Shown piece after piece: positions 1 to 64,000 of a stretch of 64,000 nucleotides of DNA. Position numbers and translations under genes: made by a program. The notes beneath the pieces are model-generated. The model saw only the letters and a list, made by a program, of their open reading frames with translations. It was not told where the DNA came from and searched no databases. Source of the stretch: an uncultured Bacteroidota bacterium (GTDB lineage: Bacteria > Bacteroidota > Bacteroidia > Bacteroidales > CG2-30-32-10). Every line of letters begins with the position of its first letter. The first letter of the stretch is position 1. Location of the stretch: NCBI GenBank assembly GCA_963831005.1, contig CAWHOW010000045.1, positions 9,878 to 73,877 of the forward strand, given 5' to 3'.

Positions 1-76
1 TTGAGACTGATGATGAAAGTATTCTTGTCAATATTAACACCAGAAAAGATTATCAAAAATATTTTAAATATAAATT

Positions 77-409
77 ATGAACATAGAAGAACTGCGTGAA
101 TACTGCATTTCAAAGAAAGGTGTTACTGAGAGTTTCCCTTTTGATAATGTAACTCTTGTATTTAAGGTTGTAGGGAAAATGTTTCTTCTCACCAATACAG
201 AAGGGGAGTTTTCAATAAATATAAAATGTGATCCTGAAAAAGCTATTTCCCTCAGAGAACATTATCCATGTGTGCTTCCCGGCTATCACATGGATAAGAA
301 ACATTGGAATACAGTGCTGATAGACGGAACAATTACTGATACGTTATTAAAAGAATGGATAGATGATTCGTATGATCTGATTGTAAAGAAGAATATAAAA
401 CGTAAATAG
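77..409 (+). CDS. MmcQ/YjbR family DNA-binding protein
   Basis: 110-aa ORF with ATG start. The N-terminal pattern EELREYCISKKGVTESFPF..LVFKV.GKMF and the overall length are typical of the YjbR/MmcQ family as I recall it. Confidence 0.75.
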   Translation: MNIEELREYCISKKGVTESFPFDNVTLVFKVVGKMFLLTNTEGEFSINIKCDPEKAISLREHYPCVLPGYHMDKKHWNTVLIDGTITDTLLKEWIDDSYDLIVKKNIKRK

Positions 410-434
410 CCCTGGATTGTTATTTGAATTTGGA

Positions 435-1700
435 ATGAAACGATTTCTTTTCATTATATTATTTTTGCCTTTACTTATTCATGCGAGTAGCAAAATCTAT
501 ACGCCTGAGCAAACAGATATAAAGCCCACCTTTATAGGAGGTGATACAGCTTTCTATAATTTTATAAATAATTTTACCGACGAAGAAGCTTACTTCGCAA
601 CGCCAAAAGGAGAGTATCCTCCAATTACTGTTTCCTTCATTATTGATTCAGTTGGTATTGTGCACAATTTAAAATGCATAAATAACCTGGGAAACTACTA
701 TGAAGGAAAAGTTTTAAATGCCTTGAACCACATGCCTAAATGGGTTCCGGGTAAAATAAATGGTGCAAATGTAAATGTAACAGAGATCATAGAAATTAAA
801 TATACCCTGCCTGGAACGGAGGTTTACAGGAATGAGTTTTGGTCACGTAAAACTTATCATAGCTTCGAATCGCAGAACGAACATGTTAATAATAACCATA
901 ACTCTTACTCAAATTCCTATTCAAATAATAATGCTTCAATACAATATACAAATACAAATCTTTTTGTAATGATGGTGGGATTTATCAGCCTGTTATTATC
1001 AGGTTCACTTGCCATACTGCCGGGTGTGCTTATCATTATGCTGGTGTTTTACTGGAGACGGAAAAGACCGGAACCTTTCAAAGTAATTGCAGCATATTTT
1101 ATTATGGGCGTTATCAGTATAGTTCCGTCAATTATGATTGAGAATTATTTTGACAGGGCGAATTATACTCTCATGGGAACCATTGCGGCATATTCAATAC
1201 TTGTTATCGGGCTTACTGAAGAAAGTTGGAAATTCCTTTTCCTGCGCACATTTGCTTACAGGAAGAAAAACCTTCGCGAACCTTATGATGGCATTCTTTA
1301 TTCTGTAATTATCGCTATGGGTTTTGCAACCGCCGAAAACATACTTTATACTTTTAAAGGTGGATCTAGCCTTGCTTTTATGAGGATGTTCACAGCAGTG
1401 CCCGCGCATGCCACATGTGCGGTGATGATGGGTTTCTTTTTAGGTATTGGTAAATTTAAGAAATTCTCATCTCTCTGGATGGTAGCAGGACTGGTCATTG
1501 CTGTTTTAACACATGGTATTTATGATTTCTTCCTGTTGCAAAAAGATTATCCTAACCTGAAATTGGCTACCTTTCTCTTCTTAATCGTATCTGTTATTTT
1601 CTCTGTAAGAGCTGCAATGATCGGTCGCAGGTATCATGTTCCCATACCTGTTGTGAATCAACTGGAGGAGCAAGAAGAATATACAAAAGACGGAATGTAG
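435..1700 (+). CDS. PrsW-family intramembrane protease with N-terminal TonB-C-like domain
   Basis: Signal/TM segment, then a TonB C-terminal-like module (KPTFIGGDTAFYNFINNF). The C-terminal multi-TM region carries EESWKF, ATAENILY, HATCAVMMGFF and HGIYDF motifs typical of PrsW proteases. ATG at 435 is preferred over TTG at 417. Confidence 0.7.
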   Translation: MKRFLFIILFLPLLIHASSKIYTPEQTDIKPTFIGGDTAFYNFINNFTDEEAYFATPKGEYPPITVSFIIDSVGIVHNLKCINNLGNYYEGKVLNALNHMPKWVPGKINGANVNVTEIIEIKYTLPGTEVYRNEFWSRKTYHSFESQNEHVNNNHNSYSNSYSNNNASIQYTNTNLFVMMVGFISLLLSGSLAILPGVLIIMLVFYWRRKRPEPFKVIAAYFIMGVISIVPSIMIENYFDRANYTLMGTIAAYSILVIGLTEESWKFLFLRTFAYRKKNLREPYDGILYSVIIAMGFATAENILYTFKGGSSLAFMRMFTAVPAHATCAVMMGFFLGIGKFKKFSSLWMVAGLVIAVLTHGIYDFFLLQKDYPNLKLATFLFLIVSVIFSVRAAMIGRRYHVPIPVVNQLEEQEEYTKDGM

Positions 1701-1728
1701 ATTATGTTAATTTTATTCTATGTCTTTA

Positions 1729-1794
1729 GATTGCTTCAGCCTCCTCTGTCGGCTTCGCAATGACGTCATTGCGAGGAGGAACGACGAAGCAATC
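1729..1794. repeat. REP-like imperfect palindrome (gattgcttc...cgcaatgacg / cgtcattgcgagg...gaagcaatc family)
   Basis: Inverted arms gattgcttc/gaagcaatc and cgcaatgacg/cgtcattgcg. The same element occurs again at 3970..4060. Intergenic, between convergent genes. Confidence 0.8.
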
Positions 1795-1846
1795 AATGTG
1801 TCTTCGTATTCTTTACTTATCAGTAGTTTATGCTTTTGAGGTAAAA

Positions 1847-2245
1847 CTATTTTTCGACTGTTACGAAAGTATTGAACTCCGGGGGGCTCATTACCTGCTT
1901 CTTCACTTTACATTTGCCTGCCACTTCGGCTAATGCATCCCTGTATTTTTCAGGAAAACTTTCAGGGACTATGATTTCAAGGCTTAATTTTGCTGCCAAT
2001 TGTGTGCTTTCATCGTATTCGGCTTTCTGAAATATCTTTATATTTTCTGTTGGCAGGTTCCTGTTATCGCAAAACGATTTTATGTAAATACCCGCACAGG
2101 TTGCCAGCGAAGCAAGGAACAGTTCGAAAGGTGAAGGCGCATCACTATTCCCGCCTGAATTAACCGGCTGGTCAGTCTTTACGATATAATCGCCAACTTT
2201 AGCATTTACGCCTTTCTTGCCTTCAAAAGAAACTTCAATTATCAT
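1847..2245 (-). CDS. OsmC family protein
   Basis: 132-aa ORF. The SPFELFLASLATCAGIY motif with its conserved Cys and the size fit the OsmC/Ohr fold family. Confidence 0.8.
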   Translation of the reverse strand: MIIEVSFEGKKGVNAKVGDYIVKTDQPVNSGGNSDAPSPFELFLASLATCAGIYIKSFCDNRNLPTENIKIFQKAEYDESTQLAAKLSLEIIVPESFPEKYRDALAEVAGKCKVKKQVMSPPEFNTFVTVEK

Positions 2246-2282
2246 GGTTTGAAATATTAAATTGCTTTATACTCTTTAAATA

Positions 2283-2645
2283 TCATTCTTCTGCTGTTCC
2301 CAGTAATATTTCGTTTATGGCCTGTATGAATGCTTCTTTAGGCAAAGCTCCGGCTGCCATTTGCGGTTTGCCTGATTTCGGAATAAAGAGTATGGAAGGT
2401 ATGCTTTGAATGCCAAATATTGCCGCCAGTTCCTGTTCTGCTTCGGTATCCACTTCAAATATGTCAACTTTTCCTTTGTATTCCTGCGAAAGTTCTTCCA
2501 TTATTGGAGCTACCATTTTGCATGGTCCGCACCAGTCGGCATAGAAATCCACTATGCAAGGTTTGTCGCCTTCAAATTTCCACTCTTTGTTTATTTCAAA
2601 ATTAAATACTTTTTGCTTGAATGTATCCAGCGTTAAATGTTCCAT
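2283..2645 (-). CDS. thioredoxin
   Basis: 120-aa ORF with the canonical WCGPC active site and thioredoxin-fold flanks (DFYADWCGPCKMVAP...IQSIPSILF). Confidence 0.9.
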   Translation of the reverse strand: MEHLTLDTFKQKVFNFEINKEWKFEGDKPCIVDFYADWCGPCKMVAPIMEELSQEYKGKVDIFEVDTEAEQELAAIFGIQSIPSILFIPKSGKPQMAAGALPKEAFIQAINEILLGTAEE

Positions 2646-2707
2646 TTCGTCAAGAGTTTTAGTTTAATAAATTCAATAATTGAGTATATGTATATTTTAA
2701 AAATTCA

Positions 2708-3352
2708 TTATTTTAATTGACTGGTAATGGCTCCGAGCAGATCCTCCTTTGAAGTGAAGCCTGTAAATTGTTTAACAATCCTTCCGTCTTTAAAAATGAT
2801 CAAAGCCGGGATATATTGGATATTGTATCTAGTGGCAATATCTTTGTTCTGATCAATATCCATTTTGCATATCTTCGCCCTGCTTCCAATCTCATTATTC
2901 ACTTCTTCCACTATCGGCGCTTCCATCCGGCACGGCTTACACCATGTTGCCCAAATATCAACCAGTGTAACGCCCGATTTTATTGTTGCATCAAAGGCAT
3001 CTGAATTAAGTGCAATTACTGAATTATGCACCGGCGATGAAGGCTGTGTTGTTTTTGACTGCTGCTGATTGGAAGTATTGCCTGTATTATTGCTGTTTTG
3101 CTGTGTGTTTTGTGTTGACTTTATTTGTTCTGTTGGTTTGTCTGCCGAAGCGGTATCTCCCGCGTTCTGATTATCAGTTTTAGCCGGGTTATCCTTATCC
3201 GATACTTTAGCATTGGAATTATTTGCAATTGTATCACCGGCTTGCTTTTCATTTTTATCGCCATTTCCGGCGCATGAAATATTAGCTGTAATCACTATTA
3301 CAGAAAAAAGGAATAATAAAAGGTACGCGATGCTTTGCTTTACTGATCTCAT
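2708..3352 (-). CDS. thioredoxin-domain lipoprotein with low-complexity N/Q/T-rich linker
   Basis: Signal peptide with lipobox-like ANISC, a long polar low-complexity linker, and a C-terminal thioredoxin fold with a WCKPC active site. Confidence 0.75.
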   Translation of the reverse strand: MRSVKQSIAYLLLFLFSVIVITANISCAGNGDKNEKQAGDTIANNSNAKVSDKDNPAKTDNQNAGDTASADKPTEQIKSTQNTQQNSNNTGNTSNQQQSKTTQPSSPVHNSVIALNSDAFDATIKSGVTLVDIWATWCKPCRMEAPIVEEVNNEIGSRAKICKMDIDQNKDIATRYNIQYIPALIIFKDGRIVKQFTGFTSKEDLLGAITSQLK

Positions 3353-3521
3353 TTTTTAGTTTTTATTTTTAATATTATAACTTGTTCTTTAACGAAGTTC
3401 TATGCTTTTATCCATTTAACTGTATTTGCTGAATACTTATGCAAAGTTAAGGATAAACAGGCAGGTGAACAAAATGATTATACCAATAATTAACAATAAT
3501 TTAGTAAATATTTAAGCAAAA

Positions 3522-3899
3522 CTGATGATTTGGTAGGCAATATTGAAGATAACTGAAACAACAATAATGATAATCTCTGCAAAAAGGATAACCCGACACT
3601 GATTGTTGATGATAACCACAGCTAATTTGATGATTACCGTAAAGTATTTGATGATAACCACCTGTAATTTGATAAATACCATACGGTAATTGATAAATAC
3701 TGTACGGTACTTAATGAATACTGTACGGTAATTGATAACAACCGTTCGGTACTTAATGAATACCGTTCGGTATTTGATGACAATAACTGCAAAAATGATA
3801 AATCGGCTTCAATTATTGATGACAACCGAAGCCGAATTGATAAATTACCACTGATTATTGATGACTATCGTTCGGTATTAAATAACAATAGCGCCATAC
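3522..3899. repeat. 21-bp-phased degenerate tandem array 1 (18 units, core TTGATGAtAAC)
   Basis: Units start at 3522, 3543 ... 3879 with exact 21-nt spacing and no indels. Examples: ttgatgataaccacagctaat, ttgatgattaccgtaaagtat, ttgataaatactgtacggtac. The core contains TGA TGA TAA, so all + frames are closed; the longest - ORF is 63 aa. Confidence 0.85.
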
Positions 3900-3920
3900 T
3901 TTAAAAATATGGCGCTATTG
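3886..3920. terminator. strong hairpin (13-bp stem), possible terminator
   Basis: caatagcgccata / tatggcgctattg around the loop ctttaaaaa, with modest T-rich sequence on both sides. It could terminate the minus-strand gene 4070..4741 or a plus-strand transcript of array 1. Confidence 0.45.
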
Positions 3921-3969
3921 TTTACGAATATATCTTAAAAAGAAATGAGTGTATTTAAACAGAAGCCTC

Positions 3970-4060
3970 CATTGCGAGCTTGAATCCGTCATTGCGAGGA
4001 GGAACGACGAAGCAATCTTATCAATGAATTAAAGATTGCTTCACTTCGTTCGCAATGACG
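3970..4060. repeat. REP-like palindrome, second copy of the cattgcgagg/gaagcaatc family
   Basis: cgtcattgcgaggaggaacgacgaagcaatc, a loop, then gattgcttcacttcgttcgcaatgacg. Shares about 30 nt almost exactly with 1764..1794. Confidence 0.8.
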
Positions 4061-4069
4061 ATAAAAAAT

Positions 4070-4741
4070 TTAGTTTACCCTTACATTAACACTTACTGTC
4101 CATGCAGTTCTGAGGCCATGGGTAAGCATCTGCCTGTTTTGAAAGTAATAAACAACTCCTGAAGTTAAGCCAGTCACGGTTTGTTTCTGTGTCCTGCTCG
4201 ATTCACATGGAATCCATGTTTTATTGTCCGTGCTCATTTGAAAATCATGAGGACCCGGGCCTTCGCCAACCAAATCAACAGTACCTGCAACAGTACCATT
4301 TTTAGCTGTACTCTTACGTTTACCTCCATTATTCTCATCTTTTGCTTTCATTCCCGCATCGTGGATTATTTCAAGTGCACTTGCCGGCGAAGCGTCAGCC
4401 AAAATCTGAACGTCGGCTTTCAATGCCCGAAGATTATCTTTAACATCATTCCATGAAGTGTTCCTGTCGGCAGTTGTCTTTGTCGGAGGCTTGGTTTTAG
4501 AAGCGGTCTGATTAGTAATAAGCGCTGCCAGGTTTGTTGCAAGCGTGGCAAGTTTAGCTGCCGAAGCCGAATAAACAGTGCTTGCCGACATTGAATTGTG
4601 AATGGTTCCGGCATACTCAATTAATGCCTGAACTTTTGTAGGCATATCAAGCACTACTATAACCCTTTTAATTACCACCTTAATTGGTTTCGAAATTGCG
4701 ATCAAAAAGATCACCCTGATTAATTTTGCTATTGTTTTCAT
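4070..4741 (-). CDS. hypothetical protein, N-terminal hydrophobic anchor and C-terminal FN3-like beta-sandwich
   Basis: 223-aa ORF. The C-terminus (MSTDNKTWIPCESS..QTVTGLTSGVVYYFQNR...WTVSVNV) looks FN3-like. An alternative ATG lies at 4645. The first about 33 codons are conserved with the small ORF at 39545. Confidence 0.6.
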   Translation of the reverse strand: MKTIAKLIRVIFLIAISKPIKVVIKRVIVVLDMPTKVQALIEYAGTIHNSMSASTVYSASAAKLATLATNLAALITNQTASKTKPPTKTTADRNTSWNDVKDNLRALKADVQILADASPASALEIIHDAGMKAKDENNGGKRKSTAKNGTVAGTVDLVGEGPGPHDFQMSTDNKTWIPCESSRTQKQTVTGLTSGVVYYFQNRQMLTHGLRTAWTVSVNVRVN

Positions 4742-5030
4742 GGTTTTTTGATTTAGAAATTTATAAATACTTTTTTTAATTATATCTTGCGCTTTCCAAA
4801 ACCCGTGCCAAAATATTTAGATGTTAAATATTTTAAGGATTTTTATAGTTTTGTTGAGAAAATAAAATTATTGATTACCAAAATAAGAAGCTAATAAGAG
4901 CGAGGTATATAAGCCTGTAGAAGGAAATTGTATATTTGCTTATATGAAATAAGTATGTTTGTATATGTATGCTTATCAGAAGACGAACGCTAATCAAAAT
5001 AATTTATTCAAATTGTGATTTATTGGTACA

Positions 5031-5849
5031 ATGACAAAGATTATAAACCTTCAATCGAAAATAGAACTAATAGAAAATTATAATCTTAAACTTCGCTTTA
5101 CAGTTGAAGATTTGGAGGAATTTAATGTAGTCTTGTTGCGAATGATTTCCGATCTGGCATTTAGTAATAAATTGGAGGAAACTGCTAATAAAATGATACC
5201 AGGTGAAGCAATAACAGTAACAAATGAAATGCTTTCAAGTACTGGAGACAACAACATTGACCAATTATTGGAAATTAGAGATTTAATAGATGAAACAACA
5301 AATCGCTTAAGACAAGAAAACAACATTAAATTTAAACATAGAGAAATTTATATTCCTGCACAAAATGTAAGATATGCATTGGGTAATTTGAGTTATAATA
5401 ATTTTGTAATATTTGGAATTAACCCAAGTAAAGCGACTAATGTTATACCCGATCTTACTATTTCAAAAATAAAAACATTTGCTGAAAATGAGCATTGTGA
5501 TGGATGGTTAATGCTTAACTTATATCCGCAAATTGCTACTAACCCTAAATGTCTGGATAATGAATTAAATGAGAGTTATCATGAAAGTAATCTTAAAATA
5601 ATTCATGACCTTTTCAAAGAACTTGGGCCTCAACCAGAAATATTTGCGGGTTGGGGAAATTTAATAAAATCAAGGAGTTATTTCAAGAAATGTTTAAAAG
5701 ATATTTATGAAATTACAAAGCAATATAATCCAATGTGGTTGCATTTCGATACTTTAACGAATGATGGACATCCAAAGCATCCTTCAAGATTAGGATATGA
5801 AGTTAAAAAATTTGAATTTGACATTGAGACATATATAAACAACCTTTAA
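5031..5849 (+). CDS. DUF1643-like domain protein with N-terminal extension
   Basis: The C-terminal half (FVIFGINPSKA...GWLMLNLYPQ...AGWGN...HPKHPSRLGY) matches my recollection of DUF1643. It lies in a visibly AT-richer island. Confidence 0.5.
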   Translation: MTKIINLQSKIELIENYNLKLRFTVEDLEEFNVVLLRMISDLAFSNKLEETANKMIPGEAITVTNEMLSSTGDNNIDQLLEIRDLIDETTNRLRQENNIKFKHREIYIPAQNVRYALGNLSYNNFVIFGINPSKATNVIPDLTISKIKTFAENEHCDGWLMLNLYPQIATNPKCLDNELNESYHESNLKIIHDLFKELGPQPEIFAGWGNLIKSRSYFKKCLKDIYEITKQYNPMWLHFDTLTNDGHPKHPSRLGYEVKKFEFDIETYINNL

Positions 5850-5863
5850 AGAAATTATTAAAT

Positions 5864-6601
5864 ATGAATGAAAATATGGTGATAACAATAGAACCTTATC
5901 TCAGTAGATTAACGGAGTTAGTTTGTATTAAAATTAATTCCTATTTCAAAGATAAAGAAGGTAAGGAAGAAGAAATGATTAAAAAGCATTTCATAGATCG
6001 TATTGATGATTCTAAGAATAAAAAACAATTTGCAAATTTTCAAAAATATTATTTTGAAACATTAGAAGATAAGAAAAACTTTTATTCAACTAATTTTTTG
6101 AAGAAATTTATACATCAATATAGAATACAGGGTATTGACGGAGGAACTATAAAACGACTTGATAACAATAAAGAAAAGAAAGATGAAATATTAAAACTAA
6201 TAGAATCGAATCAACTTTCGGATCTTTATTTTAATCACTTTGCAAATGTTGAAATCAATCGTAAAGATAAGATTAAAGAAAAAAACTTAGGTTCTTTTTT
6301 TACTAAAATTGTTCATACGTTTAAACCTGACGACTATACACCTTTGGACATTCCATTGAGAAAATATTTTGATTTAGAAGATGAAAGTTATTTAGTTTCA
6401 TTTATTGTCGTTAGTAATGCTTATAAAAAATGGGCTAATGAGATTGACAATAACGAAAGACTGAAAAGTCTAAGAAAAGAATTAAAAGATGCTGATAAAA
6501 ATAATTTAATACAACACAGTAGAGTTACTGATATGAAGCTTTTAAATCTTATATTTTGGTCAGTAGCAGATAATGAAATGAAAAAAAGAAAAGGCAGTTA
6601 A
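5864..6601 (+). CDS. hypothetical protein (K/E/N-rich)
   Basis: 245-aa ORF starting 15 nt after the preceding gene, so probably co-transcribed. No family recognised. Confidence 0.5.
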   Translation: MNENMVITIEPYLSRLTELVCIKINSYFKDKEGKEEEMIKKHFIDRIDDSKNKKQFANFQKYYFETLEDKKNFYSTNFLKKFIHQYRIQGIDGGTIKRLDNNKEKKDEILKLIESNQLSDLYFNHFANVEINRKDKIKEKNLGSFFTKIVHTFKPDDYTPLDIPLRKYFDLEDESYLVSFIVVSNAYKKWANEIDNNERLKSLRKELKDADKNNLIQHSRVTDMKLLNLIFWSVADNEMKKRKGS

Positions 6602-7004
6602 TAGGAACATTAAAATGGAAAGAAGAAATTTGTAATAGAATGGTTCAATCATAAGTTATCTACTTCTTCAATTTCTCTGTGTCCCTCCGTGCCTTCTCAA
6701 TGCCCTCTGTGGTTAAACTTATTTTACACTCGCCACATTAAGTTTTATCAGAAAACGCTAAAAGGCACATTCAGTAGATAAAACGTTCAAAATAAAATCA
6801 TCTAAATCATTACCCCAACGAATTACGAATCATGCACGAACTTACGATTTACGGGAGTGGCAAAGGATTCGTACTTCGTAAGTTCGTATTTTTATTCGTA
6901 CTTCGTTGTAATGCCCGGGCGAAGTTATATTAGGAGTTCTGCAAAATCAAAACAAAACATTGTTAAGTAGTTTATTCCCGCCTTGCATGGAATTAAATTT
7001 TATT

Positions 7005-7012
7005 TACATTTG
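7005..7012 (+). promoter_or_regulatory. candidate Bacteroidota -7 box (TAnnTTTG)
   Basis: TACATTTG lies 25 nt upstream of the ATG at 7037 and matches the published Bacteroidetes sigma-A -7 consensus. Confidence 0.4.
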
Positions 7013-7036
7013 CCCCACTAACTAAAAAACACAACA

Positions 7037-8467
7037 ATGATAGAAAAAACTAAAAGATTGTTCGTTCATACTGCCGGTGGCAGATGGCTTGCATTATTAT
7101 TTGTTTCCATAGCCATGTTTGCCGGGTATTTTATTGGCGATGTAATGTCGCCGCTTCAGGATGAATTATCAAAAGTACTATCATGGGATGCATCAGAATT
7201 CGGTTTGTTTAATGGAGCGTATGCATGGTTTAATGTGTTCCTATTCTTTTTGATATTCGGCGGTTTTATCTTGGATAAGAAAGGTGTGCGTTTTACGGGA
7301 ATAATGTCTATTCTTATTATGGCAATAGGTACTGTCCTGATATACTGGGCCATTACTACCCACTCACTCGACGGACAAAGCTGGAACCTGTTGTTTGGAT
7401 CCTTTAAAGCACAAGTGTGGATTGCATCTATAGGGTATGCTATTTTCGGTGTCGGACTCGAGATTGCAGGTATTACTGTTTCAAAAATTGTTGTTATATG
7501 GTTCGAAGGCCGATCCATGGCATTGGCTATGGGTTTACAATTGTCCTTAGCTCGCTTGGGAACTACTCTGGCATTGTCATCTCCCTTATATATTATCAGC
7601 TATACCGGCAAAATTTCATCGCCTGTTTTTGTCAGCATTATCATGTTGGCTTTAGGATTGATTACATTTATCGCGTTTGCCGTAATGGACAAATCATTAG
7701 AGAAATCCAAAGCTTCTGCTAAAGAAGGATCAGGTAATCCGGAAGATGAGTTCCGTATAAAAGATATATGGGATATCATGAGAAACAAAGCATGGTGGTA
7801 CATTTCAATCTTATGTGTGTTGTTTTATTCCACTGTATTTCCATTTTTAAAATATGCTACCAACTTATTTCATAACAAATATGGTTTCAATGATAGTGAT
7901 GGTAGTACTATTGCAAGTTTGGTAACTTTTGGCTGCATTCTTTTTACTCCTATTTTCGGTGGGATTTATGACAGAAAAGGGAAAGGGGCTACCATTATGA
8001 TCATTGGTTCTTTCATTGTATTCTTTGCACACATGATGTTTCGATTGCCTTTTATCAATATAGATTCCAGTGTCGCGCTAAAATGGATTACGGCTGTTAC
8101 CATGGTGGTGCTGATAGGTGTTGGCTTTTCACTTGTACCCTGCGCTATGTGGCCTTCATTCCCTAAAATAATTCCTCATAAACAATTAGGGACAGCTTAT
8201 GCCCTTACCTTTTGGCTGCAGAACCTGGTGGCTTTATGGGCATTGCCTACAGCCATTGGCGTTATTCTTGATAAATTTTGCAAAGCAGGATTCGAAGTTG
8301 TTGATGGCGCAAAAGTTCAGTTATATGATTATACGCTGCCAATGTATCTTTTCATGTCAATAGGTATCCTTGCGATTATATTTTCTTTCCTGTTAAAACG
8401 CGAAGACAGGAAAAAAGGCTATGGACTTGAACTACCGAATATAAAAAAGAAAGAAGTTCCTGCTTAA
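7037..8467 (+). CDS. MFS transporter (paralog 1)
   Basis: 476 aa with about 12 predicted hydrophobic segments. Clearly paralogous along its full length to 9769..11172. Confidence 0.85.
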   Translation: MIEKTKRLFVHTAGGRWLALLFVSIAMFAGYFIGDVMSPLQDELSKVLSWDASEFGLFNGAYAWFNVFLFFLIFGGFILDKKGVRFTGIMSILIMAIGTVLIYWAITTHSLDGQSWNLLFGSFKAQVWIASIGYAIFGVGLEIAGITVSKIVVIWFEGRSMALAMGLQLSLARLGTTLALSSPLYIISYTGKISSPVFVSIIMLALGLITFIAFAVMDKSLEKSKASAKEGSGNPEDEFRIKDIWDIMRNKAWWYISILCVLFYSTVFPFLKYATNLFHNKYGFNDSDGSTIASLVTFGCILFTPIFGGIYDRKGKGATIMIIGSFIVFFAHMMFRLPFINIDSSVALKWITAVTMVVLIGVGFSLVPCAMWPSFPKIIPHKQLGTAYALTFWLQNLVALWALPTAIGVILDKFCKAGFEVVDGAKVQLYDYTLPMYLFMSIGILAIIFSFLLKREDRKKGYGLELPNIKKKEVPA

Positions 8468-8488
8468 TTACATATAGCTAATATAGAA

Positions 8489-8520
8489 TAAGGCGTCAGT
8501 GATGACGCCTTATTTATTTA
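8489..8520 (+). terminator. rho-independent terminator
   Basis: aaggcgtca gtga tgacgcctt followed by T-rich sequence, about 20 nt after the stop codon. Confidence 0.7.
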
Positions 8521-8557
8521 TTGCAAATATTTAACTAATGTGATGCACATTTATTTA

Positions 8558-9531
8558 TAATTAATTCAAGTTGCTACTTATAAATACAGAGCCTTATTAA
8601 AAGTAAAGCTCCAAATAAATAATTTTAATTTCAATAAAAAACCTTTAATTGAAGTTGCATGAATTCGTTTAGGAAACCAAGCAGTAATCTGAGAGAAAGT
8701 GTTTTCAATTACTTTTCTCATTACATTTTTATAAAATGTTCTGTAAAACGGTTCTTTTCTTTTGCTGTTAGATTTTCTAACCACATCTATCCAAACATTC
8801 TCGCATTCCAACATCAAATCCTCTACAACATAATCCGTATATCCGCTATCACTAATATTTCTACTTCCTTCAGGAAGATTCATCGACAATGCTTTCATGC
8901 CTCTGCAATCGCTCCAACTTCCAGGAACAATGGCAAACTCAACAGGGCAACCATTAATTGTAGCAATGACTTGAATTTTAAAACCATAAAAATACTCTCG
9001 TTTCGAAACACATTTTCCATGATATTCTTTATCGTATGGAATAAGGTTATTTCCTGCTATACGTATATTATGACAAAGATTAACAGGAAAACTATCCATA
9101 ACATATTCCATGCTTGTATTAAATTCTTTAAAGGTATCTCCAACAGAAAGAAATATTTGGTGCATCAAATCTTCAATGGCATGCAAACGCCTGTTAAATC
9201 TGCTTTTCCCCAGTACAAATTTAAACAAGCCGCTTTCTTTTACGTATTGCAATGCTTTTTCGTAATGCCCACCAAAACTTTTTGCGGCTATAAAACCAAT
9301 AAGCATTATTTCAGCATCATTCATTTGTCTTTGTTTATCTTCTTTATGTTCGATTTTTTTCAAAAAATCATAAATAAAACAGTAAATTGCAATCGCATTG
9401 TCTATCATGGCTTCGATATGGTTTGGTTGGAACCACCATTATCGGAAGTTTCCGTTGATAGACTTTGCTCTTTTTAATATTTTTATCAATAATCATTTGT
9501 TGATATCATAGGTGGCAACTTAAATTAATTA
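8558..9531 (-). mobile_element. IS982-family insertion sequence (about 0.97 kb)
   Basis: Terminal inverted repeats taattaattcaagttgctac (left) and gtggcaacttaaattaatta (right) match at 18 of 20 positions. They enclose a single DDE transposase ORF. Confidence 0.8.
8578..9408 (-). CDS. IS982-family DDE transposase
   Basis: 276-aa ORF. The N-terminal IYCFIYDFLKK and the later DSGY.D...E and KVIENTFSQI patterns resemble IS982 transposases. Confidence 0.8.
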   Translation of the reverse strand: MIDNAIAIYCFIYDFLKKIEHKEDKQRQMNDAEIMLIGFIAAKSFGGHYEKALQYVKESGLFKFVLGKSRFNRRLHAIEDLMHQIFLSVGDTFKEFNTSMEYVMDSFPVNLCHNIRIAGNNLIPYDKEYHGKCVSKREYFYGFKIQVIATINGCPVEFAIVPGSWSDCRGMKALSMNLPEGSRNISDSGYTDYVVEDLMLECENVWIDVVRKSNSKRKEPFYRTFYKNVMRKVIENTFSQITAWFPKRIHATSIKGFLLKLKLFIWSFTFNKALYL

Positions 9532-9536
9532 ACTAT

Positions 9537-9704
9537 CTAATGTCACTCAGAGCCGGACAAAGCAAGCGATAGCTTGATATTGTCCGTGTCGAAGAGTGAT
9601 ATAGCGGTCGACTTCGACACGAATCTCATTCAACTATTGTTTCATGAGATTCGGCTCTGCCTGACCGCTATATTAAGAGCTTATTTTTTGTTTACATAAC
9701 ATCA
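9537..9704 (+). repeat. structured about 160-bp intergenic repeat, copy 1
   Basis: Shares both flanks with 17725..17883. Nested stems: tcactc/gagtga, cggacaa/ttgtccg, atagcggtc/gaccgctat. The central segment differs between copies. Confidence 0.8.
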
Positions 9705-9735
9705 GTCTATAAGGCATAAAAGTAATTTATATTAT

Positions 9736-9743
9736 TACTTTTG
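9736..9743 (+). promoter_or_regulatory. candidate -7 box (TAnnTTTG)
   Basis: TACTTTTG lies 26 nt upstream of the ATG at 9769. Confidence 0.4.
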
Positions 9744-9768
9744 CGGCACTAAATAAAGAATTAATAGA

Positions 9769-11172
9769 ATGACAGACACGATCCACAAATTACTAAGGGA
9801 TTCCAAAGCTGCCCGCTGGTCAGCATTATTGATAGTATCCTTTACCATGTTCACTGGTTACTATTTAACCGATGTAATGTCGCCTCTCGAAAGGATGCTC
9901 GATTCGGAATTGCATTGGTCAGCTACTGATTACGGCTGGTTTTCGGGTGCATACAGTTGGTTCAATGTATTCTTTTTCTTCCTCATTTTCGGAGGTATTA
10001 TCCTCGACAAAATGGGTGTCCGCTTTACGGGAATAACATCATGTATTGTTATGGTAATTGGTGCTGGTTTAAAGTACTGGGCTGTTTCCACTCATGCACT
10101 CGATGGACAATCATGGACCATAATATGGACTTTTCCTGCACAGGTTTGGGTGGCATCTATTGGTTTTGCGATATTCGGTGTGGGTTGTGAAGTTATATGT
10201 AATACTATTACTAAAGTGATAGTGAAATGGTTTAAAGGTCATGAAATGGCGCTTGCTATGGGACTTCAGTTAGCTATAGCTCGTTTAGGTACGGCGCTGG
10301 CTCTTTCAACATCTCTTCCCATTGCAAAGGCATTTGGACATGTTGCGGCTCCGGTTTTGATTTGTCTTATCATGCTGTGTATAGGTCTTCTTACATATTT
10401 TGTTTATTGTGTTCAGGATAGAAAACTGGATAAATCGCTAGCTGAAGCAGCATTAAAAGGCAATGACGAACCCGAAGAGGAATTCAGGACTAAAGATCTT
10501 GTGTCTATTATGAAAAACAAAGCATTCTGGTATATTGCCATACTTTGTGTACTATTCTATTCAGCTGTTTTCCCCTTCCTTAAATATGCCACTGAATTAA
10601 TGATAAATAAATTCGGCGTTGATGATTATTATGCGGGGTTAATTCCTTCTTTATTGCCTTTCGGTAATATACTGCTGACACCATTCTTTGGCAGTTATTA
10701 CGATCGAAAAGGAAAAGGTGCTACTATCATGATCATTGGTTCTGTATTGATAATACTGGTGCATTTGCTCTTTGCTATTCCTATTTTCAATAGTTATTTC
10801 TTTGCTATCTTTTTAATCCTGATACTGGGAGTTGGGTTTTCACTTGTTCCTTCTGCCATGTGGCCTTCCGTTCCAAAGTTTATTCCCGAAAATCAATTGG
10901 GAACAGCTTATTCGTTAATTGCATGGGTTCAAAATATCGGATTGTGGGGAGTTCCTTTTATAATAGGATTGGTTCTCGATAAATTTTGCGTTACCGGAAC
11001 AATAATAGTTGAGGGGCATACTGTCACCACTTATAATTACACATTGCCAATGATTATATTTATGTCGTTCGGCGTAACAGCATTGATATTTGCTATTCTC
11101 CTTAAGCGTGAAGACAAGATAAAAGGATACGGTCTGGAATTACCGAATATTAAAAAAGAAGTTGTTGCATAA
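9769..11172 (+). CDS. MFS transporter (paralog 2)
   Basis: 467 aa, collinear with 7037..8467. Shared blocks include FNVF.FFLIFGG.ILDK.GVRFTGI, KGKGATIMIIGS and KREDK.KGYGLELPNIKK. Confidence 0.85.
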   Translation: MTDTIHKLLRDSKAARWSALLIVSFTMFTGYYLTDVMSPLERMLDSELHWSATDYGWFSGAYSWFNVFFFFLIFGGIILDKMGVRFTGITSCIVMVIGAGLKYWAVSTHALDGQSWTIIWTFPAQVWVASIGFAIFGVGCEVICNTITKVIVKWFKGHEMALAMGLQLAIARLGTALALSTSLPIAKAFGHVAAPVLICLIMLCIGLLTYFVYCVQDRKLDKSLAEAALKGNDEPEEEFRTKDLVSIMKNKAFWYIAILCVLFYSAVFPFLKYATELMINKFGVDDYYAGLIPSLLPFGNILLTPFFGSYYDRKGKGATIMIIGSVLIILVHLLFAIPIFNSYFFAIFLILILGVGFSLVPSAMWPSVPKFIPENQLGTAYSLIAWVQNIGLWGVPFIIGLVLDKFCVTGTIIVEGHTVTTYNYTLPMIIFMSFGVTALIFAILLKREDKIKGYGLELPNIKKEVVA

Positions 11173-11190
11173 TCAAATTTAAACTAATTA

Positions 11191-11219
11191 AAAAAGGCGT
11201 CAAGTTTGACGCCTTTTTT
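11191..11219 (+). terminator. rho-independent terminator
   Basis: aaaaaggcgtca agtt tgacgccttttt. The stem sequence is nearly the same as in the terminator of the paralog at 8489. Confidence 0.8.
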
Positions 11220-11268
11220 ATAGGTAATTTATTTTCCTTTAACTTTGTAGATGATAAGAAATCAGGAA

Positions 11269-11949
11269 ATGAAAATTCTAGTCGTATCGGCAACATTCAA
11301 TGAGATCAAAGCTTTGGTTGATCTATTGGAATTGATTGAAAGGAAAGATGATTTTCTCTCTCGATATAAGCTGGATATTAATAAAGAAGTTGATGTGCTT
11401 GTGACGGGCATTGGTATTGCATCCACAGCATATCAATTAGGCAAGTATCTTGTTACGAATAAATGTGATTTTGCTTTCAATTTTGGTATTGCAGGTGCCT
11501 TTGATAAGTCTCTAGGCATAGGTGATGTGGTGAATGTAGATACAGATATTATTTCGGAACTCGGTGCTGAAAATGGTCAGTCTTTCCTGAATTTTGATGA
11601 GTTGAATATGGGAAAAGGCAGCATTGAAAAAACTATATGGAAAGTAAAGAATGATAGTAATATTTGTAATGTTGTATTACAGAAATTGCCAAAAGTAAAA
11701 GACATAACAGTTAATACAGTGCATGGCAATAACGATTCAATTAATAAAGTGATGCAAATCTATCATCCCGATATTGAGACAATGGAGGGGGCTGTATTTT
11801 TGCATATCTGCAATTCCGAGAAAATAAAATGTGCCCAAATTCGTTCTGTTTCAAATTATGTTGAAGAAAGAAATACAGGAAATTGGAATATTCGGTTAGC
11901 TATTGAAACACTTAATGAAACAGCTTTACGGATTATAAATTCTTTATAA
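11269..11949 (+). CDS. mqnB: futalosine hydrolase (nucleoside phosphorylase family)
   Basis: PNP/MTAN-like pattern (KILVVSATFNEI, GIGIASTAY, ETMEGAVF), directly abutting mqnD. The start at 11269 is favoured because TAACTTTG (11240..11247) lies just upstream. Confidence 0.65.
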   Translation: MKILVVSATFNEIKALVDLLELIERKDDFLSRYKLDINKEVDVLVTGIGIASTAYQLGKYLVTNKCDFAFNFGIAGAFDKSLGIGDVVNVDTDIISELGAENGQSFLNFDELNMGKGSIEKTIWKVKNDSNICNVVLQKLPKVKDITVNTVHGNNDSINKVMQIYHPDIETMEGAVFLHICNSEKIKCAQIRSVSNYVEERNTGNWNIRLAIETLNETALRIINSL

Positions 11950-12813
11950 ATGAGCTTTGGTAAATCTGAAATCGTAAATCGTAAATCTAAAATAACTCTC
12001 GGGTTTTCTCCTTGTCCAAACGACACATTTATTTTTGATGCGATGGTTCATGGGAAGATTGATACCGAGGGTTTGTATTTCGATTATATTTTAGCTGATG
12101 TAGAAGAGCTTAACAGGCGGGCATCCAATAATGAGCTTGATGTTACCAAATTGAGTTATTTTGCTTTCGCTTTTATTTCGGATAATTACCAATTGCTGAA
12201 TTCGGGTAGTGCATTGGGAAATAAATGTGGCCCTTTGCTGATCAGTAAAAATGAGATTCCGCTTTCAGAACTCAGAAATTATTCAGTTGCTATTCCTGGA
12301 AAACATACTACTGCTAATTTTCTTTTCAGCATCGCATTCCCTGATGCAGCAAATAAACAGGAAATGCTATTTTCCGACATAGAAAATGCTATTCTTCAGG
12401 ATAAAGTTGATGCAGGAGTGATCATTCATGAAAACCGCTTTACTTATGGACAAAAAGGTTTGGTGAAACTTATCGACTTGGGAGAATACTGGGAAACCCA
12501 AACAAAAATGCCTATACCTCTTGGAGGGATTGCAATTAAACGTTCATTACCTGATGAGGTTAAAAAGAAAGTTGACAGGGTTATTAGCCGCAGTGTGGAA
12601 TATGCTTTTGCAAATCCACGTTCCGCCTATGATTTCATAAAATCAAATGCACAGGAAATGAATGAGGAAGTGATGTATAAACATATTGAACTTTATGTAA
12701 ACAAATTTTCTATCGATCTTGGTGAAGAAGGGAAAAATGCAGTTAATACTATGTTTGAAAAAGCAAAGGAACTGAATATTATTCCTCTCATGCTGGAAGA
12801 CATTTTTGTTTAA
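11950..12813 (+). CDS. mqnD: 1,4-dihydroxy-6-naphthoate synthase
   Basis: LGFSPCPNDTFIFDAMVHGKID is the hallmark N-terminus of MqnD. The ATG overlaps the mqnB stop codon (taaatg). The first about 14 codons contain the odd repeat aaatcgtaaatcgtaaatc. Confidence 0.7.
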   Translation: MSFGKSEIVNRKSKITLGFSPCPNDTFIFDAMVHGKIDTEGLYFDYILADVEELNRRASNNELDVTKLSYFAFAFISDNYQLLNSGSALGNKCGPLLISKNEIPLSELRNYSVAIPGKHTTANFLFSIAFPDAANKQEMLFSDIENAILQDKVDAGVIIHENRFTYGQKGLVKLIDLGEYWETQTKMPIPLGGIAIKRSLPDEVKKKVDRVISRSVEYAFANPRSAYDFIKSNAQEMNEEVMYKHIELYVNKFSIDLGEEGKNAVNTMFEKAKELNIIPLMLEDIFV

Positions 12814-12853
12814 ACAGTAAAAATTTATTTTCATACTTTTACTAAAAAATATT

Positions 12854-13819
12854 ATGATAGTTGTAACAGGCGCAGCGGGCTTTATTGGAAGCTGCATGGT
12901 GAACAAGCTGAACAATAAAGGTTATCGGGAAATAGTAGTTGTAGATGACTTTTCCACTCCCGCAAAGAATAAGAACCTTGAAGGGAAAGCATTTGTTCAG
13001 AAGGTTCATCGCAATGATTTTTTCAACTGGTTAAAGGAAAACCATTCATCTGTTACTTTTGTTTTTCATCTCGGAGCACGCACGGATACTACAGAATTTA
13101 ATATTGAGATATTCAACAGACTCAACCTTAATTACAGCAAAACCATGTGGAATGCCTGCGCTGAATATAACATTCCGCTTATTTATGCATCGTCTGCCGC
13201 CACTTACGGTATGGGCGAATTCGGTTACAGCGACAATCATGAACTGCTTGAAAAATTAAAACCGCTTAACCCTTATGGCGAATCGAAAAATGATTTTGAC
13301 AAATGGATGCTACATCAGGATGGGAAACCTCCTTACTGGGCAGGTGTAAAATTCTTCAATGTTTACGGGCCTAATGAATATCACAAAGGGAGAATGGCAT
13401 CGGTTGTGTTGCATGCATACAAGCAAATTAAAGAAACTGGAAAAGTAAAATTATTCCGTTCGCATAATCCTGATTATAAAGACGGCGAACAACTTCGTGA
13501 TTTTATTTATGTGAAAGATATCATTAATCTTCTCTGGCTTGGAATGATGTACAAGCAAAACAGCAGCATTTACAATATGGGAACAGGCAAAGCCCGTACT
13601 TTTCACAGCCTGGCTACAGCAGTCTTCAATGCTTTAGGAAAACCTGTCAATATTGAATTTATTGATACCCCTGAAGACATCCGTGACAAATACCAGTACT
13701 TTACTCAGGCTGATATGAGCAAACTGCATTCACTTGATTACAATATTCCATTCTATTCGCTGGAAGACGGGATTGAAGATTACGTGCAGGGATATTTGAT
13801 GAGTGGAAATTATTATTAA
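12854..13819 (+). CDS. hldD: ADP-L-glycero-D-manno-heptose 6-epimerase
   Basis: Collinear with E. coli HldD/RfaD as recalled: MIVVTGAAGFIGS, YASSAATYG, FFNVYGPNEYHKGRMASV, YQYFTQADM. Confidence 0.9.
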   Translation: MIVVTGAAGFIGSCMVNKLNNKGYREIVVVDDFSTPAKNKNLEGKAFVQKVHRNDFFNWLKENHSSVTFVFHLGARTDTTEFNIEIFNRLNLNYSKTMWNACAEYNIPLIYASSAATYGMGEFGYSDNHELLEKLKPLNPYGESKNDFDKWMLHQDGKPPYWAGVKFFNVYGPNEYHKGRMASVVLHAYKQIKETGKVKLFRSHNPDYKDGEQLRDFIYVKDIINLLWLGMMYKQNSSIYNMGTGKARTFHSLATAVFNALGKPVNIEFIDTPEDIRDKYQYFTQADMSKLHSLDYNIPFYSLEDGIEDYVQGYLMSGNYY

Positions 13820-13833
13820 ACCATTTACCCTAA

Positions 13834-15190
13834 CAATAGTCCGTTAATTTATTTACAATATTCAACAAGCAATTTTGCCTAACCACAAGGCATCACGATA
13901 AACTCTTTTTATTTTTTTGCAACTCATATCAATTTCTAAGTTTGCAAAAATTCTATCTGCCATGATTTTATTGAGATGCATTGTTTTTATATCACACATG
14001 GAAAATGATTCAGTTTTAGCTTTTCTATACTTTAAAAAGTAAACCGCTTTGGCAATTGAAACAGCAGTCAAAGAGGCATTAAAATGAAAGTGCATTTTAC
14101 TTTCACTTCTTGCCTGGCATTCTGTTAATCCTGTATATTGTTTTGCATCCCTGAACAAAAATTCAATTTGGTACCTACCTTTGTAATACAGGTAAATTGT
14201 TTGTCCATCCAAATCTAAATCCGTTGAAAATAGTACCGCATATGCCCCATTGCTTTGTTCAATATAGGACAGTTTTATCTTTCGCTTTAATGACTTGCTG
14301 TAAACAACACCTTCATATATTTTTATTTCATCATCTTCATAGCAACATTTGATTCGTCGTTTATCGATCTGCTGCATCTTTAATTTGCCATCTAATGTTC
14401 TTGGTCTGCCTCGTAAACCAGTTGCTTCTCCTTTGTAAATATAATACAGGTTTGCATCACTCCGCATTTTGCTAACCACTTGTAGCTCGGTTTGATTCAT
14501 TATTGGATTTATGAATTCTTTTTTTGCAAAATATCCATCAACTGCCAAATACCGTGAAAAAGATATTAATCTTTCTTTTCGTTCAATTACCAAAGACACA
14601 TAGTGCGTCACCAATGTTTTACCTTCTGTTTTAAGTTCCTTCGTTGATGGTGTTTGAATGGCTTCCAAAGAAAAAGCTGTATTGTTTTCAACATCTATTA
14701 CGGCAAACCCACCTATCTCTATTCCCTTTAATACCTTTTGCGAACACCCGCTCCAAAATTTTCCAAGATGCTCCGTTTCTTTTCCGCTTTTTGGAATATA
14801 GCTCGGGTCGAATACATTTACCAAATGACGGGAACAGTTTGACTTTATCAGGTTCGTATTAAATTCAATAAAATCGAATGCCTTATCAAATTGATTCCTA
14901 TATGTCTGTTCTCCGTAATCCCCGTACCGTGCCATGTTTAGAAAATTATATCTGCCTCGTAATCCTAAATACAACATGAATATGCTTATCATAAACTTTT
15001 GCTTGGCTTTGTTCAATCCAGTCATTTTTCTTATTATTGCATCAATAAAAGCCTCGCTCTTATTATTAGCATCAAGTGTAATGTTCTTCATAAAACAAAG
15101 CTTGATGCTTTTTCTTTTGCACCTACATACAGTCCCTTTATGTTTTTTACATATCTCTGTTTATATCATTAAATTCTTACCGAACTATTG
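13834..15190 (-). mobile_element. complete IS element (1357 bp), IS4-superfamily DDE type, with 6-bp target duplication
   Basis: Inverted ends caatagtccgttaa (13834) and ttaccgaactattg (15177..15190). They are flanked directly by ccctaa at 13828..13833 and again at 15191..15196. Confidence 0.8.
13862..15091 (-). CDS. DDE transposase (IS4-superfamily-like)
   Basis: 409-aa ORF. The C-terminal YKGRYQIEFLFRDAKQ fits the Y-x2-R-x3-E-x6-K signature of IS4-type transposases. Confidence 0.8.
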   Translation of the reverse strand: MKNITLDANNKSEAFIDAIIRKMTGLNKAKQKFMISIFMLYLGLRGRYNFLNMARYGDYGEQTYRNQFDKAFDFIEFNTNLIKSNCSRHLVNVFDPSYIPKSGKETEHLGKFWSGCSQKVLKGIEIGGFAVIDVENNTAFSLEAIQTPSTKELKTEGKTLVTHYVSLVIERKERLISFSRYLAVDGYFAKKEFINPIMNQTELQVVSKMRSDANLYYIYKGEATGLRGRPRTLDGKLKMQQIDKRRIKCCYEDDEIKIYEGVVYSKSLKRKIKLSYIEQSNGAYAVLFSTDLDLDGQTIYLYYKGRYQIEFLFRDAKQYTGLTECQARSESKMHFHFNASLTAVSIAKAVYFLKYRKAKTESFSMCDIKTMHLNKIMADRIFANLEIDMSCKKIKRVYRDALWLGKIAC

Positions 15191-15244
15191 CCCTAATATT
15201 ACTATCATTTAAAAGCATTTGTTATTTTTTGCAAAAAATAAAAT

Positions 15245-17071
15245 TTGAAAAAATATTTCTATAGTCTATTATTATTTTGCTTTTTATTTGGAATAAGCCA
15301 TTCTTTTGCCCAGCAAAGAAAAATAGATAGCCTCCAATTACTTTTACATTCGGCTAAAGAAGATACGGTAAAAATAAACTTACTTAATGACTTATGCTGG
15401 GAATATAAATTTTCAAATCCATATACCGCACTGTTATTGGCAAAACAAGCATTATCACTATCTCAAAAAGCTCTTTACTCCAAAGGAATAATACAAGCTT
15501 ATTCGCGGACAGGAGTGATATATTCGAGCATGTCTGAATATAAAAAGGCTTTTGAAAACATGTTCAACTCACTAAAAATAGCTGAATTATGTAACAACAA
15601 AGATGGTATGGTAAGCGCGTATAACAATATTGGTATTCTTTATAAGGGACAAAAACAATACGATAAGGCATTAATTTATTATTTTAATGCCCTTAAAATA
15701 AATATAGAAGGCAAAGACAATACACGAATATCTGCTAATTACGATAATATTGGAAACATTTATTTTTTGTCAGGTTTATATCATAAGGCTCTTAATTATT
15801 ACATTATGGCATTGAGCATAGAAGAAATAAATAATAAATACGGTATGGGCAATTCGCTGAACAATATGGGAAATTGCTATTTGAAATTAGGAGATGATTT
15901 TAAGGCGGAAGAATGTTATCAAAAATCTTTAAAAATAAAAAGAGAAATTGATGATAAAAGAGGAATAACTTCCACACTGATAAACATTGCCGATATTTAT
16001 AAAAAGAATCGAAAATACAAAGAAGCAACAAAATATTATAATGATGGTCTCCCGATTGCAAGACAGATAAGCGCTAAATCAATAATAAAAATGTTGTATG
16101 GTCGTATTGCCACTATGGATTCTTTGTTTGGCGATTTCAAAAACGCATTTATTTACTATCAATTATATTATGCGATGAACGATAGTATTTATAATGAGAA
16201 TAGCCAAAAAGTTATTGCCGAAATGCAAACCAAATACGAAACAGAAAAAAAGCAAAGAGAAATTGAAATTCAGAAGTTAAAAATCGACAATATCAATGTG
16301 GTAAAAAGGAACCTGTGGCTGTTACTAAGCGTATGCATGTTACTTCTTTTATTGACACTATTGTTTTTTAATCGTTATCGTATTAAACAAAGAGAAAAAT
16401 TAAGCATATTGCAAATCGCACAACAGGAAACGCTTTTCAAAACCATCATAAAGATACAGGAAGATGAGCGCAATCGTTTTTCTAAGGATATACACGACGG
16501 AATGGGACAATATCTTTCTGCTTTAAAAATGAATATCAGCAGCTTAATGCCTAAATATAATCATCATACAAATGAAATGGAAAGCAGTGTTAATGATATT
16601 AATGAATTAGTTGATGAATTATACAAAGAAATACGAAATATTTCATTCAATATTATGCCTGCTGTTCTTGTAAATAATGGACTTTTTTCGGCGCTTGAAG
16701 AATTGACAGGAAAAATAAAAAAAACAAGCGGTTGTGATATAAAGCTGGATACATTTTATTGTATTAACAGGTTTGATTCGTTATTTGAAATAAACATTTA
16801 TCGTATTATCCAGGAATTGTTAAATAACATAATAAAATATGCAAAGTCGACAAATATAAATGTTCAAATTACTCAGCATGAAAATGAACTTAATATAATA
16901 ATTGAAGATAACGGGATTGGATTTGATACCGCTTTATTAGATAAAAACACCGGAAATGGCTGGCGCAATATAAAATCAAGACTGCAACTTCATAAAGGTA
17001 CAATTCATATCGACTCTGAACCTGGAAGAAGAGGTACAACTGCAATAATTGATATTTCATTAATCAACTGA
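15245..17071 (+). CDS. TPR-repeat sensor histidine kinase (NarL/HisKA_3 type)
   Basis: Signal peptide, multiple TPR-like repeats, one TM segment, an H-box (FSKDIHDGMGQYLSAL) and an ATPase domain (DNGIGF, GNGWRNI). TTG start. Confidence 0.85.
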   Translation: MKKYFYSLLLFCFLFGISHSFAQQRKIDSLQLLLHSAKEDTVKINLLNDLCWEYKFSNPYTALLLAKQALSLSQKALYSKGIIQAYSRTGVIYSSMSEYKKAFENMFNSLKIAELCNNKDGMVSAYNNIGILYKGQKQYDKALIYYFNALKINIEGKDNTRISANYDNIGNIYFLSGLYHKALNYYIMALSIEEINNKYGMGNSLNNMGNCYLKLGDDFKAEECYQKSLKIKREIDDKRGITSTLINIADIYKKNRKYKEATKYYNDGLPIARQISAKSIIKMLYGRIATMDSLFGDFKNAFIYYQLYYAMNDSIYNENSQKVIAEMQTKYETEKKQREIEIQKLKIDNINVVKRNLWLLLSVCMLLLLLTLLFFNRYRIKQREKLSILQIAQQETLFKTIIKIQEDERNRFSKDIHDGMGQYLSALKMNISSLMPKYNHHTNEMESSVNDINELVDELYKEIRNISFNIMPAVLVNNGLFSALEELTGKIKKTSGCDIKLDTFYCINRFDSLFEINIYRIIQELLNNIIKYAKSTNINVQITQHENELNIIIEDNGIGFDTALLDKNTGNGWRNIKSRLQLHKGTIHIDSEPGRRGTTAIIDISLIN

Positions 17072-17077
17072 AGCAAT

Positions 17078-17710
17078 ATGGAAAATGAACCTGACATAAA
17101 AATCCTTATCATTGATGATCACCAGATTTTAATTGACGGCATAAAAAAATTGTTGTTTCAATCAAAATTTAAAGTGATTGCCGAAGCTAACAACCGAGCC
17201 GAAGCTTTAGCTGTTATTTCAATCACGGATATAGATATTATTATATGTGATATTAGTATTCCCGACATAAATAACGGGATGTTGATTATTAAAGAAATCA
17301 GGAAAAAATTCCCTGAAATTAAAATTGTTGTTTTAAGCATGCACGATGAAAGAAGTATTGTTTATGATGCGATCAACTATGGTGTAAGCGCATATTTATT
17401 AAAAAATATAAACCAGGAACAATTAATATGTGCCCTGAAGAAAGTGCAAATGAATAAATTTTATATAAGTGAAGAAATTTCCGACTACCTGGTAGAAAAA
17501 TTTCGTAATGCCCCCGACCCATTTTTGTCTGATCGTGAAAGCGAAATACTCAAGCTTATCATAAGGGAATATTCTAATAAAACAATAGCCGAAACATTGT
17601 TCATAAGTGAACGGACTGTTGAAACGCACCGGAAAAATATTTACCGGAAAACAAATTCAAATACTATTGTCGGTTTAATTAAATATGCTATTGAAAACAA
17701 ACTCGGTTGA
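17078..17710 (+). CDS. LuxR/NarL-family response regulator
   Basis: Receiver domain (ILIIDDH, DIIICDISIPD) plus a C-terminal LuxR HTH (LSDRESEILKLI..NKTIAETLFISERTVETHRKNIYRK). Confidence 0.9.
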   Translation: MENEPDIKILIIDDHQILIDGIKKLLFQSKFKVIAEANNRAEALAVISITDIDIIICDISIPDINNGMLIIKEIRKKFPEIKIVVLSMHDERSIVYDAINYGVSAYLLKNINQEQLICALKKVQMNKFYISEEISDYLVEKFRNAPDPFLSDRESEILKLIIREYSNKTIAETLFISERTVETHRKNIYRKTNSNTIVGLIKYAIENKLG

Positions 17711-17724
17711 AGTCTTTTCTTACG

Positions 17725-17883
17725 CTAATGTCACTCAGAGCCGGGCAAAACAAGCGATAGCTTGATTTTGTCCGTGTCGAAGAGTGATATAGCGGTCGAC
17801 TTCGACGCGCTTCTCCTTCCACTGTCGAATCGGCTATGTCTGACCGCTATATTTAGCAATTATTTTTTGTTTGCGTAACATCA
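17725..17883 (+). repeat. structured about 160-bp intergenic repeat, copy 2
   Basis: Begins 15 nt after the response-regulator stop. Same flanks and outer stems as 9537..9704, with a different central hairpin. Confidence 0.8.
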
Positions 17884-17930
17884 TTTAATAATATCCGAAA
17901 GCCCATCGGACAGAATTGTTTTCCCCTGAC

Positions 17931-17974
17931 CCAAAATCCGTACTGCTACGGATAGAAAACACCAAGTTACCACA
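17931..17974 (+). repeat. about 45-nt direct repeat, copy A (left of TPR gene)
   Basis: ccaaaatccgtactgctacggatagaaaacaccaagttaccaca compared with 18720..18765. Contains the hairpin atccgta ctgc tacggat. Confidence 0.7.
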
Positions 17975-18068
17975 ACCAATAAAGCTTATTAGTTGCCATA
18001 TTTTTGCAAAATTATTCACAAGCAGGTTTTGAGATTAGTTTGTGAGTTTTCTTCATAGAGTTGAGTTT

Positions 18069-18112
18069 CCTTGCCAACCCTGTCTGCCAACCGGCAGACA
18101 GGGTTGGCAAGG
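18069..18112. repeat. perfect 20-bp-stem GC-rich hairpin
   Basis: ccttgccaaccctgtctgcc aacc ggcagacagggttggcaagg. Related ccttgcc/ggcaagg and ctgcc/ggcag palindromes occur at 21125..21155 and 24339..24357. Confidence 0.85.
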
Positions 18113-18171
18113 TGTTAAATCAGCAATTATTTATTGTTATTGATATTACCTAAAAAATACACACTAAAACG

Positions 18172-18675
18172 ATGAGCAAACTTACATTTTTAATTATTTT
18201 TTGTTTTGCTTGTACTTTTATTCAGGCACAAACAGCAGATGAATATGTAAAAAATGGTAATGCAAAATTATTACTAAATAATTATACGGAAGCAATAGAA
18301 GATTACAATAAAGCGATAGAAATTGATCCAGAGAATGCAAAGGCATACTTCGGTCGTGGTTATGCAAAGATAAAGTTAAGCGATTATACAGGTGCAATAT
18401 CAGATAACACCAAAGCAATAGAAATTAACCCTGAGGATGCATGGACTTACTGCTGTCGTGGTAATGCAAAAGTTAATATGGGCGATTACACGGGAGCAAT
18501 AGTAGATTTCGACAAAGCGATAGAGATAAGCCCGAATTTTGATGTGGCATACATCAATCGTGGTGTTGCAAAGTTTAGTCTTAGTGATAAAGAAGGTGCT
18601 TGTTTAGACTGGAATAAAGCAGAAGATCTTGGTTACAGCGCTGCTTATGATGTTATAAATAAATATTGCCGTTAA
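18172..18675 (+). CDS. secreted tetratricopeptide-repeat protein
   Basis: Signal peptide followed by four TPR units (Y..A..DY.KAIEI.P..A.AY..RG). Confidence 0.85.
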   Translation: MSKLTFLIIFCFACTFIQAQTADEYVKNGNAKLLLNNYTEAIEDYNKAIEIDPENAKAYFGRGYAKIKLSDYTGAISDNTKAIEINPEDAWTYCCRGNAKVNMGDYTGAIVDFDKAIEISPNFDVAYINRGVAKFSLSDKEGACLDWNKAEDLGYSAAYDVINKYCR

Positions 18676-18719
18676 AATTCACAAACAGAAAACACAACAA
18701 ACTGTTTTGTTTTTTCCAA

Positions 18720-18765
18720 CCAAAAAATCCGTACTGCCACTGATACTAAATACCAAGTTACCACA
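18720..18765 (+). repeat. about 45-nt direct repeat, copy B (right of TPR gene)
   Basis: ccaaaaaatccgtactgccactgatactaaataccaagttaccaca; roughly four-fifths identical to copy A by eye. Confidence 0.7.
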
Positions 18766-18876
18766 GCTATATTGTGCAAGGCAGAAGGTACTTTTGTACT
18801 ATTATTTAATACAGAAAAAACACCCACAAAAGTGTCCTTGTGCAATGAGATTTGTTGATATAATTTTACATTAAAC

Positions 18877-19110
18877 TTGGAAAACAAGAATCAAAAAAAT
18901 AAAACCAGGAAAGATATTACGCTTATTAATCATGTAGCTTGTAATATAAGAAAAAAAAGAAATGAGAAAGGACTTTCGCAGTTGGACTTAGAAAACACAA
19001 CAGGTATAAAAATTTCGCGCTGTGAATCAGGGAAAAAAGACATGACGCTTACAACCATCAGTATTTTAAGCAAGTATTTAGATGTGGAACCGTATGAATT
19101 GCTAAAGTAA
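18877..19110 (+). CDS. XRE-family helix-turn-helix transcriptional regulator
   Basis: IRKKRNEKGLSQLDLENTTGIKISRCESGKKDMTLTTISILSKYLDVEPYELL is a typical Cro/C1 HTH. TTG start, with no in-frame ATG nearby. Confidence 0.7.
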   Translation: MENKNQKNKTRKDITLINHVACNIRKKRNEKGLSQLDLENTTGIKISRCESGKKDMTLTTISILSKYLDVEPYELLK

Positions 19111-19211
19111 GTAAATTGAAACAAATAACAAAAGGATTTTTTCCTGAAAAACGAGTAAATCAACAAGATGCAACAAAAGAATCCCATACCAAAGCAAGAG
19201 TATTCCGTCGC

Positions 19212-19841
19212 CTCGTCTGACATCACGCTCAGCTTGTTTAGTAAATTGGCCGCCTCGTCTAGCGTAACGACCACTTCATTAAGTACGATGCCCACGTCAT
19301 ATAGCGAGACGACCAACACGTTTTGCAAGACGCCCACATCGTTTAGTACGGTGTCCATATCATTGAGCAAAATGCCCATCTTGTTAAGCACGACGCCGAA
19401 AACATTTTACATGATGCCCGCATCATTGAGTATAATGACCACTTCGTGGAGTACGATGCCCGACTTGTTCGGCTCAATGTCCGACTATTTGAGCATGATA
19501 CCTACGTTATTGGTTATAAAGCCCGCATCATTTAGTGTAACTATCAAGTCGTTAAGTACGATGCCCGCTGTGTTCAGTATGGCGACCACCTCGTTGAGTA
19601 TGACGCCGTTCGCGTTGGGCACGACACCCATCACGTTTAGCATGATGCCCATCACGTTTAGCACAATGCCGAACACGTTTAGCACGACGCCCATCACGCT
19701 GAGCACGACGCCCATCACGTTGAGTATGACGCTCATCACGTTGAGTATGACGCTCATCACGTTGAGCACGACGCTCATCATGTTTAGCACGACGCCCATC
19801 ACGTTGAGCATGATGCCGAACACGTTGGGCGCGATACTAAA
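19212..19841 (+). repeat. 21-bp-phased degenerate tandem array 2 (30 units, consensus cacgttgagcacgacgcccat), embedded in open ORF 19168..19926
   Basis: Units at 19212 + 21n with no indels. The right-hand units are near-identical (19716 and 19737 are identical) and the left-hand units are strongly diverged. One + frame is open for 252 codons from ATG 19168, with heptads such as TPITLST. Confidence 0.9.
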
Positions 19842-19911
19842 CGACCCCGCCGTCGGGAAAATAGTGCCGGGCAAGCGGAACATTAACCTGAATTATTATT
19901 CACGAGTTATA

Positions 19912-20056
19912 AAATCTAAATTCTAATTTCTAAACTCTAAATGAATTCCAATGAACCAAATGCTAAATTTAAAACAACTTCAATTAATACTGTTTGAAAC
20001 ATTGAAATTTTGAATTTTAATATTGTTTAGGATTTAGAGCTTCGTTCTTAGGATTT
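19912..20056. repeat. long AT-rich imperfect palindromic element (ctaaat...atttag family), copy 1
   Basis: Left arm aaatctaaattctaatttctaaactctaaat, right arm tttaggatttagagcttcgttcttaggattt. Related to the element at 31012..31130. Confidence 0.7.
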
Positions 20057-20097
20057 AATGAATAGATTAATTTAAATAATAACTAAAAATAAACAAA

Positions 20098-20865
20098 ATG
20101 GCAAAAAAAGTTTTAAGTAGAAAGCTGATATTAACAGCAGATTTCACGGGCTTGACCCTTGAAGAAAAATTAACCAAGCAAGCCAACATGGCAAAAGCAC
20201 AGACAAATAACCCCCTGTTGGTGCCGGGTTTAAATCCTACTGCAGCAGCAGTGGAGGCGGATATTACAGCCCTTACCGACCCCATTTCTGGGCTGATACA
20301 CGAACGCGGCGTGATAAGGGCACAGGAAGAATCGCTTACTTTGGCAATAAATAAAGCCGAAACGGCTATTAAGGATATTATTGTGAGCCAGTGGATGCCC
20401 CAGACACAGACAGCGCTTACCGGCACAACTAATGCCGAAGTTAATGCAGCATTACTGCTGTTTGGTATTAAAGGGCAAACTTCGGGGCATACCCCGGTTA
20501 CAGTGGCAAGTTTATCCAAAACGGCTTCGAGCGCCCCTGTTATAGTAAAAATTGATATTGACGTGCATGGGCAGCATATACTGCATGTGCATAATAATAT
20601 CACGGGCAAAATAGGGCACCCGAAAGATGTGCTGAGGGTAGATATTTATGCACAAACGGGTGGCACTGCCCCTGCCAACCTTGCTGCTTTGGTTACCAAT
20701 GGGGGAGGATGGCTTGGCACAACCAAGCGCGGTAAATACATTAACCAGTTTACGGTAACCGCCGCCAACCAGGGAAAGGTGGAATACTATATAGCGGTAT
20801 ATATAGAAAAAGCTACAAAGAAACCGGGTGCGCAAAGCGTGCCCGAAAGCGCTATGATTGAATAA
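20098..20865 (+). CDS. hypothetical protein (helical N-terminal half, beta-sandwich-like C-terminal half)
   Basis: 255-aa ORF with ATG start. No family recognised. The architecture loosely resembles 4070..4741. Confidence 0.6.
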   Translation: MAKKVLSRKLILTADFTGLTLEEKLTKQANMAKAQTNNPLLVPGLNPTAAAVEADITALTDPISGLIHERGVIRAQEESLTLAINKAETAIKDIIVSQWMPQTQTALTGTTNAEVNAALLLFGIKGQTSGHTPVTVASLSKTASSAPVIVKIDIDVHGQHILHVHNNITGKIGHPKDVLRVDIYAQTGGTAPANLAALVTNGGGWLGTTKRGKYINQFTVTAANQGKVEYYIAVYIEKATKKPGAQSVPESAMIE

Positions 20866-20885
20866 AAAACAGTAGGCCGGAAGCA

Positions 20886-21158
20886 ATGAAAAAAGAAGCA
20901 ATAATACAGCCCGCTTATAGCAAAAACGAAATTATTATTCTTTTGCAGAAAGCTCTCAATGATTATAATATGATCGACTGTAAAGTGAAAGAAATTTTAA
21001 ATGTTGAAAGCATTGAAAGCCGCGGAAAAGTTTTTGAGGAACGTAATGAATTTTTAACAATATGCTCAAGAAAAAGAAATATTAAAATAGAGGAATTAAT
21101 AGAAACAGTTGGCAAAGAAATCAACCTTGCCGACCTGTATGCCGGACAGGCAAGGTAG
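20886..21158 (+). CDS. hypothetical protein
   Basis: 90-aa ORF. Its last about 10 codons are encoded by a REP-like palindrome (21125..21155). Confidence 0.45.
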   Translation: MKKEAIIQPAYSKNEIIILLQKALNDYNMIDCKVKEILNVESIESRGKVFEERNEFLTICSRKRNIKIEELIETVGKEINLADLYAGQAR

Positions 21159-21170
21159 GCAGTAATTTTG

Positions 21171-21258
21171 ACTCATCCCTAAATCCCTTCTCTATAAATA
21201 AAGAAGGGACTTATAGCCTCCCCTCTTTGCTTGCAGAGAGGGGAGGGGGTGAGTCAGA
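21171..21258. repeat. imperfect long hairpin (tgactca...tgagtca) with inner cccctct/agagggg stem
   Basis: The outer arm tgactcatccctaaatcccttctc pairs imperfectly with gagaggggagggggtgagtca. Intergenic. Confidence 0.6.
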
Positions 21259-21291
21259 AAACGTAAAAAACCATTAAACAATTTTAAAATC

Positions 21292-21684
21292 ATGGCAACA
21301 TCCTTTACCACATTCAAACTAACTCTTACAGCAGCGCAGCTAAAAACCGCCAACAGCATGGCTATTGACATACCCCAAATGCCTGCCCCCTGCAAAGGAT
21401 ATGCATGGAGCATAGCAATGGCTGAACTGAGGTTTTTTGCCGGTAACGCAACATTTACCAGCACTACCCTTTTCATTATTACCGATACGGCTGCTGTGGA
21501 ACAAATGGTATCGGGTGTTATTCTGAACTCGGCTGCCGGTTCTTTCAGCAAATTTATTTCTACAGGCAGTTCCGATTTGGCTATAGTGGAAAATAAAAAA
21601 GTAACCATAGTAACCAATTCCGATTCAGCCACAGGCGATGGCTACTGCACTATTTACGGTATAGCGCGGAAAATCAAATTATAA
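21292..21684 (+). CDS. hypothetical protein, possibly phage-structural-like
   Basis: 130-aa ORF. The layout (LTAAQLKT..., a central variable part, a C-terminal TGDG...IYG) reminds me of small all-beta phage proteins. This is memory only, and no family name can be given. Confidence 0.5.
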   Translation: MATSFTTFKLTLTAAQLKTANSMAIDIPQMPAPCKGYAWSIAMAELRFFAGNATFTSTTLFIITDTAAVEQMVSGVILNSAAGSFSKFISTGSSDLAIVENKKVTIVTNSDSATGDGYCTIYGIARKIKL

Positions 21685-21705
21685 TTTAAACTAAAATAAA
21701 GTAAT

Positions 21706-23019
21706 ATGAAAACAAAAATTCAATTACTGCTTGCAACTCTAACTATAAACCGTAAACTTGTCCGCTTACTTTTAATTCTTTGGCTGGCAATCGGGCTTGA
21801 AACAGGAAACTGTTTCGCCCAATTCACTTTTGTTCATATCTCTGACCTGCATGTTTCATGGGATGTTTCGTATGTAAATGGTTGCGATTTAAACGGAGTA
21901 ATGGCTCAATGTTATTTAAAAGTGTTGGCTAACCTTAATCCCAAGCCTGCATTTGTGATAGCGACCGGAGATATTTCAAATGAAGGCAACAACTCCCCTT
22001 ATGGAATGTATCCTACCCTTTCCCAGTTTTTATACCCTGGCTTAGTTCTGAACCCGGGCATAGGTGCATATTTTATTGATTCGGCACATACAATTCCTAT
22101 TTATTTTACCCCGGGAAATCATGATTATCGTACAACAAACTTACCCCCACTTTCAACTCCTGATCTTACTTTTTATTCCGAATACATAGCCCCAGATACC
22201 GATTATGCAGTAACAACCCATGACGCAGTCATATTGTTTATGCGTTCGGGTTACGATACTCTCCTTCCCTGGCTTAATAATTTAAACCCATTGAGTCCGG
22301 AAGGTTCAGGGTTGTCGAATGCTCAAATCAGTTGGATAAGAAGTGAGTTAAGCGCTAACAGTACAAGAAGAAAAATTATAGTAATGCATCATCCTCCCGT
22401 TAATGCCGTAGGTACAAACTCTGACGGAACTCCCTTTACCGGAACTATTCAGGACACGGCTGACGCCTCTATAACAAGAAACAGAACTGTTTTTCTGAAT
22501 ATCTGCGATTCAAACCATGTGGACGTTATATTGGCAGGGCATGAGCATCAAAATGTAGTTGCCAACAGAGCGGGAAACGTTATTGATGAAAACTGGTCGG
22601 GGGGCACAAGGTATGTCCAAACAGGCGCAGCCGAAAATGGTTCCTACCGTGTTATAACTGTTGATTCGTCATTTGTTACAGTTAGCCCACCTTCGCTATG
22701 TTGTACCACGATAACAGATTTTAAAGAGTTAAGCAATTCATCATTCACCAACGTTTATCCCAATCCAGCGACAAATACGTTAACAATAGAAAACCTCAAA
22801 GCGGCAGTCGGCAGTATGCAGTCGGCAGTCAACAATATAGAAATATACAATTCGCTTGGAGAAAAGATATATTCGTCATTAGGAGTTTTACCAATGACTA
22901 ATGCCCCAATGACTAATACACCAATAACCATTAACATAACAGATATTCCAAGTGGAGTATATATTGTGAAAGTGAGAACCGAAAAAGGAGTGGCGATAAA
23001 GAAGTTTATAAAAGAATAG
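21706..23019 (+). CDS. metallophosphoesterase with T9SS type-A C-terminal sorting domain
   Basis: Calcineurin-like motifs (HISDLH, GDISNEG, GNHDY, VMHHPP, GHEHQN). The C-terminus (VYPNPATNTLTIE...SGVYIVKVRTEKG) is a typical Por secretion tail. Confidence 0.8.
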   Translation: MKTKIQLLLATLTINRKLVRLLLILWLAIGLETGNCFAQFTFVHISDLHVSWDVSYVNGCDLNGVMAQCYLKVLANLNPKPAFVIATGDISNEGNNSPYGMYPTLSQFLYPGLVLNPGIGAYFIDSAHTIPIYFTPGNHDYRTTNLPPLSTPDLTFYSEYIAPDTDYAVTTHDAVILFMRSGYDTLLPWLNNLNPLSPEGSGLSNAQISWIRSELSANSTRRKIIVMHHPPVNAVGTNSDGTPFTGTIQDTADASITRNRTVFLNICDSNHVDVILAGHEHQNVVANRAGNVIDENWSGGTRYVQTGAAENGSYRVITVDSSFVTVSPPSLCCTTITDFKELSNSSFTNVYPNPATNTLTIENLKAAVGSMQSAVNNIEIYNSLGEKIYSSLGVLPMTNAPMTNTPITINITDIPSGVYIVKVRTEKGVAIKKFIKE

Positions 23020-23058
23020 AGAAAGTCGTAAAAAGTAATCAAATTGAAAGGATTCAAA

Positions 23059-23310
23059 ATGAGCAAAGAAAAAAAAGTAAAAGAAGAAAATACAAAATTT
23101 GCCGAAATAGGCAAGGTAGAAATATCTGACAAAAAAAGCATAGTGGTTTCGTCGGTTGAAAGGGATGGCGTATTTGCAGGAATAAACATAAATGGCTTTA
23201 TCTCTACCCCGCGATATACGGGGTATTCCAAGGGCGTGTTTGTTCCTGCCGATAAAGTTGCAGCCTTTGCTTCATTAATAAACCTAAAAACGGAAAAGCG
23301 AGTTCTTTAA
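23059..23310 (+). CDS. hypothetical small protein (possibly PC4/YdbC-like)
   Basis: 83 aa from ATG 23059. Lys-rich N-terminus, then the pattern KVEISDKKSIVVS...GININGF...YSKGVFVP. The assignment is weak. Confidence 0.4.
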   Translation: MSKEKKVKEENTKFAEIGKVEISDKKSIVVSSVERDGVFAGININGFISTPRYTGYSKGVFVPADKVAAFASLINLKTEKRVL

Positions 23311-23319
23311 ATAAAATTA

Positions 23320-23499
23320 ATGCCTGAATTCAGTAAAGTTCACAGATTTAAAAAAACGGCAGAAGGCCATTTAAATAAAATAAAAAAACTTGGCGGTAAA
23401 GGCCACATAGTGATTGAAAAATCGAAAGGGAAAACAGCATATATTGTTGTTTATTCATATCGAGAAAAGACAATAAAAGAAAAGCAGTCAAAAAAATAA
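23320..23499 (+). CDS. hypothetical small basic protein (59 aa)
   Basis: ATG-initiated ORF just below the ORF-track cutoff, co-directional with its neighbours and tightly spaced. No homology recognised. Confidence 0.3.
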   Translation: MPEFSKVHRFKKTAEGHLNKIKKLGGKGHIVIEKSKGKTAYIVVYSYREKTIKEKQSKK

Positions 23500-23527
23500 C
23501 AGTAGCAGATGGCAGTGGAAGAAAAGA

Positions 23528-24886
23528 GTGAAAATGAAAATATCGCTTTACATATCAATCCTCTTATTTACAATGTTTCTAATAAGCAGTAATTTAGTTT
23601 TTGCACAATATCTGCTTGTTCTTAATAACAGTATTTATGCTGTTTTAAATGGAGGAACGAGTGCCAAACCTGTTAATTTAGTTATTAATGCAACCGGCAC
23701 AACGGGCATATCCGGCACGGGTAATATAATATCGGAAAGCGAGTTTAATTATGTGGAGTGGGTTATTAGCAATGGAACCGGCATATATAAGATTCCTTTT
23801 TACGACAAAACCAATTCCATTCAAATACCATTTTCGATGCAGGTTAGTACTGCCGGTACAGCAGGAGTATCGCACCATGTTCTGTTTTCAACATACCATA
23901 CGCCTGCTGCTCTTACACCTTATGCAACATATAATGGAACAACCGCCATACCTAATATAGACGAGGCATATACTTCGACGGTTACCAATGATGATGTAAA
24001 CATGGTTAACCGCTGGTGGATTGTTGATGCCGAAAGCTACGACGGCAGCTATACAACCCCGTCATCCAGCCGTCCTTCTAATGTAAGTTTTAATTTTGAG
24101 TTTTCTACTGCCGAACTAAACGGTCTTGCAATAGGAAGCCTGAAAGTCCAGCCGTTCGTCTATAATACAACATGGCAATGGAACCCTGCAACTGCATTTG
24201 CTGAGCTTTCTTATGCATCTGGCCCTCCCAGCCAGGTTACTGTTGCCAGTATCCCTGTCGCTGATTTTTTTCGCGACTGGGTTGTTGTTAATAAATCCAC
24301 GCCCCTTCCCATTGAATTGCTTTCGTTCAATGCAGTATGCCTGCCTGTCGGGCAGGCAAGTGAAGGTGATAATGTAAGTATTACCTGGGCTACCGCCAGC
24401 GAAACCAATAACGACTATTTTACTATTGAACGTTCTACAGATGCAACCGACTTCACTCCTGTAAGAACGGTAAACGGGGCGGGAAACAGCAATACTACTT
24501 TATATTATCAATTCACTGATAAAAACATTGAACAGGAAACTACTCTTTATTACAGGCTCAAACAAACTGATTATAACGGACAGTCGGAAACATTTGACCC
24601 TGTTGCAATAAGTTGCAACGATGCTCCTTTTGAATATATTAACATATATCCTAATCCCGCTTCCGATCATATTAATTGCGATATTTCATCAAATGAAAAT
24701 ACAGTTGCGGCTATAAGTGTCACAAATGTATTAGGGCAGCGAGTTTTTTCCGAAAAAGCCAATATCACAAAAGGCGAGAACCATTTGGTAATAAATGTTT
24801 CACCCTTGGCATCCGCACCTTATTATTTTAAGATAGAAACAATAAACGGGCTTTATAAAGACAGTAAACAGATTTTGGTTAAATAA
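23528..24886 (+). CDS. secreted protein with T9SS type-A C-terminal domain
   Basis: Signal peptide, an ELLSFNA...W.T.SE.NN.YF.IERS module, and the C-terminus IYPNPASDHI...YYFKIETINGLYKDSKQILVK. Confidence 0.8.
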   Translation: MKMKISLYISILLFTMFLISSNLVFAQYLLVLNNSIYAVLNGGTSAKPVNLVINATGTTGISGTGNIISESEFNYVEWVISNGTGIYKIPFYDKTNSIQIPFSMQVSTAGTAGVSHHVLFSTYHTPAALTPYATYNGTTAIPNIDEAYTSTVTNDDVNMVNRWWIVDAESYDGSYTTPSSSRPSNVSFNFEFSTAELNGLAIGSLKVQPFVYNTTWQWNPATAFAELSYASGPPSQVTVASIPVADFFRDWVVVNKSTPLPIELLSFNAVCLPVGQASEGDNVSITWATASETNNDYFTIERSTDATDFTPVRTVNGAGNSNTTLYYQFTDKNIEQETTLYYRLKQTDYNGQSETFDPVAISCNDAPFEYINIYPNPASDHINCDISSNENTVAAISVTNVLGQRVFSEKANITKGENHLVINVSPLASAPYYFKIETINGLYKDSKQILVK

Positions 24887-24979
24887 TATGAAGGAACCAT
24901 TTAAGAAACGAATTAAGAATTGAGATTTAAGATTTTCAAATAATAACGAATGACTAATGAAAATTGTAACAATTAAACA

Positions 24980-26713
24980 ATGAGGAAATTTATTTTTATA
25001 ATGCCATTTGCTTTATTGTTTGTGCCTCCATGTTTAAAAGCCCAAATGCAAATGTGGAATGACGGAGTTTCTACTTATGTAACTCCTAATGCCTCTGTTT
25101 ACATTGAAGGAAGCCTCAAAAATAGCAGCGCAGGGGGAACGGTAAATAATAATGGCAACATTATTTTAACCGGCAATTATGTCAACGATAGTATTTTTAA
25201 ATCGGGCGATAGTAGTTATGTAAGACTTATCGGGGCATCACAGAATATCGGTGGCAGTGTTTCTACCACATTTAATAACCTTGTTATTGATGGCACTGCA
25301 GATAAAACCATAAGCATTTCAACCAATGTTAGTGATTCTTTGATATTTAATGCCAATCATGTTAAAATTGGTAACAGTAATTTGGTTCTTCTTCAAAATG
25401 CTGTTCATTCAGGTACCACAAACAGCAGATTTGTAGTTACCAATGGAGGGGGCTCGCTTGTTAAAAAAAGTGTTCCGTTGGCAGTTCCTGGTTTCCTTTT
25501 TCCTGTTGGCGATTCAACAATAAGTTCAGGTTATAGTTATAAGCCTGCTATTCTCAATGACAGCAGTATAAGTACGGTTGATACATTTGCTGTAAAAGTG
25601 GCACAGGGGTTATTACCTACAACAGGAGCAGATCCAACATGTGTGCAATATACATGGTATGTTCAGGAGAGTAACCCTGGAAATAGTAATGTGTCATTAT
25701 CACTTGGTTGGAATCCAGCAGATGAAGGCGCATCATTTCATCGCGACACTGCTTATATGTGGCAATATAAAAACAGTATATGGAACTTAATGTCTGGTAT
25801 TCCCGGAGCCCCTAGTAACACGCCTGCAACTGCATATTGTCATAAAACAGCAGGAATAACAGATTTCTCGACCAATGATGACAGATTTATCGTAAGGAGT
25901 TATTCCAAAGCAATAATACATATACAAGACACTTCCCAATCAGTCTGTAAGAATAATAATAATTCTGTTACTTTCAGTGTTGAAGCAACGGGTTCGGATA
26001 TACAGTATCAGTGGCAGCAAAACTGCGGCAGCGGATGGACAAACCTTTTCGATAATACAACTTATTCAGGAACGCAGACCAGTTCTCTTACCATTATTGA
26101 TCCAGGCTTGGGAATGAACGGCTACCAGTACCAATGCATCATGGAAAACCTTTTGGATACTATAATATCTCAACCGGCAGTATTGACAGTACATTCCTTG
26201 CCTCAAACTTTTACATTAGATACAACAGTTGATGTGGGAAATCCTGTACAATTAAATGCATCAGGAGGCACCTCTTATCAATGGAGTCCTTCCACCTATC
26301 TTAATAGTACGGATATTCCCAATCCTGTTTCAACTCCGTTAAATAATATTTCATATATTATTACTGTTACTGATGGAAACGGATGTGCTATCGCAGATAC
26401 AATAAATATTATTGTTGATGAATCGACAAATATTTTTGTTCCTAAAGCTTTTGCTCCGGATGGCCCCACTATTAATCAAATATTATACGTCAGAGGAAAA
26501 GGAATAAAAGAGCTTGATTTTGTGATTTATGATCGCTGGGGTGAAAAAGTATTTGAAGCAGATAATGTTAAAGCCAATGATCCTGCAGCAGGGTGGAATG
26601 GTACATATAACGGCAAAGAATTATCTACTGCGGTCTTTGTATATTATGTAAAAGCTACCTATTACAGCGGAGAAAATGTTAACTTAAAAGGCGATGTTAC
26701 TTTGGTAAGATAA
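24980..26713 (+). CDS. gliding-motility-associated C-terminal domain (T9SS type-B CTD) protein
   Basis: Signal peptide and Ig-like repeats. The C-terminus FVPKAFAPDG...NQILYVRG.GI...IYDRWGEKVFE...GWNGTYNGKE....VFVYYVKA matches the CHU_C/type-B sorting domain. Confidence 0.85.
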   Translation: MRKFIFIMPFALLFVPPCLKAQMQMWNDGVSTYVTPNASVYIEGSLKNSSAGGTVNNNGNIILTGNYVNDSIFKSGDSSYVRLIGASQNIGGSVSTTFNNLVIDGTADKTISISTNVSDSLIFNANHVKIGNSNLVLLQNAVHSGTTNSRFVVTNGGGSLVKKSVPLAVPGFLFPVGDSTISSGYSYKPAILNDSSISTVDTFAVKVAQGLLPTTGADPTCVQYTWYVQESNPGNSNVSLSLGWNPADEGASFHRDTAYMWQYKNSIWNLMSGIPGAPSNTPATAYCHKTAGITDFSTNDDRFIVRSYSKAIIHIQDTSQSVCKNNNNSVTFSVEATGSDIQYQWQQNCGSGWTNLFDNTTYSGTQTSSLTIIDPGLGMNGYQYQCIMENLLDTIISQPAVLTVHSLPQTFTLDTTVDVGNPVQLNASGGTSYQWSPSTYLNSTDIPNPVSTPLNNISYIITVTDGNGCAIADTINIIVDESTNIFVPKAFAPDGPTINQILYVRGKGIKELDFVIYDRWGEKVFEADNVKANDPAAGWNGTYNGKELSTAVFVYYVKATYYSGENVNLKGDVTLVR

Positions 26714-26731
26714 TAAATAAAAAATGTAATT

Positions 26732-27811
26732 ATGAAAAAAATATTACATAAAAATTTCTTTTTCATTCAACTTGTATTATTAACCGGCATTTATTTGTTT
26801 TCGACTGAGGCAAAGTGCCAGGATGCACAATTTTCGCAGTTTTACAATTCTCCTCTTGCAATGAATCCATCGCTTACCGGTGCTTTTAACGGCAATGACC
26901 GCTTGTTATTAAATTACAGAAACCAATGGAGTAGTATATCAACACCATATAAGACATTCGCATTTTCTTGTGATATGGGATTAAACAAGAAAATTGGAAA
27001 TACAGGTTTTCTGGCTGCAGGGATTTCCTTTTTAAGCGACAGGGCAGGAACATCTCAGTTAGGACTGAACCAGGTCAATCTATCATTAGCTTATCATGCA
27101 CAAATATCGGATTACAATACTGTTTCAGCAGGAATTATGGGCGGATTTGCTCAACGCAGCATAGATTTTAATAAATTGTCATGGAATAGCCAGTATAATG
27201 GCAACAATTACGATCCAAATCTGCCCACTGATGAAACTGGGTATTCACAAAACAAGCCGTATGGAGATTTTGGCGCAGGATTAGAATGGACATATTCAAA
27301 AGGGGAAATGTATGCAACAGCAAATAATCAATTAAACATAAATGCGGGCTTTGCAGTTTTTCATATTAATCAACCAAATATTGCATTTTTTTCAACTGAA
27401 AAAGATCCATTGCCGATCAAACTTGTATTTCATGGAAATTCTCAAATAGGCTTTAGTAATTCGAAATGTTCTATAGTACCTTCTTTCCTGTATGTTCAAC
27501 AGGGCGCTTCGAAAGACATTATTGCCGGAGGTATGTTCCGAATCAAATTACAGGAAGAATCAAAATATACAGGTTTTATTAAAGGCGCAGCACTTTCTAT
27601 CGGAAGTCTATATCGGGTAGGCGATGCTTTTATTCCAAACATGGAACTGGAATTTTCTGGTTATGCAATGGGAATAAGCTATGATGTAAATACGACAGGA
27701 TTAACATATGCTACTTCAGGTAAAGGAGGTTTAGAAATCTCCCTACGCTGGATTAATCCCAATCCGTTTACTAACAAACCAGCAATAAAAACACCAAGGT
27801 TTTTTAATTAA
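26732..27811 (+). CDS. PorP/SprF-family T9SS membrane protein
   Basis: Canonical start of the mature protein, QDAQFSQFYNSPLAMNPSLTG. Its size, beta-barrel-like pattern and position directly after a type-B CTD gene also fit. Confidence 0.9.
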   Translation: MKKILHKNFFFIQLVLLTGIYLFSTEAKCQDAQFSQFYNSPLAMNPSLTGAFNGNDRLLLNYRNQWSSISTPYKTFAFSCDMGLNKKIGNTGFLAAGISFLSDRAGTSQLGLNQVNLSLAYHAQISDYNTVSAGIMGGFAQRSIDFNKLSWNSQYNGNNYDPNLPTDETGYSQNKPYGDFGAGLEWTYSKGEMYATANNQLNINAGFAVFHINQPNIAFFSTEKDPLPIKLVFHGNSQIGFSNSKCSIVPSFLYVQQGASKDIIAGGMFRIKLQEESKYTGFIKGAALSIGSLYRVGDAFIPNMELEFSGYAMGISYDVNTTGLTYATSGKGGLEISLRWINPNPFTNKPAIKTPRFFN

Positions 27812-27838
27812 ATTATGAAAAATATAACGAACAAATAA

Positions 27839-28762
<924 letters not shown>

Positions 28763-28800
28763 GTTCATTAAGTTATAATAACAATTTAACAATTAAAGAT

Positions 28801-30564
28801 ATGAAAACAAAAATCTTAATTATCGTATTACTGGTAACCGTTTACCGTTTACTGATTACCGATTACTGTTTTGCTCAAAACAACGTAGGTATCAATACAT
28901 CGGGCTCAACGCCCAACAGTTCAGCCATACTCGATTTGAACACGGGCAATACTTTTACAAGCCCTAATGGTAAAGGATTACTGATACCGTGTATGAACAC
29001 AGCAAGTATGAATGCCATCGTTTCGCCTGTTAACGGTCTTATAATTTTTAATACCGATTGCGAAACAATAAATTATTACAACGGAACCACCTGGATTGCC
29101 ATTGGCAATGGAAGCGGCATATCAGCGCCAGGAGCTATCACAGGCAGCACATCACCGGCTTGCAATGCTACAGGCATTCCTTATTCCATTGCAGCGGTTA
29201 CAGGAGCAACCGGCTATAACTGGACAGTACCAACAGGTGCAACAGTAGCCACAGGACAGGGTACTACCGCCACCACGGTAAACTTCGGGGCTGTTTCGGG
29301 CAATGTATGCGTATCAGCAAGCAATGCCTGCGGAACAAGCGCACCTTCATGCGTTACAGTTACTCTTCCGGGACCTGCCCAACCCAGCGCTATAACAGGC
29401 ACAAGCCCTGTATGCCAGGGTGATAACGGGGATGCTTATTCAGTAACTAATGTAGGCGGGGTAACATATACATGGACATATTCTGGCACAGGTTATACAC
29501 AAGCTTCCGGCGGAACCACCAACTCTATTACTGCCAACTTTTCCGCCTCTGCCACTTCCGGCACACTTACCGTTACCCCAAGCAATGCCTGCGGCAGTGG
29601 TACACCACAAACCTTGGCTATTACGGTGAACGCCGTACCCGCAGCCCCCACAGCAGGAACTAATACACCCTCACAAACCCAGGTTGTATGGAATTGGAAC
29701 ACCTCCAGCGGAGCAACAGCCTATTACTATAATACAGTGAATAATTTTGGTACAGCCACCAGCAATGGGGCAAGTACTTCCTACACCCAAACAGGACTGA
29801 CCTGCAATACAGCTTATACCCTATATATATGGGCTTATAATAGTTGTGGAAATTCCACTGCCACTACATTAACACAAACCACTTCTGCTTGTTGTACACC
29901 AAGTGTTGTAACAATAAGCACGCTCACTCAAACAACCACATGTAATGGGACAAACACTATTGTAGCGTGGACTGGTTATGGTTCTACCACTTGGACTGTT
30001 CCCACCGGTGTAACCCTGGTTAATTACCTTGTTGTGGGCGGAGGTGGCGCTGCTGGAACCAGCCCGCCATGTTACTATGCTGGTGGTGGTGGTGGACAGG
30101 TTCTATCAGGAACATTAGCAGTATCTGGTAGTATAGCTTTAACAGTAGGGGCTGGAGGAACCGGAACGTCTTACGCAGGAAACCCGGGCGGGGTAAGTAG
30201 TTTCAGTTCAATATCTGCTTCTGGCGGACAAGGCGGACTATCTGGAGGTGCTACGGGAGGGACATGTGGCGATGGTGTGCATATCGGCGGTTCAGGAACA
30301 TGTAACCCAGGTGGTGGTGGTGGTGGTGGTGGTGCAAGTGCTAATGGCTCTAATGCACCCGGTGGTGGTATAGGTGGAGCAGGTGGGAATGGAGTGGCTT
30401 CGTCCATAACCGGGAGTTCGATTTATTACGGTGGTGGAGGTGAAGGTATTGGATCTACAGTAACAGGGAACGGGCCTGGTTTAGGGAGTATTGGTGGCGG
30501 CGGGTTTGCCGGTTCTCCCGGTTCAGGTGTAGGAAATTCTGGTACTGTAATAATATCGTATTAA
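28801..30564 (+). CDS. PKD-like / FN3 / glycine-rich-domain surface protein
   Basis: ATG 28801 gives a signal peptide. The N-terminal VGINTSGSTPNS..LLIP module is homologous to that of 27848..28762. Two PKD-like modules follow (ITG...C....Y.....G.T.Y.W), then an FN3-like segment and a GGGG-rich C-terminal domain (W.VP.GV..V.YLVVGGGGAAG). Confidence 0.75.
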   Translation: MKTKILIIVLLVTVYRLLITDYCFAQNNVGINTSGSTPNSSAILDLNTGNTFTSPNGKGLLIPCMNTASMNAIVSPVNGLIIFNTDCETINYYNGTTWIAIGNGSGISAPGAITGSTSPACNATGIPYSIAAVTGATGYNWTVPTGATVATGQGTTATTVNFGAVSGNVCVSASNACGTSAPSCVTVTLPGPAQPSAITGTSPVCQGDNGDAYSVTNVGGVTYTWTYSGTGYTQASGGTTNSITANFSASATSGTLTVTPSNACGSGTPQTLAITVNAVPAAPTAGTNTPSQTQVVWNWNTSSGATAYYYNTVNNFGTATSNGASTSYTQTGLTCNTAYTLYIWAYNSCGNSTATTLTQTTSACCTPSVVTISTLTQTTTCNGTNTIVAWTGYGSTTWTVPTGVTLVNYLVVGGGGAAGTSPPCYYAGGGGGQVLSGTLAVSGSIALTVGAGGTGTSYAGNPGGVSSFSSISASGGQGGLSGGATGGTCGDGVHIGGSGTCNPGGGGGGGGASANGSNAPGGGIGGAGGNGVASSITGSSIYYGGGGEGIGSTVTGNGPGLGSIGGGGFAGSPGSGVGNSGTVIISY

Positions 30565-30634
30565 TAAAAATGGGAGGAAAGCTGTGCCTACCGGCAAGGC
30601 AGGCTTGTTCGATATTCGATATTAAACAGAGATG

Positions 30635-30661
30635 GCTTCGCAAAATGCGAAGCTTTTTTTT
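30635..30661 (+). terminator. rho-independent terminator between convergent genes
   Basis: gcttcgc aaaat gcgaagc followed by T8. Confidence 0.75.
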
Positions 30662-30998
30662 ACGATAGTTCTTCTTTTATCTCCAGCAGGAAATCTTTTA
30701 TTTCTTTAAGGCTTTTTACTATTTCAATATTCTGGATAAGTTCTTCTTTGTTATCCTTAAGTTTGTTCTTAGCACCCTGTAGAGTAAAACCACGTTCTTT
30801 CACCAGGTGATAAATGATATGGAAATTATCCACATCTTCCTGTGTAAAAAGACGGTTGCCTTTTTTATTCTTTTGCGGTTTAATAATTTCAAATTCCTTT
30901 TCCCAAAAGCGAATCAGCGAAGTGTTCACCTGGAACATTTTAGCCACTTCGCCAATGGTGTAATAAATCCGTCCTATTTCTTTTTCCTTTAAAGGCAT
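30660..30998 (-). CDS. MerR-family transcriptional regulator
   Basis: YYTIGEVAKMFQVNTSLIRFWEKEF is a MerR-type HTH; the remainder looks like a coiled coil. Confidence 0.85.
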   Translation of the reverse strand: MPLKEKEIGRIYYTIGEVAKMFQVNTSLIRFWEKEFEIIKPQKNKKGNRLFTQEDVDNFHIIYHLVKERGFTLQGAKNKLKDNKEELIQNIEIVKSLKEIKDFLLEIKEELS

Positions 30999-31011
30999 CT
31001 TTTTTAAAATA

Positions 31012-31130
31012 CTAAACTCGAAACTCTAAACAATTTCAAATGTCAAAATTATCAATGTTCAAAACGGTTTGATTCATTTGAATTTTTGTCATTGTAAATT
31101 ATTTAGGATTTAGAAATTAGATATTAGAAT
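31012..31130. repeat. long AT-rich imperfect palindromic element, copy 2
   Basis: ctaaactcgaaactctaaacaatttcaaatgtcaaaatt ... aatttttgtcattgtaaattatttaggatttagaaattagatattag. Related to 19912..20056. Confidence 0.7.
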
Positions 31131-31140
31131 TTTCTTTGCA

Positions 31141-32316
31141 TTATAATATTTTCTTTGCCAATAACACATTCCTCCCATAGCCATAACCATACTTAAAATC
31201 AAAAGGCTTGGAACCGTTTGAGAGAAAAGCGTTATTCAAATCACTTTGGAAACAATATTTAAAAACAGGAATGGGTCTGTCATATGTACCATAATACTGG
31301 AACTTCCATTTCTTCTGATCGAAGAAGCGATAAGCAACCCCTGAATCGTCCTGCAACAGAAATTTACTTTTACTCAGCACTGTACTTCTCATAAATGTAA
31401 AGTCAGAACCGTGAAGAAGATAAGAAGCGGATTTTATAAAAGTGGTAACATTGGAATCAATATTCTGTATATAGGTTTTGCAACCTGCATTCTTTGCCAG
31501 GCCTGCGTCGGAAATATCGGCTGAGAAATAATATAGCTTTTTGATAATGCTATCAGCTCCTGCCGGACTGAATGTTATTTCAACGCCTTTGTTAATACGG
31601 ATCTGACCTCTTGTGGATATGAAAGTATCAGCAACTGTTACTTTTCCATCATCTCCAATATTGGCGTTTTTAATGTTCTTTACCGTATTACCTGTCCGAG
31701 CCATAAATATCATTAATACCGGAAGAACACCATCAACATCCTGATTATTCAATTGCGACGACATATATGAAGTAATGAAAAAGCTTCTTTTAAGAATATC
31801 TTCAAGGGCTTTATTTATGGATACAAAAAGACTATTGATATTCCTGTCATTGATGCTTTTTACATCGGTAATAGAACCGGTTTTCTCCAAACCGAATAAA
31901 ATATATTTCTCAGCATTTGGGAAAAAAGTATTTGCATAAAGAAAATCAGGTCCGCTGAAAGGGTAAAAAAGTGTTTTTGTAACTTTATTAATATCCTTCA
32001 ACTCTGAATCTGACCATTTTTTCACCCTTACCAAACTACTGTCTCTAACTTTATTCCATGTAGTATCAAAGCTTCCTGAATATTTTATCCATTGTTGTTT
32101 TTTAACCAATGCATTAAATGGTGCAACAGTATCAGGTTTAATTCCGGCAAGGAATTTTGCCACTTCGTTGTAATAATATTTCTTAACCGGAAGTATCTTC
32201 TTAACAGTGGTGTCTTTTGTTGTGTCTGTTTTCGAAGGACCCTGCGAACAGGCAACAAAATGACAACATATTATAAGTGCCACTACAGGCTGGAATATCC
32301 ATTTGTGTTTTTGCAT
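31141..32316 (-). CDS. hypothetical lipoprotein (tandem paralog A)
   Basis: Lipobox (VACSQG). Collinear with 32398..33567, with shared blocks LFYPFSGPDFLY..TFFPNA.KYI.FGLE, YYFSAD.SD.GL, KSASYL.H, LLQDDSG and F.YGYG. Confidence 0.65.
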   Translation of the reverse strand: MQKHKWIFQPVVALIICCHFVACSQGPSKTDTTKDTTVKKILPVKKYYYNEVAKFLAGIKPDTVAPFNALVKKQQWIKYSGSFDTTWNKVRDSSLVRVKKWSDSELKDINKVTKTLFYPFSGPDFLYANTFFPNAEKYILFGLEKTGSITDVKSINDRNINSLFVSINKALEDILKRSFFITSYMSSQLNNQDVDGVLPVLMIFMARTGNTVKNIKNANIGDDGKVTVADTFISTRGQIRINKGVEITFSPAGADSIIKKLYYFSADISDAGLAKNAGCKTYIQNIDSNVTTFIKSASYLLHGSDFTFMRSTVLSKSKFLLQDDSGVAYRFFDQKKWKFQYYGTYDRPIPVFKYCFQSDLNNAFLSNGSKPFDFKYGYGYGRNVLLAKKIL

Positions 32317-32397
32317 AAGTTATTTTTTTACTAAAATATTTCGCCGGATAAGTTTACAATTTTCATCTTATCCGGCGATTTATGTTTTGAATTAATA

Positions 32398-33567
32398 TTA
32401 TTTCTTTTTAGCTAAAAGTAGTCCGCAATGAGCACCGTAACCATACTGGAAATTCAGAGGTTTTGGTTTAGCTTTTGCGTAGGCATCTTTAAGGTCTTTC
32501 TCAAATTTCTTAGCAAACAGTGGAATAGGGCCGGTGTACATGCCAAATAACTGAACATCCCATTTGGTCTCATCAATAAATTTAAATGAAATTCCTGAAT
32601 CATCCTGAAGAAGTGCTTTGCTCTTAGTAAGTACGGTATTTCTTACCGAAGAGAAATAATCATTGTGCATCAGGTATGAAGCCGATTTCACCATAGTGAC
32701 CACATTGTTTTCCAATGTTTCGAAGTATTTCGCACAATTCAGATTTTTCTTTAAACCGTCATCGGAAACATCTGCGGAGAAATAATATATCTTGCGGACA
32801 ACTGTATCACCTTTATTAACATAAGTGATCTCCGCTCCTTTATTATAACTGGCGTCAGCTCTTAGGTTTTTAAATGAATCGATATGAACGATCTTGCCAT
32901 CTTTATCTATTTCGGTAGGTTTAATGTCAACAATTTCATGGTTTGTTCTGGCAACAAAAAGAAGAATGATAGGCAATGCTCCGCTTACGAGTTCAGTGTT
33001 TAGTTCTTTCGACATTTCCTTAGTCTGGAAGAAAGTAAGGTTGAGTACATCGCCAATGGATTTATTGATAGCATTGAAGAACAATGGAAGTTTCTCTTTC
33101 GATAATTTCTTTACATCAGGAATGTTACCAACAGGCTCCAGTCCGAACATGATATATTTTTTTGCATTAGGGAAGAATGTGCAGGCATGCAAATAGTCAG
33201 GTCCGCTGAAAGGATAGAACAAGGTTTTTAAATCTTTATTCAGATCTGTCAACACTGTATCCGACCATTTTCTCATTTTAGAAAGGCGTCTTCTGTCTAG
33301 TTTGGCCCATGTAGAATCATTTGCTGAGGAAAAGTTTTTGAAATTAGCATCTTTTGTAAGTTCGAACAAGTCGCTCTTGCTGTCCACTGCCATACCTGAA
33401 ATAAATTTGGCGAGGTCGGTGTATGCTTTATTTATTTTAACAGTATCTTTCTTTACTGTTTTTACACTATCTTTTTTATCCTTGTTTTTGTTGCCACTGC
33501 CTCCGCATGATGCGACTATAAAAGCAACAGAAAGAATTGCTATTCCGAAAAATGATTTTTTAAGCAT
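32398..33567 (-). CDS. hypothetical lipoprotein (tandem paralog B)
   Basis: Lipobox (VASCGG). Same conserved blocks as 31141..32316. Confidence 0.65.
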   Translation of the reverse strand: MLKKSFFGIAILSVAFIVASCGGSGNKNKDKKDSVKTVKKDTVKINKAYTDLAKFISGMAVDSKSDLFELTKDANFKNFSSANDSTWAKLDRRRLSKMRKWSDTVLTDLNKDLKTLFYPFSGPDYLHACTFFPNAKKYIMFGLEPVGNIPDVKKLSKEKLPLFFNAINKSIGDVLNLTFFQTKEMSKELNTELVSGALPIILLFVARTNHEIVDIKPTEIDKDGKIVHIDSFKNLRADASYNKGAEITYVNKGDTVVRKIYYFSADVSDDGLKKNLNCAKYFETLENNVVTMVKSASYLMHNDYFSSVRNTVLTKSKALLQDDSGISFKFIDETKWDVQLFGMYTGPIPLFAKKFEKDLKDAYAKAKPKPLNFQYGYGAHCGLLLAKKK

Positions 33568-33579
33568 ATTGTATTTGAT

Positions 33580-34905
33580 TTAGTTATTTATTATCTCTGT
33601 TTTTGAATAATATTTACATATAAAGTATACTAATAACCCCAGCAAAACAGTGGCAAGGCCAGTTAAGGATTCATAAGGTCTAACAATCATTAATCCAATA
33701 AAAATCCAAAGCATTAAAATAAGAAAAATTATTGGAACTACCGGATAGCCCCAGGTTTTATATGGTCTTATTGTATCTTTAAATTTATGTCTATGTATGA
33801 AAACTCCAAGAACTGTCAAAAACGTAAATATATTCAATGTGAATCCAACATAAACAATAATAGCATCAAAAGATGCAGTTATAATTAAAATAAAGCTAAT
33901 TAAAGATTGGAAAAGAACTGCAACTAACGGAACTCCTTTTAAATTCTTTTTTGAGAGGAACTTTAATAAACTATAATCTTCTCCCATTACCTGGTTTACT
34001 CTGGGTCCAACAAATACCATAGAACTTATTGAAGATATTAATAGAATTGAAATTAGCAGTCCCATAATTTTGCCACCTGTTAATCCAAAAATATGATTGG
34101 CAGAAATAAATCCGATTTCTTTGTGTCCAATTAATTCAGAAACGGGTGTTGTATAAAGAAAAATATAGTTTAATAAAAAATAAAGTGCAGTGACAATTAA
34201 TGTGCCTCTTAATAAAGATTGTGGTAGTTTCTTTTGCGGATTATCCATTTCACCAGCAATATATGCTGATGCATTCCAACCCGAATACGCATAAGAAACA
34301 AACACTAATGATACGGCAAAAACAGGATTAATAATATCTTTCCATGAATCAGCTGATGGAAAAATGTTTATTTTCTGATGAACATCAATTAATGCAAAAC
34401 CACAAATAACAAAAATGATTATTAATAAAATCTTAAACAGTGTGAAAACATTTTGAAACCCGCTTCCAATGCGAACATCATAACTATGAATTCCAGTGAT
34501 AATTATTAAAACTGTCAATGCAATGTATAAAGAAGATAATCCGGGAAATACGCTAGATGTGTAACTTCCTAAAGCTATACATGCTGCTGCCACTGGTGCT
34601 GCAAATCCAATTGTAATTGAAATGAAGCCGGAAATAAAACCAATTGCAGGATGATAAATTTTTGACAAATAATGATATTCGCCACCAGATCTTGGCATTG
34701 CGGCACCTAATTCACCATAAACTAAACTACCACAAAATGCAAATATCCCTCCAATGACCCAAAGAAGCAATACGGCAAATATTGTCTTTGTACCAGCTAA
34801 CTGATATCCTATTGAAGTGAAAACGCCTGATCCCACCATGTTTGCAATAACAAACGAAGTGGCGGTAAGAACACCAATTTTAACAAGTTTATCTTTCGAA
34901 GCCAC
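33580..34905 (-). CDS. APC-family amino acid permease
   Basis: 441 aa with about 12 TM segments. The N-terminal VIANMVGSGVFTS and GELGAAMPRSGGEYHY motifs are typical of APC transporters. Confidence 0.85.
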   Translation of the reverse strand: MASKDKLVKIGVLTATSFVIANMVGSGVFTSIGYQLAGTKTIFAVLLLWVIGGIFAFCGSLVYGELGAAMPRSGGEYHYLSKIYHPAIGFISGFISITIGFAAPVAAACIALGSYTSSVFPGLSSLYIALTVLIIITGIHSYDVRIGSGFQNVFTLFKILLIIIFVICGFALIDVHQKINIFPSADSWKDIINPVFAVSLVFVSYAYSGWNASAYIAGEMDNPQKKLPQSLLRGTLIVTALYFLLNYIFLYTTPVSELIGHKEIGFISANHIFGLTGGKIMGLLISILLISSISSMVFVGPRVNQVMGEDYSLLKFLSKKNLKGVPLVAVLFQSLISFILIITASFDAIIVYVGFTLNIFTFLTVLGVFIHRHKFKDTIRPYKTWGYPVVPIIFLILMLWIFIGLMIVRPYESLTGLATVLLGLLVYFICKYYSKTEIINN

Positions 34906-35023
34906 GTATTCGGTATGAGTATAATGAATTTAGAGGGTGCAAAGTAACAAAAATTTACTACTCCGTTTTAATTCAGCTAATTTTTTTTTCAAGACTTAAT
35001 AAACAGTTGTAAATTGCTGATTA

Positions 35024-36004
35024 CTACATGGATTGTGTAATCTTCGAAGCTGATTCAATAACCTTTTGCCATTCATCAGGGCTAAGGTCATTGTAAAAAT
35101 AATTGATAGGGTTTACTTTAGTTCCATTCTTCCACACCTCATAATGAAGATGCGGGCCGGTTGCCATACCCGTGCTGCCAACATATCCAATTAGTTCACC
35201 CCGCTTTACTTTTTGTCCTTCGTTAACAACCTTACGGCTCATGTGACCATAAAGGGATTCATAGCCATAACCATGATTAATTACAACGACAATACCATAG
35301 CCTGAAAGTGCATTACCACCGGGTGTCTGCACCAGTCCATCTCCTGATGCATAAATTGGTGTGCCTCGGGGAGAAGTAATATCAACACCGGGATGCATTT
35401 GTAAAGTTTTATATATCGGATGTATTTCGTAACCAAATCCACAGATTATTTTATTTGCACCACCTTTAATAGGAATTATAGCCGGAATACTTGCCATCAT
35501 TTGCGACTTATTCTTCGCCATATCCAGCACCTCGTCGTACGACTTGGACTGCACATAAAGCCGGCGCGATAAAACATCCAGCTTTTTAGTGATCTCAATC
35601 AACAGTTGGGAGTTGTCGTAACCTTCTAGTTTTGCATATCTGTCGGCACCACCAAATGCGGCATTTCTTACTGTGCTGGGAATAGGTTCTGCTTCAAAAA
35701 TGGTGCGGTAGATATTATCATCACGATTCTCCATATCTTTCAGAACAAGGTTCACCCTGTCCATACGTTCATTTAAGATGTCATATTGCAACTTGTACTG
35801 ATCTATCTCCCGCTGCAGCATTTTTTCCTTAGGAGAACTGAAAAAGTTATATGCAAAAACCAACACCACTGATGCAAAAACAAAACCAGCCACCACAACA
35901 TAAAGAACCCGTTTAAACTTGTCCTTTATAGAAACACGGACCTTTTCGAAAGCCAGCGACTTTACGTTAAAATGATACTGATGTTTTTTCTTTTTCTTAA
36001 ACAT
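35024..36004 (-). CDS. M23-family metallopeptidase
   Basis: N-terminal TM and coiled coil. C-terminal HPGVDI, YGHMS and GSTGMATGPHLHYEV motifs. Confidence 0.9.
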   Translation of the reverse strand: MFKKKKKHQYHFNVKSLAFEKVRVSIKDKFKRVLYVVVAGFVFASVVLVFAYNFFSSPKEKMLQREIDQYKLQYDILNERMDRVNLVLKDMENRDDNIYRTIFEAEPIPSTVRNAAFGGADRYAKLEGYDNSQLLIEITKKLDVLSRRLYVQSKSYDEVLDMAKNKSQMMASIPAIIPIKGGANKIICGFGYEIHPIYKTLQMHPGVDITSPRGTPIYASGDGLVQTPGGNALSGYGIVVVINHGYGYESLYGHMSRKVVNEGQKVKRGELIGYVGSTGMATGPHLHYEVWKNGTKVNPINYFYNDLSPDEWQKVIESASKITQSM

Positions 36005-36096
36005 GAGGTGAAAGAATTGTCCTTTTAAACAGGATCAATAAATGCAAAAAATGGTCAAATTTGGACTGCCTTAAATGCAAAACTAACAAAATACCC

Positions 36097-36104
36097 TAAC
36101 TTTG
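36097..36104 (+). promoter_or_regulatory. candidate -7 box (TAnnTTTG)
   Basis: TAACTTTG lies 45 nt upstream of the alaS ATG. Confidence 0.4.
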
Positions 36105-36148
36105 CAAATCTCTTGTTCTAAAAAAATGTTAATTCAATTTACCCGGAT

Positions 36149-38764
36149 ATGAATGCTGCCGATATAAGGAGAACGTTCACAGGCTTCTTTGCCTCGAAAA
36201 ACCACGCAATTGTGCCTTCTGCACCTATGGTTATCAAGAATGACCCTACTTTGATGTTTACCAATGCCGGAATGAATCAGTTTAAGGATATATTCCTTGG
36301 TAACTCTCCTGCAAAACACCCAAGAGTAGCCAATTCACAAAAGTGCCTTCGCGTATCAGGAAAACATAACGACCTCGAAGAAGTTGGTCATGATACTTAC
36401 CACCATACCATGTTCGAAATGCTTGGCAACTGGTCGTTTGGGGATTATTTTAAGAAAGAGGCAATAGAATGGGCATGGGAACTGCTTACGGATGTGTATA
36501 AAATTGATAAGGACAGGATGTATGTTACCATATTTGAAGGTGATAAAACCGATGGTATTCCTGCTGACTCTGAAGCTAAAGGGTACTGGAAAAATCTGCT
36601 AGCCGAAGACCGCATCCTTAACGGTTCGAAGAAAGATAATTTCTGGGAAATGGGCGATACAGGTCCTTGTGGTCCCTGTTCGGAGATCCATGTTGACATA
36701 CGCGATGATAAAGAACGCAAAAAAGTTGACGGTAAAAGTCTCGTCAATAAAGGCGACCCACATGTAATTGAAATCTGGAATCTTGTTTTCATTCAATACA
36801 ATCGTCTTTCTGATGGAAAGCTGGTTCCTCTTCCAGCTAAACATGTTGACACAGGTATGGGATTTGAAAGACTTTGCATGGTTATACAGGGCAAGAAATC
36901 GAATTACGATACAGATGTTTTTCAACCCATTATTGCTGAAATAGCCAGACTATCGGGCAAAAAATATGGCGAAGATGTAAAAGCCGATATTGCTATGCGT
37001 GTTATTGCCGACCATCTGCGTGCTATTGCATTCGCCATTGCTGATGGACAGCTGCCTTCCAATAATAAAGCAGGCTATGTTATCCGCCGCATTTTAAGAA
37101 GAGCGGTTCGTTATGGTTATACTTTCCTTGGATTTAAAGAACCATTTATGCACGAACTTATGCAGGTTCTGGTAAGCCAGATGGGTGAGTTTTTCCCTGA
37201 ATTAAAGTCACAGCAGGAGTTGATAAGAAAAGTGATAGCCGAGGAAGAGCTGGCTTTCCTGCGCACACTTGCCACCGGCATACAGCGTTTTGAGAATTAT
37301 ATACTATCCAACCCCGGTAAAAATATTATTGAAGGAGCTTTTGCTTTTGAGCTTTTCGACACCTTCGGTTTTCCTTTCGACCTTACCCAGCTTATGACTA
37401 AAGAAAAAGGCTGGACTGATGATATAAATGGCTTTAATGAAAACATGGAGGAGCAAAAGAAACGTTCACGAAATGCCGCAACTGTTGACACCGAAGACTG
37501 GGTGGAGCTGAAAGCTGTTAAAAATACTGAATTCGTGGGTTATGACACACTGAGCTGCGATGCCACAATACTTAAATACAGGAAAGTTAAAGCAAAGGAT
37601 AAAGAATTCTTCCAGCTTGTTCTTGATAAAACACCCTTCTATGCTGAATCGGGCGGACAGGTGGGCGACCGTGGTTACATAGAGGCTAATGGCGAAAAAA
37701 TTTCAATTGAAGACACTAAAAAGGAAAACAACCTTACCATACATATCACCAAAAAACTGCCAAAGGATGTTAATGCCGTTTTACACGCTGTGGTTGATAG
37801 AAATAAAAGACTGCATACCGAAAACAATCATTCGGCAACACACCTGCTGCATTCTGCATTGAAGAAAGTTCTCGGAACCCATGTGGAGCAAAAAGGTTCG
37901 CTGGTTGATGACGAACATTTGCGTTTCGACTTTTCGCATTTTGCTAAAATGACAGGCGAAGAAATTGCAAAAGTGGAAGCGCTGGTAAATGAGAAGATCC
38001 TTGAGAATATCATCATTGAAGACCTGCGTAATATCCCTATTGCCGAGGCACAAAAGATGGGAGCCACAGCCCTGTTCGGCGAAAAGTACGGCGATCATGT
38101 GCGCGTGGTGGCATTCGACAGGAAATATTCCATAGAACTTTGCGGAGGTACACATGTGCATGCTACCGGGCAGATTGGGATATTTAAAATACTTTCAGAA
38201 AGCGCTGTTGCTGCAGGCATCCGAAGGATAGAAGCCATCACCGGACTGAAGGCAAAACAATTTTATAATATCCAGAGCGAAATTATATCTCAGTTATATG
38301 AGTTACTAAAGAACCCCAAGGATATTTTACAAAGCGTTACACAACTGCAGGAGCAGAACACTTCCCTGCAAAAACAAGTGGGTGAATTCCAGAAAGAAAA
38401 AGCCCTTGGATTAAAAGATGAATTGAAATCCAGACTGCAAAACAAAGGGGGAATAAATTTCCTTGCTGAGAAAATATTGCTTGATGCCTCAGGTGCAAAG
38501 GACCTTGCTTATGCGCTGAAAAATGACACCGAAAATCTTTTCCTTGTTTTTGCTTACGAAAGCGAAGGCAAACCCGGGCTTGCCGTGATGATATCGGAGA
38601 ACCTCGTTAAAGAAAAAAATCTTGATGCCGCTAAAATAGTTCGCGAACTTGCCAAAGAGATACAGGGCGGCGGTGGCGGACAGCCTTTCTTTGCAACAGC
38701 CGGAGGTAAGAATGCCGCCGGAATTGAGAAAGCGCTGGAAAAAGCAGTTGATTTTATTAGGTAG
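36149..38764 (+). CDS. alaS: alanine--tRNA ligase
   Basis: 871 aa, with [28 protein letters not shown], the editing-domain HSATHLLH...CGGTHV and a C-terminal DHHA1-like GGGGGQP. Confidence 0.97.
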
Positions 38765-38926
38765 AGCTTTTTATTTCTATTGGCATATGCCTGTCAGAGA
38801 ATGCCAGAAATAAGCTATATTATTAAGAAAAAAATCCACATCTATCCCATTTCTGAGGTGAATTTGTTCTTGTTGACAATCCAGTAAAGCTGCTCAAAGC
38901 CCGTACATCTATTTACCTCTAAAAGC

Positions 38927-39475
38927 GTTCACTCAGAAAAAGGGTACGTTCACCCAAAATTAGCATATGTTCACGAAGTTTAGTTGGTTTTCCTTGATTT
39001 CGCTGACGTTTTAATGTATTATTGTATCAAACAATCGTTCTTTAACATCCTGATGGTAGTACATTCCCCAAAGCAGGGAGCATTAATATCAGACGTACGT
39101 GTAGTAATTATATCCACGTGGGTAGTGTTTGTATCTACGTCTTCCTTTGCTGCTAGCACATCTTTCGTTACCAGAACTACGTTGTCAGTTACTGCAAAGA
39201 TAGCTTCATTAACAGGAGACAGGTCTTCAATAATGGAAGCTATGGCTTCAATAACTGCAGCTAAGGCTTCAGTAACTGCAAAGATGGCTTCAATAATGGC
39301 AGACAGGTCTTCCATAACTGATGCTACAACTTCAATAACTACAGCTATAATTTCAGTAACTGCGGCTATGACTTCAACAATTGCAGCTATGTCTTCAATC
39401 ACTGCCGCTGTACATACAACAACTGCCGCTATGGATAGCATAACTATTACGACCGCCAAAGATATTAATGTTGTG
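38927..39475 (+). repeat. 21-bp-phased degenerate tandem array 3 (about 26 units, consensus gcttcaataactgcagctaag)
   Basis: The best units lie at 39224..39412. Weak in-phase units run upstream as far as three GTTCAC motifs at 38927, 38948 and 38969 (spacing 21 and 21). The + ORF 38984..39502 (heptads ASITAAK, ASVTAKM) and a - ORF are both open. Confidence 0.85.
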
Positions 39476-39544
39476 ATTTACTGTAATATAACCATCGCTT
39501 AAGTAAAATTAATTAAAGTATTAACAATTAAAAAAACTAAAAAA

Positions 39545-39715
39545 ATGAAAGCAATTATGAAAATGAAGAAAGCCTGCGTAGCATGTGGGTTGGTGTTTGG
39601 TATAGTATTATTAACTATTGCCATAATACCAAAAGTAGTGATCAAAAGGGTCATAGCAGTACTGAATATGAAGAAGCTTAAGAAGGTAGGGGCTTTTGTT
39701 TACGATATCACTTAA
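39545..39715 (+). pseudogene. 56-aa ORF homologous to the N-terminal anchor of 4070..4741 (probable gene fragment or small membrane protein)
   Basis: IAIIPKVVIKRVIAVLNM compares with IAISKPIKVVIKRVIVVLDM in the 4070..4741 product. At DNA level gtagtgatcaaaagggtcatagcagtactgaatatg compares with gtggtaattaaaagggttatagtagtgcttgatatg. The ORF stops shortly afterwards. Confidence 0.5.
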
Positions 39716-39840
39716 CAAAGTTTTTAACTTTCACAATACTTCAGAGGTAAGATCGAAAAAAGTTATTTTTTTAGCAAAAGAGTATGATATCAACACAAAT
39801 ACTCTATATTATATCTAATTTATTGGTTTACAGTTTTTGT

Positions 39841-39848
39841 TAATTTTG
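39841..39848 (+). promoter_or_regulatory. candidate -7 box (TAnnTTTG)
   Basis: TAATTTTG lies 24 nt upstream of the ATG at 39872. Confidence 0.4.
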
Positions 39849-39871
39849 CGAACAAATTAAACTTCAATACA

Positions 39872-40822
39872 ATGAACAAAAGACTTATATTATTTTTTTC
39901 GATAATAATGATAAACTATTTTTCTTTCGGGCAAATAACAGATAAAGAGAAGGAGCTTCTTGCAAAAACTGCCGATACTCTTGATGGCTGGAAAACGGGC
40001 GGTACTTTTACATTTAATTTAAGCCAGCTTTCATTGACCAACTGGGCTGCAGGAGGGCAAAATTCTCTGGGAATTAATGCTCTGGTAAATGTCTTTGCCA
40101 ATTTAAAACATAAGAATTCGGAGTGGGACAATACGCTTGATATGGGTTATGGATTGATACACCAGGGCGGTAAATCCGAGACTTACCAGAAGAGCAACGA
40201 TAACTTCGAATTCAATTCCAAATACGGGCAGAAAGCTTCGAAAAGCTGGTTCTATGCCGCTTTGCTGAACTTTAAAACACAATTCGCACCCGGCTATAAT
40301 TACCCGAACGATAGTGTGAAGATATCCGATTTACTAGCTCCTGCTTACCTGATAGGTGCGTTAGGCATGGATTATAGACCAAATAATGTATTCGATTGTT
40401 TTATTGCGCCGGTTACGGGTAAATTGATAATTGTAAATAATACTACCCTTGCCAACACAGGCGATTTTGGTGTTACCAAGGCCGTTCTTAATGATTCAGG
40501 TAAAGTTATTACTCCCGGTAAGAAGACAAAATTTGAATTTGGCGGATACATTAGGACTTCTTTAACGAAAGACATTATGAAAAATGTTAATCTATATACA
40601 GAAGCAGACTTCTTCTCAAATTATTTACAGAACCCGCAAAACATTGTTGTCAACTGGCAAATGCTTATTTCAATGAAAGTGAATAAATTTATTGCAGCAA
40701 CTTTATCAGCGCAACTTATTTATGATGATAAAGCTAAAATAGTGATTGATTCGAAAGGTGATACAGGTCCCAGAACACAGTTTAAAGAATTGTTCGGAGT
40801 GGGATTTTCTTACAAGTTCTGA
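39872..40822 (+). CDS. DUF3078-like outer-membrane beta-barrel protein
   Basis: Signal peptide, W.TGG.F.FN.SQ.SL.NWAAGGQNS and a C-terminal aromatic residue (SYKF), as recalled for DUF3078. Confidence 0.65.
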   Translation: MNKRLILFFSIIMINYFSFGQITDKEKELLAKTADTLDGWKTGGTFTFNLSQLSLTNWAAGGQNSLGINALVNVFANLKHKNSEWDNTLDMGYGLIHQGGKSETYQKSNDNFEFNSKYGQKASKSWFYAALLNFKTQFAPGYNYPNDSVKISDLLAPAYLIGALGMDYRPNNVFDCFIAPVTGKLIIVNNTTLANTGDFGVTKAVLNDSGKVITPGKKTKFEFGGYIRTSLTKDIMKNVNLYTEADFFSNYLQNPQNIVVNWQMLISMKVNKFIAATLSAQLIYDDKAKIVIDSKGDTGPRTQFKELFGVGFSYKF

Positions 40823-40852
40823 TAATTATAAGCACTAATAAATTCATTGATC

Positions 40853-43102
40853 ATGACCAAATCAGCAAATATCATAGATAGGGTAAGCAATTTAAAAAGT
40901 CTTATTAAGCCCGAAGATAACAGACACATATGGCAATTTTCGCGTGTAGGTGGAGTTAACAGGGTGAACCTTGAAACAGGTATGGACCTTGTTTCGCTTG
41001 AACACCTTGACCAAAAACTATGGACTGCATTAAGCTGCCCTGTTCACGGAATGGAGATTGATTCAAAGACTCTTGAGTTAATTGATAAGGATAAGGACGA
41101 CAGAATAAGGGTACCCGATATACTTGAAGCAGTAAAATGGCTTACTTCGCTTGTTAAAAACCCTGACGATTTGGTTAAGGAAAACCAAAGCCTACCTCTT
41201 TCTGCCATTAACGACAGCGGTGAAGAAGGGAAGAAATTACTTACTTCTGCCCATCAGATATTGACAAATTTGGGAAGACCTGATGATGAAGAAATATCTG
41301 TGGAAGAAACTTCCGACAGGGATAAAATCTTTGCCAATACTAAATTAAACGGAGATGGCATTATAACAGAAGATTCGTCAGATGATGAAAATATAAAGAA
41401 ACTCATCAATGAAATTATTTCCTGCATGGGCTCGGCAACAGATCTCAATGGCAAACAGGGTATTTCAATTGACCATATCACTGACTTTTATCAGAACTGT
41501 GTAGATTATTCTAACTGGTATACAAAAGCAGAAGCCGATCTGAAAAAGATTTTGCCCTATGGCGATTCTACGGATGCTGCATATGCATCGTTCACTGCTG
41601 TTAAGTCTAAAATTGAAGATTATTTCCTGAGATGCCGTTTAGCTGATTTTGATGCGGATTCCGCAGGAATCTTAAATTCTCTCAATTCAAGATATGAAGG
41701 AATAATAGTTAAGGATCTAACTTCATGCATTGATGAAATTGCTGCTTTTCCGCTTACTAAGATCGAAGCCCAAAAGCCACTATCTCTTACCAAAGCCATT
41801 AATCCGGCATGGGAAAAAGCAATTGATGACTTCAAGGAATTAGTTGTTAAACCCGAATTTTTAGATAAGGCAAACCTTACAGAAGCTGATTTAAGTATTA
41901 TTATTGGCAGGTTTGTTGATTACTGCAAATGGCAAACTGAGAAGAGTGGTGTTGCTGTTGAAAAATTGGGATTGATGCGCATACGTGAATTATTGGCAGG
42001 CAATTCGAAAGAGATGCTTTGCTCATTGATAGAGCAGGACAAAGCGCTGGAGGATAACACAAATAATATTTTCCTGGTTGATAAATTAGTAAGGTATTAC
42101 CGCGACCTATATACTTTGCTAAAAAACTATGTTACATTCTATGATTTTTATAAGCCGGAATCAAAAGCGATATTTCAGGTAGGCAGCTTGTATATTGATC
42201 AGCGTTCCTGCGACCTTTGCATAAAAGTGAGTGATATGAGCAAACATAACTCACTTGCTGGTTCAAGTGGAATCTGCCTTATTTATTGCAACTGTTTTTC
42301 GAAGTTAAAGAATGAGAAAATGACCATTGTGGCTGCTCTGACCGATGGTAATATTGATAACCTTTCAGTGGGAAGAAATGCAATATTTTACGACAGGAAA
42401 GGCGACGACTGGGATGCTACTATTGTTAAAATTGTTGACAATCCGATAAGCATCAGGCAGGCATTCTGGTCGCCATACAGGAAGGTTTCCAAATTCATTT
42501 CTACGCAGATTGAAAAAGTTGCTTCGGCTAAAGAGAAGGAAGTGCATGCAACAACTACATCCCATATTGAAAAGACAAGCGATAAGGTAGATACCGGAAT
42601 AAAAGAATCTATGAAAGCAACTCCTGTGGAGGCAGCTCCAGCGCCACAGCAACCATTTGATATTGGAAAGTTTGTAGGGATATTTGCAGCTATCAGTCTT
42701 GCTCTTGGAGCTATTGGCTCCGTTGTAGCATCAATATTAACAGGCTTTTTCGGACTGGCATGGTGGAAAATGCCGCTTGCAGTGGTTGGCATTATCATTT
42801 GTATTTCAGGTCCGTCAATGATACTGGCATGGCTTAAATTGAGAAAAAGAAACCTTGCACCTTTATTAGATGCAAATGGATGGGCAATTAATGCACGTGC
42901 CACCATCAACATACCTTTTGGAAATACCTTGACTCATATTGCAGCCTTACCTGTTAATTCAAAACTAAACCTTGTTGATCCTTTTTCAAAAAAGAAAAGA
43001 CCGCTTTTCCCAATTTTAATAATTCTGATTATTGCACTGAGCATTGCCACATATCTGCTATGGCATTTCGGAATTTTAGATAAATGGGGGATTTTACGTT
43101 AA
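40853..43102 (+). CDS. hypothetical large protein with C-terminal transmembrane region
   Basis: About 750 aa. The soluble N-terminal part has an EF-hand-like DKDKDDRIRVPD, and 3-4 hydrophobic helices sit near the C-terminus. No family recognised. Confidence 0.6.
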   Translation: MTKSANIIDRVSNLKSLIKPEDNRHIWQFSRVGGVNRVNLETGMDLVSLEHLDQKLWTALSCPVHGMEIDSKTLELIDKDKDDRIRVPDILEAVKWLTSLVKNPDDLVKENQSLPLSAINDSGEEGKKLLTSAHQILTNLGRPDDEEISVEETSDRDKIFANTKLNGDGIITEDSSDDENIKKLINEIISCMGSATDLNGKQGISIDHITDFYQNCVDYSNWYTKAEADLKKILPYGDSTDAAYASFTAVKSKIEDYFLRCRLADFDADSAGILNSLNSRYEGIIVKDLTSCIDEIAAFPLTKIEAQKPLSLTKAINPAWEKAIDDFKELVVKPEFLDKANLTEADLSIIIGRFVDYCKWQTEKSGVAVEKLGLMRIRELLAGNSKEMLCSLIEQDKALEDNTNNIFLVDKLVRYYRDLYTLLKNYVTFYDFYKPESKAIFQVGSLYIDQRSCDLCIKVSDMSKHNSLAGSSGICLIYCNCFSKLKNEKMTIVAALTDGNIDNLSVGRNAIFYDRKGDDWDATIVKIVDNPISIRQAFWSPYRKVSKFISTQIEKVASAKEKEVHATTTSHIEKTSDKVDTGIKESMKATPVEAAPAPQQPFDIGKFVGIFAAISLALGAIGSVVASILTGFFGLAWWKMPLAVVGIIICISGPSMILAWLKLRKRNLAPLLDANGWAINARATINIPFGNTLTHIAALPVNSKLNLVDPFSKKKRPLFPILIILIIALSIATYLLWHFGILDKWGILR

Positions 43103-43411
43103 CTTTTATTTCAAGTGAATTTAGGTTATATTACAACAGCTGTTTCTTGGATGTTAGCTTTGTAAAATGAATTTGATTCAGATTTATTTAAAAAGCTAAA
43201 AGGGAAACATCTTTTTTCTTTGCAAGACATTTTAAAAAGAAAAAAGATTGGGTATAAGACATTCAAAAATGTATATCTGTCACTAAAGCCTAAGTGCTTC
43301 ATCCCTGATTTCAAGAGAAAGTATGAAAAAGAGAACTGATATTTTATAATGCATCCGTTGAAAACCCTTATTTTGAAATCTACAACAAGTTTCTGATGCG
43401 GTGGATGCAGC

Positions 43412-43456
43412 ATAAAGAAAAATCACACATTATGTGTGACACATTTTGTGTGATAT
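43412..43456 (-). terminator. probable rho-independent terminator of the xanthine-dehydrogenase operon
   Basis: Palindromes tcacacattatgtgtga and cacattttgtg. On the minus strand the hairpin is followed by tttttcttt, about 70 nt downstream of the stop at 43525. Confidence 0.5.
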
Positions 43457-43524
43457 TGTTTTGCTAAGTAAACTATGGGAAAGAACATTCTGAAAATTTA
43501 CTAGTGTAGTACACTGAAACTTAC

Positions 43525-43980
43525 TTATTCAACAACTGCTTTCACCGCATTCATTATAGGAATATACCCTGTGCAGCGGCAAAGATTTCCTTCAAGGGCT
43601 TCTTTAATTTCAGCTTCAGTTGGGTTGGGTCTCGCATCGAGCAAAGCTTTAGCACTCATCAGCATACCGGGTGTACAGAATCCACATTGTACAGCGCCAA
43701 ACTTCAAGAACGATTCCTGCAGTTTGGAAAGGACATCATTCTTTTCAATATTTTCAATGGTTTCAATAACGGCATCCTGTAACTGTCCTGCAAGCACCAG
43801 GCAGGAGCATATTGCTTCGCCATTCATAATTACTGTACATGCGCCGCATTCGCCAACACCACAGCCTTCCTTGGTTCCTGTTAATCCTAGTGTATCTCTT
43901 AAAACATCAAGCAGGCGGAGGGAATCATCAACATCAAGCTGGTGGATCTTATTATTTACAGTAATTTTTATTTTTGACAT
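43525..43980 (-). CDS. (2Fe-2S)-binding small subunit of a xanthine dehydrogenase-family enzyme
   Basis: GCGVGECGACTV (plant-type cluster) and CGFCTPG...CRCTGY (second cluster) motifs. Confidence 0.92.
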   Translation of the reverse strand: MSKIKITVNNKIHQLDVDDSLRLLDVLRDTLGLTGTKEGCGVGECGACTVIMNGEAICSCLVLAGQLQDAVIETIENIEKNDVLSKLQESFLKFGAVQCGFCTPGMLMSAKALLDARPNPTEAEIKEALEGNLCRCTGYIPIMNAVKAVVE

Positions 43981-43997
43981 AATGTTTTTCTTATTTC

Positions 43998-44179
43998 GTT
44001 CCTGACGGAACTTTTAATTAATAGGTTTATGTTTTCTACCGATGTTATGTTCCTAACGGAACAGCTTATAATTGACTTTATTAATTTTGAATCTTCAAAC
44101 TTTTATTCTTTTTGTCCCGTTAGGGACAAGATATTGGTAAAAAAGCAACAAATAAAAAATATTAAGTGCCGTTAGGCAC
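43998..44179. repeat. cluster of four REP-like 14-nt hairpins (GTnCC-NNNN-GGnAC)
   Basis: gttcctgacggaac (43998), gttcctaacggaac (44049), gtcccgttagggac (44114) and gtgccgttaggcac (44166). The first two and the last two are in opposite orientation. All lie immediately 3' of the Y1-transposase-like gene. Confidence 0.8.
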
Positions 44180-44186
44180 GAAATAA

Positions 44187-44652
44187 TTAATCCAAAACTG
44201 ATTTGAAAATAAAACGTTCATCATAATTTATTTCAAAACTTTCAAGCAGCTCTTTATATTCATCAATAAACTTTTTCTTTTTATGATGCTCTTTCTGATT
44301 CATGATGTAATTAACAACAGTTGGTAATTGTGATTTGCTATACGAAAATGCACCATAGCCTTCTTGCCATGAAAAATGTCCCCTGAAAACTTTCTTTTCA
44401 TTAATCCATTTTGAAGAGCTGCCCTTAATGTCTTGCAGCAGATCAGATAAAGATTGTACGGGTCGCATTCCAAATAATACATGAATATGATCGGTACGCC
44501 CTGTTTATTGCTAATGGTTTATGGTTATTTGTTTTAATTATACCCATGATATATTTGAATAACTCTTCTTCCAGACTTTGTGAAATAAGGCATTCTCTGT
44601 TCTGAACAGCAAAAACAGCATGTATATGAATTTGAGTGAAAGTGTTGGCCAT
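44187..44652 (-). pseudogene. IS200/IS605-type Y1 transposase (RAYT-like), disrupted by a 1-nt frameshift
   Basis: ORF 44443..44652 (MANTFTQIHIHAVFAVQNRE...AIN) and ORF 44187..44468 read as one protein. Shifting frame near 44499..44505 (aacaggg) restores ..DHIHVLFGMRPVQSLSDLLQDIKGSSSKWINE. Confidence 0.8.
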
Positions 44653-44661
44653 AAACCTTTC

Positions 44662-47600
44662 TTACCTTTTAATTTTTACTAAGATCTCTTTTAAGATATC
44701 CTTACAGATGTTAATGAAAACCGGTGTTTTATATTCCGACGACCAGCGAGTTCCAATAGCAGAATCAATAATGTTTTGCAGAGATGTTTCAATTTCATCT
44801 ATCAGTGATTCGGTAAGTTTTTTACCGATAAATAATTGTTCAATTTCATCAATGCGTTTTGGTTTGTCAAACAAGGAACCTGCTGCGATCCTGCATTCTT
44901 CGATATTATTTTCTTTATCGAATGCGATCATTGCACCCACGCTCATACGTGTAATATTTACGGCATTTCTTCTTCCCAATTGATAATAACTATGGTGAAA
45001 TTTCTTTTGAGGAAGAGGAATAACTATAGCAGTAAGTATCTCGCTTGGTTTTATCTGTGTCTGGTAATTTTTTACAATAAAATCTTTAATCGGAATTTCT
45101 CTTAGTCCATCTATAGATTGTAAAATAACTTTGGCATCATATATTACAAGAGGGGGTACGGAGTCGGCGCAGGGAGCGGCATTAACAATATTACCGCCTA
45201 AAGTCGCCCTGTTCCTGATCTGCTTGGAACCTATCAGAGAACAAGCTTCCACAAGTATAGGATAATTCTTTATTATTGCTTTATTCGATATAATTGAATT
45301 TACCGATGCTGCACTTCCAATTACGATAGATTCTTTTGTTTTCTTGATTTTTTTCAGCTCCTGCAATTGAGAAATGTCGAGTAATTTTTCAGCATCATTT
45401 CTTTTTCTTAATTCCACAATTATATCTGTCCCGCCCGAAATTAATTTATATTCTTCTGAAACCAGAGTAAGTGCTTTCTTTAATGTTTTCGGACTTAGCA
45501 TTGAAATGTTTGAAACGCGTGGTGCATTTTTCCTTTTACCTATACAAAGTCCGGCTTCGCTCTGCCTGCTTGGTTTTGACAGATGTTTCCCAAGGAACAC
45601 CCTTTCAAGTGTAAGAGGTATTTGATAAAAGTTTTTTCCGGTCGCAAATTTCACAGCATTGTTAATTGCTGCTGAGGCAAGTTCCAGTGTGGGTTCGCCT
45701 ATGCTCTTTGCGCCGAAAGGACCGTATTTATCCTCGTTTTCAACAAGTATTGCTTCTATAACAGGAATGTCTTTAATTGTTGGAAGCAGGTATTCATCAA
45801 GGTTAGGCGATTTTACAATTCCCTTTTGAATATTAAAATCCTCCAGTATTGCATAGCCGATTCCCTGTGCAATGCCGCCATAAACCTGTCCTTCAATGCC
45901 AAGTTTGTTGATCACCTTACCAACATCATGAGCAGCCGTAACCTTTAATACTTCCAGTTTTCCTGTTGAAGTATCAACTTTTATTTCAGCTACCTGGCAG
46001 GCATACACATAAGTGAAATAAGCATTTCCTTGTCCGGTTTCTTCGTGCCAGCTCACATCAGGAGCTTTGAACCAGCCATAAGCAGAAAGATTGACTCCCG
46101 CCCTGAATGATCTCTCAACAGCTTTCTCAAAGGATATCGGATATATTCCCGGTAGAGGTTCTTTAAGTGAAATCATTCCATTGCTCCATTCTGTTTCACT
46201 GGTTTCGGAAGCTTTCAGATCATCTTTTATAACTTTGAAAATGGCATTCTTAATTTTTTGTGCTGCATCAATCACTGCATTACCGCCAGTTAGGGTTCCT
46301 CTGGAAGCAACTGTCGGCCCACCATCTGGAACAGATGCTGTTTGAGGTTCCAGGAAAAGCACATTCTCAAATTTTACTCCCAATATTTCAGCTGCGATCT
46401 GACAAAAAGTTGTTCGCAGACCCTGTCCATTTTCGTTTAGTCCTGCTAATACATAAATACTGCCATCAGCCTGAACGGAAACAATGGCAGAAGTGGCATC
46501 TGTGCCTTCGGCGCCTAATGAGCATCCTCTGTAGCTGCAGGCAAAACCTATTCCGTATTTATATCTTTCACTTGTACTATTTAATTTCTTGAAATCTTCA
46601 AGTTTTTTTGCGTAAGCGGATCTTTCAATGGCAATATCTATCACTTCATCAAGAGCAACCTTATGTTCTGAAAGTACCTGTCCGCTTGCAGTAACACTGC
46701 CTTGCTTAAAACCATTGAGCTTGCGAATTTCAAGCGGAGATAAATTGCAAATAGCTGCAATCTCATCCATCAGCGATTCCTGTGCAAAAATGATCTGTGG
46801 AGAACCGAAACCCCTGAATGCTGCGGTATAAGTGTTGTTCGTATAAACGCTGCGAATATCTGTCTGAACGTTTTCTATTTCATAGGGGCCGGTAGCCTGG
46901 ACAACAGAGCGCCAGGTAACAAAAAAACTTTGAGATGAATATGCACCACTATCAGCAATGATATCAATCTTCATTGCTTTTAGCTTACCATTATTATTAA
47001 ATCCAACTTTATAATTTAAAATGTACGGATGGCGTTTATAGCTTTCCTTTATTGATTCCTCTCTTGTGTAGGTTAATTTTACAGGCTTCCCCGTGATCTT
47101 TGAAAGTAAGGCGCAACGACAGGCCATACAATTGATGATGTCATCTTTACCGCCAAAAGAACCACCAAGTGTAGAGCCAAATACATTCACCTGGTTTAAA
47201 TTCAAACCCATAAATGCAGCAACCATTTTTCTTGTGGTAAAAGGATTTTGTATAGAACCATACACTTTACATCCCTTTGATGCCGGGTCAGGCACAACTG
47301 TTATAGTTTCGGGTTCAATGTAAGCATGTTCGTGAAAACCTGTTCTGTATTCTTTTTCAATGATCTGATCTGATTCAGCAAAACCTTTTTCAACATCTCC
47401 TTTTACCAGAGGGTAATGATTTACAACATTGCTTTTAAAATCAGGATGTATCGGGCGCGCTGTTGGTTTGATAGCTTCTGCGGGATCGAATATTCCCTCA
47501 ATAGGGTCATAAGTAATGTCAATAGCATCAGCAGCTGCACAAGCCTGTTCCCTTGTTTTGGCGGCAACGATAGCAATGACATCTCCAATATAAAAAACCT

Positions 47601-47871
47601 CATCATCCACTAATACGTAATGATCCTGGCGGATTGGACCTATGCGTTTCTTCCCCGTAATATCCTTAAAAAGAGCAATGGCTTCAACCCCTTCCATTTT
47701 CTCTGCCTTGGATACATCTATGTTCTTGATCTTACCGGCAGGTATATCAGTATAGCGATTTGCAACATGCAATAATCCATGCAACTTGATATCGTCACCA
47801 TACAATGTTTTCCCAGTCACTTTTTCGTAACCATCAACGCGGGTTACTTCTTTCCCAATTATATTATGCAT
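44662..47871 (-). CDS. xanthine dehydrogenase-family protein, molybdopterin-binding subunit fused to FAD-binding subunit
   Basis: The N-terminal about 760 aa hold the a/b-hammerhead and MoCo domains (VDGYEKVTGK, GGSFGGK, GEPT). The C-terminal about 290 aa hold the FAD-binding PCMH domain (LISGGTDIIVELR, ATLGGNIVNAAPCADS) plus the CO-dehydrogenase flavoprotein C-terminal domain. Confidence 0.9.
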   Translation of the reverse strand: MHNIIGKEVTRVDGYEKVTGKTLYGDDIKLHGLLHVANRYTDIPAGKIKNIDVSKAEKMEGVEAIALFKDITGKKRIGPIRQDHYVLVDDEVFYIGDVIAIVAAKTREQACAAADAIDITYDPIEGIFDPAEAIKPTARPIHPDFKSNVVNHYPLVKGDVEKGFAESDQIIEKEYRTGFHEHAYIEPETITVVPDPASKGCKVYGSIQNPFTTRKMVAAFMGLNLNQVNVFGSTLGGSFGGKDDIINCMACRCALLSKITGKPVKLTYTREESIKESYKRHPYILNYKVGFNNNGKLKAMKIDIIADSGAYSSQSFFVTWRSVVQATGPYEIENVQTDIRSVYTNNTYTAAFRGFGSPQIIFAQESLMDEIAAICNLSPLEIRKLNGFKQGSVTASGQVLSEHKVALDEVIDIAIERSAYAKKLEDFKKLNSTSERYKYGIGFACSYRGCSLGAEGTDATSAIVSVQADGSIYVLAGLNENGQGLRTTFCQIAAEILGVKFENVLFLEPQTASVPDGGPTVASRGTLTGGNAVIDAAQKIKNAIFKVIKDDLKASETSETEWSNGMISLKEPLPGIYPISFEKAVERSFRAGVNLSAYGWFKAPDVSWHEETGQGNAYFTYVYACQVAEIKVDTSTGKLEVLKVTAAHDVGKVINKLGIEGQVYGGIAQGIGYAILEDFNIQKGIVKSPNLDEYLLPTIKDIPVIEAILVENEDKYGPFGAKSIGEPTLELASAAINNAVKFATGKNFYQIPLTLERVFLGKHLSKPSRQSEAGLCIGKRKNAPRVSNISMLSPKTLKKALTLVSEEYKLISGGTDIIVELRKRNDAEKLLDISQLQELKKIKKTKESIVIGSAASVNSIISNKAIIKNYPILVEACSLIGSKQIRNRATLGGNIVNAAPCADSVPPLVIYDAKVILQSIDGLREIPIKDFIVKNYQTQIKPSEILTAIVIPLPQKKFHHSYYQLGRRNAVNITRMSVGAMIAFDKENNIEECRIAAGSLFDKPKRIDEIEQLFIGKKLTESLIDEIETSLQNIIDSAIGTRWSSEYKTPVFINICKDILKEILVKIKR

Positions 47872-47886
47872 GTTTGCTTATTTTCT

Positions 47887-49128
47887 CTATGCTAAAAATT
47901 TATCAACGGAATCGATATCCGGTTTTACAGGAGCTGGTATATCAATGATCTTCTGTACTGCATTCAGGTCTTTTAAACCACTACCTGTAAGAAGAACAAC
48001 ATTTCTACTTCCTTTTTCAAATCGTCCGTCCCAGTAATAGCTGAGGAATCCAGCAAAAGCAGCACTAGCAGCAGGCTCTGCAAATATTCCTGTTCTGCTG
48101 CTTAGAACTTTTGATGCGGCAATTATTTCTTCATCACTAACCAAAATTGTTTCTCCATTGAAATCTTTAATATACTTTTTTGCCATCCAATAATTTCTTG
48201 GTATATCAACAGATATAGAATCTGCCAGCGTTTTGCTTGGCGTGGAAACGAAATTATTCTTGTGTATATTGTTAATGATATTACTGCTGCCAATTGCCTG
48301 AACGGCAACGATAGTTGGGAGCTTGTTAATTATTCCAAGGTTTAACAGATCTTCAAATCCTTTATAAACACCTGAAATGATCACACCATCACCAACAGGA
48401 ACAAAAATTCTATCTGGAATAGATTGCCCTAGTTGAGAATACAGTTCGTATGAAACAGTCTTCTTTCCTTCAATAGTTAACGGATTAAATGCTGTATTGC
48501 GATTATACCAGCCATATTTTTTTGTTGCTTCTATGCTTAAATCAAAAGCAGCATCATAGGTTCCGTCAATAGGAACTATTTGCGCCCCATACATCATTAT
48601 CTGTGTAAGCTTAGCTTTAGGAGCAGCAGCAGGAACAAAAATAATGGCTTTCTGTTTTTGGGCAGCACATATTCCGGCAAGTGATGAACCTGCATTACCT
48701 GTGGAAGCAGCAACAATCGTATCTATATTATGTTCTTTTGCATAAGCAGATACTATGGCTGAAGCTCTGTCTTTAAAGGAAAATGTAGGATTCCGAGAAT
48801 CATCTTTAAGAAAGAGATAAAATTCAAACGGATCTTCATCTAAGGATAAAACATGATAAAGCGGAGTATTTCCAACCTTTAAATAAGGTAAACTATTTAT
48901 AGTATTTAAGGGAAGAAGATCAAGAAACTTTGTTTTCTCAAGTTGAGAAAACAAATCACCGGATAAATGACTACTTATTCCTTTATAGTTGTATATAGTT
49001 TTTAGTACACCTTTTGGTGGAGTAGTAGGGTTATTGTGTATTGAACATTCTTTGCAGAGGTAAATAATATCCGAAGAGTCATAAGTCCTGCCACAATCAA
49101 TGCACTCATAAAAGAATTTATCCTTCAT
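47887..49128 (-). CDS. threonine synthase-like PLP-dependent enzyme
   Basis: N-terminal Cys4 zinc ribbon (CIDCG...CKEC), the PLP lysine motif PTFSFKDRAS and ASTGNAGSS. Confidence 0.75.
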   Translation of the reverse strand: MKDKFFYECIDCGRTYDSSDIIYLCKECSIHNNPTTPPKGVLKTIYNYKGISSHLSGDLFSQLEKTKFLDLLPLNTINSLPYLKVGNTPLYHVLSLDEDPFEFYLFLKDDSRNPTFSFKDRASAIVSAYAKEHNIDTIVAASTGNAGSSLAGICAAQKQKAIIFVPAAAPKAKLTQIMMYGAQIVPIDGTYDAAFDLSIEATKKYGWYNRNTAFNPLTIEGKKTVSYELYSQLGQSIPDRIFVPVGDGVIISGVYKGFEDLLNLGIINKLPTIVAVQAIGSSNIINNIHKNNFVSTPSKTLADSISVDIPRNYWMAKKYIKDFNGETILVSDEEIIAASKVLSSRTGIFAEPAASAAFAGFLSYYWDGRFEKGSRNVVLLTGSGLKDLNAVQKIIDIPAPVKPDIDSVDKFLA

Positions 49129-49175
49129 AAGAAATGAATAAAAAAGAAATCAAAGGTACTAATTTCTGTGGAATA

Positions 49176-49313
49176 CTCAATGAGCAAGACCCCTGCTAAC
49201 GTCGCTGTTATGAAATCTCATTCCCCTGCATGACTTATGACTTCTGCAGGAAATACCGGCGACAAGGAAAGACAGGAGTAAAATAAACATTGTTGCTTTA
49301 ACTAACTTTTTCA
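49176..49313 (-). CDS. possible 45-aa small lipoprotein/peptide
   Basis: ATG ORF MKKLVKATMFILLLSFLVAGISCRSHKSCRG... with a signal-peptide-like start and a lipobox-like Cys. Below the ORF-track cutoff, with no further support. Confidence 0.25.
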
Positions 49314-49529
49314 TGCAGTTCTTTTTAAAAGATTCTTGATTTACTTATTATAAAACGACACAAATATATTTCTTTTTTATTTTTTACCAAATTCATTTAT
49401 GCTCTCTTTTCTATAACATTTCACCTACATTTATTGTGCCATATTAAATTGTCTTAACATCTTCAATGCTTATATTAAATAATTGAATATTTACAGAACC
49501 TGAGACGCCCATTATTATTATAAAAAGAT

Positions 49530-51008
49530 TTACAAATTTTTCAACACCGCAGTTTCATCATTGAATTCGCTTATCATCTCATCCAGTTTTTCATTCTGGT
49601 TGAATATCTGTGGCCATAAATCTCTGTCAGACCACAATTGGTTCAGATCTTCTATTTCCTTGCCCTGTTGCTCAACCCATGTAAAATATTTAAGGTTATG
49701 GATGACTTTTCGGTCTGTGTAAGTTAGTTCTTTTATGTAATCAACTTTTGTACCGAACAAGCATTTCTCATGATCTTTTATCGCCTGTGTTGTGGTATAG
49801 CTTCCTCTTTCATGAGTGAGTTCTTCAAGTCGCGACTGGTACATTACAGCCGAATCAGTAGCAATAGTCATCAAAATATCATCTGATGTCATTTCAAAAA
49901 GTTTAGCTGTTTTGATTGCAGATAACATATTTGATATTCCTGAAATTCCAAGCAGTTCAAGAGAATCAATCATTGTTGCACTTAAACCTAAGGATTTTAA
50001 ATATGCTTTTCCCTCTTTTTCATTAAATAATCTAAAAACCCTCATGCAATCCTCATCATCAATAGCTGCAACAGCATCAGTATTCTTAATGTTATGAACC
50101 CATGGAACATGCTTATCGCCTATACCTTCGATACGATGACCGCCAAATCCATTCATTAAAAGAGTTGGGCATTGAAGTGCTTCGGATGCAACAACTTTAA
50201 TTTCCGGGTGAACCGTACGTAAATAATCGCCCCCTGCAATAGTGCCTGCAGAACCTGTTGCTGAAATATACCCGGCGAATTTTGATTTCGGACCTTTTAT
50301 TTTATTATATACTTCATTCAGCGCATAACCGGTTACATTATAATGCCAGCAGGGATTTCCGAATTCATCAAACTGGTTGAAAATGATACAGTCTTTCCTG
50401 TTACGGCGAATATCCCAACAAGCATCATATATCTCTTTCACATTCGATTCACAACCGGGTGTGGCAATAACTTCAGCGCCTATTTCTTTAAGCCATTCAA
50501 AACGTTCTTTGCTCATCTCTTCAGGAAGAATGGCAACAGCAGTGCAACCCATCAGGTAAGAATCGAAAGCGCCGCCACGGCAATAATTTCCTGTTGACGG
50601 CCATACCGCTTTATGATAAGTGGGATCGAATTCGCCTGAAATAATTCTTGGAGCAAGGCAACCATAAGCTGCACCCACTTTATGTGCTCCCGTGGGGAAC
50701 CATTTGCCGACAATCAGAACGATACGAGCATCAACACCACTTATTTCTTTTGGTATTTCAATATAATTCACTCCACCATACAAACCGCCTTTTTCCTTCG
50801 GCTCGTTATGCCAGTTGATACGGAAGAGATTAAGTGGATTGAGTTCCCACAGTCCTATAGTTTTTAATTTATTCTTTATCTTATCAGGAATAAGATCAGG
50901 ATTTCTCATCTGAGCAAATGTAGGTAACACTATTCCTTTTTCGCGAAAACGGTTGATGGCTTTCTTCCTTACATCAGGATTTACAACTTTGTTAACGATT
51001 TGTATCAT
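49530..51008 (-). CDS. PLP-dependent enzyme of the cysteine synthase/tryptophan synthase beta family (long form)
   Basis: 492 aa, with the PTGAHKVG lysine motif, SATGSAGTIAGG and IEGIGDKHVP. Function not assignable. Confidence 0.65.
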   Translation of the reverse strand: MIQIVNKVVNPDVRKKAINRFREKGIVLPTFAQMRNPDLIPDKIKNKLKTIGLWELNPLNLFRINWHNEPKEKGGLYGGVNYIEIPKEISGVDARIVLIVGKWFPTGAHKVGAAYGCLAPRIISGEFDPTYHKAVWPSTGNYCRGGAFDSYLMGCTAVAILPEEMSKERFEWLKEIGAEVIATPGCESNVKEIYDACWDIRRNRKDCIIFNQFDEFGNPCWHYNVTGYALNEVYNKIKGPKSKFAGYISATGSAGTIAGGDYLRTVHPEIKVVASEALQCPTLLMNGFGGHRIEGIGDKHVPWVHNIKNTDAVAAIDDEDCMRVFRLFNEKEGKAYLKSLGLSATMIDSLELLGISGISNMLSAIKTAKLFEMTSDDILMTIATDSAVMYQSRLEELTHERGSYTTTQAIKDHEKCLFGTKVDYIKELTYTDRKVIHNLKYFTWVEQQGKEIEDLNQLWSDRDLWPQIFNQNEKLDEMISEFNDETAVLKNL

Positions 51009-51204
51009 GATTATTTGATTTATTTCTATCTGGCAAAAGTAAATAAATTTTATTCTACGGACACGGCAAATACCTTTAAACTATGTTTTCTTTATGGATT
51101 TATGTTATGAAAAGTTAAATATGTTAACTTTTTTGTATTGAATATGTATAATGTCCTACATTTGCCAAATAATTGCTAATTTTGCATTATAGTAAAACAA
51201 AGTG

Positions 51205-51534
51205 ATGTTATTCCGCTTCCGTCAATATATTGCCGTATTTCTATTGATGACAATATCATTGTTTATTGTCCCGAAGGAATATATTCACGATACTTACGGA
51301 CACGAAGACACTAAGGATATTCAAAGCAAGGATGCTTCTCTTACAAATACCCACCATCACTGTCAAATATTAAATTATAATACTCCTAATTATATTTTTC
51401 ATCATAAAACTTTATTACTGCCTGTTTCCTTTATCGAACAATCCATTTTATCATACAGGCAATTTTCTTACATTATTCCATTCTTCACTTATTTTAACCT
51501 TAGGGCGCCTCCCGAAGAAAATTTCCACGTTTAA
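51205..51534 (+). CDS. hypothetical small membrane protein, His-rich
   Basis: One N-terminal TM helix, then H-rich segments (HDTYGHED, THHHCQ, FHHK). Lies upstream of a TonB-dependent receptor. TAATTTTG at 51177..51184 is a possible -7 box. Confidence 0.4.
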   Translation: MLFRFRQYIAVFLLMTISLFIVPKEYIHDTYGHEDTKDIQSKDASLTNTHHHCQILNYNTPNYIFHHKTLLLPVSFIEQSILSYRQFSYIIPFFTYFNLRAPPEENFHV

Positions 51535-51613
51535 TTATTACAATTCCATTTTTAATTTTTCATGCACGGTTCTGATGAAGAACGTGTGAATTTCAATAAT
51601 AATATTTAAAAAA

Positions 51614-54094
51614 ATGACAAAGAATATCATATTATCATTATTTATAATAATTGTGTCTGGCGGGGTGGCGATGTCGCAGAATGTGCTTAGCGGCAGGGTT
51701 AGCGACTTTCGAAGTGGAGAGTCACTTCCGGGAGTTACTGTTTACATTCCCGACTTGAAAACAGGAGCAATTACAGATACTACAGGGCTTTATGAAATAA
51801 CCAATCTCCCTAAAACAAAAGTGCTTGTCCAGGTAAGTTTTCTTGGATATAAAACTCTTAATCGTTTCATTGACTTAAAAAATACTAATTCGATGGACTT
51901 CAAAATGGAAGAATCTGTTGCGGAAATGAACACAGTGGTAGTTACGGGAATATCAAGCGCTACTGAAATGAAAAAAGAACCTGTTCCCATTGTTGCTATC
52001 GACAGAAAAGAAATAGATCAGGGTATCAGCACAAATATAATTGATGCTATTGCTAATCTGCCCGGAGTTAGTGCAGTTACTACCACGCCCAATGTTTCGA
52101 AACCTTTTATTCATGGTCTTGGTTATAACCGTGTGCTTACTTTGGTCGATGGTGTTCGCCAGGAAGAACAGCAGTGGGGCGATGAGCATGGCGTGGAAAT
52201 GGATGAGTATGCCACCGACAGGATAGAAGTGGTTAAAGGCCCGGCCAGTCTTATATATGGTTCCGATGCACTTGCCGGTGTTGTAAATCTTATTTCTGCA
52301 CCACCTGTACCTAATAATACTATAAAAGGAAATTTTCTTGCAGAATATCAAACTAATAATGGCCTGATTGGAAGCTCTGCTTCGCTTGCAGCAAATAAGA
52401 ATGGTGTTATCTGGGGAGGAAGAATATCTCATAAAGAAGCTACCAATTACCAGGACCCGATTGACGGTCGTGTGTTTGGTACAGCCTATAATGAATCGGA
52501 TGCAAACGGCTATGTGGGGTTAAATAAGAAGTGGGGTTATTCTCATCTTAACTTTTCTCTTTTTGATGACCAGCCTGAAATACCTGATGGCAGCCGCGAT
52601 TCAGCAACACATAAGTTTACAAAACAAATAACGGAAGCTGATACAGCAAGGCCAATTGTTTCCAATTCTGAATTAAAATCATACAAGATCACTCCCCTGC
52701 ATCAGCATGTGCAGCATTTCAGCATTGCATCGCTGAATAATTTTATTATTGGTTCTGGTAAGCTTGAGGTAAATGTTGGCTGGCAGCAAAGCGACCACAG
52801 GGAATACAGTCATCCGCAGGCAGCCGATACTCCAGGGCTTGACCTTACTTTGAATACGTTGACTTATGATATAAAGTATTTATTGCCTGAATCGAAAGGA
52901 TGGGAAACAACAGTAGGTGTAAACGGCATGGAGCAGATCAATAACACAGATAAAGCCACTGAATTCATTATTCCTGATTATAACCTTTTCGAAATAGGCC
53001 CTTTTGCACATGTAAAAAAGTCATTCGATAAATTGGAATTAAGTGCAGGAGCAAGGTACGACAATCGTTTCTTTAATAATAAACAAATGTTTACCAATAC
53101 AAATCCCTCAACAGGTTTTGACGAGCAGGTTGCCTTGCCTGATACTGCAGGAGCTAAACAAACTTTCTCGAATTACAAGCACACCTTTTCGGGCGCTTCG
53201 GGCAGCATGGGCGCTACTTATAATATTTCGGATAAATTCTTTATTAAAGCTAATGTTGCTCGTGGTTTCAGGGCGCCTAATATTTCCGAGTTATCGGCAA
53301 ATGGTGTGCATCCCGGAACAGCTATGTACCAGATCGGCAATCCCGATTTTAAACCTGAGTTCAGCCTGCAGGAAGATATTGGCCTTTTCTTTTCTTCAAA
53401 GTACGCTAATGGAAGCGTTGAATTGTTCAACAATAATATAGATAACTATATTTTCAACCAGCGATTACTTAAACACGATGGGCAGGATTCGAACTACACA
53501 AGCGAGATACCTTATTTTAAGTTCGAGCAATCGCATGCCGAACTTTATGGGGGAGAAGTAAGTTTTGATATCCACCCACATCCTTGGGACTGGCTGCATT
53601 TCGAGAATGAATTGTCGGTAATTTATGCTGAGAATTTAGGTGGAAATGGAATACATGTAACCGACAGTTCGAAGTATCTGCCGTTTATTCCACCTTTGCA
53701 CTGGCATTCTGAACTAAGAGCTAATGTGAAGAAAAAGTTTAAACATTTCTCTTCTTTTTATGCTAAAGTTGAAATGGATTATTTTGCAACGCAGAATAGG
53801 GCTTTTCTGGCCAACAATACCGAAACCGTTACGCCGGGCTACACATTGATAGGCGCAGGAATAGGCGCCGATATTACCAACAGGTTGGGTAAAGTGCTGT
53901 TCAGCTTTGATATTTCGGCAAATAACCTGGCTAATGTAGCTTACCAGTCGAACATGAGCAGGTTGAAATACATGGATTTTTATGTTAACCACGAAGGAGA
54001 ACCTGTAAGCGTATCCGGTCCTGGGAGTGGTATTTACAATATGGGAAGGAATATTGGCTTTAAAATTATTGTTCCTATCAATAGCAAATACTAA
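51614..54094 (+). CDS. TonB-dependent receptor with N-terminal carboxypeptidase-regulatory-like domain
   Basis: The pattern SGRVSD..SGESLPGVTVYI, a plug (VVVTG..., IEVVKGPASLIYGSDALAGVVNLI), a large barrel and a C-terminal aromatic residue. Confidence 0.9.
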   Translation: MTKNIILSLFIIIVSGGVAMSQNVLSGRVSDFRSGESLPGVTVYIPDLKTGAITDTTGLYEITNLPKTKVLVQVSFLGYKTLNRFIDLKNTNSMDFKMEESVAEMNTVVVTGISSATEMKKEPVPIVAIDRKEIDQGISTNIIDAIANLPGVSAVTTTPNVSKPFIHGLGYNRVLTLVDGVRQEEQQWGDEHGVEMDEYATDRIEVVKGPASLIYGSDALAGVVNLISAPPVPNNTIKGNFLAEYQTNNGLIGSSASLAANKNGVIWGGRISHKEATNYQDPIDGRVFGTAYNESDANGYVGLNKKWGYSHLNFSLFDDQPEIPDGSRDSATHKFTKQITEADTARPIVSNSELKSYKITPLHQHVQHFSIASLNNFIIGSGKLEVNVGWQQSDHREYSHPQAADTPGLDLTLNTLTYDIKYLLPESKGWETTVGVNGMEQINNTDKATEFIIPDYNLFEIGPFAHVKKSFDKLELSAGARYDNRFFNNKQMFTNTNPSTGFDEQVALPDTAGAKQTFSNYKHTFSGASGSMGATYNISDKFFIKANVARGFRAPNISELSANGVHPGTAMYQIGNPDFKPEFSLQEDIGLFFSSKYANGSVELFNNNIDNYIFNQRLLKHDGQDSNYTSEIPYFKFEQSHAELYGGEVSFDIHPHPWDWLHFENELSVIYAENLGGNGIHVTDSSKYLPFIPPLHWHSELRANVKKKFKHFSSFYAKVEMDYFATQNRAFLANNTETVTPGYTLIGAGIGADITNRLGKVLFSFDISANNLANVAYQSNMSRLKYMDFYVNHEGEPVSVSGPGSGIYNMGRNIGFKIIVPINSKY

Positions 54095-54252
54095 GATATT
54101 ATTTACACAAGGGAGTATATAATATAGAAGGCTGCCAGGCTGCCAGACAAGGGTTTTTTAACATTTCACGGCGAGGCCGAACAGAAGAACAAGTTTCCCT
54201 CTATGTTTTGGCCTCCTCTTATTGGAATAAATCTTTTGCACCGGGGTTCATT

Positions 54253-54924
54253 GAAGTTTCTTTGAACAGTTCAGCAGTTGCTGGGAAGAGCTACGCATGT
54301 GCGTGGAAGAGTTCAGCAGTTTCTGCGAAGAGTTTAGCAATTGCCGCGGATGTCCACGCATGTGCCGGGAACAGTTTGGCAGTTGCCGCGAAGAGTTTAG
54401 CAGTCTCCGCGAAGGTCGTGGCAGTTGCCGCGAAGATCGTGGCGGTTGCCGCGAACAGTTTGGCGGTTGCCGCGAAGAGTTTGGCTGTTGCCGCGAAGAG
54501 TTTGGCAATTGCAGCGAACAGTTTGGCGGTTGCCGCGAAGAGTTTGGCAGTTGCCGCGAAGATCGTGGCGGTTGCCGCGAACAGTTTAGCATGTGTGTGG
54601 AACAGTTCAGCAGTTGCTGGGAAGAGCTACGCATGTGCGTGGAAGAGTTCAGCAGTTTCTGCGAAGAGTTTAGCAATTGCCGCGGATGTCCACGCATGTG
54701 CGTGGAACAGTTTGGCAGTTGCCGCGAAGAGTTATCCCTGTGCGTGGAACAGTTTAGCAATTGCTGCGAAGAGTTATCCCTATGCGTGGAAGAGCTACGC
54801 ATGTGCGTGCAAGAGTTATCCCTGTGCGTGGAAGAGTTTGGCCGTTGCCGCGAAGAGCCACGCATGTGCGTGGAAGAGTTCCCCCTGTGCGTGGAACAGT
54901 TTGGCAATTGCCACGAGGAGTATT
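54253..54924 (+). repeat. 21-bp-phased degenerate tandem array 4 (32 units; subtypes gcagttgccgcgaagagtttg and gcatgtgcgtggaagagttca)
   Basis: Units at 54253 + 21n with no indels. The 102-nt block 54264..54365 is repeated exactly at 54600..54701, an offset of 336 bp or 16 units. Two + frames and one - frame stay open for more than 215 codons. Confidence 0.9.
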
Positions 54925-55181
54925 GCAGAGGACAAATTTTCTATACTTATATATTAAACTTTGCTTGGTTTTTCCTCAAAATTAGTTGCTTTGTCCTCAA
55001 AATTAATACCCGAAATGGATAAATAAACAGGCTTTCCTGATAAAGGGTATGCCAGTAACAATGCGGAAGGTGAAAAATGGAAAACCGGATATGCACGAAT
55101 GAATAGGAAGCAGGAGTCAGAAGGCAACGTTCAGTCAACAACGAAAATAAAATTGGAAACTGCGGACTGAAGACTGAAAAA

Positions 55182-55790
55182 CTATTTCTTCTTTATGCCA
55201 TAAAGTTCGAGCAGCTTTGCAACATATTTGCCGATGATATCAAATTCGATATTTACTACTGTATTCTTTTTGAAGTTGTGGAAATTGGTTACTTCCTGAG
55301 TAAAAGGAATAATTGCCACCGAAAAAGTATCCTTGCCGGAATCTACCACTGTAAGGCTTACACCATTTACAGATATTGATCCTTTGGCAACAGTGATGTT
55401 ACCCACTTTAGGGTTATATTTAAAGGAATAAGCCCAGCTGCCATCGGTTTCTTTAACGCCAATGCAGGTGGCGGTCTGGTCAACATGTCCCTGAACGATA
55501 TGCCCGTCAATCCGGCCTTCCATCTTCATTGACCTTTCAAGGTTAACTTCATATCCGGGTTTCCAGGTCCCGAGGTTTGTTTTCTTCAAAGTCTCATCAA
55601 CAGCAGTAACCACATATTGATTTTTCTTGGGAAACACTTTAACCACAGTAAGGCAAACGCCATCGTGGCACATGCTCTGGTCTATTTTCAAATCTTTGCC
55701 GAAATGGGCTTCGATAGTGATGTGAATATTTCCTTTTTCTTTTTCAATCTTTACAACCTTTCCGGTTGCTTCAACTATTCCTGTAAACAT
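55182..55790 (-). CDS. ribE: riboflavin synthase
   Basis: MFTGIVEATGKV start, an internal duplication with GDSI.VNGVSLTV-type motifs (GSISVNGVSLTVV), 202 aa. Confidence 0.92.
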   Translation of the reverse strand: MFTGIVEATGKVVKIEKEKGNIHITIEAHFGKDLKIDQSMCHDGVCLTVVKVFPKKNQYVVTAVDETLKKTNLGTWKPGYEVNLERSMKMEGRIDGHIVQGHVDQTATCIGVKETDGSWAYSFKYNPKVGNITVAKGSISVNGVSLTVVDSGKDTFSVAIIPFTQEVTNFHNFKKNTVVNIEFDIIGKYVAKLLELYGIKKK

Positions 55791-55895
55791 TTTCTTTTTA
55801 TTTTTTATTTATTACTATTTAGATATAAAGGTATAAGGTATAAAGGGTATAGGGTGTATAAGGAATAAAATGATATAAGGCATAAAAGTTACAGG

Positions 55896-56366
55896 TTATA
55901 CAGGTGAAGAGTTAAAATTGTCGGTGTCTTTTCGCGACATTACATATTTAATATAACCATTTAGAGTTACTTTAGCATCTTCTATTAATGAAATGCCTTT
56001 GTCATAAATATCTTTGCTTATATATTCAAAGTCATAACTGGAAATGAGGTGATCTTTTAATTCATAAATAGAACCTCTTGATATGCGATAAAACTGTATT
56101 CCTTCCTGATAATGATAACGACCGTAGCCTTCAGCAATATTTGCTGTTCCACTCACACTGGCTTTACGGATTTGTGGATTAAGATTAAACTTTTCTTCTG
56201 CAGGAAGATAAGGAATAACTTCTTTATAAAAAAATAATTTCGCCAATCTTGCTTTTTTCCACGCATCAAGAGTAGTAAAATCTTTTTGGGCATTATATTT
56301 AATTAAATCATCTTCAACCTTAGAATTATTATTTTGCTCAAAGGAATATTTATCATTCTTTTTCAT
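55896..56366 (-). CDS. four-helix-bundle protein (23S rRNA intervening-sequence protein family)
   Basis: The C-terminal 110 aa match the family pattern (QIRKASVSGTANIAEGYGR....E..QF..ISRGSIYEL..HL). Has an N-terminal extension. Confidence 0.8.
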   Translation of the reverse strand: MKKNDKYSFEQNNNSKVEDDLIKYNAQKDFTTLDAWKKARLAKLFFYKEVIPYLPAEEKFNLNPQIRKASVSGTANIAEGYGRYHYQEGIQFYRISRGSIYELKDHLISSYDFEYISKDIYDKGISLIEDAKVTLNGYIKYVMSRKDTDNFNSSPV

Positions 56367-56437
56367 AAAGTAATCTTTTTTTTAGCGATAGATTTCCTTA
56401 TACCCCTATTTCCCTATACCTATTTAATTACTCAATA

Positions 56438-59071
56438 TTATCTAAGCAATTGAACACACCCGGTAAGAGTTCTTTTCTTAATGCCATTAAGCCGGTATTC
56501 ATATACATCGCAAACATAAAAGTAAACGCCATCACTGCAATCAAGTTGTGTATATTTATCTTTTCCATCCCACATAATATGAGGGTTTTCAGTGGTAAAC
56601 ACTATTTTTCCCCAGCGGTTGAAAATCTGCATATTTACTTTCTGAACGAAATCGCAGCAAGGGGGAAAGAGAGGGCTGTCAAATGGGCTGAAATAATAGC
56701 TGGATCCGTTATAACCACCTGCGTGGGTTGGTGTAAACACATTTGGAAGATGATATAAACTGCAACTGTCTATATCAAGGCAAATCTTATTACTATACAC
56801 GCTTTCATTATTGAATGAATCCAACGCGGTAACAACATAACAACCGGCAATGGTATTTATGCCCTGATGAATAAATGTGGTATCAAGTGCGCTATTGATA
56901 GTCGCAATTAAGGTATAATCACCGCCCACAACATCTGTATAATAGATTTTATATTTAACTACATCGTTGGCGCATGAATGATTCGGATCATTCCATGTCA
57001 ATGTATTGGTAATATTATCGCAATTAGGTATCACGCTTAATAAATTGGGGGGGCAAGGTGCAAAGTCATCTAATGCTAACCCGCAATTTATCTGCGAAAA
57101 GTTAATAATAGGATTAATAAGTCCCGATGCAAAATAACTGCCGATACTTTTCACTTTATAGCAATAAGTGGTGCTGTCTTTCAGCCCTGTATCTGTATAT
57201 TTTGTTGTAAGAGAATATCCGATAGAATCGAAAACAGGAGGCGTTGCAGTATTTTTCCTGTAAACCACAAAAGTGTCATTCATCCAGGGGACATTGGGTT
57301 CAAAATTAAGCTCCAACTGATTGTTGCCAGGATGAGAAAAGGTAAGATATATAGAAGATGCTTTTTGAGTAGATCCTATCAGAAAACGGTTACCGGGCGT
57401 TTCATTCCATAAATCAATGCGATACGACCAGGGAGTTGCAACAGTATTTATAGAAGAATCAACCAATGTAGTATCATTTAGATTACTCAAAGAATCCATA
57501 AGTGTAAGGTGGCTTCCGGTAAAATCGTTTGAGTGATAAATAAGATATTTATATGGACCCGTAGCATGGGTTGTATCGAGGGCACTAGGCTTCGACCATG
57601 CAACATAAATAGAACCATTTACGGCATCGGTATTGTTCACGCTGACATTAGTAATTATAGGAACATCTTTAATAAGTGTAGCACAGGCTTCGTTCGAAGC
57701 ATAACTTTGGGCGCCATCGTTAAAATAAGCTACCACCATATAACAGTAATCAATGCCATGAATTAAGCCGTTTCCATCATTGTTATCAGTAAAAGTTGTA
57801 TCGCCTACACCTGAAACGTTAGCTATTTGAACATAACCGGTATAAGCAGGAACACCTGTTTGGCAAGGGCCGTGAATATATCCATAGAAACCATTTCTTC
57901 TATAAATATAATAGCCCACAGCTTTGGTGCAAGGACTTTCATCCCAAATAAGGTTAATGCTGTTGCCCATGGGCGAAGCAACGAGATTAGGAGGCGCCGG
58001 GGCAACAACTGTAATCATCATCGATTGTATAGCTGTAAGATTTATAGGGCTTGCATTATCAGTAGCAATGAATGTCATTTCATAAGGCTGCTCCCGAACA
58101 TGATCGCAATCAGTTTGCCAGCTGAAAAGAGATGTAGTGGAATTCAAATTTGAGGTACTGTCGAAAACAGCAGGGCTTGAAGAAAGTATTAGTGGTTCTC
58201 CGCTGGCTGTAAGCGTTACAATCTCACCCGGATCGCATTGCGCATGGACATTAAATTTTAGCAGAGTGCCCTCCAGCACACAAGTATCTCTAAGCGGATT
58301 AATAACCGGGGGATGATCATTACAGGAAATGATTGTAATCTGCATATCTAAAGTGAATTGACAGACCAATTGACCGTTTCGCCATTCCTGGATAAGTATA
58401 GCAACATTATATGCTCCTTGCTGTTCGGGACTATTCCAGAGAAGACTGCCTGTAACTGCATTTATTCCAAAAGAAGTACTGGCCGCGGGATATGTATATC
58501 CAGCAATATCAAGTCCGTCGGTAGTTTTGCAAGGAATCATTGAATAAGATAAACTATCGCCATTAGTGCTGTATGCACCGGGGTTATATATAAAAGGTTC
58601 ATTCAGGCAACCGCTTTCAATAGGAGGATTTAAAATTTGAGGCGAATTACCGGGAGTAACAAATGGATTTATTACAAGCACCGTTTGGACATAAAAAGGA
58701 ACATTAACGGAATTTGGAATGTTGATTATTCCAGCATTTCGATTGGGATCAGTTAAAGAAATTAAATAGGTGTCATTACCGGGAAATGTATGCGGAGTAG
58801 TTTGATATACATTAATGCTAACTTCATCTGAAGAAGGACCAACAGGCTGCTTGTATAGCCTGTTTATTACGGAAGTTGTACCGTCACCCCAATCGATTGT
58901 GTAGGTTGGTCTGTCCGCTGGACTTAAGGTATTCGTATAAGTTATTATAGTGAAATTATAGGTAAGACCACCTGCATAGGTATATGTTATATATCCGGCA
59001 CGCATGTGAGTGGCAAATGCTACAGTAACTAAAAAAATATTCAGGAAAAATAGTAAGAAATTCTTTTTCAT
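56438..59071 (-). CDS. large surface protein with gliding-motility-associated (T9SS type-B) C-terminal domain
   Basis: Signal peptide and multiple beta-rich modules. The C-terminus LPNVFTP....N..F.P........V.MQIFNRWGKIVF....P...WDGK......C.DGVYFYVC. Confidence 0.8.
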   Translation of the reverse strand: MKKNFLLFFLNIFLVTVAFATHMRAGYITYTYAGGLTYNFTIITYTNTLSPADRPTYTIDWGDGTTSVINRLYKQPVGPSSDEVSINVYQTTPHTFPGNDTYLISLTDPNRNAGIINIPNSVNVPFYVQTVLVINPFVTPGNSPQILNPPIESGCLNEPFIYNPGAYSTNGDSLSYSMIPCKTTDGLDIAGYTYPAASTSFGINAVTGSLLWNSPEQQGAYNVAILIQEWRNGQLVCQFTLDMQITIISCNDHPPVINPLRDTCVLEGTLLKFNVHAQCDPGEIVTLTASGEPLILSSSPAVFDSTSNLNSTTSLFSWQTDCDHVREQPYEMTFIATDNASPINLTAIQSMMITVVAPAPPNLVASPMGNSINLIWDESPCTKAVGYYIYRRNGFYGYIHGPCQTGVPAYTGYVQIANVSGVGDTTFTDNNDGNGLIHGIDYCYMVVAYFNDGAQSYASNEACATLIKDVPIITNVSVNNTDAVNGSIYVAWSKPSALDTTHATGPYKYLIYHSNDFTGSHLTLMDSLSNLNDTTLVDSSINTVATPWSYRIDLWNETPGNRFLIGSTQKASSIYLTFSHPGNNQLELNFEPNVPWMNDTFVVYRKNTATPPVFDSIGYSLTTKYTDTGLKDSTTYCYKVKSIGSYFASGLINPIINFSQINCGLALDDFAPCPPNLLSVIPNCDNITNTLTWNDPNHSCANDVVKYKIYYTDVVGGDYTLIATINSALDTTFIHQGINTIAGCYVVTALDSFNNESVYSNKICLDIDSCSLYHLPNVFTPTHAGGYNGSSYYFSPFDSPLFPPCCDFVQKVNMQIFNRWGKIVFTTENPHIMWDGKDKYTQLDCSDGVYFYVCDVYEYRLNGIKKRTLTGCVQLLR

Positions 59072-59263
59072 GAAATCGCCTGTCTGAAAGGAAACACTAA
59101 ATTATAGATATTATTATATATGCGAATTGAAATTTTGCTTTTTAACATAAGTTTAACGAAAGTTTCCTCGTATGTAAAATGTGTTATTGTTGTTTATCAA
59201 TTATCAGAAAACATCAATTATTATCAAAAAAGAAATAATGAATGCTAATCTAATAATTCTTAA

Positions 59264-61030
59264 TTAAAAATCAATCTCCAAATCGAATTTGTCTTTCAGC
59301 TTTTTAATGGCGGGGTTTTTCTCAGCCATCTTCTTGAACTTTTCCTGTGGCGTAAAAGGCTTAATGTTTTCGGGGTTCTTGTTAACAACCGTCTGAAATT
59401 GCAGCTTGGCGTTTTTCAGTTCGCCTCGCAGAAAAGTAAGCATATCCATTTTGCGGTCGGTAAGTTCCTTTTCCTGCACCACGTTATCGATGGTAAGTTC
59501 AATGGTAAAATCCTCTTTCAGCTCGGGCATGCGCGAGGTTAGCGTAATGTAGAAATCGGGGCTTTGCAGCTTAAAGGTTTCGGCATACGCCATCCACACC
59601 TTTTCGAACTGCTCCCGGGTAAATTCTTCCGAAGGCTTTTCATAAGCGGCATCGGCTTCCTCGGCTTTAATGATCTCGGTGCTGGTTTTTTTCTTTTCGG
59701 TCTCAGCCAGCGATTCATTAATGGAAATGGTGCCTGTCATTATCTTTTTAACCGGAGGCTTTGCAGCGGGTTCAGCAACAATATTGGCGGGAGGTTCTTC
59801 CTTCTTCACTTCAACTTTAGGTTCCTCTGTCTTCTTAACTGTTTCCTGCACTACTGGTTTGGGAGGTGTGGCGGCAGCTTTAGCAATTGGTTTAATAGCT
59901 TCCGTTTTAACCGTTTCTTTAAAAGGGTTATTGGCCGAAGTAATGGAGCACATCTGCATCAGCGCCAGCTCGATCATAAGGCGTTTGTTGTTGGCTGCTT
60001 TATAATTCACATCGCATTTGGCCACAAGGTCGAGGGAGCGAAGCAGGAAATCGGGAGGACAGCTTTGCGCCTGCTTGCCGTACTTATCGCGTATGTTTTC
60101 GCCCACTTCAAGCAGTTTAAGCGTAGAAGGATCGATGCAGACCAAAAGATTCCTGAAATGCTCGCCAAGCCCGTTAATAAAGTGGTGCCCGTCGAAACCA
60201 TGTTCAAGTATTTCGTTCAGTATAAGCAGGGTTTCAGGTATGTTTCCGGCAAGGAGATAATCGGTAACATTAAAGAAATAGTCATAATCCAGTACATTCA
60301 GGTTATCAATCACCGCTTTGTAAGTAACGCCGTCATCGCCGGCAAAGCTCACTATCTGGTCGAAGATTGACAAAGCATCGCGTAAAGCGCCATCGGCTTT
60401 CTGGGCAATGATGTGCAGTGCATCAGGTTCGGCCGAAACATGTTCGCTTTCGGCAACAAAGGCAAGATGCTTGGCAATATCATCAATAGTGATGCGGTTA
60501 AAGTCGAATATCTGGCAGCGCGAAAGTATGGTAGGAATTATTTTGTGTTTCTCGGTAGTGGCAAGGATGAATTTAGCGTAAGCGGGCGGTTCTTCCAGTG
60601 TTTTCAGGAAAGCATTGAAAGCAGAAGCCGACAGCATGTGAACTTCATCGATGATGTATATCTTGTATTCTCCCACCTGCGGCGGTATCCTGACCTGGTC
60701 AACAAGGTTGCGGATGTCGTCAACAGAGTTATTTGAAGCGGCATCCAGTTCGAACACATTGAACGAATTGGATGTATTGAACGACTGGCAGGGCTTGCAG
60801 GTGTTGCAGGCTTCCATGTTCGGTGAAAGGTTTTCGCAGTTGATGGTCTTTGCAAGTATGCGGGCGCAGGTAGTTTTGCCAACGCCACGAGGGCCGCAAA
60901 AAAGAAAAGCCTGTGCCAGATGATGGCTGCGGATGGCATTTTTAAGGGTAGAAGTAATAGCCCTCTGTCCCACTACCGTGTCGAATGTAACAGGTCTGTA
61001 CTTCCTGGCCGATACAATAAAGTTTTCCAT
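59264..61030 (-). CDS. dnaX: DNA polymerase III subunits gamma/tau
   Basis: ARKYRP..F..VVGQ, Walker A GPRGVGKTT, a Zn module C..C..C..C, DEVHMLS and SRCQ. Confidence 0.95.
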   Translation of the reverse strand: MENFIVSARKYRPVTFDTVVGQRAITSTLKNAIRSHHLAQAFLFCGPRGVGKTTCARILAKTINCENLSPNMEACNTCKPCQSFNTSNSFNVFELDAASNNSVDDIRNLVDQVRIPPQVGEYKIYIIDEVHMLSASAFNAFLKTLEEPPAYAKFILATTEKHKIIPTILSRCQIFDFNRITIDDIAKHLAFVAESEHVSAEPDALHIIAQKADGALRDALSIFDQIVSFAGDDGVTYKAVIDNLNVLDYDYFFNVTDYLLAGNIPETLLILNEILEHGFDGHHFINGLGEHFRNLLVCIDPSTLKLLEVGENIRDKYGKQAQSCPPDFLLRSLDLVAKCDVNYKAANNKRLMIELALMQMCSITSANNPFKETVKTEAIKPIAKAAATPPKPVVQETVKKTEEPKVEVKKEEPPANIVAEPAAKPPVKKIMTGTISINESLAETEKKKTSTEIIKAEEADAAYEKPSEEFTREQFEKVWMAYAETFKLQSPDFYITLTSRMPELKEDFTIELTIDNVVQEKELTDRKMDMLTFLRGELKNAKLQFQTVVNKNPENIKPFTPQEKFKKMAEKNPAIKKLKDKFDLEIDF

Positions 61031-61150
61031 TTTTTATGTTAGAAAGATGACAAATATAGAATAATTTTTAGAAAGTGAAAGGGGGAAAATGGCAGAAAGG
61101 ATTTCGATGCAAATAAAATTATTCTTCGTCAGAATATCTGAATAAAGCAT

Positions 61151-61158
61151 TATTTTTG
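61151..61158 (+). promoter_or_regulatory. candidate -7 box (TAnnTTTG)
   Basis: TATTTTTG lies 17 nt upstream of the ATG at 61175. Confidence 0.35.
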
Positions 61159-61174
61159 AAGAAATATTTCCACG

Positions 61175-61477
61175 ATGATTAAACATATTGTTTGCTGGAC
61201 ATTGAAGGAGAATGCCGACGGGTGTAGCAAAAAGGAGAATCTGGCAAGAGTTAAGACAACCCTTGAAGCTCTGAAAGGAAAGATCCCTGTTGTCCGTTCA
61301 CTTGAGATAGGCCTTAACTTTGACAATACACCCGATGCTTTTGATATTTCGCTTTACGCTGAATTCAACAGCAAAGAAGACCTGAAGGTTTACCAGGAAC
61401 ATCCCGAACATCTTGCCGTTGTGCAGCTTTTGCGAAAGGTTAGGGATAAAAAGGTAGTAGTGGATTATGAAATTTAA
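61175..61477 (+). CDS. Dabb-family stress-responsive alpha/beta-barrel protein
   Basis: 100 aa; MIKHIVCW.LKE start and ...Y..HP.H... pattern. Confidence 0.85.
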   Translation: MIKHIVCWTLKENADGCSKKENLARVKTTLEALKGKIPVVRSLEIGLNFDNTPDAFDISLYAEFNSKEDLKVYQEHPEHLAVVQLLRKVRDKKVVVDYEI

Positions 61478-61558
61478 CTTCTCCGAAGAAATAATAATAA
61501 TTATAAAAACGATTTTTTAATTTTGCGACTAAATTTCCGACATATAAATACTAAAGAT

Positions 61559-62191
61559 ATGGCACCAGAATCGTCAATACACATTCATAGTGAAAACAGA
61601 CTAGAACTTATTACAGGCCTACTAATAGCTGTATTTGCTGCGATACTCGCCATTGTTGAACTTGGCGCGGGCAAGTTCGGTAAAGAACAAATATTGGCTA
61701 ATAACCAGAAAACAGAAGCCTATCAGTGGTATCAGTCGAAATCCATCAAGCAAACCCTTACCGAATCACATCGTGATTTGATAAATACACTTATAGCAGG
61801 TGGAATTATTGATGAGAGCAAAAAGGGTGCTATTGACAAATACGAAACCACTCTTGATAAGAATATCAAGAAATATGACAAGGAAAAGAATGAAATCCTG
61901 AAAGGTTCTGATGTTGTAGGAAAAGACAACTGGATACAGGATAAAGATGGCAAAATGGGAGTAATTATAGGTGCTGACGAATGGGAAACCAAAGCACTTA
62001 AATTAGGCGAAGCCTGCGACACTTTTGAACTGGCCATATTGTTCTTGCAGATATGCCTTGTAATGGGCGCCATATCGCTTGTTATTAAGCAAGATAACCT
62101 AAAAAGGACTTTCCTTTTTGTTATGTCAGCACTTGGAATAATCGGGATGATCTATGGTACTTATGCCTTCATGCTTACCCATGCTGTTTAG
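61559..62191 (+). CDS. DUF4337-like membrane protein
   Basis: ATG 61559. An N-terminal TM, a central helical region (AYQWYQSKSIKQ) and two C-terminal TM helices, as recalled for DUF4337. Confidence 0.55.
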   Translation: MAPESSIHIHSENRLELITGLLIAVFAAILAIVELGAGKFGKEQILANNQKTEAYQWYQSKSIKQTLTESHRDLINTLIAGGIIDESKKGAIDKYETTLDKNIKKYDKEKNEILKGSDVVGKDNWIQDKDGKMGVIIGADEWETKALKLGEACDTFELAILFLQICLVMGAISLVIKQDNLKRTFLFVMSALGIIGMIYGTYAFMLTHAV

Positions 62192-62207
62192 CTATGGCAA
62201 CGATTAA

Positions 62208-62657
62208 ATGAAGAATTTCTCAGCTTACTTAGCTAACTCATTCAAAGGCATTATGATGCTTCTGGCGGCATCGCTTGTGTTCATTATTTTTATTTCGGTT
62301 TTTCCAATTATCGGGTCATTCACTACCAGCGATTTCCCGCTTAAAAATGTTTTGCTTGACAACCTGCATTTGCTTGTTATACTGTGTGCAATAAGCATCC
62401 CACTTGGTTTTTTTCTCGGCTTTCTTGCAGGTATGCTGAAGCGTAAACGCATTTTTTGGATGATAATGCTTGGACTCGTATTCTACTGGCTAATGTTGCT
62501 GCTTGTGATATTGGCCATGTCGAAGTTTTCACTCAAGGGAAACGATATAGTGGAGATACTGCAACTATCAGTATGGGCCATGCTTGCCTATTCCATGTTT
62601 GCTGTTCCACTAGTGATACTAGCCGTATTTCTGCTGGAAAAATGGACACGGAAATGA
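62208..62657 (+). CDS. hypothetical integral membrane protein
   Basis: 149 aa with four hydrophobic helices. No family recognised. Confidence 0.5.
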   Translation: MKNFSAYLANSFKGIMMLLAASLVFIIFISVFPIIGSFTTSDFPLKNVLLDNLHLLVILCAISIPLGFFLGFLAGMLKRKRIFWMIMLGLVFYWLMLLLVILAMSKFSLKGNDIVEILQLSVWAMLAYSMFAVPLVILAVFLLEKWTRK

Positions 62658-62719
62658 ACACCCTTATAGGGATTCATAAATATTTCATTATCAGTTATTG
62701 TTTTATGAATTATTTTTTA

Positions 62720-62836
62720 TACTTTTGCCGTCCGTTTAATACCGATACAGAACTGATTTGCAAAAAAAGTACTTTATATATGTTCCTATCGGCATAACTC
62801 GTTCTAATCACTTTTTGCAAAACTGATAAGAACGAG
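62720..62836 (+). promoter_or_regulatory. candidate promoter (-7 box TACTTTTG) plus structured 5' leader of the rpsF operon
   Basis: TACTTTTG at 62720..62727. A 9-bp stem actcgttct/agaacgagt at 62797..62837 lies about 40 nt upstream of the rpsF ATG, and the implied UTR is about 150 nt. Confidence 0.35.
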
Positions 62837-62878
62837 TATAAATCAATTATTAATTAACTTATTAAAAACTAACAAACA

Positions 62879-63229
62879 ATGGTAAATCAGTACGAAACCG
62901 TTTTCATAATGACTCCCGTTTTATCTGATGATCAGATGAAGGAAGCGGTAAGCAAATTCCATAAGCTGTTGACTGACAAAGGTGCAGAGATAGTTTTTGA
63001 GAACAACTGGGGACTAAGGAAATTGGCTTATCCAATTCAAAAGAAATCGACAGGCTTTTATTACCTGATCGAATTTAAAGCAGAAGGTGAAATCATAAAG
63101 GATTTCGAAATCGCTTACAAACGCGATGAAAGAATTCTACGCTTTATGACGGTGAAACTCGACAAGCATTCAATTGCTTACAATGCAAAGAAAAGAGACA
63201 AACCTAAAGCTGAGAAAGCAACAGTTTAA
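62879..63229 (+). CDS. rpsF: 30S ribosomal protein S6
   Basis: [15 protein letters not shown]...WG.RKLAYPI.K...G.Y. Confidence 0.95.
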
Positions 63230-63259
63230 ACCAATTCATTAATCCAAAAAGAGAAAAAA

Positions 63260-63529
63260 ATGAGTGCAGCAAATTCAGAAATAAGATATCTTACTCCTAT
63301 TAACGTTGACGTTAAGAAGAAGAAATATTGCCGTTTTAAGAAAAGCGGTATAAAATATATTGATTATAAAGATGCCGACTTCCTGCTGAAGTTTATTAAC
63401 GAGCAGGGAAAGATACTTCCTAAAAGATTGACCGGGACTTCTGATAAATATCAGAGGAAAATTGCCCAGGCTGTTAAAAAAGCAAGGCATATTGCATTAT
63501 TACCTTACGTTGGTGATTTATTAAAATAA
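63260..63529 (+). CDS. rpsR: 30S ribosomal protein S18
   Basis: [16 protein letters not shown]...L.KFI.E.GKILP.R.TG.S.KYQR....A.K.AR..ALLPYV. Confidence 0.95.
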
Positions 63530-63541
63530 GGAGGACTTACA

Positions 63542-63991
63542 ATGGAAGTTATACTAAAACAAGACATAAATAACCTCGGATATAAAAACGACGTTATCAA
63601 GGTAAAGAATGGCTATGGCAGAAATTACCTTATCCCAAAAGGATTGGCAATTACAGCTACTGAAACAAATAAGAAGATTGTTACAGAAACACAGAAGCAG
63701 AGAGCTTTTAAAGATGAGAAGATCAAGAAAGAAGCTCAGAAAATTGCTGATGCATTACAGAATATTTCATTGAAGATAGGCGCTAAAGCAGGAACATCAG
63801 GTAAAATATTCGGTTCGGTAAATGCTCTCCAAATAGCCGATGCTATTCAGAAACAATTCAATTATGAGATCGACCGTAAGAAGATAATCGTTGACGGTGA
63901 TGCAATAAAAGAACTGGGAATGTATACTGCAAAAGTTAACCTTCATAAAGAAATAAAACTTGAAGTGAAATTTGAAGTAGTAGCTGAATAA
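63542..63991 (+). CDS. rplI: 50S ribosomal protein L9
   Basis: MEVILKQDI.NLG.K.D...VK.GY.RNYLIP.G.A..AT; conserved S6-S18-L9 gene order. Confidence 0.95.
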   Translation: MEVILKQDINNLGYKNDVIKVKNGYGRNYLIPKGLAITATETNKKIVTETQKQRAFKDEKIKKEAQKIADALQNISLKIGAKAGTSGKIFGSVNALQIADAIQKQFNYEIDRKKIIVDGDAIKELGMYTAKVNLHKEIKLEVKFEVVAE

Positions 63992-64000
63992 TACTTATAA

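Follow-up and report, generated by a model that had tools for sequence, protein, structure and literature searches.

The four arrays of 21-nt units that lie in the window (the whole stretch of 64,000 nucleotides analysed, from an uncultured Bacteroidales lineage) are non-coding tandem repeats of a catalogued kind, in which the unit has a constant size (20-21 nt) and a variable sequence. Unit length is fixed at exactly 21 nt, and the typical unit combines a short conserved linker motif with a hairpin or other small palindrome. Growth and shrinkage of the arrays proceed by entire units, in register, and their sequence turns over rapidly, up to complete replacement of the units between strains. 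Their appearance is that of nucleic acid with a regulatory or structural role rather than that of genes, and whether they are cis-acting arrays of linker and mini-hairpin, working at least partly as single strands (RNA), is in our judgement an even call.

TRF identified arrays of period 21 at all four sites, and a scan of the window at lags 4-69 returned, at these sites, lag 21 and its multiples only; the sole other periodicity in the 64 kb, a lag of 9 at 28.1-28.6 kb, corresponds to a collagen-like gene. Within the arrays, identity at lag 21 is 0.58-0.81, as compared to 0.14-0.28 at lags 20 and 22 and to a window background of 0.30. Stacked at fixed 21-nt steps, the arrays keep a single register free of indels over 18 (A1), 30 (A2), 16 (A3) and 32 (A4) units; thus, the exact register of the original prediction stands, while its range of 18-32 units becomes 16-32. 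As also predicted, all four are intergenic, being flanked by long ORFs, and their unit consensuses are unrelated to one another, with GC contents as first given or within one base.

A1 (3522..3899, unstranded; clearest at 3606-3878) comprises 18 units of 21 nt, each formed by a conserved core, TTGATGA, and a variable part of 14 nt that is often a small palindrome (TACCGTACGGTA). Its folding energy, compared with column-permuted controls, has a z of -3.1 on the + strand and -3.4 on the - strand, and neither strand is singled out as the favoured one for the hairpin. A close strain carries three additional 42-bp blocks in this array, in register. A1 ends about 50 bp upstream of a canonical Bacteroidetes promoter (3442..3473, - strand; TTTG, 20 nt, TAACTTTG) belonging to the thioredoxin gene 2708-3352, and lies outside any transcript from that promoter. 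As read from the sequence, a GC-rich hairpin (AATAGCGCCATA...TATGGCGCTATT; 3887..3919, unstranded) abuts and slightly overlaps the last, degenerate unit of A1; it is followed at about 3960-4062 by a REP-like long palindrome, whose motif is seen again at 1753-1776. A3 (39101..39436, unstranded; 16 units, TCAATAACTGCAGCTATGTCT) had been placed from 38927; the array is confirmed from about 39101, while its extension back to about 38927 is weak and degenerate, the lag periodicity of 38927-39100 being only 0.39. It lies at one end of a segment of 4.8 kb (38765-43524) that is missing from the close relatives L081-L086.

A2 (19212..19841, + strand; 30 units, the youngest and most uniform at the 3′-end, CACGTTGAGCACGACGCCCAT) is one of several related arrays found upstream of homologues of a 255-aa gene (20098..20865, + strand), the product of which has a helical N-terminal half and an Ig/FN3-like C-terminal domain. 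Members of this gene family are consistently preceded by a 21-bp array: each of the six homologue loci examined, with identities as low as 57% and differing contexts, has one just upstream of the gene, and in four of the six the gene is then followed by genes for type IX secretion cargo or components. The columns C.CGTT..G are common to the arrays at five of the six loci (five genomes), down to 66% protein identity. The motif AAAATAGTG (19858..19866, + strand), which adjoins A2, recurs at the homologue loci L100, L141, L142 and L144, in the last one on the opposite side of the array, and is degenerate in L140. Homology with L100 starts just before A2, at a 38-nt leader (19165..19202, + strand; containing ATGCAACAAAAG...) that is 94.7% identical in the two loci, with no homology between them upstream of it; the two arrays are then orthologous unit by unit, and the indel count proposed along with the original prediction gives zero over 230 nt at 33.5% divergence. 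The old A2 units have diverged about as much as the adjacent gene has at synonymous sites (0.335 versus a pS of 0.38). What the A2-type arrays retain is a linear motif and not a helix, which is weak in them, and by folding energy they are no more structured than permuted controls. In L141 and L142 the arrays are preceded by predicted canonical promoters, and would thus be transcribed as leaders. Heptamer micro-arrays also occur in the window, as at 19910-19942, adjoining A2.

A4 (54253..54924, + strand) contains 32 units, each consisting, on the + strand, of a 16-nt hairpin (6-bp stem, 4-nt loop) and the linker AAGAG. It is downstream of, and co-directional with, a TonB-dependent receptor gene (51614-54094), with no terminator predicted between the two, and it converges on ribE. 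Pairing cells amount to 81.9% on the + strand versus 55.6% on the - strand, and the G·U-compatible pairs number 40 and 2, respectively; the covariation score is 0.399 versus 0.179 in shuffles, none of the 500 shuffles reaching the observed value. The ribE-TonB locus carries mutually unrelated 21-bp arrays in three strains. L087, the positional counterpart of A4 with unrelated sequence, favours the same transcriptional strand (86.7% of cells pair, versus 60.2% on the opposite one), and both arrays have one hairpin per unit with G·U pairs and covariation; at this locus, the hairpin is held on one strand via G·U pairs and compensatory changes despite unrelated sequences between strains. Elsewhere, the L144 unit joins a 5-bp hairpin, variable in its loop, to a linker that is conserved, and its G·U pairs fall on the gene strand; L142b shows compensatory pairs with the favoured strand antisense to the flanking genes, and the main units of L093b have no hairpin. 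Hairpins specific to one strand, as in A4 and arrays related to it, speak for a single-stranded, RNA-like reading of some arrays. Two 21-bp copies (54965..55005, - strand), each containing TAATTTTG, which is a -7 box of the Bacteroidetes type lacking a -33 box, point into A4; their relevance to the array is uncertain.

According to the reading we prefer, the arrays would be cis-acting multivalent platforms presenting many identical modules at 21-nt steps, to be engaged by a factor able to bind along nucleic acid or to oligomerise on it. Some of them at least would act in the transcribed single strand, as 5′ leader or 3′ UTR RNA, and might modulate expression or stability of adjacent genes; the 21-nt step might follow that of a protein oligomer, or else correspond to two turns of the template's DNA helix. 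Against this reading, nothing at the RNA level obviously calls for such a step, hairpins are not a general property (A2-type arrays and L093b main units), and no motif common to the arrays that would indicate one binding factor was found. In addition, the favoured strand is antisense in L142b, neither strand stands out in A1, which is also upstream of its promoter, and G·T-tolerant hairpins could equally form in the single-stranded DNA of the lagging-strand template. Two of the hypotheses initially put forward, phased DNA sites and structured or protein-binding RNA, both survive.

The first of these, that the arrays are purely double-stranded DNA elements with the same site on one helix face every two turns, is a real though minor possibility. 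They would then provide a platform for a DNA-binding or nucleoid protein, or architectural DNA beside promoters, and the palindromes of 6-16 bp present in most units would be sites for protein dimers. At 10.5 bp per helical turn, 21 bp make two turns, and the other constant size given for bacteria in PMC8161180, 52 nt, would by our reckoning be about five turns; A1, L094a, L087 and L142b are upstream of promoter -7 boxes, and retention of a linear motif instead of a helix in A2-type arrays would also fit. Strong curvature is predicted by two wedge models for L093b; however, this is the sole strongly curved array, one of the models gives a marginal result for A2, and nearly all arrays tested are no more curved than permuted controls. 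Moreover, recognition of a duplex would not lead one to expect the one-sided surplus of G·U-compatible pairs or the compensatory changes in A4, L087, L142b and L144. The arrays have neither a motif nor a neighbouring DNA-binding gene in common, and A4, flanked by convergent gene ends, is remote from any promoter.

All the non-coding arrays found in the lineage, in the window and in related loci, have a period of 21, as anticipated for an element class that recurs with a single fixed period and with unrelated units. A search of about 1.8 Mb of other Bacteroidota gave two matches, the weak L058 and the array L122, which probably belongs to a near relative; the arrays are lineage-specific and abundant in one Bacteroidales/Bacteroidia lineage. 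Close strains differ in the presence or absence of arrays, indicating that none is essential individually, and complete replacement of the units is seen between strains with 81-89% identity in the flanks. Copy-number differences between strains correspond to whole units (105 bp; three blocks of 42 bp), higher-order blocks of 42-105 bp also occur, and no indel was detected inside any array, diverged units included, while ordinary intergenic DNA of the lineage has about 0.035-0.046 indel events per substitution.

Much of this behaviour would suit functionless or selfish minisatellites, namely hairpin-prone 21-mers multiplied by slippage during replication and by unequal recombination where intergenic DNA tolerates them; hairpins and strand bias would simply be what expands best in single-stranded DNA. 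The strain-dependent presence, the swapping of units, the higher-order blocks and whole-unit changes, and the near-synonymous divergence of the old A2 units all agree with such an origin, as does the GC skew, which suggests that the + strand is here the lagging-strand template. We nevertheless consider it unlikely: slippage alone leaves unexplained the exclusive period of 21 and the absence of indels, as well as the array upstream of every examined 255-aa homologue, and the motif of these arrays is kept at a protein identity where neutral DNA would be unrecognisable.

Genes for fast-evolving heptad-repeat proteins, born of expanding 21-mers, had been proposed as well; protein coding by the arrays is not supported, and this origin is very unlikely. 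Long open frames do occur on both strands of A2, A3 and A4, a component of period 3 shows up in the autocorrelation of A2 and A3, codon usage is gene-like in A3 and L093b (non-genic in A1, A2 and A4), and gene callers annotate ORFs on several arrays. The + frame of the A2-type arrays is open in five genomes and ends 10-20 nt before the next gene in four, with an orthologous pN/pS of 0.58 between A2 and L100 and a third-position excess (35, 23, 19; p about 0.07). However, stop-free 21-mers give open frames by chance, A1 has stop codons in six of six frames, L087 has no open frame, the + frame of L142 lacks an ATG, GTG or TTG start, the candidate minus frames are interrupted by stops in the window or in L140, and no frame is maintained across the relatives. 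The variable positions had been equated with wobble positions; instead, entropy per codon phase is nearly flat, between-unit pN/pS is about 1 (0.6-1.2) in every frame, and the invariant columns of the A2-type arrays include a wobble position and form the contiguous block CGTT. The peptide also changes character among genomes (TLSTMPI, SFGFNLF, or EPERDGD in another frame), array frames match no family in Pfam and NCBIfam, and the minus-strand ORF of A3 has zero homologues among 5.8 billion proteins.

A known repeat-bearing system, be it CRISPR-like, the iterons or centromere sites of plasmids and phages, or a MITE with an internal minisatellite of the BrickBuilt type, is extremely improbable despite the likenesses considered below, since the arrays contain no spacers, no rep, par or cas genes were seen among the ORFs scanned in part of the window, non-orthologous arrays have no leader, tail or terminal inverted repeats in common, each array has its own unit, and Rfam gives no match; the initial view that they are neither CRISPR, nor ordinary micro- or minisatellites, nor a classical iteron set is upheld.

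Iterons and repeat-type partition centromeres are direct repeats of 17-22 bp in helical phase, acting as cooperative protein-binding platforms, and the spacing of iterons, about two helical turns (about 22 bp), recalls that of the arrays. Iterons number about 3-12, adjoin rep or par genes and have one sequence per replicon, whereas here 16-32 copies are found on a chromosome, with several unrelated arrays in 64 kb. The REP/BIME elements of enterobacteria are small hairpin-forming units of transcribed extragenic regions, often at convergent gene ends, and A4 resembles such an array of 3′-UTR hairpins; REPs measure about 35 nt, have one genome-wide consensus and alternate in orientation, not being strictly tandem. 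A REP-like palindrome of another kind is present in the window too.

BrickBuilt, a minisatellite-MITE of Porphyromonas gingivalis, likewise comes from the Bacteroidales and is comparable for its always intergenic, spacer-less tandem repeats of about 21-23 nt; promoter activity has been reported for it and effects on neighbouring genes discussed (PMC4596501). Its 19 copies all have one 23-nt unit, with leader and tail parts ending in inverted repeats (PMC4596501), whereas the present units are unrelated, with a period of 21 nt and flanks not in common. Borg tandem repeats create new intrinsically disordered regions in proteins, as stated in the abstract of PMC9879509; these and the intergenic heptamer repeats of prokaryotes (PMC6344855) are similar to the arrays in independent origin and rapid evolution. 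With the exception of L122, autocorrelation detects no 7-nt sub-period within the 21-mers.

Subirana and Messeguer (Int J Mol Sci 2021, PMC8161180, citing J Bacteriol 2020 202:e00229-20) described tandem repeats of bacteria, of unknown function, whose units keep one size (20-21 or 52 nt) but vary in sequence; since the repeats are already catalogued at the class level, the original prediction of an undescribed class fails. In the available part of that source, they are non-coding and species-specific, occurring mainly in Bacillus and Paenibacillus, plus Cyanobacteria and Actinobacteria, with no Bacteroidota found among the cases; the authors remark that 21 nt make two helical turns, and suggest a role as RNA or as a platform for nucleoid proteins. 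The same part was not found to contain an array family conserved upstream of one gene family, locus-level replacement by unrelated arrays or strand-specific covarying hairpins. Unlike the repeats it describes, those reported here belong to an uncultured Bacteroidales lineage and have no species-wide short “signal” in common. Like them, they form several non-coding arrays per genome, with one length (21 nt) and unrelated sequences, and the class represented by A1-A4 is lineage-specific and only partly common to strains.

The sequence of the window is chromosomal and belongs to an uncultured member of the Bacteroidales; taken from a 184,724-bp contig, the window includes genes for AlaRS, ribE, dnaX, ribosomal proteins, TonB-dependent receptors and type IX secretion cargo. 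A scan of lags 4-69 over all 64 kb detected lag 21 and its multiples at exactly four places, the sole other periodicity being lag 9 at 28.1-28.6 kb, in a collagen-like gene. The corresponding arrays of 21-nt units occupy 3522-3899 (A1), 19212-19841 (A2), 39101-39436 (A3) and 54253-54924 (A4), and Tandem Repeats Finder reports period 21 at about 3606-3780, 19592-19834, 39185-39433 and 54264-54901. The four sites of the original prediction thus have the expected period; only the start proposed for A3, 38927, needs correction, since periodicity is weak from there and clear from about 39101. All four arrays, at a density of four in 64 kb, are flanked by long ORFs and are therefore intergenic, as had been proposed; their neighbours encode a thioredoxin, an HTH protein, type IX secretion cargo, AlaRS, a TonB-dependent receptor and ribE. 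In fixed steps of 21 nt one register is held, without any indel, over 18 (A1), 30 (A2), 16 (A3) and 32 (A4) units, and it is kept regardless of the fact that many units are just 50-65% like the consensus of their array; identity at lag 21 is 0.58-0.81 within the arrays, versus 0.14-0.28 at lags 20 and 22 and a window background of 0.30. The consensus units are unrelated to each other, and no cross-similarity was found between non-orthologous arrays, so that both the exact register despite diverged units and the different consensus of each array were read correctly from the start. A REP-like long palindrome, of the GTCATTGCGAGG...CCTCGCAATGAC type, occurs in intergenic DNA at 1753-1776 and 3960-4062, and one of these sites adjoins A1.

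Comparison with loci and contigs from other genomes (L-numbers) indicates that the length of the unit is protected, while its sequence is nearly free. The old units of A2 pair one-to-one with those of the array in L100, with 33.5% divergence and zero indels over 230 nt; the neighbouring gene has diverged to a similar degree at synonymous sites (pS 0.38), whereas in ordinary intergenic DNA compared among these genomes indel events number 0.035-0.046 per substitution. What distinguishes close strains is the number of entire units: L094 is devoid of 5 units (105 bp) relative to L093, and a close strain has three additional 42-bp blocks in A1.

Entire arrays are also replaced. In the spacer between ribE and the TonB-dependent receptor gene, three strains whose flanks are 81-89% identical carry 21-bp arrays with unrelated units, namely GCAGTTGCCGCGAAGAGTTTG in the window (A4), GTTACAGGTGCACACCCACAG in L087 and TCTGTAGAAAATGCCGCAAAA in L093; no homology beyond chance was found among the three arrays, the remainder of the spacer is unalignable, and more distant relatives have no array at this locus. 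A GC.GTTGC likeness between A4 and L093b, an array in L093, was judged not significant. Beside the L087 array, at 11297-13766 of that contig, a Peptidase_S74 gene (tail-spike chaperone domain) with a collagen-like stretch is inserted, and the event left the 3' end of the TonB-receptor gene duplicated over 170 bp. A3 lies in a 4.8-kb segment of the window (38765-43524) that separates the stop codons of the convergent AlaRS and Fer2 genes, is absent from six related contigs and contains, besides the array, a 56-aa membrane-like ORF, a DUF3078 protein, a 751-aa protein and a 95-aa ORF; terminal repeats were looked for around A3 and the segment, with a negative result. Further downstream, at 44187-44468 on the minus strand, a truncated IS200-like Y1 transposase (93 aa, C-terminal half only) is located between Fer2 and xanthine-dehydrogenase genes, and an intact 154-aa copy is found at the same place in the relatives L081-L086.

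One of the array families is associated with an operon. The gene downstream of A2 (20098-20865, plus strand) codes for a 255-aa protein, whose homologues form a small family in Bacteroidia MAGs. In all six homologue loci examined, which range from 100% to 57% protein identity and have differing genomic contexts, a 21-bp array is found upstream of the gene, in the same orientation and with 20-170 bp between its end and the start codon; at four of these loci the gene is followed by genes for type IX secretion cargo or components. Five of the six arrays have in common the columns C.CGTT..G....A..C....T, a block that covers a wobble position in the open frame and so is more suggestive of a nucleic-acid motif than of a peptide. 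The sixth, in L144, has a different unit and lies on the opposite side of a conserved AAAATAGTG motif, suggesting that here an array arose independently within the same regulatory region. Canonical Bacteroidetes promoters are found upstream of the arrays in L141 and L142, and these arrays would accordingly be transcribed as leaders. The 255-aa protein itself was considered as a possible array-binding protein and rejected, as its predicted structure comprises a helical N-terminal half and an Ig/FN3-like domain, with no DNA-binding fold in the model.

The surroundings of these loci contain other genes of note. Just upstream of A2, the region 15245-19110 encodes a TPR-HisKA_3 sensor kinase, a LuxR-type response regulator, a TPR protein and an XRE-type HTH protein, a neighbourhood not conserved at other A2-type loci. 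Downstream, at 27848-30564, a collagen-like gene (G-X-Y, period 9) is followed by one for a PKD/glycine-rich protein, both within a type IX secretion cluster (Por_Secre_tail, CHU_C, PorP/SprF). Directly upstream of the array in L100, a cassette resembling a diversity-generating retroelement (L100:2645-9121) includes a reverse transcriptase (RVT_1, 397 aa) among four PTL_trimer genes, two of which also have Lcl_C (C-type-lectin-like) domains.

The units of several arrays share a design, a small hairpin combined with a linker. In A4 a 6-bp stem with a 4-nt loop is joined by the linker AAGAG, and the plus strand is favoured: 81.9% of cells pair on this strand versus 55.6% on the minus strand, shuffles giving 68.4% with none of 500 reaching the observed value. 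The covariation score is 0.399 versus 0.179 in shuffles, pair 4-13 is found as GC, CG, AU and UG, and there are 40 G·U-compatible pairs on the plus strand and 2 on the minus strand. The unrelated unit at the same locus in L087 forms a 7-bp stem with three G·U pairs and a 4-nt loop on the strand co-directional with the TonB-receptor gene, where 86.7% of cells pair as compared to 60.2% on the opposite one. The L144 unit has a 5-bp stem, a variable 3-nt loop and a conserved 8-nt linker, with wobble pairs on the gene strand, and that of L142b, an array in L142, has a 5-bp stem with compensatory pairs and wobble on the minus strand. In A1 small hairpins are present in about half of the units, with no strand preference. 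Folding energy is significant against column-permuted controls for A1, L142b, L093b and L122, and about zero for A2-type arrays, which have only a weak 3-bp helix and do not exceed the controls in stability. The hairpin design was found in 6 of about 10 unrelated array families; being strong in some arrays and weak in the A2 type, it is common but not universal. In some arrays, then, the constraint acts on one strand, which could be an RNA or the single-stranded lagging-strand template; GC skew suggests that the plus strand is the lagging-strand template here.

We favour a reading of these sequences as cis-acting nucleic-acid arrays whose modules combine a linker with a mini-hairpin, with selection on the length of the unit and, in at least some of them, constraint as single strands. 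Candidates for the origin of the 21-nt rule are the helical phasing of DNA and the step of a putative binding factor. As to DNA shape, two wedge models gave no general intrinsic curvature of the arrays and strong curvature in L093b only, which has phased A-tracts. A more specific version, which we consider improbable, is that a dedicated factor encoded by the lineage reads the 21-nt step, the arrays being transcribed into strings of hairpins and linkers that titrate or scaffold an oligomeric RNA-binding protein, or whose cleavage at every linker releases phased small RNAs about 21 nt long. If this were true, the arrays would be a bacterial counterpart of satellite or small-RNA clusters, and their repeated independent birth, in the ribE-TonB spacer and upstream of the 255-aa gene, would reflect selection for platforms or a ruler-based generating process.

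A residual 7-nt sub-period, as expected from an origin by heptamers, is absent from the arrays except L122. According to PMC6344855, intergenic heptamer repeats are the commonest class in prokaryotes, and 7-bp tandem micro-arrays occur in the window at 6867-6906, 11960-11991, 19910-19942, 22802-22830, 24913-24935, 28837-28871 and 31101-31132; one of them directly follows A2, and a similar one follows the L093 array (L093:6189-6239).

According to an alternative explanation, also part of the original prediction, the arrays encode heptad-repeat, coiled-coil-like proteins. Gene callers do annotate ORFs on several of them, the A2 plus-strand ORF begins at an ATG conserved in the window and L100, and codon-usage log-odds are gene-like for A3 and L093b, on both strands in each case; those of A1, A2 and A4 fall short of the range seen in real genes. 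A1 has stop codons in all six frames, and the L087 array has zero open frames. In the A2-type array of L142 the plus-strand ORF has no ATG, GTG or TTG, in that of L140 there is just an internal TTG, and the alternative minus frames of this type are interrupted by stops in the window or L140. Between units pN/pS is 0.6-1.2 in every frame, with the lowest values often in frames filled with stops, Pfam and NCBIfam scans of the arrays gave zero family matches, and nothing homologous to the A3 minus-strand ORF was detected among 5.8 billion proteins. Six-frame translation, pN/pS (for units of one array and for orthologous units), codon usage, family scans and protein search thus give no support to a gene, and no intact, start-bearing ORF conserved in relatives under purifying selection was found. 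The protein hypothesis is therefore unlikely, and the arrays are non-coding, with residual doubt for A3 owing to its gene-like codon usage; they mislead gene callers into annotating spurious heptad "proteins".

The arrays are specific to the lineage and hardly occur in 1.8 Mb from other Bacteroidota. In 1.45 Mb around the AlaRS genes of 80 other Bacteroidota one weak lag-21 stretch was detected, and in 0.33 Mb around ribE of 34 metagenomic relatives arrays are confined to the closest ones; loci of the same lineage, or of relatives with the 255-aa gene family, contain about one array per 10-20 kb. Every non-coding array in the related loci has period 21. In contrast, a period-54 repeat in L141 (18809-20732) truly encodes a K/A/D-rich protein, its sequence being broken by an assembly gap (N bases). 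A further 21-bp array (TTCAATTGTTTGTTCCCTACA) is located upstream of dnaX in another strain (L093:1-220 and L094:1-320), and the matching site of the window (61031-61174) has none. Short-read contigs (L089-L092, L095, L096 and L098) often end within or beside arrays; the arrays thus explain the breaks of these assemblies at such sites, and copy numbers from such contigs are unreliable.

Among known repeat systems, iterons and partition centromeres differ in having few identical units, against 16-32 diverged ones here, as originally noted, and in their rep/par neighbours, absent from these flanks; CRISPR arrays had rightly been set aside, the units being contiguous with zero spacers. No cas genes were seen among the ORFs scanned, which cover part of the window. 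No array matches an Rfam 15 covariance model at gathering threshold or E <= 1. The nearest Bacteroidales precedent is BrickBuilt, a 23-nt minisatellite inside a MITE of Porphyromonas gingivalis, with one shared unit and conserved ends (PMC4596501). No shared unit, leader or tail, terminal inverted repeats or other mobile-element ends were found here, and non-orthologous arrays have no common flanks; a MITE of this type was therefore rejected.

A closer match is provided by the repeats of Subirana and Messeguer (PMC8161180), which are reported to come in two sizes only, 20-21 and 52 nt, to be species-specific and generally non-coding, and to occur in groups that include Bacillus, Paenibacillus, Cyanobacteria and Actinobacteria; the authors equate 20-21 nt with two turns of the helix, and propose a protein polymerising along the DNA or transcription into small or sponge RNAs. 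Our arrays share the single 20-21 nt length of this class (all four in the window and all non-coding ones in related loci), the variation of unit sequence between arrays, the intergenic, non-coding character (with the doubt on A3 given above), and a lineage-specific, partly strain-conserved distribution, A3 being missing in relatives and the A4 locus differing in three strains. They lack just the optional short species-wide signal, described there for many species but not all: 4-6-mers common to the arrays are no more frequent than in shuffled units. The idea of an undescribed element class is thus not sustained; the finding is real and striking, and is a new member of a kind already known and unexplained. 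Constant-size, variable-sequence tandem repeats of bacteria are a published puzzle. For such repeats this lineage is unusually informative, since an array family accompanies a gene family over deep divergence and, at one locus, unrelated arrays swap, keeping period, hairpin design and strand; together with the high density of arrays, these features make the question "why 21 nt?" testable.

Follow-up and report, generated by a model that had tools for sequence, protein, structure and literature searches.

A 21-bp tandem array downstream of alaS

Within the window, by which we mean the whole 64,000-nt stretch of an uncultured Bacteroidales genome that was analysed, alaS ends at position 38764 and is followed by a real and fast-changing 21-base tandem array, here termed A3 (Table 1). 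The array belongs to a 4.8-kb segment delimited by the stop codons of two convergent genes, alaS and a 2Fe-2S gene. In the relatives L207 (88–91% identical) and L206 (80–84% identical) alaS abuts a Fer2 gene or a DUF6973 gene and the segment is absent, and no array was found downstream of alaS among the best 80 AlaS loci listed (Bacteroidota, ≤69% identical). A reading made earlier from the sequence only had named absence from all relatives, with no trace of selection, as a reason to give up the locus; it is absent from related species and from these 80 more distant Bacteroidota, but is present and quickly evolving within the species.

Self-comparison in 105-nt windows showed that lag-21 identity stayed above 0.42 without a break from 38918 to 39507, close to the extent first proposed for the array, whereas lags of 20 and 22 exceeded this level almost nowhere in the window. 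Tandem Repeats Finder (TRF) reported 21-, 42- and 84-nt arrays at 39185–39433 and returned the core consensus already read by eye, with 9 G or C among its 21 bases. This core carries an 84-nt (four-unit) higher-order repeat and has a lag-21 identity of 0.68, which drops to 0.45–0.5 in the decayed part. The units run head to tail without spacers and have no internal 7-nt or 14-nt periodicity.

Register was evaluated with a position-weight matrix (PWM) built from the A3 core units, which placed about 21 units in a single register from 39052 to 39492. The matches were significant in the decayed stretches upstream of the core (p < 0.0005 for 39136–39198 and p = 0.001 for 39052–39135) and in its downstream tail (p = 0.0005 for 39430–39492), bearing out the proposal that the array decays upstream in register, at 39052–39198, with p ≤ 0.001 throughout. 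The three degenerate units of the tail are near-invariant between strains, unlike the core; they comprise the start of a minus-strand ORF with its upstream sequence and, on the + strand, the C-terminus of a second ORF.

Farther upstream, the GTTCAC motifs at 38927, 38948 and 38969 are indeed spaced exactly 21 nt apart, and outside the four arrays of the window no other hexamer triple occurs at lag 21. Scored in the core register, these units matched the core PWM only at p = 0.13, and their best match lies at a 4-nt offset (GTTCAC against CTTCAA). Together with the 63-nt aperiodic gap that separates them from the array, this indicated that their "same register" as the core is arithmetic only, so that phase continuity, which had also been claimed, does not hold. 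The gap itself contains the stop codon of the minus ORF (39019–39021) and possible starts of the + ORF. An array is thus present as first described, although it consists of about 21 in-register units and a separate three-unit sub-array rather than about 26 continuous units.

Table 1 Features of the A3 locus and of the other 21-bp arrays in the window
Feature	Position	Strand	Remarks
A1, unit TTGATGAATACCGTACGGTAT	3423..3975		21-nt period; unit unrelated to A3; stops in all six frames
A2, unit CGTTGAGCACGACGCCCATCA	19151..19899		VMGVVLN (-), TPITLST (+); linked to 255-aa gene
Species-specific 4.8-kb segment	38747..43535		Array, 56-aa ORF, DUF3078 gene, 749-aa membrane protein
GTTCAC sub-array	38926..38988		3 units of CGTTCACTCAGAAAAAGGGTA type; separate from core; within hypervariable block
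Terminator-like hairpin (GGGTGAACGTACCC) and T5 run	38935..38955	-	Weak; 5-pair stem; downstream of minus-ORF stop; overlaps second GTTCAC
+ ORF	38984..39502	+	172 aa, TTG start; open in window; shares codon third positions with minus ORF
Aperiodic spacer between sub-arrays	38989..39051		63 nt (3 unit lengths); lag-21 identity 0.31–0.32; PWM p = 0.54
Minus ORF, candidate gene	39019..39441	-	140 aa from ATG 39441; 146 aa from TTG 39459
Main 21-bp array (A3)	39052..39433		About 12 well-kept units (39185–39433) and about 6 decayed units (39052–39184); one register
Degenerate units	39434..39492		3 units in core register; PWM p = 0.0005; 0–1 differences from L205
TATCTTTG, match to -7 promoter motif	39457..39464	-	16 nt upstream of minus-ORF ATG
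56-aa ORF	39545..39715	+	Truncated paralog, N-terminal 55 residues of 223-aa family; divergent to minus ORF
A4, unit GAAGAGTTTAGCAGTTGCCGC and variants	54196..55079		Between TonB-dependent receptor gene and ribE

The 56-aa ORF beyond the array is called as a gene in public data and begins 43 nt past the + ORF stop, not 70 nt as had been counted. Its suspected homology is genuine, as it aligns to residues 1–55 of a 223-aa family with an N-terminus of the form MK..(hydrophobic)..KVVIKRVIAVL..KVxAFIEYAG, a helical bundle and a C-terminal Fn3 domain, one member of which lies at 4070..4741 on the minus strand of the window. In the KVVIKRVIAVLNM stretch, the ORF and the 223-aa gene differ by 8 synonymous and 2 non-synonymous codons. 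Since the helical bundle and the Fn3 domain are missing, the ORF is a truncated paralog rather than a full member of the family. A fold search with the 223-aa family gave generic Fn3 matches only, and a phage origin of the family was rejected as no viral relatives were found.

Variation between strains

The window was compared with the sister strain L205, whose flanking DNA is about 99% identical and which provides the one truly independent second A3 allele; the contigs of L214 and L217 do not cover A3. The main array differed at 15.5% of sites without any indels or gaps, and A3 as a whole was about 10 times more divergent between the strains than its flanks. Nearly all of the 105 differences fell within 38925–39425. 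Most flanking bins had 0–1 differences per 35 nt, rising to 3 at most beside the 56-aa ORF, while the GTTCAC sub-array had 10–18 per 35 nt against 0–1 directly upstream of it, and its units 1 and 2 were homogenised in L205. The hypervariable block therefore tracks the repeat and not the ORF, running past the minus stop codon into the GTTCAC units.

Most of these changes are bases borrowed from other units: 55 of the 63 variant bases were already found at the same phase in at least two other units, where 37 were expected. Transitions and transversions were nearly balanced (47 and 51), and all 12 substitution types occurred. The borrowed bases and the transition-to-transversion ratio point to gene conversion rather than point mutation.

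The strain differences were spread over the three codon positions as 20/19/26, and column entropy gave no 3-nt periodicity of the variation between units (p = 0.77–0.88), so that the classical signature of purifying selection is missing. The variation that the sequence-only reading had taken as synonymous is accordingly not concentrated at wobble positions. Amino-acid changes in the minus ORF numbered 38, against 42.7 ± 3.2 in simulated alleles. Within-codon covariation was high in closed frames as well and is confounded by unit subfamilies.

Other 21-bp arrays in the window

Three further arrays of the same period, A1, A2 and A4, occur in the window, as had been noted; the kinship of A3 with them found no support, since comparisons of unit consensus over all pairs of the window's arrays were at chance level. 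The arrays have no flanking motifs in common, indicating that the four are not copies of one mobile element. Period-21 arrays are about 10 times denser in the window (12.5 per 100 kb) than in control loci from other Bacteroidota (1.3 per 100 kb over 760 kb). That four unrelated arrays within 64 kb have an identical 21-bp period raises the question of what enforces it, heptad coding and the DNA helical repeat being the candidates.

A1 is longer by 126 nt (6 units) in strain L201. It is also conserved in L202, which belongs to another species; there it lies downstream of the 223-aa homolog and a different frame is open. Its persistence, expansion and conservation with stops in six frames show that 21-bp arrays can exist here without coding. 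A2 and the 255-aa gene are kept together in the relative L208 in a different genomic context. At the position of A4, a sister species has a 21-bp array of a different unit with no alignable DNA across the spacer, such that unit and whole spacer have been replaced beyond recognition between species. Microsatellites of 7 nt adjoin the arrays, for example TAAATTC x4.7 at 19910–19942.

The only matches of an exhaustive protein search with the A2 + ORF were low-complexity heptads of eukaryotes, in a collection that lacks the array ORFs. The 21-bp arrays retrieved in a metagenome pattern scan for the A3 unit came from many organisms and were all unrelated, blastn giving no homology between them and the window, and nothing specific was found in the literature on 21-bp arrays in Bacteroidetes.

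A candidate gene on the minus strand

Both strands of A3 are open in the window (on the minus strand over 39019..39459 when counted from the TTG) and both read as heptads, in agreement with the sequence-only reading. The minus ORF consists of about 13 heptads of the form [A/S][A/S]V[I/T]E[A/D/V][I/V/L] and, after them, a tail without repeats. Position 7 is I, V or L in all 13 heptads, position 3 is V or I in 12 of 13, and position 5 is E in 11 of 13. The position-7 codons (ATA, ATC, GTA, CTG, TTA) have an invariant second base T and vary at bases 1 and 3; their counterpart in the + frame reads M/K/R/T/I.

The minus ORF is uninterrupted in four contigs (the window, L203, L204 and L205) that represent two distinct alleles, and gene callers picked it on all three public contigs. 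In L205 it is intact at 155 aa, its TAA stop reading TTA there, so that the stop codon differs between two strains that are 97% identical; the + ORF is interrupted in this second allele. The minus frame was likewise left open in 26% of simulated neutral alleles. Replacements in this frame were conservative, with a mean BLOSUM62 score of +0.32 against −0.52 ± 0.27 in simulation (p ~ 0.001). In the decayed part of A3 (55 codons) it is open, while four other frames have 2–7 stops. Its codon-usage score was 0.22, and 0.47 in the core, to be compared with 0.27 ± 0.07 for real genes and −0.13 ± 0.12 for antisense frames with shared wobble positions.

AlphaFold2 (AF2) predicted a single continuous helix for residues 3–105 (pLDDT 86–96) of the minus ORF, whose peptides would include AAVIEAIASIIEDLSPVNEAIFAVTDNVVLVTK; AF2 yields a helix for nearly any idealised heptad, which counts against taking this as support for coding. 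Also counting against coding, in-register degenerate units reach upstream beyond the minus ATG by about 50 nt. The Bacteroidetes −7 promoter consensus is TAnnTTTG, and the match to it upstream of the ATG is weak evidence because motifs of this type are not enriched in the window (90 found, 92 expected). The terminator-like hairpin appears weaker in L205, as read from its sequence. The genes neighbouring the minus ORF all lie on the + strand.

Searches for protein homologs of both A3 ORFs gave no match, a result that is uninformative because exact look-up showed the array ORFs to be missing from the collection, including the minus ORF that gene callers report on public contigs. Pfam and NCBIfam scans likewise gave no match for any array ORF.

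Based on these results, we tentatively favour the reading of A3 as a minus-strand coiled-coil ORF that is orphan and evolves rapidly, with a probability approaching one half. In this reading A3 is a species-specific 21-bp minisatellite that grows and is homogenised through gene conversion among its units and through their duplication, the 84-nt higher-order repeat of four units included. It would most likely form the body of a small orphan gene running from 39441 to 39019 (140–155 aa), which converges with alaS and diverges from the 56-aa ORF. The predicted product would be one alpha-helix of about 100 residues, built of [A/S][A/S]-V-[I/T]-E-[A/D/V]-[I/V/L] heptads with aliphatics occupying a, d and e and Glu forming a single stripe at f, and ending in a short disordered tail. 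Such a hydrophobic, acidic helix is of the kind that forms coiled coils or helical bundles, and the gene would be expressed and its helices may oligomerise and serve some role in the cell. If real, the minus ORF would encode a young orphan, a very hydrophobic coiled-coil protein in which about 28% of residues change between near-identical strains, and would offer a clean natural case in which minisatellite dynamics have both built a gene and diversified it.

Alternative explanations of the array

The main alternative, to which we give a somewhat lower probability, is that A3 is a non-coding 21-bp minisatellite, either selfish or neutral or constrained only in its 21-bp phase (two helical turns), with both ORFs incidental to a stop-free unit. 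The absence of wobble periodicity extends to all of the arrays, and the near-uniform spread of strain differences over codon positions and a hypervariability that includes the ORF-free GTTCAC sub-array fit this explanation, as do the six-frame stops, copy-number polymorphism and species-dependent open frame of A1 and the replaced unit and unalignable spacer of the syntenic A4 counterpart. Moreover, the same array is called in different frames or strands across genomes, the codon usage of A1, A2 and A4 is unlike that of genes (non-native in every frame of A2 and A4), and the heptads of the different arrays do not agree in their chemistry. Harder to reconcile with it is the exact common period of all large arrays, a multiple of three, with 20 and 22 absent and 18 and 24 not enriched. 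The decayed, non-homogenised parts are still open (55 codons in A3 minus, 252 in A2 plus and 263 in A2 minus, the last in L208), the decayed part of A2 has a single 6-nt indel at 39% divergence, and the minus-frame replacements of A3 are conservative. An invariant second-position T flanked by free positions 1 and 3 is what selection for an aliphatic residue is expected to leave. Arrays without a frame that persist, different units at a syntenic site in sister species and a phase that is kept in all arrays point to a process that maintains 21 bp. On this ground the genus may hold a dedicated process or selection that makes and keeps satellites of exactly 21 bp (two helical turns, or one heptad) at many intergenic sites whatever their unit sequence, which we regard as speculative and rather unlikely; these could act at the DNA level, for example as phased, curved or protein-coated tracts with a part in chromosome organisation or in the insulation of genes that converge, or serve as a standing nursery in which ORFs for coiled coils, the A3 minus ORF among them, arise de novo.

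The + ORF (ASITAAK heptads, rich in Ser, Thr and Ala), which the sequence-only reading had described alongside the antisense ORF, could instead be the gene. It would be co-directional with alaS and pair with the downstream Fn3-family ORF in a unit of two genes, in the way that the A2 plus ORF does with the 255-aa gene. The flanking genes from 36149 to 43102 are all on the + strand; the + ORF takes in a larger share of the periodic stretch, the in-register units end where it has its stop (39502), and its codon-usage score (0.14) is above the range of typical antisense frames. In the A2 analogy, the ATG of the + ORF lies at the exact homology boundary between two genomes, its N-terminus MQQKNxIPKQEY is conserved, and in L208 the ORF ends 18 nt before the 255-aa gene. 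We nevertheless consider this reading improbable, because L205 has an in-frame TGA in the array core where the antisense ORF stays intact and undergoes a conservative E->Q change. Radical M/K/R/T/I exchanges occur at one heptad position, where an invariant third-position T stands beside variable positions 1 and 2; the conservativeness of replacements was not significant (p = 0.09), the only starts are TTG or an internal ATG in a strongly strain-divergent region, and gene callers never picked this ORF for A3. The main reason why the + frame is open is that its third codon positions are also those of a sense strand free of Tyr, His and Gln, and the + ORF is probably a by-product of the minus ORF. 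Very improbable, in our estimate, is the proposal that the GTTCAC triple is no array remnant and represents a functional DNA site of its own, either a 21-bp direct-repeat operator of LytTR type or a terminator for convergent genes. LytTR-type regulators bind 9-bp repeats separated by 12 bp, a spacing that fits, and TACGTTCAC, in one of the three GTTCAC copies, matches 8 of 9 positions of what we take to be the LytTR consensus. The exact hexamer triple is unique outside the arrays, and a minus-strand hairpin with a T-run overlaps its second copy. Yet the triple lies in the hypervariable block, reads GTTCCC, GCTCAC and GTTCCC in L205 with units 1 and 2 homogenised as in a satellite, no LytTR gene is found among the annotated ORFs of the window, and the hairpin has 5 pairs only.

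Several other candidates were rejected. A CRISPR array is excluded by units that lack spacers, by Pfam scans of the window that found no cas domains and by the absence of an Rfam match. The substitutions are not adenine-specific, with 12 of 12 types represented, and no reverse transcriptase lies in the window, as a diversity-generating retroelement would require. Neither was there support for a structured non-coding RNA, with no Rfam match at the gathering threshold and folding z-scores of −1.28 (+) and −1.16 (−).

Comparison with known repeat systems

Streptococcal M-protein repeat blocks are coding minisatellites (VNTRs) of fast-evolving heptad coiled-coil repeats. In Plasmodium vivax, MSP3 is built of alanine-rich AXXAXXX heptads (PMC7335089). 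A3 resembles both in a period that is a multiple of seven codons, in heptads with hydrophobic a and d positions, in a long predicted helix, and in a strong strain polymorphism that arises through unit duplication and recombination with heptad chemistry kept. In contrast to these proteins, the minus ORF, which is predicted only, has no signal peptide, anchor, non-repeat domain or detectable homologs, is extremely hydrophobic (Ala/Val/Ile with one Glu per heptad) and varies without wobble bias, and its host is an environmental Bacteroidales rather than a pathogen under immune selection.

Plasmid iterons and centromere-like arrays are 17–22-bp direct repeats of 3–12 units phased with the DNA helix. 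The A3 unit is likewise about two helical turns long, direct and head-to-tail; unlike them, A3 has no nearby Rep or Par gene and comprises at least 20 hypervariable units in a chromosomal housekeeping context. Such an identity was rejected, as the neighbours (alaS, the 56-aa Fn3-family fragment, DUF3078 and the 749-aa membrane protein) have no Rep, Par or HTH domain and the units vary by 15.5%.

Cyanobacterial STRR heptamers are intergenic heptanucleotide repeats. Beggiatoaceae carry intergenic arrays of TAACTGA heptanucleotide direct repeats (PMC4679880). Like the window arrays, these are short-period tandem repeats that have multiplied in the intergenic DNA of particular lineages and whose period is linked to 7, but the A3 unit is 21 nt long without 7- or 14-nt periodicity, and the units in the window differ by locus with no common heptamer.

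In a survey of prokaryotic satellites, repeat lengths divisible by three were taken as a sign of amino-acid repeats, and a minority of species was unusually rich in satellites (PMC6749651). Transposed non-coding satellite families were found only in Leptospira interrogans and Methanocella conradii, with sequence shared within families (PMC6749651). The window arrays are similarly tandem and scattered through the chromosome; they differ in being several long arrays of 21-nt period with unrelated units in otherwise intergenic gaps, one of them without an open frame. Such arrays also affect public data, in that they break assemblies, one public contig ending exactly at an array edge, and give inconsistent gene calls.

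Array periodicity and register

When the whole window was scanned in 105-nt windows at a lag-21 self-identity threshold of 0.42, four long blocks exceeded it, among them A3, the array downstream of alaS; 2541 positions lay above 0.42 at lag 21, vs 149 at lag 20 and 9 at lag 22. Tandem Repeats Finder recovered A3 with the consensus proposed in the sequence-only reading. Lag-21 self-identity was 0.68 for the core units and 0.45-0.5 in the stretch 39052-39184, fell to background (~0.3) over 38989-39051, and returned to 0.40-0.49 over 38905-38989. We then compared all 21 circular offsets with a position-weight matrix built from core units. The three GTTCAC motifs had been described as continuing the array in core phase, but their units did not share the core register, and the phase argument proved merely arithmetic. 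Their exact 21-nt spacing is still non-random, and no further lag-21 hexamer triples were found in the window outside the four arrays. A3 is therefore made up of ~21 units in register (39052-39492) and a distinct sub-array of three units, with 63 nt of aperiodic DNA between them; the claimed phase continuity holds for the former and not for the GTTCAC units.

Coordinates of arrays and associated features (window positions unless a contig is named)
Feature	Position	Strand	Remark
alaS	36149-38764	+	
Segment missing in sister species	38747-43535		array A3, 56-aa ORF, DUF3078, 749-aa membrane protein
GTTCAC units	38926-38988		unlike core in register, p=0.13; best offset 4 nt (GTTCAC vs CTTCAA)
A3 spacer	38989-39051		no register signal, p=0.54
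A3 units	39052-39135		core register, p=0.001
A3 units	39136-39198		core register, p<0.0005
A3 units	39430-39492		core register, p=0.0005
21-, 42-, 84-nt tandem arrays	39185-39433		Tandem Repeats Finder
Plus ORF	38984-39502	+	
Minus ORF	39019-39441	-	
56-aa ORF	39545-39715	+	
223-aa gene	4070-4741	-	
Long blocks, lag 21 >0.42	3423-3975; 19151-19899; 38918-39507; 54196-55079		
A1	3423-3975		unit TTGATGAATACCGTACGGTAT; stops in 6/6 frames
A1 counterparts	L201 10940-11263; L202 9326-9607		
255-aa gene beside A2	20098-20865; L208 4001-4768		
A4	54196-55079		
A4 counterpart	L210 4769-5154		unit TCTGTAGAAAATGCCGCAAAA
TTGCTTTGTCCTCAAAATTAG duplication	54965-55005		x2
Heptanucleotide microsatellites	11960-11991; 19910-19942; 22802-22830; 28837-28871; 31101-31132		
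Heptanucleotide microsatellites in relatives	L208 2146-2212; L210 5250-5300		
DDE-transposase insertion sequences	8564-9529; 13833-15191		
REP-like element	3950-4065		
Hairpin terminator	3889-3920		
Collagen and PKD genes	27848-30564		
Weak lag-21 patches	28740-28906; 30612-30793		

Genomic setting of A3

The window, at 37.5% G+C, comes from the chromosome of an uncultured Bacteroidales bacterium (Bacteroidota) and carries T9SS cargo, PorP/SprF, TonB receptor and housekeeping genes; no tRNAs or Rfam families were found within it. The closest AlaS match, among the genome-representative matches listed, was 69% identical. In two sister species (L207 and L206, 88-91% and 80-84% identical to the window in DNA), alaS directly adjoins a 2Fe-2S gene or a DUF6973 gene, and none of the best 80 more distant Bacteroidota loci listed had a 21-bp array after alaS. 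A3 lies inside a species-specific 4.8-kb insertion.

Strain divergence within A3

Exact look-up of the 56-aa ORF, which public data contain, led to three contigs spanning A3: L203 and L204 from one strain (99-100% identical) and L205 from a sister strain. Aligning the window with L205 over 800 nt revealed no gaps and 105 differences, nearly all within 38925-39425, with only 3 in 160 nt of upstream flank and 1 in 39430-39499. The hypervariable block thus coincides with the periodic DNA and, because it takes in the GTTCAC sub-array, shows the latter to be part of the same evolving entity. Of the 63 variant bases in the main array, 55 (37 expected) could already be found in two or more other units at an identical phase. 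Numbers of transitions and transversions were nearly equal (47/51), and GTTCAC units 1 and 2 were homogenised in L205. On this evidence, inter-unit conversion and recombination drive the divergence, and neither point mutation nor adenine-specific (DGR) mutagenesis does. Another public contig, L217, terminates exactly at the A3 edge (38935).

Coding potential of A3

A3 is a genuine hypervariable 21-bp minisatellite. The plus ORF (ASITAAK heptads) and the 140-aa minus ORF (AAVIEAI heptads) have codon third positions in common, so synonymous variation cannot tell them apart; an antisense stop in this layout can arise only opposite a Tyr, His or Gln codon of the sense strand, and a sense strand poor in these leaves the partner frame open automatically. 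The minus ORF remained intact in L205 (155 aa, stop TAA changed to TTA), where the plus frame gained a TGA through a change that is E to Q in the minus frame, and both observations count for the minus frame. Compared with simulated random substitutions (mean BLOSUM62 -0.52±0.27), replacements between strains were more conservative for the minus frame (+0.32, p~0.001); under the same test the plus frame gave no significant difference (p=0.09). Minus heptad position 7 (codons ATA, ATC, GTA, CTG, TTA) keeps an invariant second-base T with variable bases 1 and 3 and encodes I/V/L, the plus-frame counterpart being M/K/R/T/I. Codon usage scored 0.22 for the minus frame (core 0.47) and 0.14 for the plus frame, with references of 0.27±0.07 for real genes and -0.13±0.12 for shared-wobble antisense frames, and gene callers picked the minus ORF on 3/3 contigs. 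AlphaFold2 with single-sequence input predicted one helix (residues 3-105, pLDDT 86-96) and a disordered tail. A TAnnTTTG box, matching the -7 promoter motif of Bacteroidetes, precedes the minus-ORF ATG by 16 nt; it weighs little, as the window shows no enrichment of such boxes. The best single reading, a tentative one at just short of an even chance, is that A3 makes up a young orphan ORF on the minus strand whose product would be a heptad helix, both hydrophobic and acidic; the plus ORF as the gene is an unlikely reading and a weaker rival than a purely non-coding satellite.

Such a satellite is a serious rival, possible though on the doubtful side. Against coding, inter-unit variability had no 3-nt periodicity in A3 or any other array, strain differences were spread nearly evenly over codon positions (20/19/26), amino-acid changes were barely fewer than neutral (38 vs 42.7±3.2), the minus-ORF stop differs between strains, and in-register degenerate units reach 50 nt upstream of its ATG. 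No homologs of the A3 ORFs were found in a collection that misses even sequences called on the public contigs. The type of locus, coding or VNTR-type minisatellite, is already known.

Period-21 arrays as a class

Per 100 kb, the window had 12.5 arrays of period 21 (or 42 or 84), genus relatives 7.7 and control Bacteroidota loci (760 kb) 1.3, with no enrichment of periods 18 and 24. Taken together, the arrays act like DNA satellites that have a single preserved feature in common, the 21-bp phase; A3 looks the most gene-like. The suggested relationship of A3 to the sibling arrays A1, A2 and A4 was not borne out: consensus units were mutually unrelated, and no common motif was found in the flanks. 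A 21-bp period common to unrelated arrays and enriched in the lineage is the most interesting lead.

In L201, from a strain 98-99% identical, A1 is longer by 126 nt (six units). A further species (L202) keeps it downstream of the homolog of the 223-aa gene, with 20/21 consensus positions unchanged beside a gene just 81% identical, which suggests that the unit sequence itself is under constraint. In L202 a different A1 frame is the open one, and the gene calls made on L201 and L202 do not agree. The A1 unit contains a 12-bp palindrome, TACCGTACGGTA.

A2 and its neighbouring 255-aa gene, which has no Pfam family, travel together: L208 has both in other genomic surroundings, and there both A2 frames are open (- 263 aa; + 200 aa, conserved N-terminus MQQKNxIPKQEY). 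Upstream of that gene in L208, RVT_1, AhpC and PTL_trimer genes replace TPR and HTH genes. Within the species, the A2 core took 7 of the ~15 substitutions of 5.6 kb, the separate 22.8-23.2 kb hotspot left out. A4 and its syntenic counterparts in a sister species (L210-L213) sit between ribE and a TonB-dependent receptor gene; the counterpart is also a 21-bp array with another, SVENAAK-type unit, and no DNA was alignable across the whole A4 spacer between the window and L210-L213. The 21-bp duplication sits at the A4 edge, upstream of the minus-strand ORF of A4; in minus orientation it contains TAATTTTG, the Bacteroidetes -7 promoter motif, twice. Codon usage of A2, A4 and A1 was not gene-like in any frame. 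The G+C of A2 (19592-19885) and A4 (54264-54914) is 50-55% vs 37.5% for the genome, which could come from GC-biased gene conversion in recombination-prone repeats or from foreign origin.

The 56-aa ORF and other observations

The 56-aa ORF is a truncated paralog of the 223-aa family, because it aligns with the first 55 residues of that 13-member family, of which the 223-aa gene of the window is the type (conserved motif MK..KVVIKRVIAVL..KVxAF). The homology to the gene beside A1 noted earlier thus stands, with the distance corrected from 70 to 43 nt, counted from the plus-ORF stop. The two window copies of the KVVIKRVIAVLNM stretch differ by 8 synonymous and 2 non-synonymous codons. In the family's predicted structure (pLDDT 80.6), a hydrophobic N-terminus is followed by a helical bundle, with an Fn3 domain at the C-terminus; a fold search returned solely generic Fn3 matches, and no viral relatives were found. 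The DNA that separates A1 from the 223-aa gene includes a palindromic REP-like element (cattgcgag...gaagcaatc / gattgcttc...cgcaatgac), and a clean hairpin terminator (atagcgccata...tatggcgctat) was also identified.

Two insertion sequences of the window strain are absent from the conspecific contig L201. A second local hotspot of conspecific divergence (22800-23199; 36 substitutions and 21 gap columns in 400 nt vs ~1 per kb elsewhere) is located at the 3' end of a Metallophos/Por_Secre_tail gene, in a stretch with short repeats of 7 and 15 nt. Intergenic DNA of the lineage often contains heptanucleotide microsatellites (4-10 copies), with an enrichment over control loci of only ~1.6-2.2x, and several directly adjoin 21-bp arrays. 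A gene with collagen-triple-helix repeats and, after it, one with PKD/glycine-rich domains belong to a cluster with CHU_C/PorP T9SS genes, and the adjoining intergenic DNA has weak lag-21 patches.

Follow-up and report, generated by a model that had tools for sequence, protein, structure and literature searches.

Genes and 21-bp arrays in the window

Two genes and one short open reading frame were followed up in the window, the whole 64-kb stretch of DNA that was analysed. An intact gene for a 223-aa protein lies at 4070..4741 on the minus strand, a gene for a 255-aa protein at 20098..20865 on the plus strand and a 56-aa open reading frame at 39545..39715 on the plus strand. Tandem arrays were detected by a lag-21 autocorrelation scan and by TRF, and exactly four arrays with a unit of 21 bp were present in the window. 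Array 1 (3565..3880, minus strand, about 15 units) is separated by about 190 bp from the stop codon of the 223-aa gene. Array 2 (19195..19909, plus strand, about 31 units, consensus CACGTTGAGCACGACGCCCAT) is located upstream of the 255-aa gene, about 250 bp from its ATG. Array 3 (39082..39502, plus strand, about 18 units, consensus CTTCAATAACTGCAGCTATGG, dyad symmetry z 3.4) is located downstream of alaS and about 85 bp from the ATG of the 56-aa open reading frame. These distances bear out the initial annotation of this DNA, according to which three of the four arrays have a nearby neighbour of one protein family. Array 4 (54223..55000, about 35 units) is an orphan, flanked by a gene for a TonB-dependent receptor and ribE; a six-frame hmmsearch gave neither a family gene nor a remnant of one beside it, and no fourth family gene in the window. 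A weak family match at 63542-63991 turned out to be ribosomal protein L9. In the lag-21 scan array 1 extended over 3571-3865, and the repeat units of arrays 2, 3 and 4 were delimited to 19195..19850, 39082..39460 and 54223..54960. The scan detected no array upstream of the 223-aa gene and none downstream of the 255-aa gene.

The units of array 1 are composed of a palindromic box, AATACCGTACGGTATT, or an inverted pair of boxes, CGGCTTCG/TGAAGCCG, together with a [TC]ATCA linker. Array 1 is separated from the 223-aa gene by an intrinsic terminator at 3880..3920 (minus strand), a hairpin of CAATAGCGCCATA...TATGGCGCTATTG with TTATTT after it. A REP-like element at 3975-4060 is separate from array 1.

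The 223-aa product has a calculated pI of 9.9 and its structure was modelled with AF2 at a pLDDT of 90.6. This model was built from an alignment of 31 sequences, and an 11-sequence model (pLDDT 60) was set aside. In the model, residues 1-20 are a hydrophobic extension of low confidence (50-61), residues 27-30 (RVIV) are predicted as a beta-strand, residues 37-53, 55-81, 90-117 and 119-128 as four helices that make up a bundle (37-128), and residues 132-221 as a beta-sandwich. Fn3 domains are seven-strand beta-sandwiches with a signature W in strand B and Y.F in strand F. A Foldseek search of the PDB with the C-terminal domain gave 36 matches at E <= 1e-3, all of them Fn3, at a probability of 1.0 and with target-normalised TM-scores of up to 0.69. 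Furthermore, hmmsearch against the PDB gave the Fn3 domains of titin and gp130 (E 1.7e-5 to 3e-4), and Pfam fn3 (PF00041) was matched by 5 of 31 members. From model and sequence matches, the C-terminal domain of about 90 residues is thereby assigned to Fn3. Here it is fused to an N-terminal strand and four-helix bundle without a match, and the family proteins are basic and most are without a signal peptide. No PDB or Pfam match was obtained for the helical domain: Foldseek against the PDB and BFVD and hmmsearch against the PDB gave Fn3 alone.

A set of 5.8 billion clustered proteins contains fourteen close relatives of the 223-aa protein. None of them has a name or a Pfam domain, and the N-terminal segment is kept in every full-length one. 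When 1.84 billion representatives were searched with the profile, there were 1633 matches at E <= 1e-3, of which 753 were at E <= 1e-10; some of the matches are giant multi-Fn3 proteins that match the C-terminal part alone. The family amounts to hundreds of 50%-identity clusters with no Pfam, NCBIfam, PHROG or PADLOC name, and a single relative was found in the GTDB representative genomes. Beyond Fn3, no match to the family protein was obtained in Pfam, NCBIfam, PHROGs or PADLOC, the PADLOC defence systems gave no meaningful match, tblastn against phage and plasmid collections gave no match, and no relative was found in IMG/VR. Typical full-length members have 200-210 aa and open at the strand motif, e.g. 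M..TIIKRIIAVLMFP. A hydrophobic extension of 17-28 residues before the strand is specific to the clade of the window, and most members are without it.

The 255-aa protein belongs to a sister family with 59 relatives, likewise without a Pfam match. Both families are basic, with median pI values of 9.65 (223-aa family) and 9.37 (255-aa family), and their members have about 205-255 aa. Pairwise BLASTP between the 255-aa and 223-aa proteins gave E 0.056. With hhalign the two families were aligned at a probability of 81% (E 1.2e-5). The 103 aligned columns are confined to the N-terminal strand and helices: the strand MAKKVLSRKLILTADFTG of the 255-aa protein was placed on KPIKVVIKRVIVVLDMP together with the helices after it, and KKVLSRKLILTADF was aligned with KVVIKRVIVVLDMP. 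The C-terminal halves, with their sandwiches, were not aligned by hhalign. The two proteins, to which a loose likeness in architecture had been ascribed, are thus probable distant relatives in their N-terminal strand and helices. TALE-repeat matches of the 255-aa family (E 0.12-0.8) were weak and were treated as noise.

The segment shared by the 56-aa reading frame and the 223-aa gene

The translation of the 56-aa open reading frame is MKAIMKMKKACVACGLVFGIVLLTIAIIPKVVIKRVIAVLNMKKLKKVGAFVYDIT, and that of the 223-aa gene opens with MKTIAKLIRVIFLIAISKPIKVVIKRVIVVLDMPTKVQALIEYAG. Common to both products are MK.I, a hydrophobic stretch and KVVIKRVI.VL.M. The presence of this shared segment, the starting point of the initial annotation, was confirmed: the back-translated KVVIKRVI pattern has two exact matches in the 64 kb, at 4659-4681 on the minus strand and 39632-39654 on the plus strand, where 0.06 would be expected. 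The identity of about 36 nt ending at an ATG that had been described was also recovered. It is a stretch of 39 nt, encoding K30-M42 in the fragment (39632..39670, plus strand) and K21-M33 in the intact gene (4643..4681, minus strand, read from 4681 to 4643), in which 30 of 39 bases are identical and which terminates in an ATG in both, that of M42 and that of M33. Of the nine differences, seven fall on third positions and are synonymous, and the other two (A/V and N/D) replace residues conservatively. The approximately 45 AT-rich bases 5' of both start codons are only weakly aligned.

Pairwise BLASTP between the 56-aa and 223-aa products gave E = 34, which is not significant alone, and homology was therefore established through P0225 of locus L058, the sole informative relative of the 56-aa open reading frame. 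P0225 is 88% identical to it and comprises 96 aa up to the end of its contig. It reads into the helical domain of the family, continuing ...KIGNFINKASFIVKSMTGNSWFPSPPITIAALLADIANLVAAETAA, and was aligned to the family profile by hhalign at 98.3% (E 1.1e-14, residues 24-94). The N-terminus of the family is defined, from alignments A3 and A4, by the strand motif [IV][IV]K[RQH][VIL][IL]A[VA]L.[FM]P followed by a helix, F[IV].[YK]A..I...M. The 56-aa open reading frame contains the start codon, a hydrophobic extension of 28 residues, the strand KVVIKRVIAVLNM, which has the strand motif, and then, with KKVGAFV, the beginning of helix 1. The helical bundle and Fn3 domain (about 200 aa) are not complete in it, as a stop follows after 56 codons.

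At the DNA level the window is 90% identical to L058 over 39492-39680, after which indels set in and a faint out-of-frame similarity continues to about 39765. In this out-of-frame tail (39716..39765, plus strand), TFHNTSE resembles TIHNSMS of the family and GTAAGATC resembles GTAAAATC of L058. The remainder of the gene is deleted past about 39765, where unrelated DNA is followed by a DUF3078 gene at 39872. The breakdown of identity through indels, at a point where P0225 reads on, identifies the window copy as a pseudogene of another paralogue, frameshifted and deleted at its 3' end, of which the 56-aa open reading frame is the 5' remnant. The earlier description of this reading frame as a truncated copy of a gene of the 4070-4741 type is thereby upheld. 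The 56-aa form is carried by at least two assemblies, and frameshifted family genes were seen elsewhere too, at L052 and L055. The shared segment is accordingly the 5' end of two paralogous genes, one intact and one decayed.

It had been proposed that the shared segment is a conserved anchor or leader, and in that case a self-contained membrane anchor, a secretion leader or a 5' UTR leader would link the genes to the arrays. Hydrophobic residues do precede the strand, with lysines at the N-terminus, in both the 223-aa protein (MKTIAKLIRVIFLIAIS) and the fragment (MKAIMKMKKACVACGLVFGIVLLTIAII), and some homologues have possible cleavage sites of the S-I-A|K type. By inspection, the extension of the 223-aa protein holds an 11-residue hydrophobic run broken by R9 and that of the fragment a 19-residue run, with no lipobox in either; for comparison, a Sec signal peptide needs a hydrophobic h-region of at least 10-15 residues with a cleavage site or lipobox, and a transmembrane helix about 19 residues or more. 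The 17-28 hydrophobic residues before the strand could as such be a putative membrane anchor or signal peptide. The KVVIKRVI.VL part, however, is confidently modelled as a beta-strand, and is the first structural strand of the family fold; it is at the extreme N-terminus in most members, which keep their arrays and are without the hydrophobic extension, and the 255-aa family likewise has arrays and no such extension. A role of the 39 nt as a 5' UTR or leader did not stand either. The stretch is coding, and its synonymous pattern of substitution points to selection on the protein and not on an RNA leader. Several homologues of the 223-aa protein have F or V (NFP, AFP, KFP, DVP) in place of the Met that terminates the motif, so that this Met is not a start codon, and the indels of the N-terminal extension among homologues (+2 aa and +9 aa) are in frame. 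The leader reading is thus largely refuted for the 39-nt motif, and very improbable as a link between genes and arrays. The shared segment in itself is ordinary, a paralogue and a decayed copy; its value is that it exposed a conserved module of gene and array.

Linkage, placement and turnover of the arrays

Related loci were collected in a partly redundant set of 64 loci (305 kb), in which 55 lag-21 arrays were found within 300 bp of a family gene, and the remaining five were all within 800 bp. The linkage that had been suggested between family genes and lag-21 arrays is borne out by these numbers, and the reservation that it might be a coincidental co-location in accessory DNA is refuted by them. 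In the 223-aa clade a single array was found just 3' of the gene, next to proteins 79% (L001), 98% (L002), 59% (L003-5) and, in a Bacteroidia MAG (L006), 37% identical to the 223-aa protein. Metagenomes were also scanned with a clade that has about 40% identity to the 223-aa protein, which gave 47 loci with 42 arrays, duplicates being counted once. Four of the five loci without an array have less than 140 nt after the stop codon, and L056 alone has room for one. The arrays of the metagenome loci start about 35-110 nt past the stop codon, except at a few loci where the detection window overlapped the stop codon. A strong hairpin followed by a T-tract was found between stop codon and array in 28 of 32 related loci, including the 223-aa gene of the window (hairpin at 3886-3920), giving the order gene-terminator-array.

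In the 255-aa family the arrays were found upstream, 20-250 nt from the ATG, in seven lineages (the window, L007, L008, L009, L059, L061 and L062); the array of L009 is degenerate and that of L059 has a super-period of 63 nt. In L058, which carries the relative of the fragment, the array is located at 3396-3962, 40 nt upstream of the orthologous ATG. Arrays were retained beside proteins that are only 33-45% identical. No conserved neighbour genes and no gene for a partner NTPase (ParA, ParM or TubZ) were found beside any module examined. Almost always, then, a family gene comes physically coupled with a non-coding array of its own, in which about 10-35 tandem units follow one another at exactly 21 bp. 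The placement of the array is clade-specific, after the terminator in the 223-aa clades and adjoining the ATG for the 255-aa family and the lineage of the fragment. The inconsistent relative orientation that had been taken as a warning is therefore real, but it gives no sign of chance, as it follows the clade: downstream for the 223-aa type and upstream for the 255-aa family and the L058 lineage. A literature search on 21-bp repeats, tandem arrays and Fn3 in Bacteroidota gave nothing relevant, and the pairing of gene and array appears to be unreported.

A period of 21 nt corresponds to seven codons, and the arrays could in principle encode heptad-repeat proteins, expressed jointly with the gene next to them. 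The 252-aa open reading frame at 19168-19926, in which T[FL]STTPI is repeated, would be a case in point. In favour of coding, the period is divisible by three, one frame of array 2 stays open through 31 units and contains an ATG, and gene callers often place open reading frames on the arrays. Against this, stops in all six frames were found in 23 of 42 arrays, including array 1 of the window with at least two stops in each frame, and heptad-repeat coding was therefore rejected for most arrays. Orthologous arrays have no open strand or frame in common, three-periodicity of the variability is weak or absent, and the called open reading frames are without a Pfam match. Coding is thus hardly credible as an explanation; the arrays are non-coding. 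In the 223-aa clades, as the position of the predicted terminator indicates, they would also lie outside the mRNA of the gene.

All 42 arrays had their best autocorrelation lag at 21, even though the units of different lineages are unrelated in sequence, and most arrays measure about 140-480 bp. Between the window and L002, a strain with a 98% identical protein, the only difference in the region is an indel of 126 nt (3 x 42) inside the array. The similarity of arrays was correlated with protein identity (Spearman 0.27, p 3e-6), and units common to two arrays were found only above about 75-85% protein identity. At one conserved chromosomal site, in L025 and L032, the neighbouring enzyme is 94.9% identical at the amino acid level, the module proteins are 66.8% identical and the units are unrelated. 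As these comparisons show, the arrays turn over by gain and loss of whole units, and they diverge together with the protein, at a higher rate than the genes on either side.

Such turnover could also be that of selfish or mutational minisatellites, arising by slippage at a gene-associated sequence, for example the terminator, or carried by a mobile cassette, and without a function for the protein. The polymorphic copy number between strains, the orphan array and some decayed genes, the variable genomic context of the modules and their faster divergence than the flanks all fit this explanation. Slippage, on the other hand, leaves unexplained that the period is fixed at 21 bp with unrelated units in 42 of 42 arrays, that the size range is narrow (mostly about 140-480 bp), that dyad symmetry recurs, and that arrays are retained beside 33-45% identical proteins and have a second conserved placement upstream. 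Neither a transposase nor terminal repeats nor phage or plasmid matches were found. Minisatellites without a function are accordingly considered quite unlikely.

Dyad symmetry of the units and a candidate DNA platform

A typical unit is composed of an AT-rich part ([CG]AAGG..., ...TTAT) and a short palindrome, for example AATACCGTACGGTATT in array 1, and ATTGCTAGCAAT, GATCGTACGATC, TGTGGTTCCACA or AAGGAT-N6-ATCCTT in others. Dyad symmetry of the unit was significant in 21 of 36 arrays, with about 2 expected by chance. The geometry of the inverted repeats differs between arrays (8+8, 5+2+5, 6+6+6 or inverted neighbouring units), and arrays of the 255-aa type have little dyad symmetry. Mutually complementary boxes alternate in array 1 of the window, in L002 (CGGCTTCG/TGAAGCCG) and in L006 (CCTCACA/TGTGAGG), and some arrays have end units in which the centre of the box is inverted. 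Compared with shuffled sequences, self-complementarity is strong in the 223-aa type (z -4 to -10) and weak in the 255-aa type (z -1 to -3).

One reading of this symmetry is that the arrays act as hairpins of RNA or single-stranded DNA, formed by read-through, from a promoter of their own or on exposed strands, in which stem-loops would display the conserved AT-rich motif and the protein would bind or be regulated in the manner of a sponge or scaffold. Consistent with it are the strong self-complementarity of the 223-aa-type arrays, the neighbouring units that are complementary to each other and not self-palindromic (array 1, L002 and L006), growth by double units of 42 nt, and the inverted box centres of end units, which give rise to perfect 12-bp pairings there. 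It is at odds with the strong intrinsic terminator ahead of the array in 28 of 32 loci and with the weak folding of the 255-aa type. The two strands fold to much the same extent and neither is consistently favoured, and many boxes are perfect palindromes with a loop that is absent or of 2 nt, which form no hairpin alone. The Rfam 15 covariance models at gathering score gave no match anywhere in the window, and an exact period of 21 has no obvious rationale in RNA. Hairpins are therefore regarded as an unlikely basis for the arrays.

The preferred reading, given a probability of roughly 40%, is that the basic protein encoded beside an array uses this array, as double-stranded DNA, for a platform. 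In its favour are the lag of 21 in all 42 arrays, the significant dyad symmetry in 21 of 36, the way in which array similarity follows protein identity, the unrelated units of L025 and L032 between similar flanks, and the 3 x 42-nt difference from L002. It was inferred because the basic proteins, the period of two helical turns, the dyad cores, the gene-private sequence and the placement resemble arrays of the centromere or iteron type. The adjacent protein would bind its own private array, and a dyad-symmetric site at every two helical turns would place many copies of it on one face of the DNA, as a nucleoprotein array of the kind formed at centromeres and iterons. An array located upstream would also allow autoregulation, and in the clade of the window the hydrophobic N-terminal extension could tether the complex to the membrane.

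Several observations count against such a platform. No recognised DNA-binding domain was found in the Pfam and PDB searches, and Fn3 domains as a rule bind proteins and are often located outside the cytoplasm. The hydrophobic N-terminus in the clade of the window, if it were a Sec signal, could place the protein outside the cell. Homologous dimers normally conserve the spacing of half-sites, and the varied dyad geometry is hard to reconcile with this, as is the weak dyad symmetry of the 255-aa-type arrays with a dyad-symmetric site. Array 4 is without a gene, the gene of L056 is without an array, and there is neither an NTPase partner nor a conserved neighbour. Shared descent would by itself suffice to explain that array and protein diverge together.

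Few conserved pairings of a gene and a non-coding satellite are known from bacteria, the examples being centromeres, iterons and CRISPR, each of which proved to be a distinct molecular machine. In the plasmids R1 and pSK41, parC is located upstream of parMR. In the F plasmid, sopC is located downstream of sopB and consists of 12 direct 43-bp repeats, each with a 16-bp inverted repeat (PMC3177203). F sopC with sopB would be the closest parallel to the present module. Tandem direct repeats with a dyad-symmetric core adjoining one specific gene, placement either 3' of the gene or 5' over its promoter, a repeat sequence specific to the system and a spacing in phase with the DNA helix are shared with partition centromeres. 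Of the features that define a partition locus, centromere-like tandem repeats adjoining a gene were found here, but no ParA, ParM or TubZ NTPase gene lies beside the modules. The modules furthermore lie on the chromosome in several copies (the 64 kb contain three of them and an orphan array), a terminator lies between gene and array, and DNA binding is a prediction here. The family protein has a strand, a helical bundle and Fn3 in place of an HTH, RHH or ParB domain. RHH proteins have an N-terminal strand with alternating polar residues that face the DNA, followed by two short helices. An RHH centromere-binding protein (ParR, ParG, omega) was considered and rejected, as the strand is mostly hydrophobic (RVIVVL), the helices have 17-28 residues and form a four-helix bundle, and no RHH match was found in Pfam.

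The iterons of theta plasmids (P1 oriR-repA-incA, R6K) are repeats of 17-22 bp at a spacing of about 21-22 bp which flank the rep gene. They have in common with the present arrays a period of about two helical turns, a location on either side of the cognate gene and a variable repeat number. No Rep (winged-helix) protein and no replicon context were found here, however, and the arrays have 10-35 units, compared to 3-9, that are often palindromic, whereas iterons are not. The REP/BIME elements of Proteobacteria are palindromic units of alternating orientation located after the 3' ends of genes. Short imperfect palindromes past terminators, sometimes of alternating orientation and in variable copy number, are found here as well, but the arrays are tied to one gene family with a unit of its own for each, and are not one genome-wide repeat; their period is strictly 21 bp and no RAYT transposase was seen. 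A CRISPR array was rejected, as the 21-bp units directly follow each other head to tail without unique spacers in between, and neither cas genes nor a PADLOC match were found. With no NTPase, no Rep, no spacers and gene-specific units, the module therefore fails the defining tests of partition loci, iterons, CRISPR and REP/BIME. By analogy, a cognate protein with a tandem array of sites would be most like the centromere or iteron type.

A more specific version of the DNA platform, and a doubtful one, would be a chromosomal protein-satellite module in which a strand/four-helix/Fn3 protein, a DNA-binding architecture that would be new, polymerises on its own helically phased 21-bp dyad array, with co-diversifying pairs of private specificity. 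If so, several protein-array pairs per genome could serve as DNA-membrane or DNA-DNA tethers, as insulators or as self-marking loci. The rule that family genes carry a private 21-bp array, seen in nearly every lineage examined, is absent from all libraries searched. The module would also explain the spurious heptad-repeat "hypothetical proteins" that are predicted on the arrays in Bacteroidia MAGs.

Copy number and turnover of the arrays

The copy number of the non-coding 21-bp tandem repeats in array 1, which follows the 223-aa gene, was found to differ between the window (3803-3846) and a strain encoding a 98%-identical protein (L002, 6898-7077). The L002 array carried three more 42-nt double units (126 nt), the sole real difference between the two sequences over approximately 670 aligned bases. 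At 3975-4060, after the stop codon of the 223-aa gene and before its terminator, lies a palindrome resembling REP elements (gtcattgcgagg...gaagcaatc / gattgcttc...cgcaatgac). It is separate from array 1, and the L002 copy was identical.

Among related loci, L025 and L031/L032 occupy a common chromosomal site with a 352-aa oxidoreductase (94.9% amino acid identity) and CorA. Identity between the proteins of their modules, i.e. gene plus array, was only 66.8%, and their repeat units were unrelated, which suggests that the module underwent allele replacement or fast co-divergence. Frameshifted family genes were present in L055 (2501-3133) and L052 (2501-3112), due to pseudogenisation or assembly error, and the arrays downstream of both were intact. 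A second 21-bp array, 600-770 bp 3' of the gene and past the first array, was seen in L013 (2241-2492), L014 (3389-3633) and L015 (2220-2639).

The gene at 1154-1792 of L056 belongs to a divergent branch of the family, resembling the relative P0141, with 33% identity to the query clade. No array of period 21, 42 or 63 nt was detected on either side of it, which shows that not every member of the superfamily is linked to an array.

The 255-aa sister family

In three loci (L062-L064, 4000-5700) a module of the 255-aa family preceded GmrSD_N and HEPN_RiboL-PSP genes by 0.8 kb. These defence-type surroundings were not observed at the other loci. In a PDB search, profile positions 140-198 of the family gave weak, non-significant matches to TALE repeat proteins (Hax3 and dTale2, E 0.12-0.8), which are probably noise. 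Within the window, short mini-repeats of 7 nt (TAAATTC) and 8 nt (TTTGAAAT) occur at 19910-19942 and 19993-20018, in the 250 nt that separate array 2 from the 255-aa gene, a possible promoter region.

Array 4, ORF calls and other repeats

Array 4 (54223-54960) was the longest array of the window, with about 35 units composed of GAAGAGTT plus GCAATTGC or ACGCATGTGCGT boxes, similar to the array 2 unit (GTT.AGCA....GCC). It is an orphan, flanked by a TonB-dependent receptor gene and ribE. Gene callers regularly placed "hypothetical proteins" of 70-250 aa on arrays, on either strand (window 19168-19926, 38984-39502 and 54208-54957; called genes in L001-L008 and L059-L064), and these are likely annotation artefacts. 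Collagen-like Gly-X-Thr triplet repeats with periods of 9, 27, 36 and 45 nt were observed at 28147-28528, within the ORFs 27848-28762 and 28753-30564.

Follow-up and report, generated by a model that had tools for sequence, protein, structure and literature searches.

A TnpA-Y1 subclass 1.2 gene and its putative cognate repeats in a xanthine dehydrogenase-family operon of Bacteroidales

A transposase-derived gene inside a metabolic operon may be a recent intruder, a decaying remnant or an established resident. Such a gene lies, together with four small hairpins, between two subunit genes of a xanthine dehydrogenase-family operon in 64,000 nt of DNA from an uncultured Bacteroidales bacterium (this whole stretch is hereafter called the window). 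The first-pass annotation, made from the letters of the window, had taken it for an inactivated REP-associated tyrosine transposase (RAYT) lodged with its REP hairpins among the subunit genes. Which of these the locus represents was addressed by comparing the gene, the hairpins and their surroundings with those of related loci. The gene and its hairpins are a long-conserved, vertically inherited resident of the operon, not a recent lodger.

The operon and its Y1 gene

The order on the minus strand is Mo/FAD subunit gene, Y1 gene, hairpin spacer and 2Fe-2S subunit gene. The Mo/FAD subunit gene (44662-47871) encodes a fused molybdopterin-binding and FAD-binding protein of 1069 aa with the Pfam domains Ald_Xan_dh_C, MoCoBD_1, MoCoBD_2, FAD_binding_5 and CO_deh_flav_C, and the 2Fe-2S subunit gene (43525-43980, minus strand) encodes a protein of 151 aa with Fer2_2 and Fer2. 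The Mo/FAD stop codon (TAA, 44662-44664) is followed after a 9-nt spacer, gaaaggttt, by the Y1 start codon (ATG at 44652), and the Y1 stop codon (44187-44189) lies 206 nt from the 2Fe-2S gene. These coordinates agree with the earlier placement of the gene, on the minus strand, 9 nt past the Mo/FAD stop and about 200 nt before the 2Fe-2S gene. The description of the operon as one for xanthine dehydrogenase stands at the level of the family, whose domain architecture is present, but not for the enzyme sensu stricto, because every NCBIfam equivalog cut-off was missed (XdhA/PucD, best score 476.8 bits against 783.65; XdhC/PucE for the small subunit, 177.1 bits against 217). About 85 nt beyond the 2Fe-2S stop, a palindrome with T-runs on both strands (43422-43440, strand unassigned) gave a terminator-like match in both directions and is a candidate operon terminator. 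A sigma-70 scan for an internal promoter of the 2Fe-2S gene returned 7 sites, with 7.1 expected from shuffles, and no conserved Bacteroidetes TAnnTTTG box was seen by eye in the spacer alignment. An Rfam scan of 43300-44900 (E ≤ 10) returned only sub-threshold eukaryotic snoRNA and miRNA noise.

The Y1 gene (44187-44652, minus strand, 154 codons) is read in the window as two open reading frames, 44443-44652 and 44187-44468, owing to one extra base. The repaired 154-aa protein matched Pfam PF01797 (Y1_Tnp) at 90.7 bits (cut-off 23) over profile positions 2-121 of 121, and its best NCBIfam match was the IS200/IS605 family transposase NF033573 (66.9 bits, cut-off 55). It carries the motifs DHIH, WQ and YIMNQKEHH. 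Its closest solved structures are the TnpA proteins of ISDra2 (2XM3) and IS608 (2A6M/2VJV); DHIHV and YIMNQ align with the HUH motif PDHVHL and the catalytic-tyrosine motif YIESQ of ISDra2 TnpA, both in the repaired protein and in an intact allele described below, and the catalytic motifs also align with IS608 TnpA. Among 120 close relatives, whose modal length is 154 aa, DH.H was found in 116, WQ in 119 and Y...Q..HH in 117. The NCBIfam RAYT model NF047646 gave 24.5 bits (cut-off 80), and the Escherichia coli RAYT structure was absent among PDB sequence matches at E ≤ 1. The first-pass annotation was therefore right about an IS200-type Y1 gene between subunit genes, and RAYT-like may still suit the system as a whole, but by sequence the protein is not a RAYT.

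The signature DH[IV]H, WQ and Y...Q..HH, with a length of about 148 aa, is that of TnpA-Y1 subclass 1.2, a group closely related to IS200 transposases that lacks IS properties and was listed without REP or terminal secondary structures (Quentin et al., 2018, BMC Genomics 19:475, PMC6006769). By sequence, the protein belongs to this subclass and hence to class 1 (IS200-like), not class 2. The published subclass also shares with it a length of about 150 aa, a conserved C-terminal tail, a low copy number and an occurrence in Bacteroidetes (Quentin et al., 2018). Residence of such genes in an operon is not mentioned in that description, whereas the gene studied here lies inside one. Neither tblastn nor blastn found a second copy of the gene in the 64-kb window.

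Paired hairpin arms in the window and across the family

GTNCC-N4-GGNAC matches the window at four places only, 43998, 44049, 44114 and 44166; shuffling predicts 0.18 matches, and four were reached in none of 100 shuffles. On the gene strand the loop is TAAC in two hairpins and GTTA or GTCA in the other two, giving two hairpins per orientation. The pattern search thus reproduced the four GTnCC-loop-GGnAC hairpins, two each way, that had been noticed in the 3' spacer. They form two inverted arms of about 78 nt, each containing two hairpins and ATAT/CTACC motifs. Arm 1 (44108-44187, minus strand; 77.7 bits with covariance model R1) consists of hairpin A (GTGCC-TAAC-GGCAC, 44166-44179, with TTATTTC just before it), a spacer, the motif TTTTACCAATAT and hairpin B (TTGTCCC-TAAC-GGGACAA, 44112-44129). 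Arm 2 (43990-44068), an inverted copy of arm 1, scored 68.3 bits on the plus strand with the same model; read on the gene strand it comprises hairpin C (44048-44063), ATAACATCGGTAGAA, a spacer, hairpin D (43998-44011) and GAAATAA. Both arms lie 3' of the Y1 gene, as they do throughout the operon-borne clade. No further arm was found in the window by an unfiltered covariance-model search (next best score 10.5 bits), blastn or the pattern search, and pattern and covariance-model searches found no arm or hairpin upstream of the Y1 gene.

The individual stems are 5-7 bp long and fold as DNA at -4.1 to -6.3 kcal/mol. In the minimum-free-energy fold arm 1 pairs with arm 2 into one long hairpin (-51.3 kcal/mol, z = -6.9), and this pairing is kept in the consensus fold of six operon copies. 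Hairpin A, with a T-rich run behind it, was flagged as terminator-like; it was rejected as an intrinsic terminator, its stem being merely 5 bp (-4.7 kcal/mol as DNA).

The same arms accompany related genes in several phyla. Scans covering at most 10 kb on each side of a gene found 304 arms in 1.29 Mb around 82 relatives, with at least one arm at 79 of the 82 loci. Arms numbered 67.6 per 10 kb in the 150 nt nearest the gene; farther than 2 kb away the density was 0.10 per 10 kb (9 arms in 0.88 Mb). Of 84 genes, 52 are followed downstream by two or more perfect hairpins, compared with 1.8% of control windows. The arms usually flank the gene, often as arrays beside it, and there are extra gene-less copies, including one gene-less module in L001; the canonical layout, in which the upstream arm is on the minus strand and the downstream one on the plus strand, was found at 42 of 82 loci. 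Most family members reside in unrelated gene contexts. Each arm of the doublet in the window holds two short perfect hairpins whose CC/GG apex is invariant and whose loop is TA(A)C; an ATAT-type motif stands ahead of every hairpin, and (T)CTACC as well ahead of the second. Core pairs vary in a compensated manner (GC 127 and AU 22; UA 135 and CG 14; CG 108, UA 21 and GC 14), and the covariation score was 0.366, against 0.146 in shuffles. Almost no G-U occurs among the variant pairs, which argues for constraint at the DNA level. The arms are putative cognate elements of the Y1 protein family, the association being a statistical one. Of the earlier proposal that the hairpins are REP-like partners of a RAYT, the partnership gains support from the arms at 79 of 82 loci, but the RAYT label does not. 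Their presence contradicts the listing of subclass 1.2 as devoid of REP, a descriptive trait, and leaves its sequence definition untouched.

An intact allele and the age of the insertion

The lesion that splits the gene (44495-44502, minus strand) lies just upstream of the HUH motif in a GC-rich palindrome, GGGCGCCC. Deleting any single base from about 44478 to 44507 opens the 154-codon frame. An independent assembly of the same strain (run ERR11630400) encodes an intact Y1 protein: the window reads AACAGGGCGTACCGAT at the lesion, and the intact allele (L103) reads AACGGGGCGCCCGAT (NGAPDH). The window departs from that allele by two substitutions, G>A (44502) and C>T (44496), and by one additional A (44495). 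The single extra nucleotide of the first-pass annotation is thus real in the window, at 44495, is accompanied by two substitutions, and gives on repair a frame with DHIH. These three differences are the only ones in 5457 nt compared with L103, and another sequence from the same run (L104) was 100% identical over a further 11873 nt, for 17.3 kb compared in total. The Gly of NG..DH, replaced in the window, is present in 116 of 120 relatives. Pfam searches of suspicious ORF pairs, for other frameshifted genes as a sign of poor assembly, gave nothing usable, and the comparison with L104 was free of differences over its 11.9 kb. Programmed +1 frameshifting was considered and rejected, since AAC-AGG-G offers no slippery context, the orthologues are unshifted and an intact allele exists. 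The best reading is that the frameshift is an artefact of assembly or basecalling, or else marks a private or minor allele, and does not reflect decay of the lineage. Since it is missing from the second assembly of the strain, the gene is better described as a conserved passenger than as a decaying wreck, and a frameshift in one assembly is no proof of pseudogenization, a caution that applies to genome scans in general.

The layout MoFAD-Y1-(A,B,C,D)-Fer2, with an intact Y1 gene and the hairpins in the same slot, recurs in at least seven other lineages. Amino acid identity of the Y1 protein in these filled operons is 93% for L001-L003 and L006, 84% for L004, 82% for L005, 81% for L095, 75% for L101 and 74% for L102. 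The operon-borne proteins form one clade in a neighbour-joining tree, in which an inner clade of five has a bootstrap value of only 44%. All filled operons have kept the hairpins, and arm 1 is conserved in L001, L004, L005, L095, L101 and L102. Identity in the hairpin and motif columns is 97% to L001, 86% to L004 and 90% to L005, far higher than at four-fold degenerate sites of the Mo/FAD gene (59% to L001 and 40% to L004). With dS near saturation, dN/dS is 0.06-0.09 for Y1 and 0.045-0.07 for Mo/FAD. From such comparisons the gene appears to be single-copy, vertically inherited and under purifying selection.

Relatives without the insertion, with which the first-pass annotation had proposed a comparison, do exist (L086-L090). 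A metagenome scan with the Mo/FAD alignment gave, among the matches listed, nine loci, five of which are informative empty sites. In the insert-free relatives the 2Fe-2S ATG lies 2-6 nt past the Mo/FAD stop; L086, whose Mo/FAD protein is 94% identical to that of the filled L004, has the same kind of junction, TAAtatcATG. On the Mo/FAD tree, presence and absence are explained by three losses and equally well by three gains. No conserved tetranucleotide of the kind found in IS608 was consistent at the insertion boundaries across filled operons.

Origin, competing explanations and likeness to known systems

Taken together, the locus is probably a domesticated IS200-like system, old and vertically inherited, that behaves like a RAYT and its REPIN and has become fixed in the operon. 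Proteins of the IS200/IS605 TnpA family act by recognizing short DNA hairpins on single strands. On the preferred reading, the Y1 gene encodes a single-strand DNA endonuclease of the Y1/HUH type, subclass 1.2, and the 206-nt spacer is its cognate doublet of two inverted arms of about 78 nt. The unit may have landed at the exact start codon of the 2Fe-2S gene in the ancestor of an uncultured Bacteroidales clade, replacing a tight Mo/FAD-2Fe-2S junction, and would since have been co-inherited and co-transcribed with the operon; some lineages may have lost the insert or never had it. The enzyme is predicted to bind the hairpins on single-stranded DNA and to cut and rejoin beside the conserved motifs, an activity that might maintain the arms and multiply them locally, with the operon as mere host. 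A broader proposal is advanced only tentatively: subclass 1.2 could be a separate, widespread domestication of IS200-type enzymes, present in Bacteroidota, Ignavibacteria, Planctomycetes, KSB1 and others, that keeps stereotyped two-hairpin repeats, for the most part in arrays next to the gene, and that in one Bacteroidales clade became a fixed and selected part of an operon, its structured spacer replacing a coupled junction of 2-6 nt and now influencing 2Fe-2S expression.

That the window instead holds a real, decaying pseudogene of this strain, with the hairpins as orphaned relics, is improbable. The extra base and the replaced near-invariant Gly speak for it, and the accuracy of the assembly elsewhere in the 17.3 kb makes a random error no obvious default. 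However, ERR11630400 holds the intact allele, the three differences fall within 8 nt of a GC-rich palindrome, as a local miscall or one complex event typically produces, Y1 has no further lesions (dN/dS against L001, 0.09), and the other operon copies are intact in 8 of 8 cases. The same observations do not support the domestication or decay of an inactivated RAYT, as first proposed. There is still less to recommend a conventional IS200/IS605 element with its own ends that transposed recently into the operon, despite the best NCBIfam match above its cut-off and the ISDra2 and IS608 TnpA proteins as nearest solved structures. The insertion is common to lineages whose operon dS is saturated, the arms are inverted rather than direct, none lies upstream of the gene, the window has no second gene copy, and the Y-motif and low copy number fit a subclass published without IS properties.

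Hairpins acting primarily in RNA, as an attenuator, mRNA stabilizer or processing sites that set the subunit ratio, with Y1 incidental, would explain the terminator-like flag on hairpin A, the spacer RNA fold (z = -6.9) and the retention of hairpins in all filled operons. Such a role is very unlikely to be the main one, given that these arms also border Y1 genes in many unrelated contexts and phyla, that G-U is nearly absent from variant pairs, that the stems are so short and weak, and that a junction of 2-6 nt suffices in insert-free operons. Similarly slight is the chance that Y1 was co-opted for the operon, for instance as a reversible excision switch or for enzyme regulation. Its strict conservation there, the purifying selection, the translational juxtaposition to the Mo/FAD gene and the difference between the close relatives L004 and L086 would suit this role, but most family members are found in unrelated contexts, insert-free operons keep both subunit genes, and a left-end hairpin for canonical excision of gene and module is lacking.

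The preferred reading, a domesticated system resembling a RAYT with its REPIN, draws on likenesses to several known systems. RAYT/TnpA-REP genes (E. coli yafM and those of Pseudomonas) are likewise single-copy, vertically inherited and under purifying selection (Nunvar, 2010; Bertels and Rainey, 2011; Bertels, 2017, PMC5581495). REPs and REPINs share with the arms inverted palindromic repeats able to fold as a long doublet hairpin, the pairing of two inverted units in a REPIN being matched by arms 1 and 2; BIMEs form similar alternating clusters, and REPs also have a conserved short motif at the hairpin foot. In contrast, RAYTs belong to class 2, a REP is one longer hairpin where an arm is two of 5-7 bp, and classical REPs are dispersed genome-wide, whereas the arms crowd near the gene and fall to about 0.1 per 10 kb elsewhere in the regions scanned. 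RAYTs are flanked by inverted REPs; flanking arms in inverted orientation occur at 42 of the 82 related loci, whereas the window and its operon-borne clade have both arms 3' of the gene. The IS200/IS605 TnpA proteins of ISDra2 and IS608 have the same HUH motif and catalytic Tyr and are the best structural matches; their mobile units, however, are bracketed by left-end and right-end hairpins in direct orientation, which are absent here, occur as multiple near-identical copies at patchy sites, where the present gene is a single copy in 64 kb and syntenic across species, and have imperfect hairpins where these are perfect.

The arms provide a candidate DNA partner for a large Y1/HUH group (the Y1 protein shares words with no fewer than 8000 clusters at 90% identity), for which the sole paper describing subclass 1.2 reported no REPs, so that function becomes testable with defined oligonucleotides. 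The operon is also a natural experiment in which a transposase-derived gene has long been fixed without destroying its host operon, and the pair L004 (filled) and L086 (empty) makes the effect of the insert on subunit expression measurable. As a lead only, hairpin 1 of the arms has CGT(C/G/T) at its foot, and close to hairpin 2 stands GGTAG, which reads CTACC on the opposite strand; these motifs recall the CGTC- and GTAG-tagged REPs (Di Nocera et al., 2013, PMC3733652). CGTC REPs were published with stems of 8-9 bp and without a dedicated transposase (PMC3733652), in contrast to the 5-7 bp found here; GTAG- and CGTC-tagged REPs form inverted dimers, as do the arms.

The Y1 gene, its frame and its surroundings

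The 1069-aa Mo/FAD subunit gene (44662-47871, minus strand) ends in a TAA stop codon at 44662-44664, and the Y1 gene starts on the same strand with an ATG at 44652, 9 nt past that stop. As written in the window, the Y1 ORF stops after 69 codons and the remainder lies on a second ORF (44187-44468); removal of a single base anywhere in approximately 44478-44507 yields an open frame of 154 codons, and the repaired protein scores 90.7 bits against Pfam Y1_Tnp. The small-subunit (2Fe-2S) gene (43525-43980, minus strand) is preceded by a 206-nt spacer containing four GTNCC-N4-GGNAC hairpins (43998, 44049, 44114 and 44166), with no others in the window. Shuffling gives an expectation of 0.18, and a count of four was never reached in 100 shuffles. 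The first-pass annotation had described a frame-broken Y1 gene and four hairpins placed between subunit genes, all of which are borne out in the sequence of the window. Its name for the operon, xanthine dehydrogenase, holds as a family label only; every equivalog cut-off was missed.

Two PALP (PLP-dependent) enzyme genes (47887-51008) lie ahead of Mo/FAD in the same orientation; in the homologous locus L005, an amidohydrolase gene lies near the operon. About 85 nt past the 2Fe-2S stop codon is a terminator-like palindrome (43422-43440) with an 8-bp stem (GTCACACATAATGTGTGAT) and T-runs on both strands, which may be a bidirectional terminator common to the 2Fe-2S gene and a convergent 751-aa gene. 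No Pfam match at E<=0.01 was found for the latter (ORF 40847-43102) or for four or five ORFs in the block 18900-21700.

The frame break had been taken as a sign of domestication or decay. L103, a Logan contig of run ERR11630400, encodes a 2Fe-2S protein identical to the window's and differs from the window at only three positions in 5457 nt (41025-46481, 99.945% identity), all inside 8 nt. At the lesion, the L103 sequence is AACGGGGCGCCCGAT (N-G-A-P-D-H), within an intact 154-aa Y1 protein, and that of the window is AACAGGGCGTACCGAT; relative to L103, the window has two substitutions, G>A at 44502 and C>T at 44496, and one additional A at 44495. A second contig of the run matches 23490-35362 at 100.000% identity over 11873 nt; because of these 100% and 99.945% identical stretches, the organism of the window is placed in that run. 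The lesion site is a GC-rich palindrome (GGGCGCCC), and the lesion substitutes the Gly of NG..DH, which 116 of the 120 relatives retain. Clustering of erroneous G>A and C>T calls at specific motifs is a typical feature of errors in basecalling or consensus building. Whichever the lesion is, artefact or private allele, the same strain has an intact Y1 gene. Decay fails at the lineage level, with intact alleles in L103 and the orthologues, and probably fails for the window's own strain too. Programmed frameshifting is an unlikely explanation, given unshifted orthologues and the absence of a slippery context.

Residence in the operon

When relatives were ranked among about 8000 scored proteins, the closest Y1 relatives were found in exactly the same operon slot. 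Amino acid identity to the window's Y1 protein is 93% in L001-L003 and L006 (MAG Bacteroidales SPRUCE 208, JBEKEO01, the nearest species representative to the window), 84% in L004 (an 874-kb contig), 82% in L005, 81% in L095, 75% in L101 and 74% in L102. The Y1 start in L095 (L095:186) is TTG, not ATG, and synteny between L001 and the window stops directly after the 2Fe-2S gene. In a neighbour-joining tree, the operon-borne Y1 proteins form one clade, separate from the other-context relatives P0010 and P0012, with a bootstrap of only 44% for the inner five. Among filled operons, those with Y1 and hairpins between the subunit genes, dS is near or past saturation, and dN/dS is 0.06-0.09 for Y1, 0.045-0.07 for the Mo/FAD gene and 0.03-0.08 for the 2Fe-2S gene. 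By sequence comparison, the Y1 gene is an old operon resident with long-term vertical inheritance.

Among the matches listed, five metagenomic operons (L086-L090) are empty, having neither Y1 gene nor hairpin arms; their Mo/FAD subunits are 78-83% identical to that of the window, and the 2Fe-2S ATG lies 2-6 nt past the Mo/FAD stop. Presence of the insert on the Mo/FAD tree is patchy, with filled L004 and empty L086 94% identical. The L086 junction (TAAtatcATGGCAAAAATAAATTTC) equals the L004 junction 5' of Y1 (TAAtatcATGGCAAA...) fused to the L004 2Fe-2S start (ATGACAAA then AATAAATTTC), so the unit starts at the former 2Fe-2S start codon. As read from these junctions, gain or loss of the unit is nucleotide-precise, possibly through ATGNCAAA microhomology. 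On the small Mo/FAD tree, three losses are as parsimonious as three gains; one gain, followed by losses or allele replacement, is favoured, since the Y1 proteins are a single clade and the unusual layout is common to all.

Inverted hairpin arms in the operon and across the protein family

The four hairpins belong to two inverted arms of about 78 nt. Arm 1 (44108-44187, minus strand) has the sequence TTATTTC-[GTGCC TAAC GGCAC]-TT...TTTTACCAATAT-CT-[TGTCCC TAAC GGGACA], and arm 2 (43990-44068) repeats this unit on the opposite strand. Every filled operon retains all four hairpins together with the motifs beside them, and L004 carries a compensatory change from GTCCC/GGGAC to GCCCC/GGGGC. In hairpin and motif columns, L001 is 97% identical to the window, L004 86% and L005 90%; the corresponding values between the elements are 84%, 49% and 51%, and those for Mo/FAD 4-fold sites are 59% (L001) and 40% (L004). 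As RNA, the two-arm module folds into one long hairpin in which arm 1 pairs with arm 2 (-51.3 kcal/mol, z = -6.9); the single hairpins as DNA have -4.1 to -6.3 kcal/mol each. The loop of hairpin D, in arm 2, has a nested GC-rich palindrome (agttcctgacgcccgtccggtcaggcgggcgtcaggaac) inserted in L102 (1700-1756). A gene-less four-hairpin module lies about 500 nt past the 2Fe-2S gene in L001 (5560-5740; also at the end of L003), adjoining a 105-aa gene; the window holds no such second module.

A genome-collection scan for Y1 relatives returned 303, and 80 loci with 56-93% identity were kept, from Bacteroidota, Ignavibacteria, Planctomycetes, KSB1, Calditrichaceae and Desulfuromonadales. The flanks in relatives have the same architecture: two hairpins separated by ATATTGGTAGAAA precede the gene, with GAATAT between the second of them and the ATG, and two hairpins separated by TTTCTACCGATAT follow it. 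Of 84 genes, 52 have two or more perfect GC-rich hairpins in the 140 nt downstream, versus 1.8% of control windows. An arm covariance model (R1, alignment A3) built from 75 arms found only two arms in the window and 304 in 1.29 Mb of loci. In an nhmmer re-scan, 79 of 82 loci had at least one arm. The canonical layout, with one arm on the minus strand no more than 150 nt upstream and one on the plus strand no more than 150 nt downstream, was present at 42 loci; 10 had the downstream arm only, 17 the upstream arm only and 13 neither. Arm density per 10 kb was 67.6 within 150 nt of the gene, 13.3 at 150-500 nt, 3.2 at 0.5-1 kb, 1.2 at 1-2 kb and 0.10 beyond 2 kb, and alternating tandem arm arrays adjoin the gene in L012, L039 and L044. 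Judged by this distribution, the arms go with the protein family rather than with the operon; the loci show a family-wide physical association of gene and arms, with arms multiplied locally.

Core pairs vary as GC 127/AU 22, UA 135/CG 14 and CG 108/UA 21/GC 14, with nearly no one-sided changes, G-U included, and no variation at the apical CC/GG pairs. Covariation is clear: its score is 0.366, versus 0.146 for shuffles and no more than 0.105 for slid registers, on an alignment that is model-fitted and biased towards structure. The scarcity of G-U pairs suggests that the hairpins are constrained at the DNA level.

Family placement and putative mechanism

The first-pass annotation likened the gene and its hairpins to a RAYT with cognate REPs. 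The analogy is largely right, the arms accompanying the gene and the system working like RAYT and REPIN, but the protein is not a class-2 RAYT, scoring 24.5 bits on the NCBIfam RAYT model, far below the cut-off of 80. It exceeds the cut-off of the NCBIfam IS200/IS605 transposase model (66.9 versus 55 bits), and its nearest solved structures are ISDra2 TnpA and IS608 TnpA, with which the HUH and Tyr align. In motifs (DHIH, WQ, YIMNQKEHH), length and taxonomy it matches TnpA-Y1 subclass 1.2, described as near IS200 but one that "does not share IS properties", of low copy number and "REP: no" (Quentin et al., 2018; PMC6006769). This group was outside the study of Bertels et al. (2017; PMC5581495). 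No later papers on repeats for subclass 1.2 were found in a limited literature search, and the association with arms seems unreported so far. A known protein subclass is here linked to stereotyped REP-like arms, and is fixed in an operon across a clade.

The alignments show conserved catalytic motifs and purifying selection on both gene and hairpins. The paradigm from IS200/IS605 and TnpA-REP is recognition of hairpins on single-stranded DNA by an HUH-Y1 enzyme acting as a dimer. By analogy, a Y1 dimer would recognise the arm hairpins on single-stranded DNA and would cut and rejoin beside a short conserved motif, with ATAT-N3, which lies 5' of every stem, and CTACC, located 8 nt 5' of hairpin 2, as candidates. 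Such a reaction would copy or maintain the arms. Upstream of the operon-borne Y1 gene, 0-9 nt from the Mo/FAD stop, there is no arm and no obvious promoter, and the gene is presumably expressed off the operon transcript. Because the 2Fe-2S gene is under strong selection, transcription would have to read through the module.

In the planctomycete locus L021 (10490-10860; Pirellulaceae SH449, CP197409), Y1 is directly followed by six or more tandem copies of a 56-nt repeat, the second-hairpin half-arm (CTACCGACATTTTGCCCCTAACGGGGC...). L007 and L099 each carry, on the contig of the first Y1 gene and a few kb away from it, another Y1 gene that is divergent (L007, 10685-11095, 36% identity to the query; L099, 5747-6142, 42%); the one in L099 comes after an MmeI-like restriction-modification gene.
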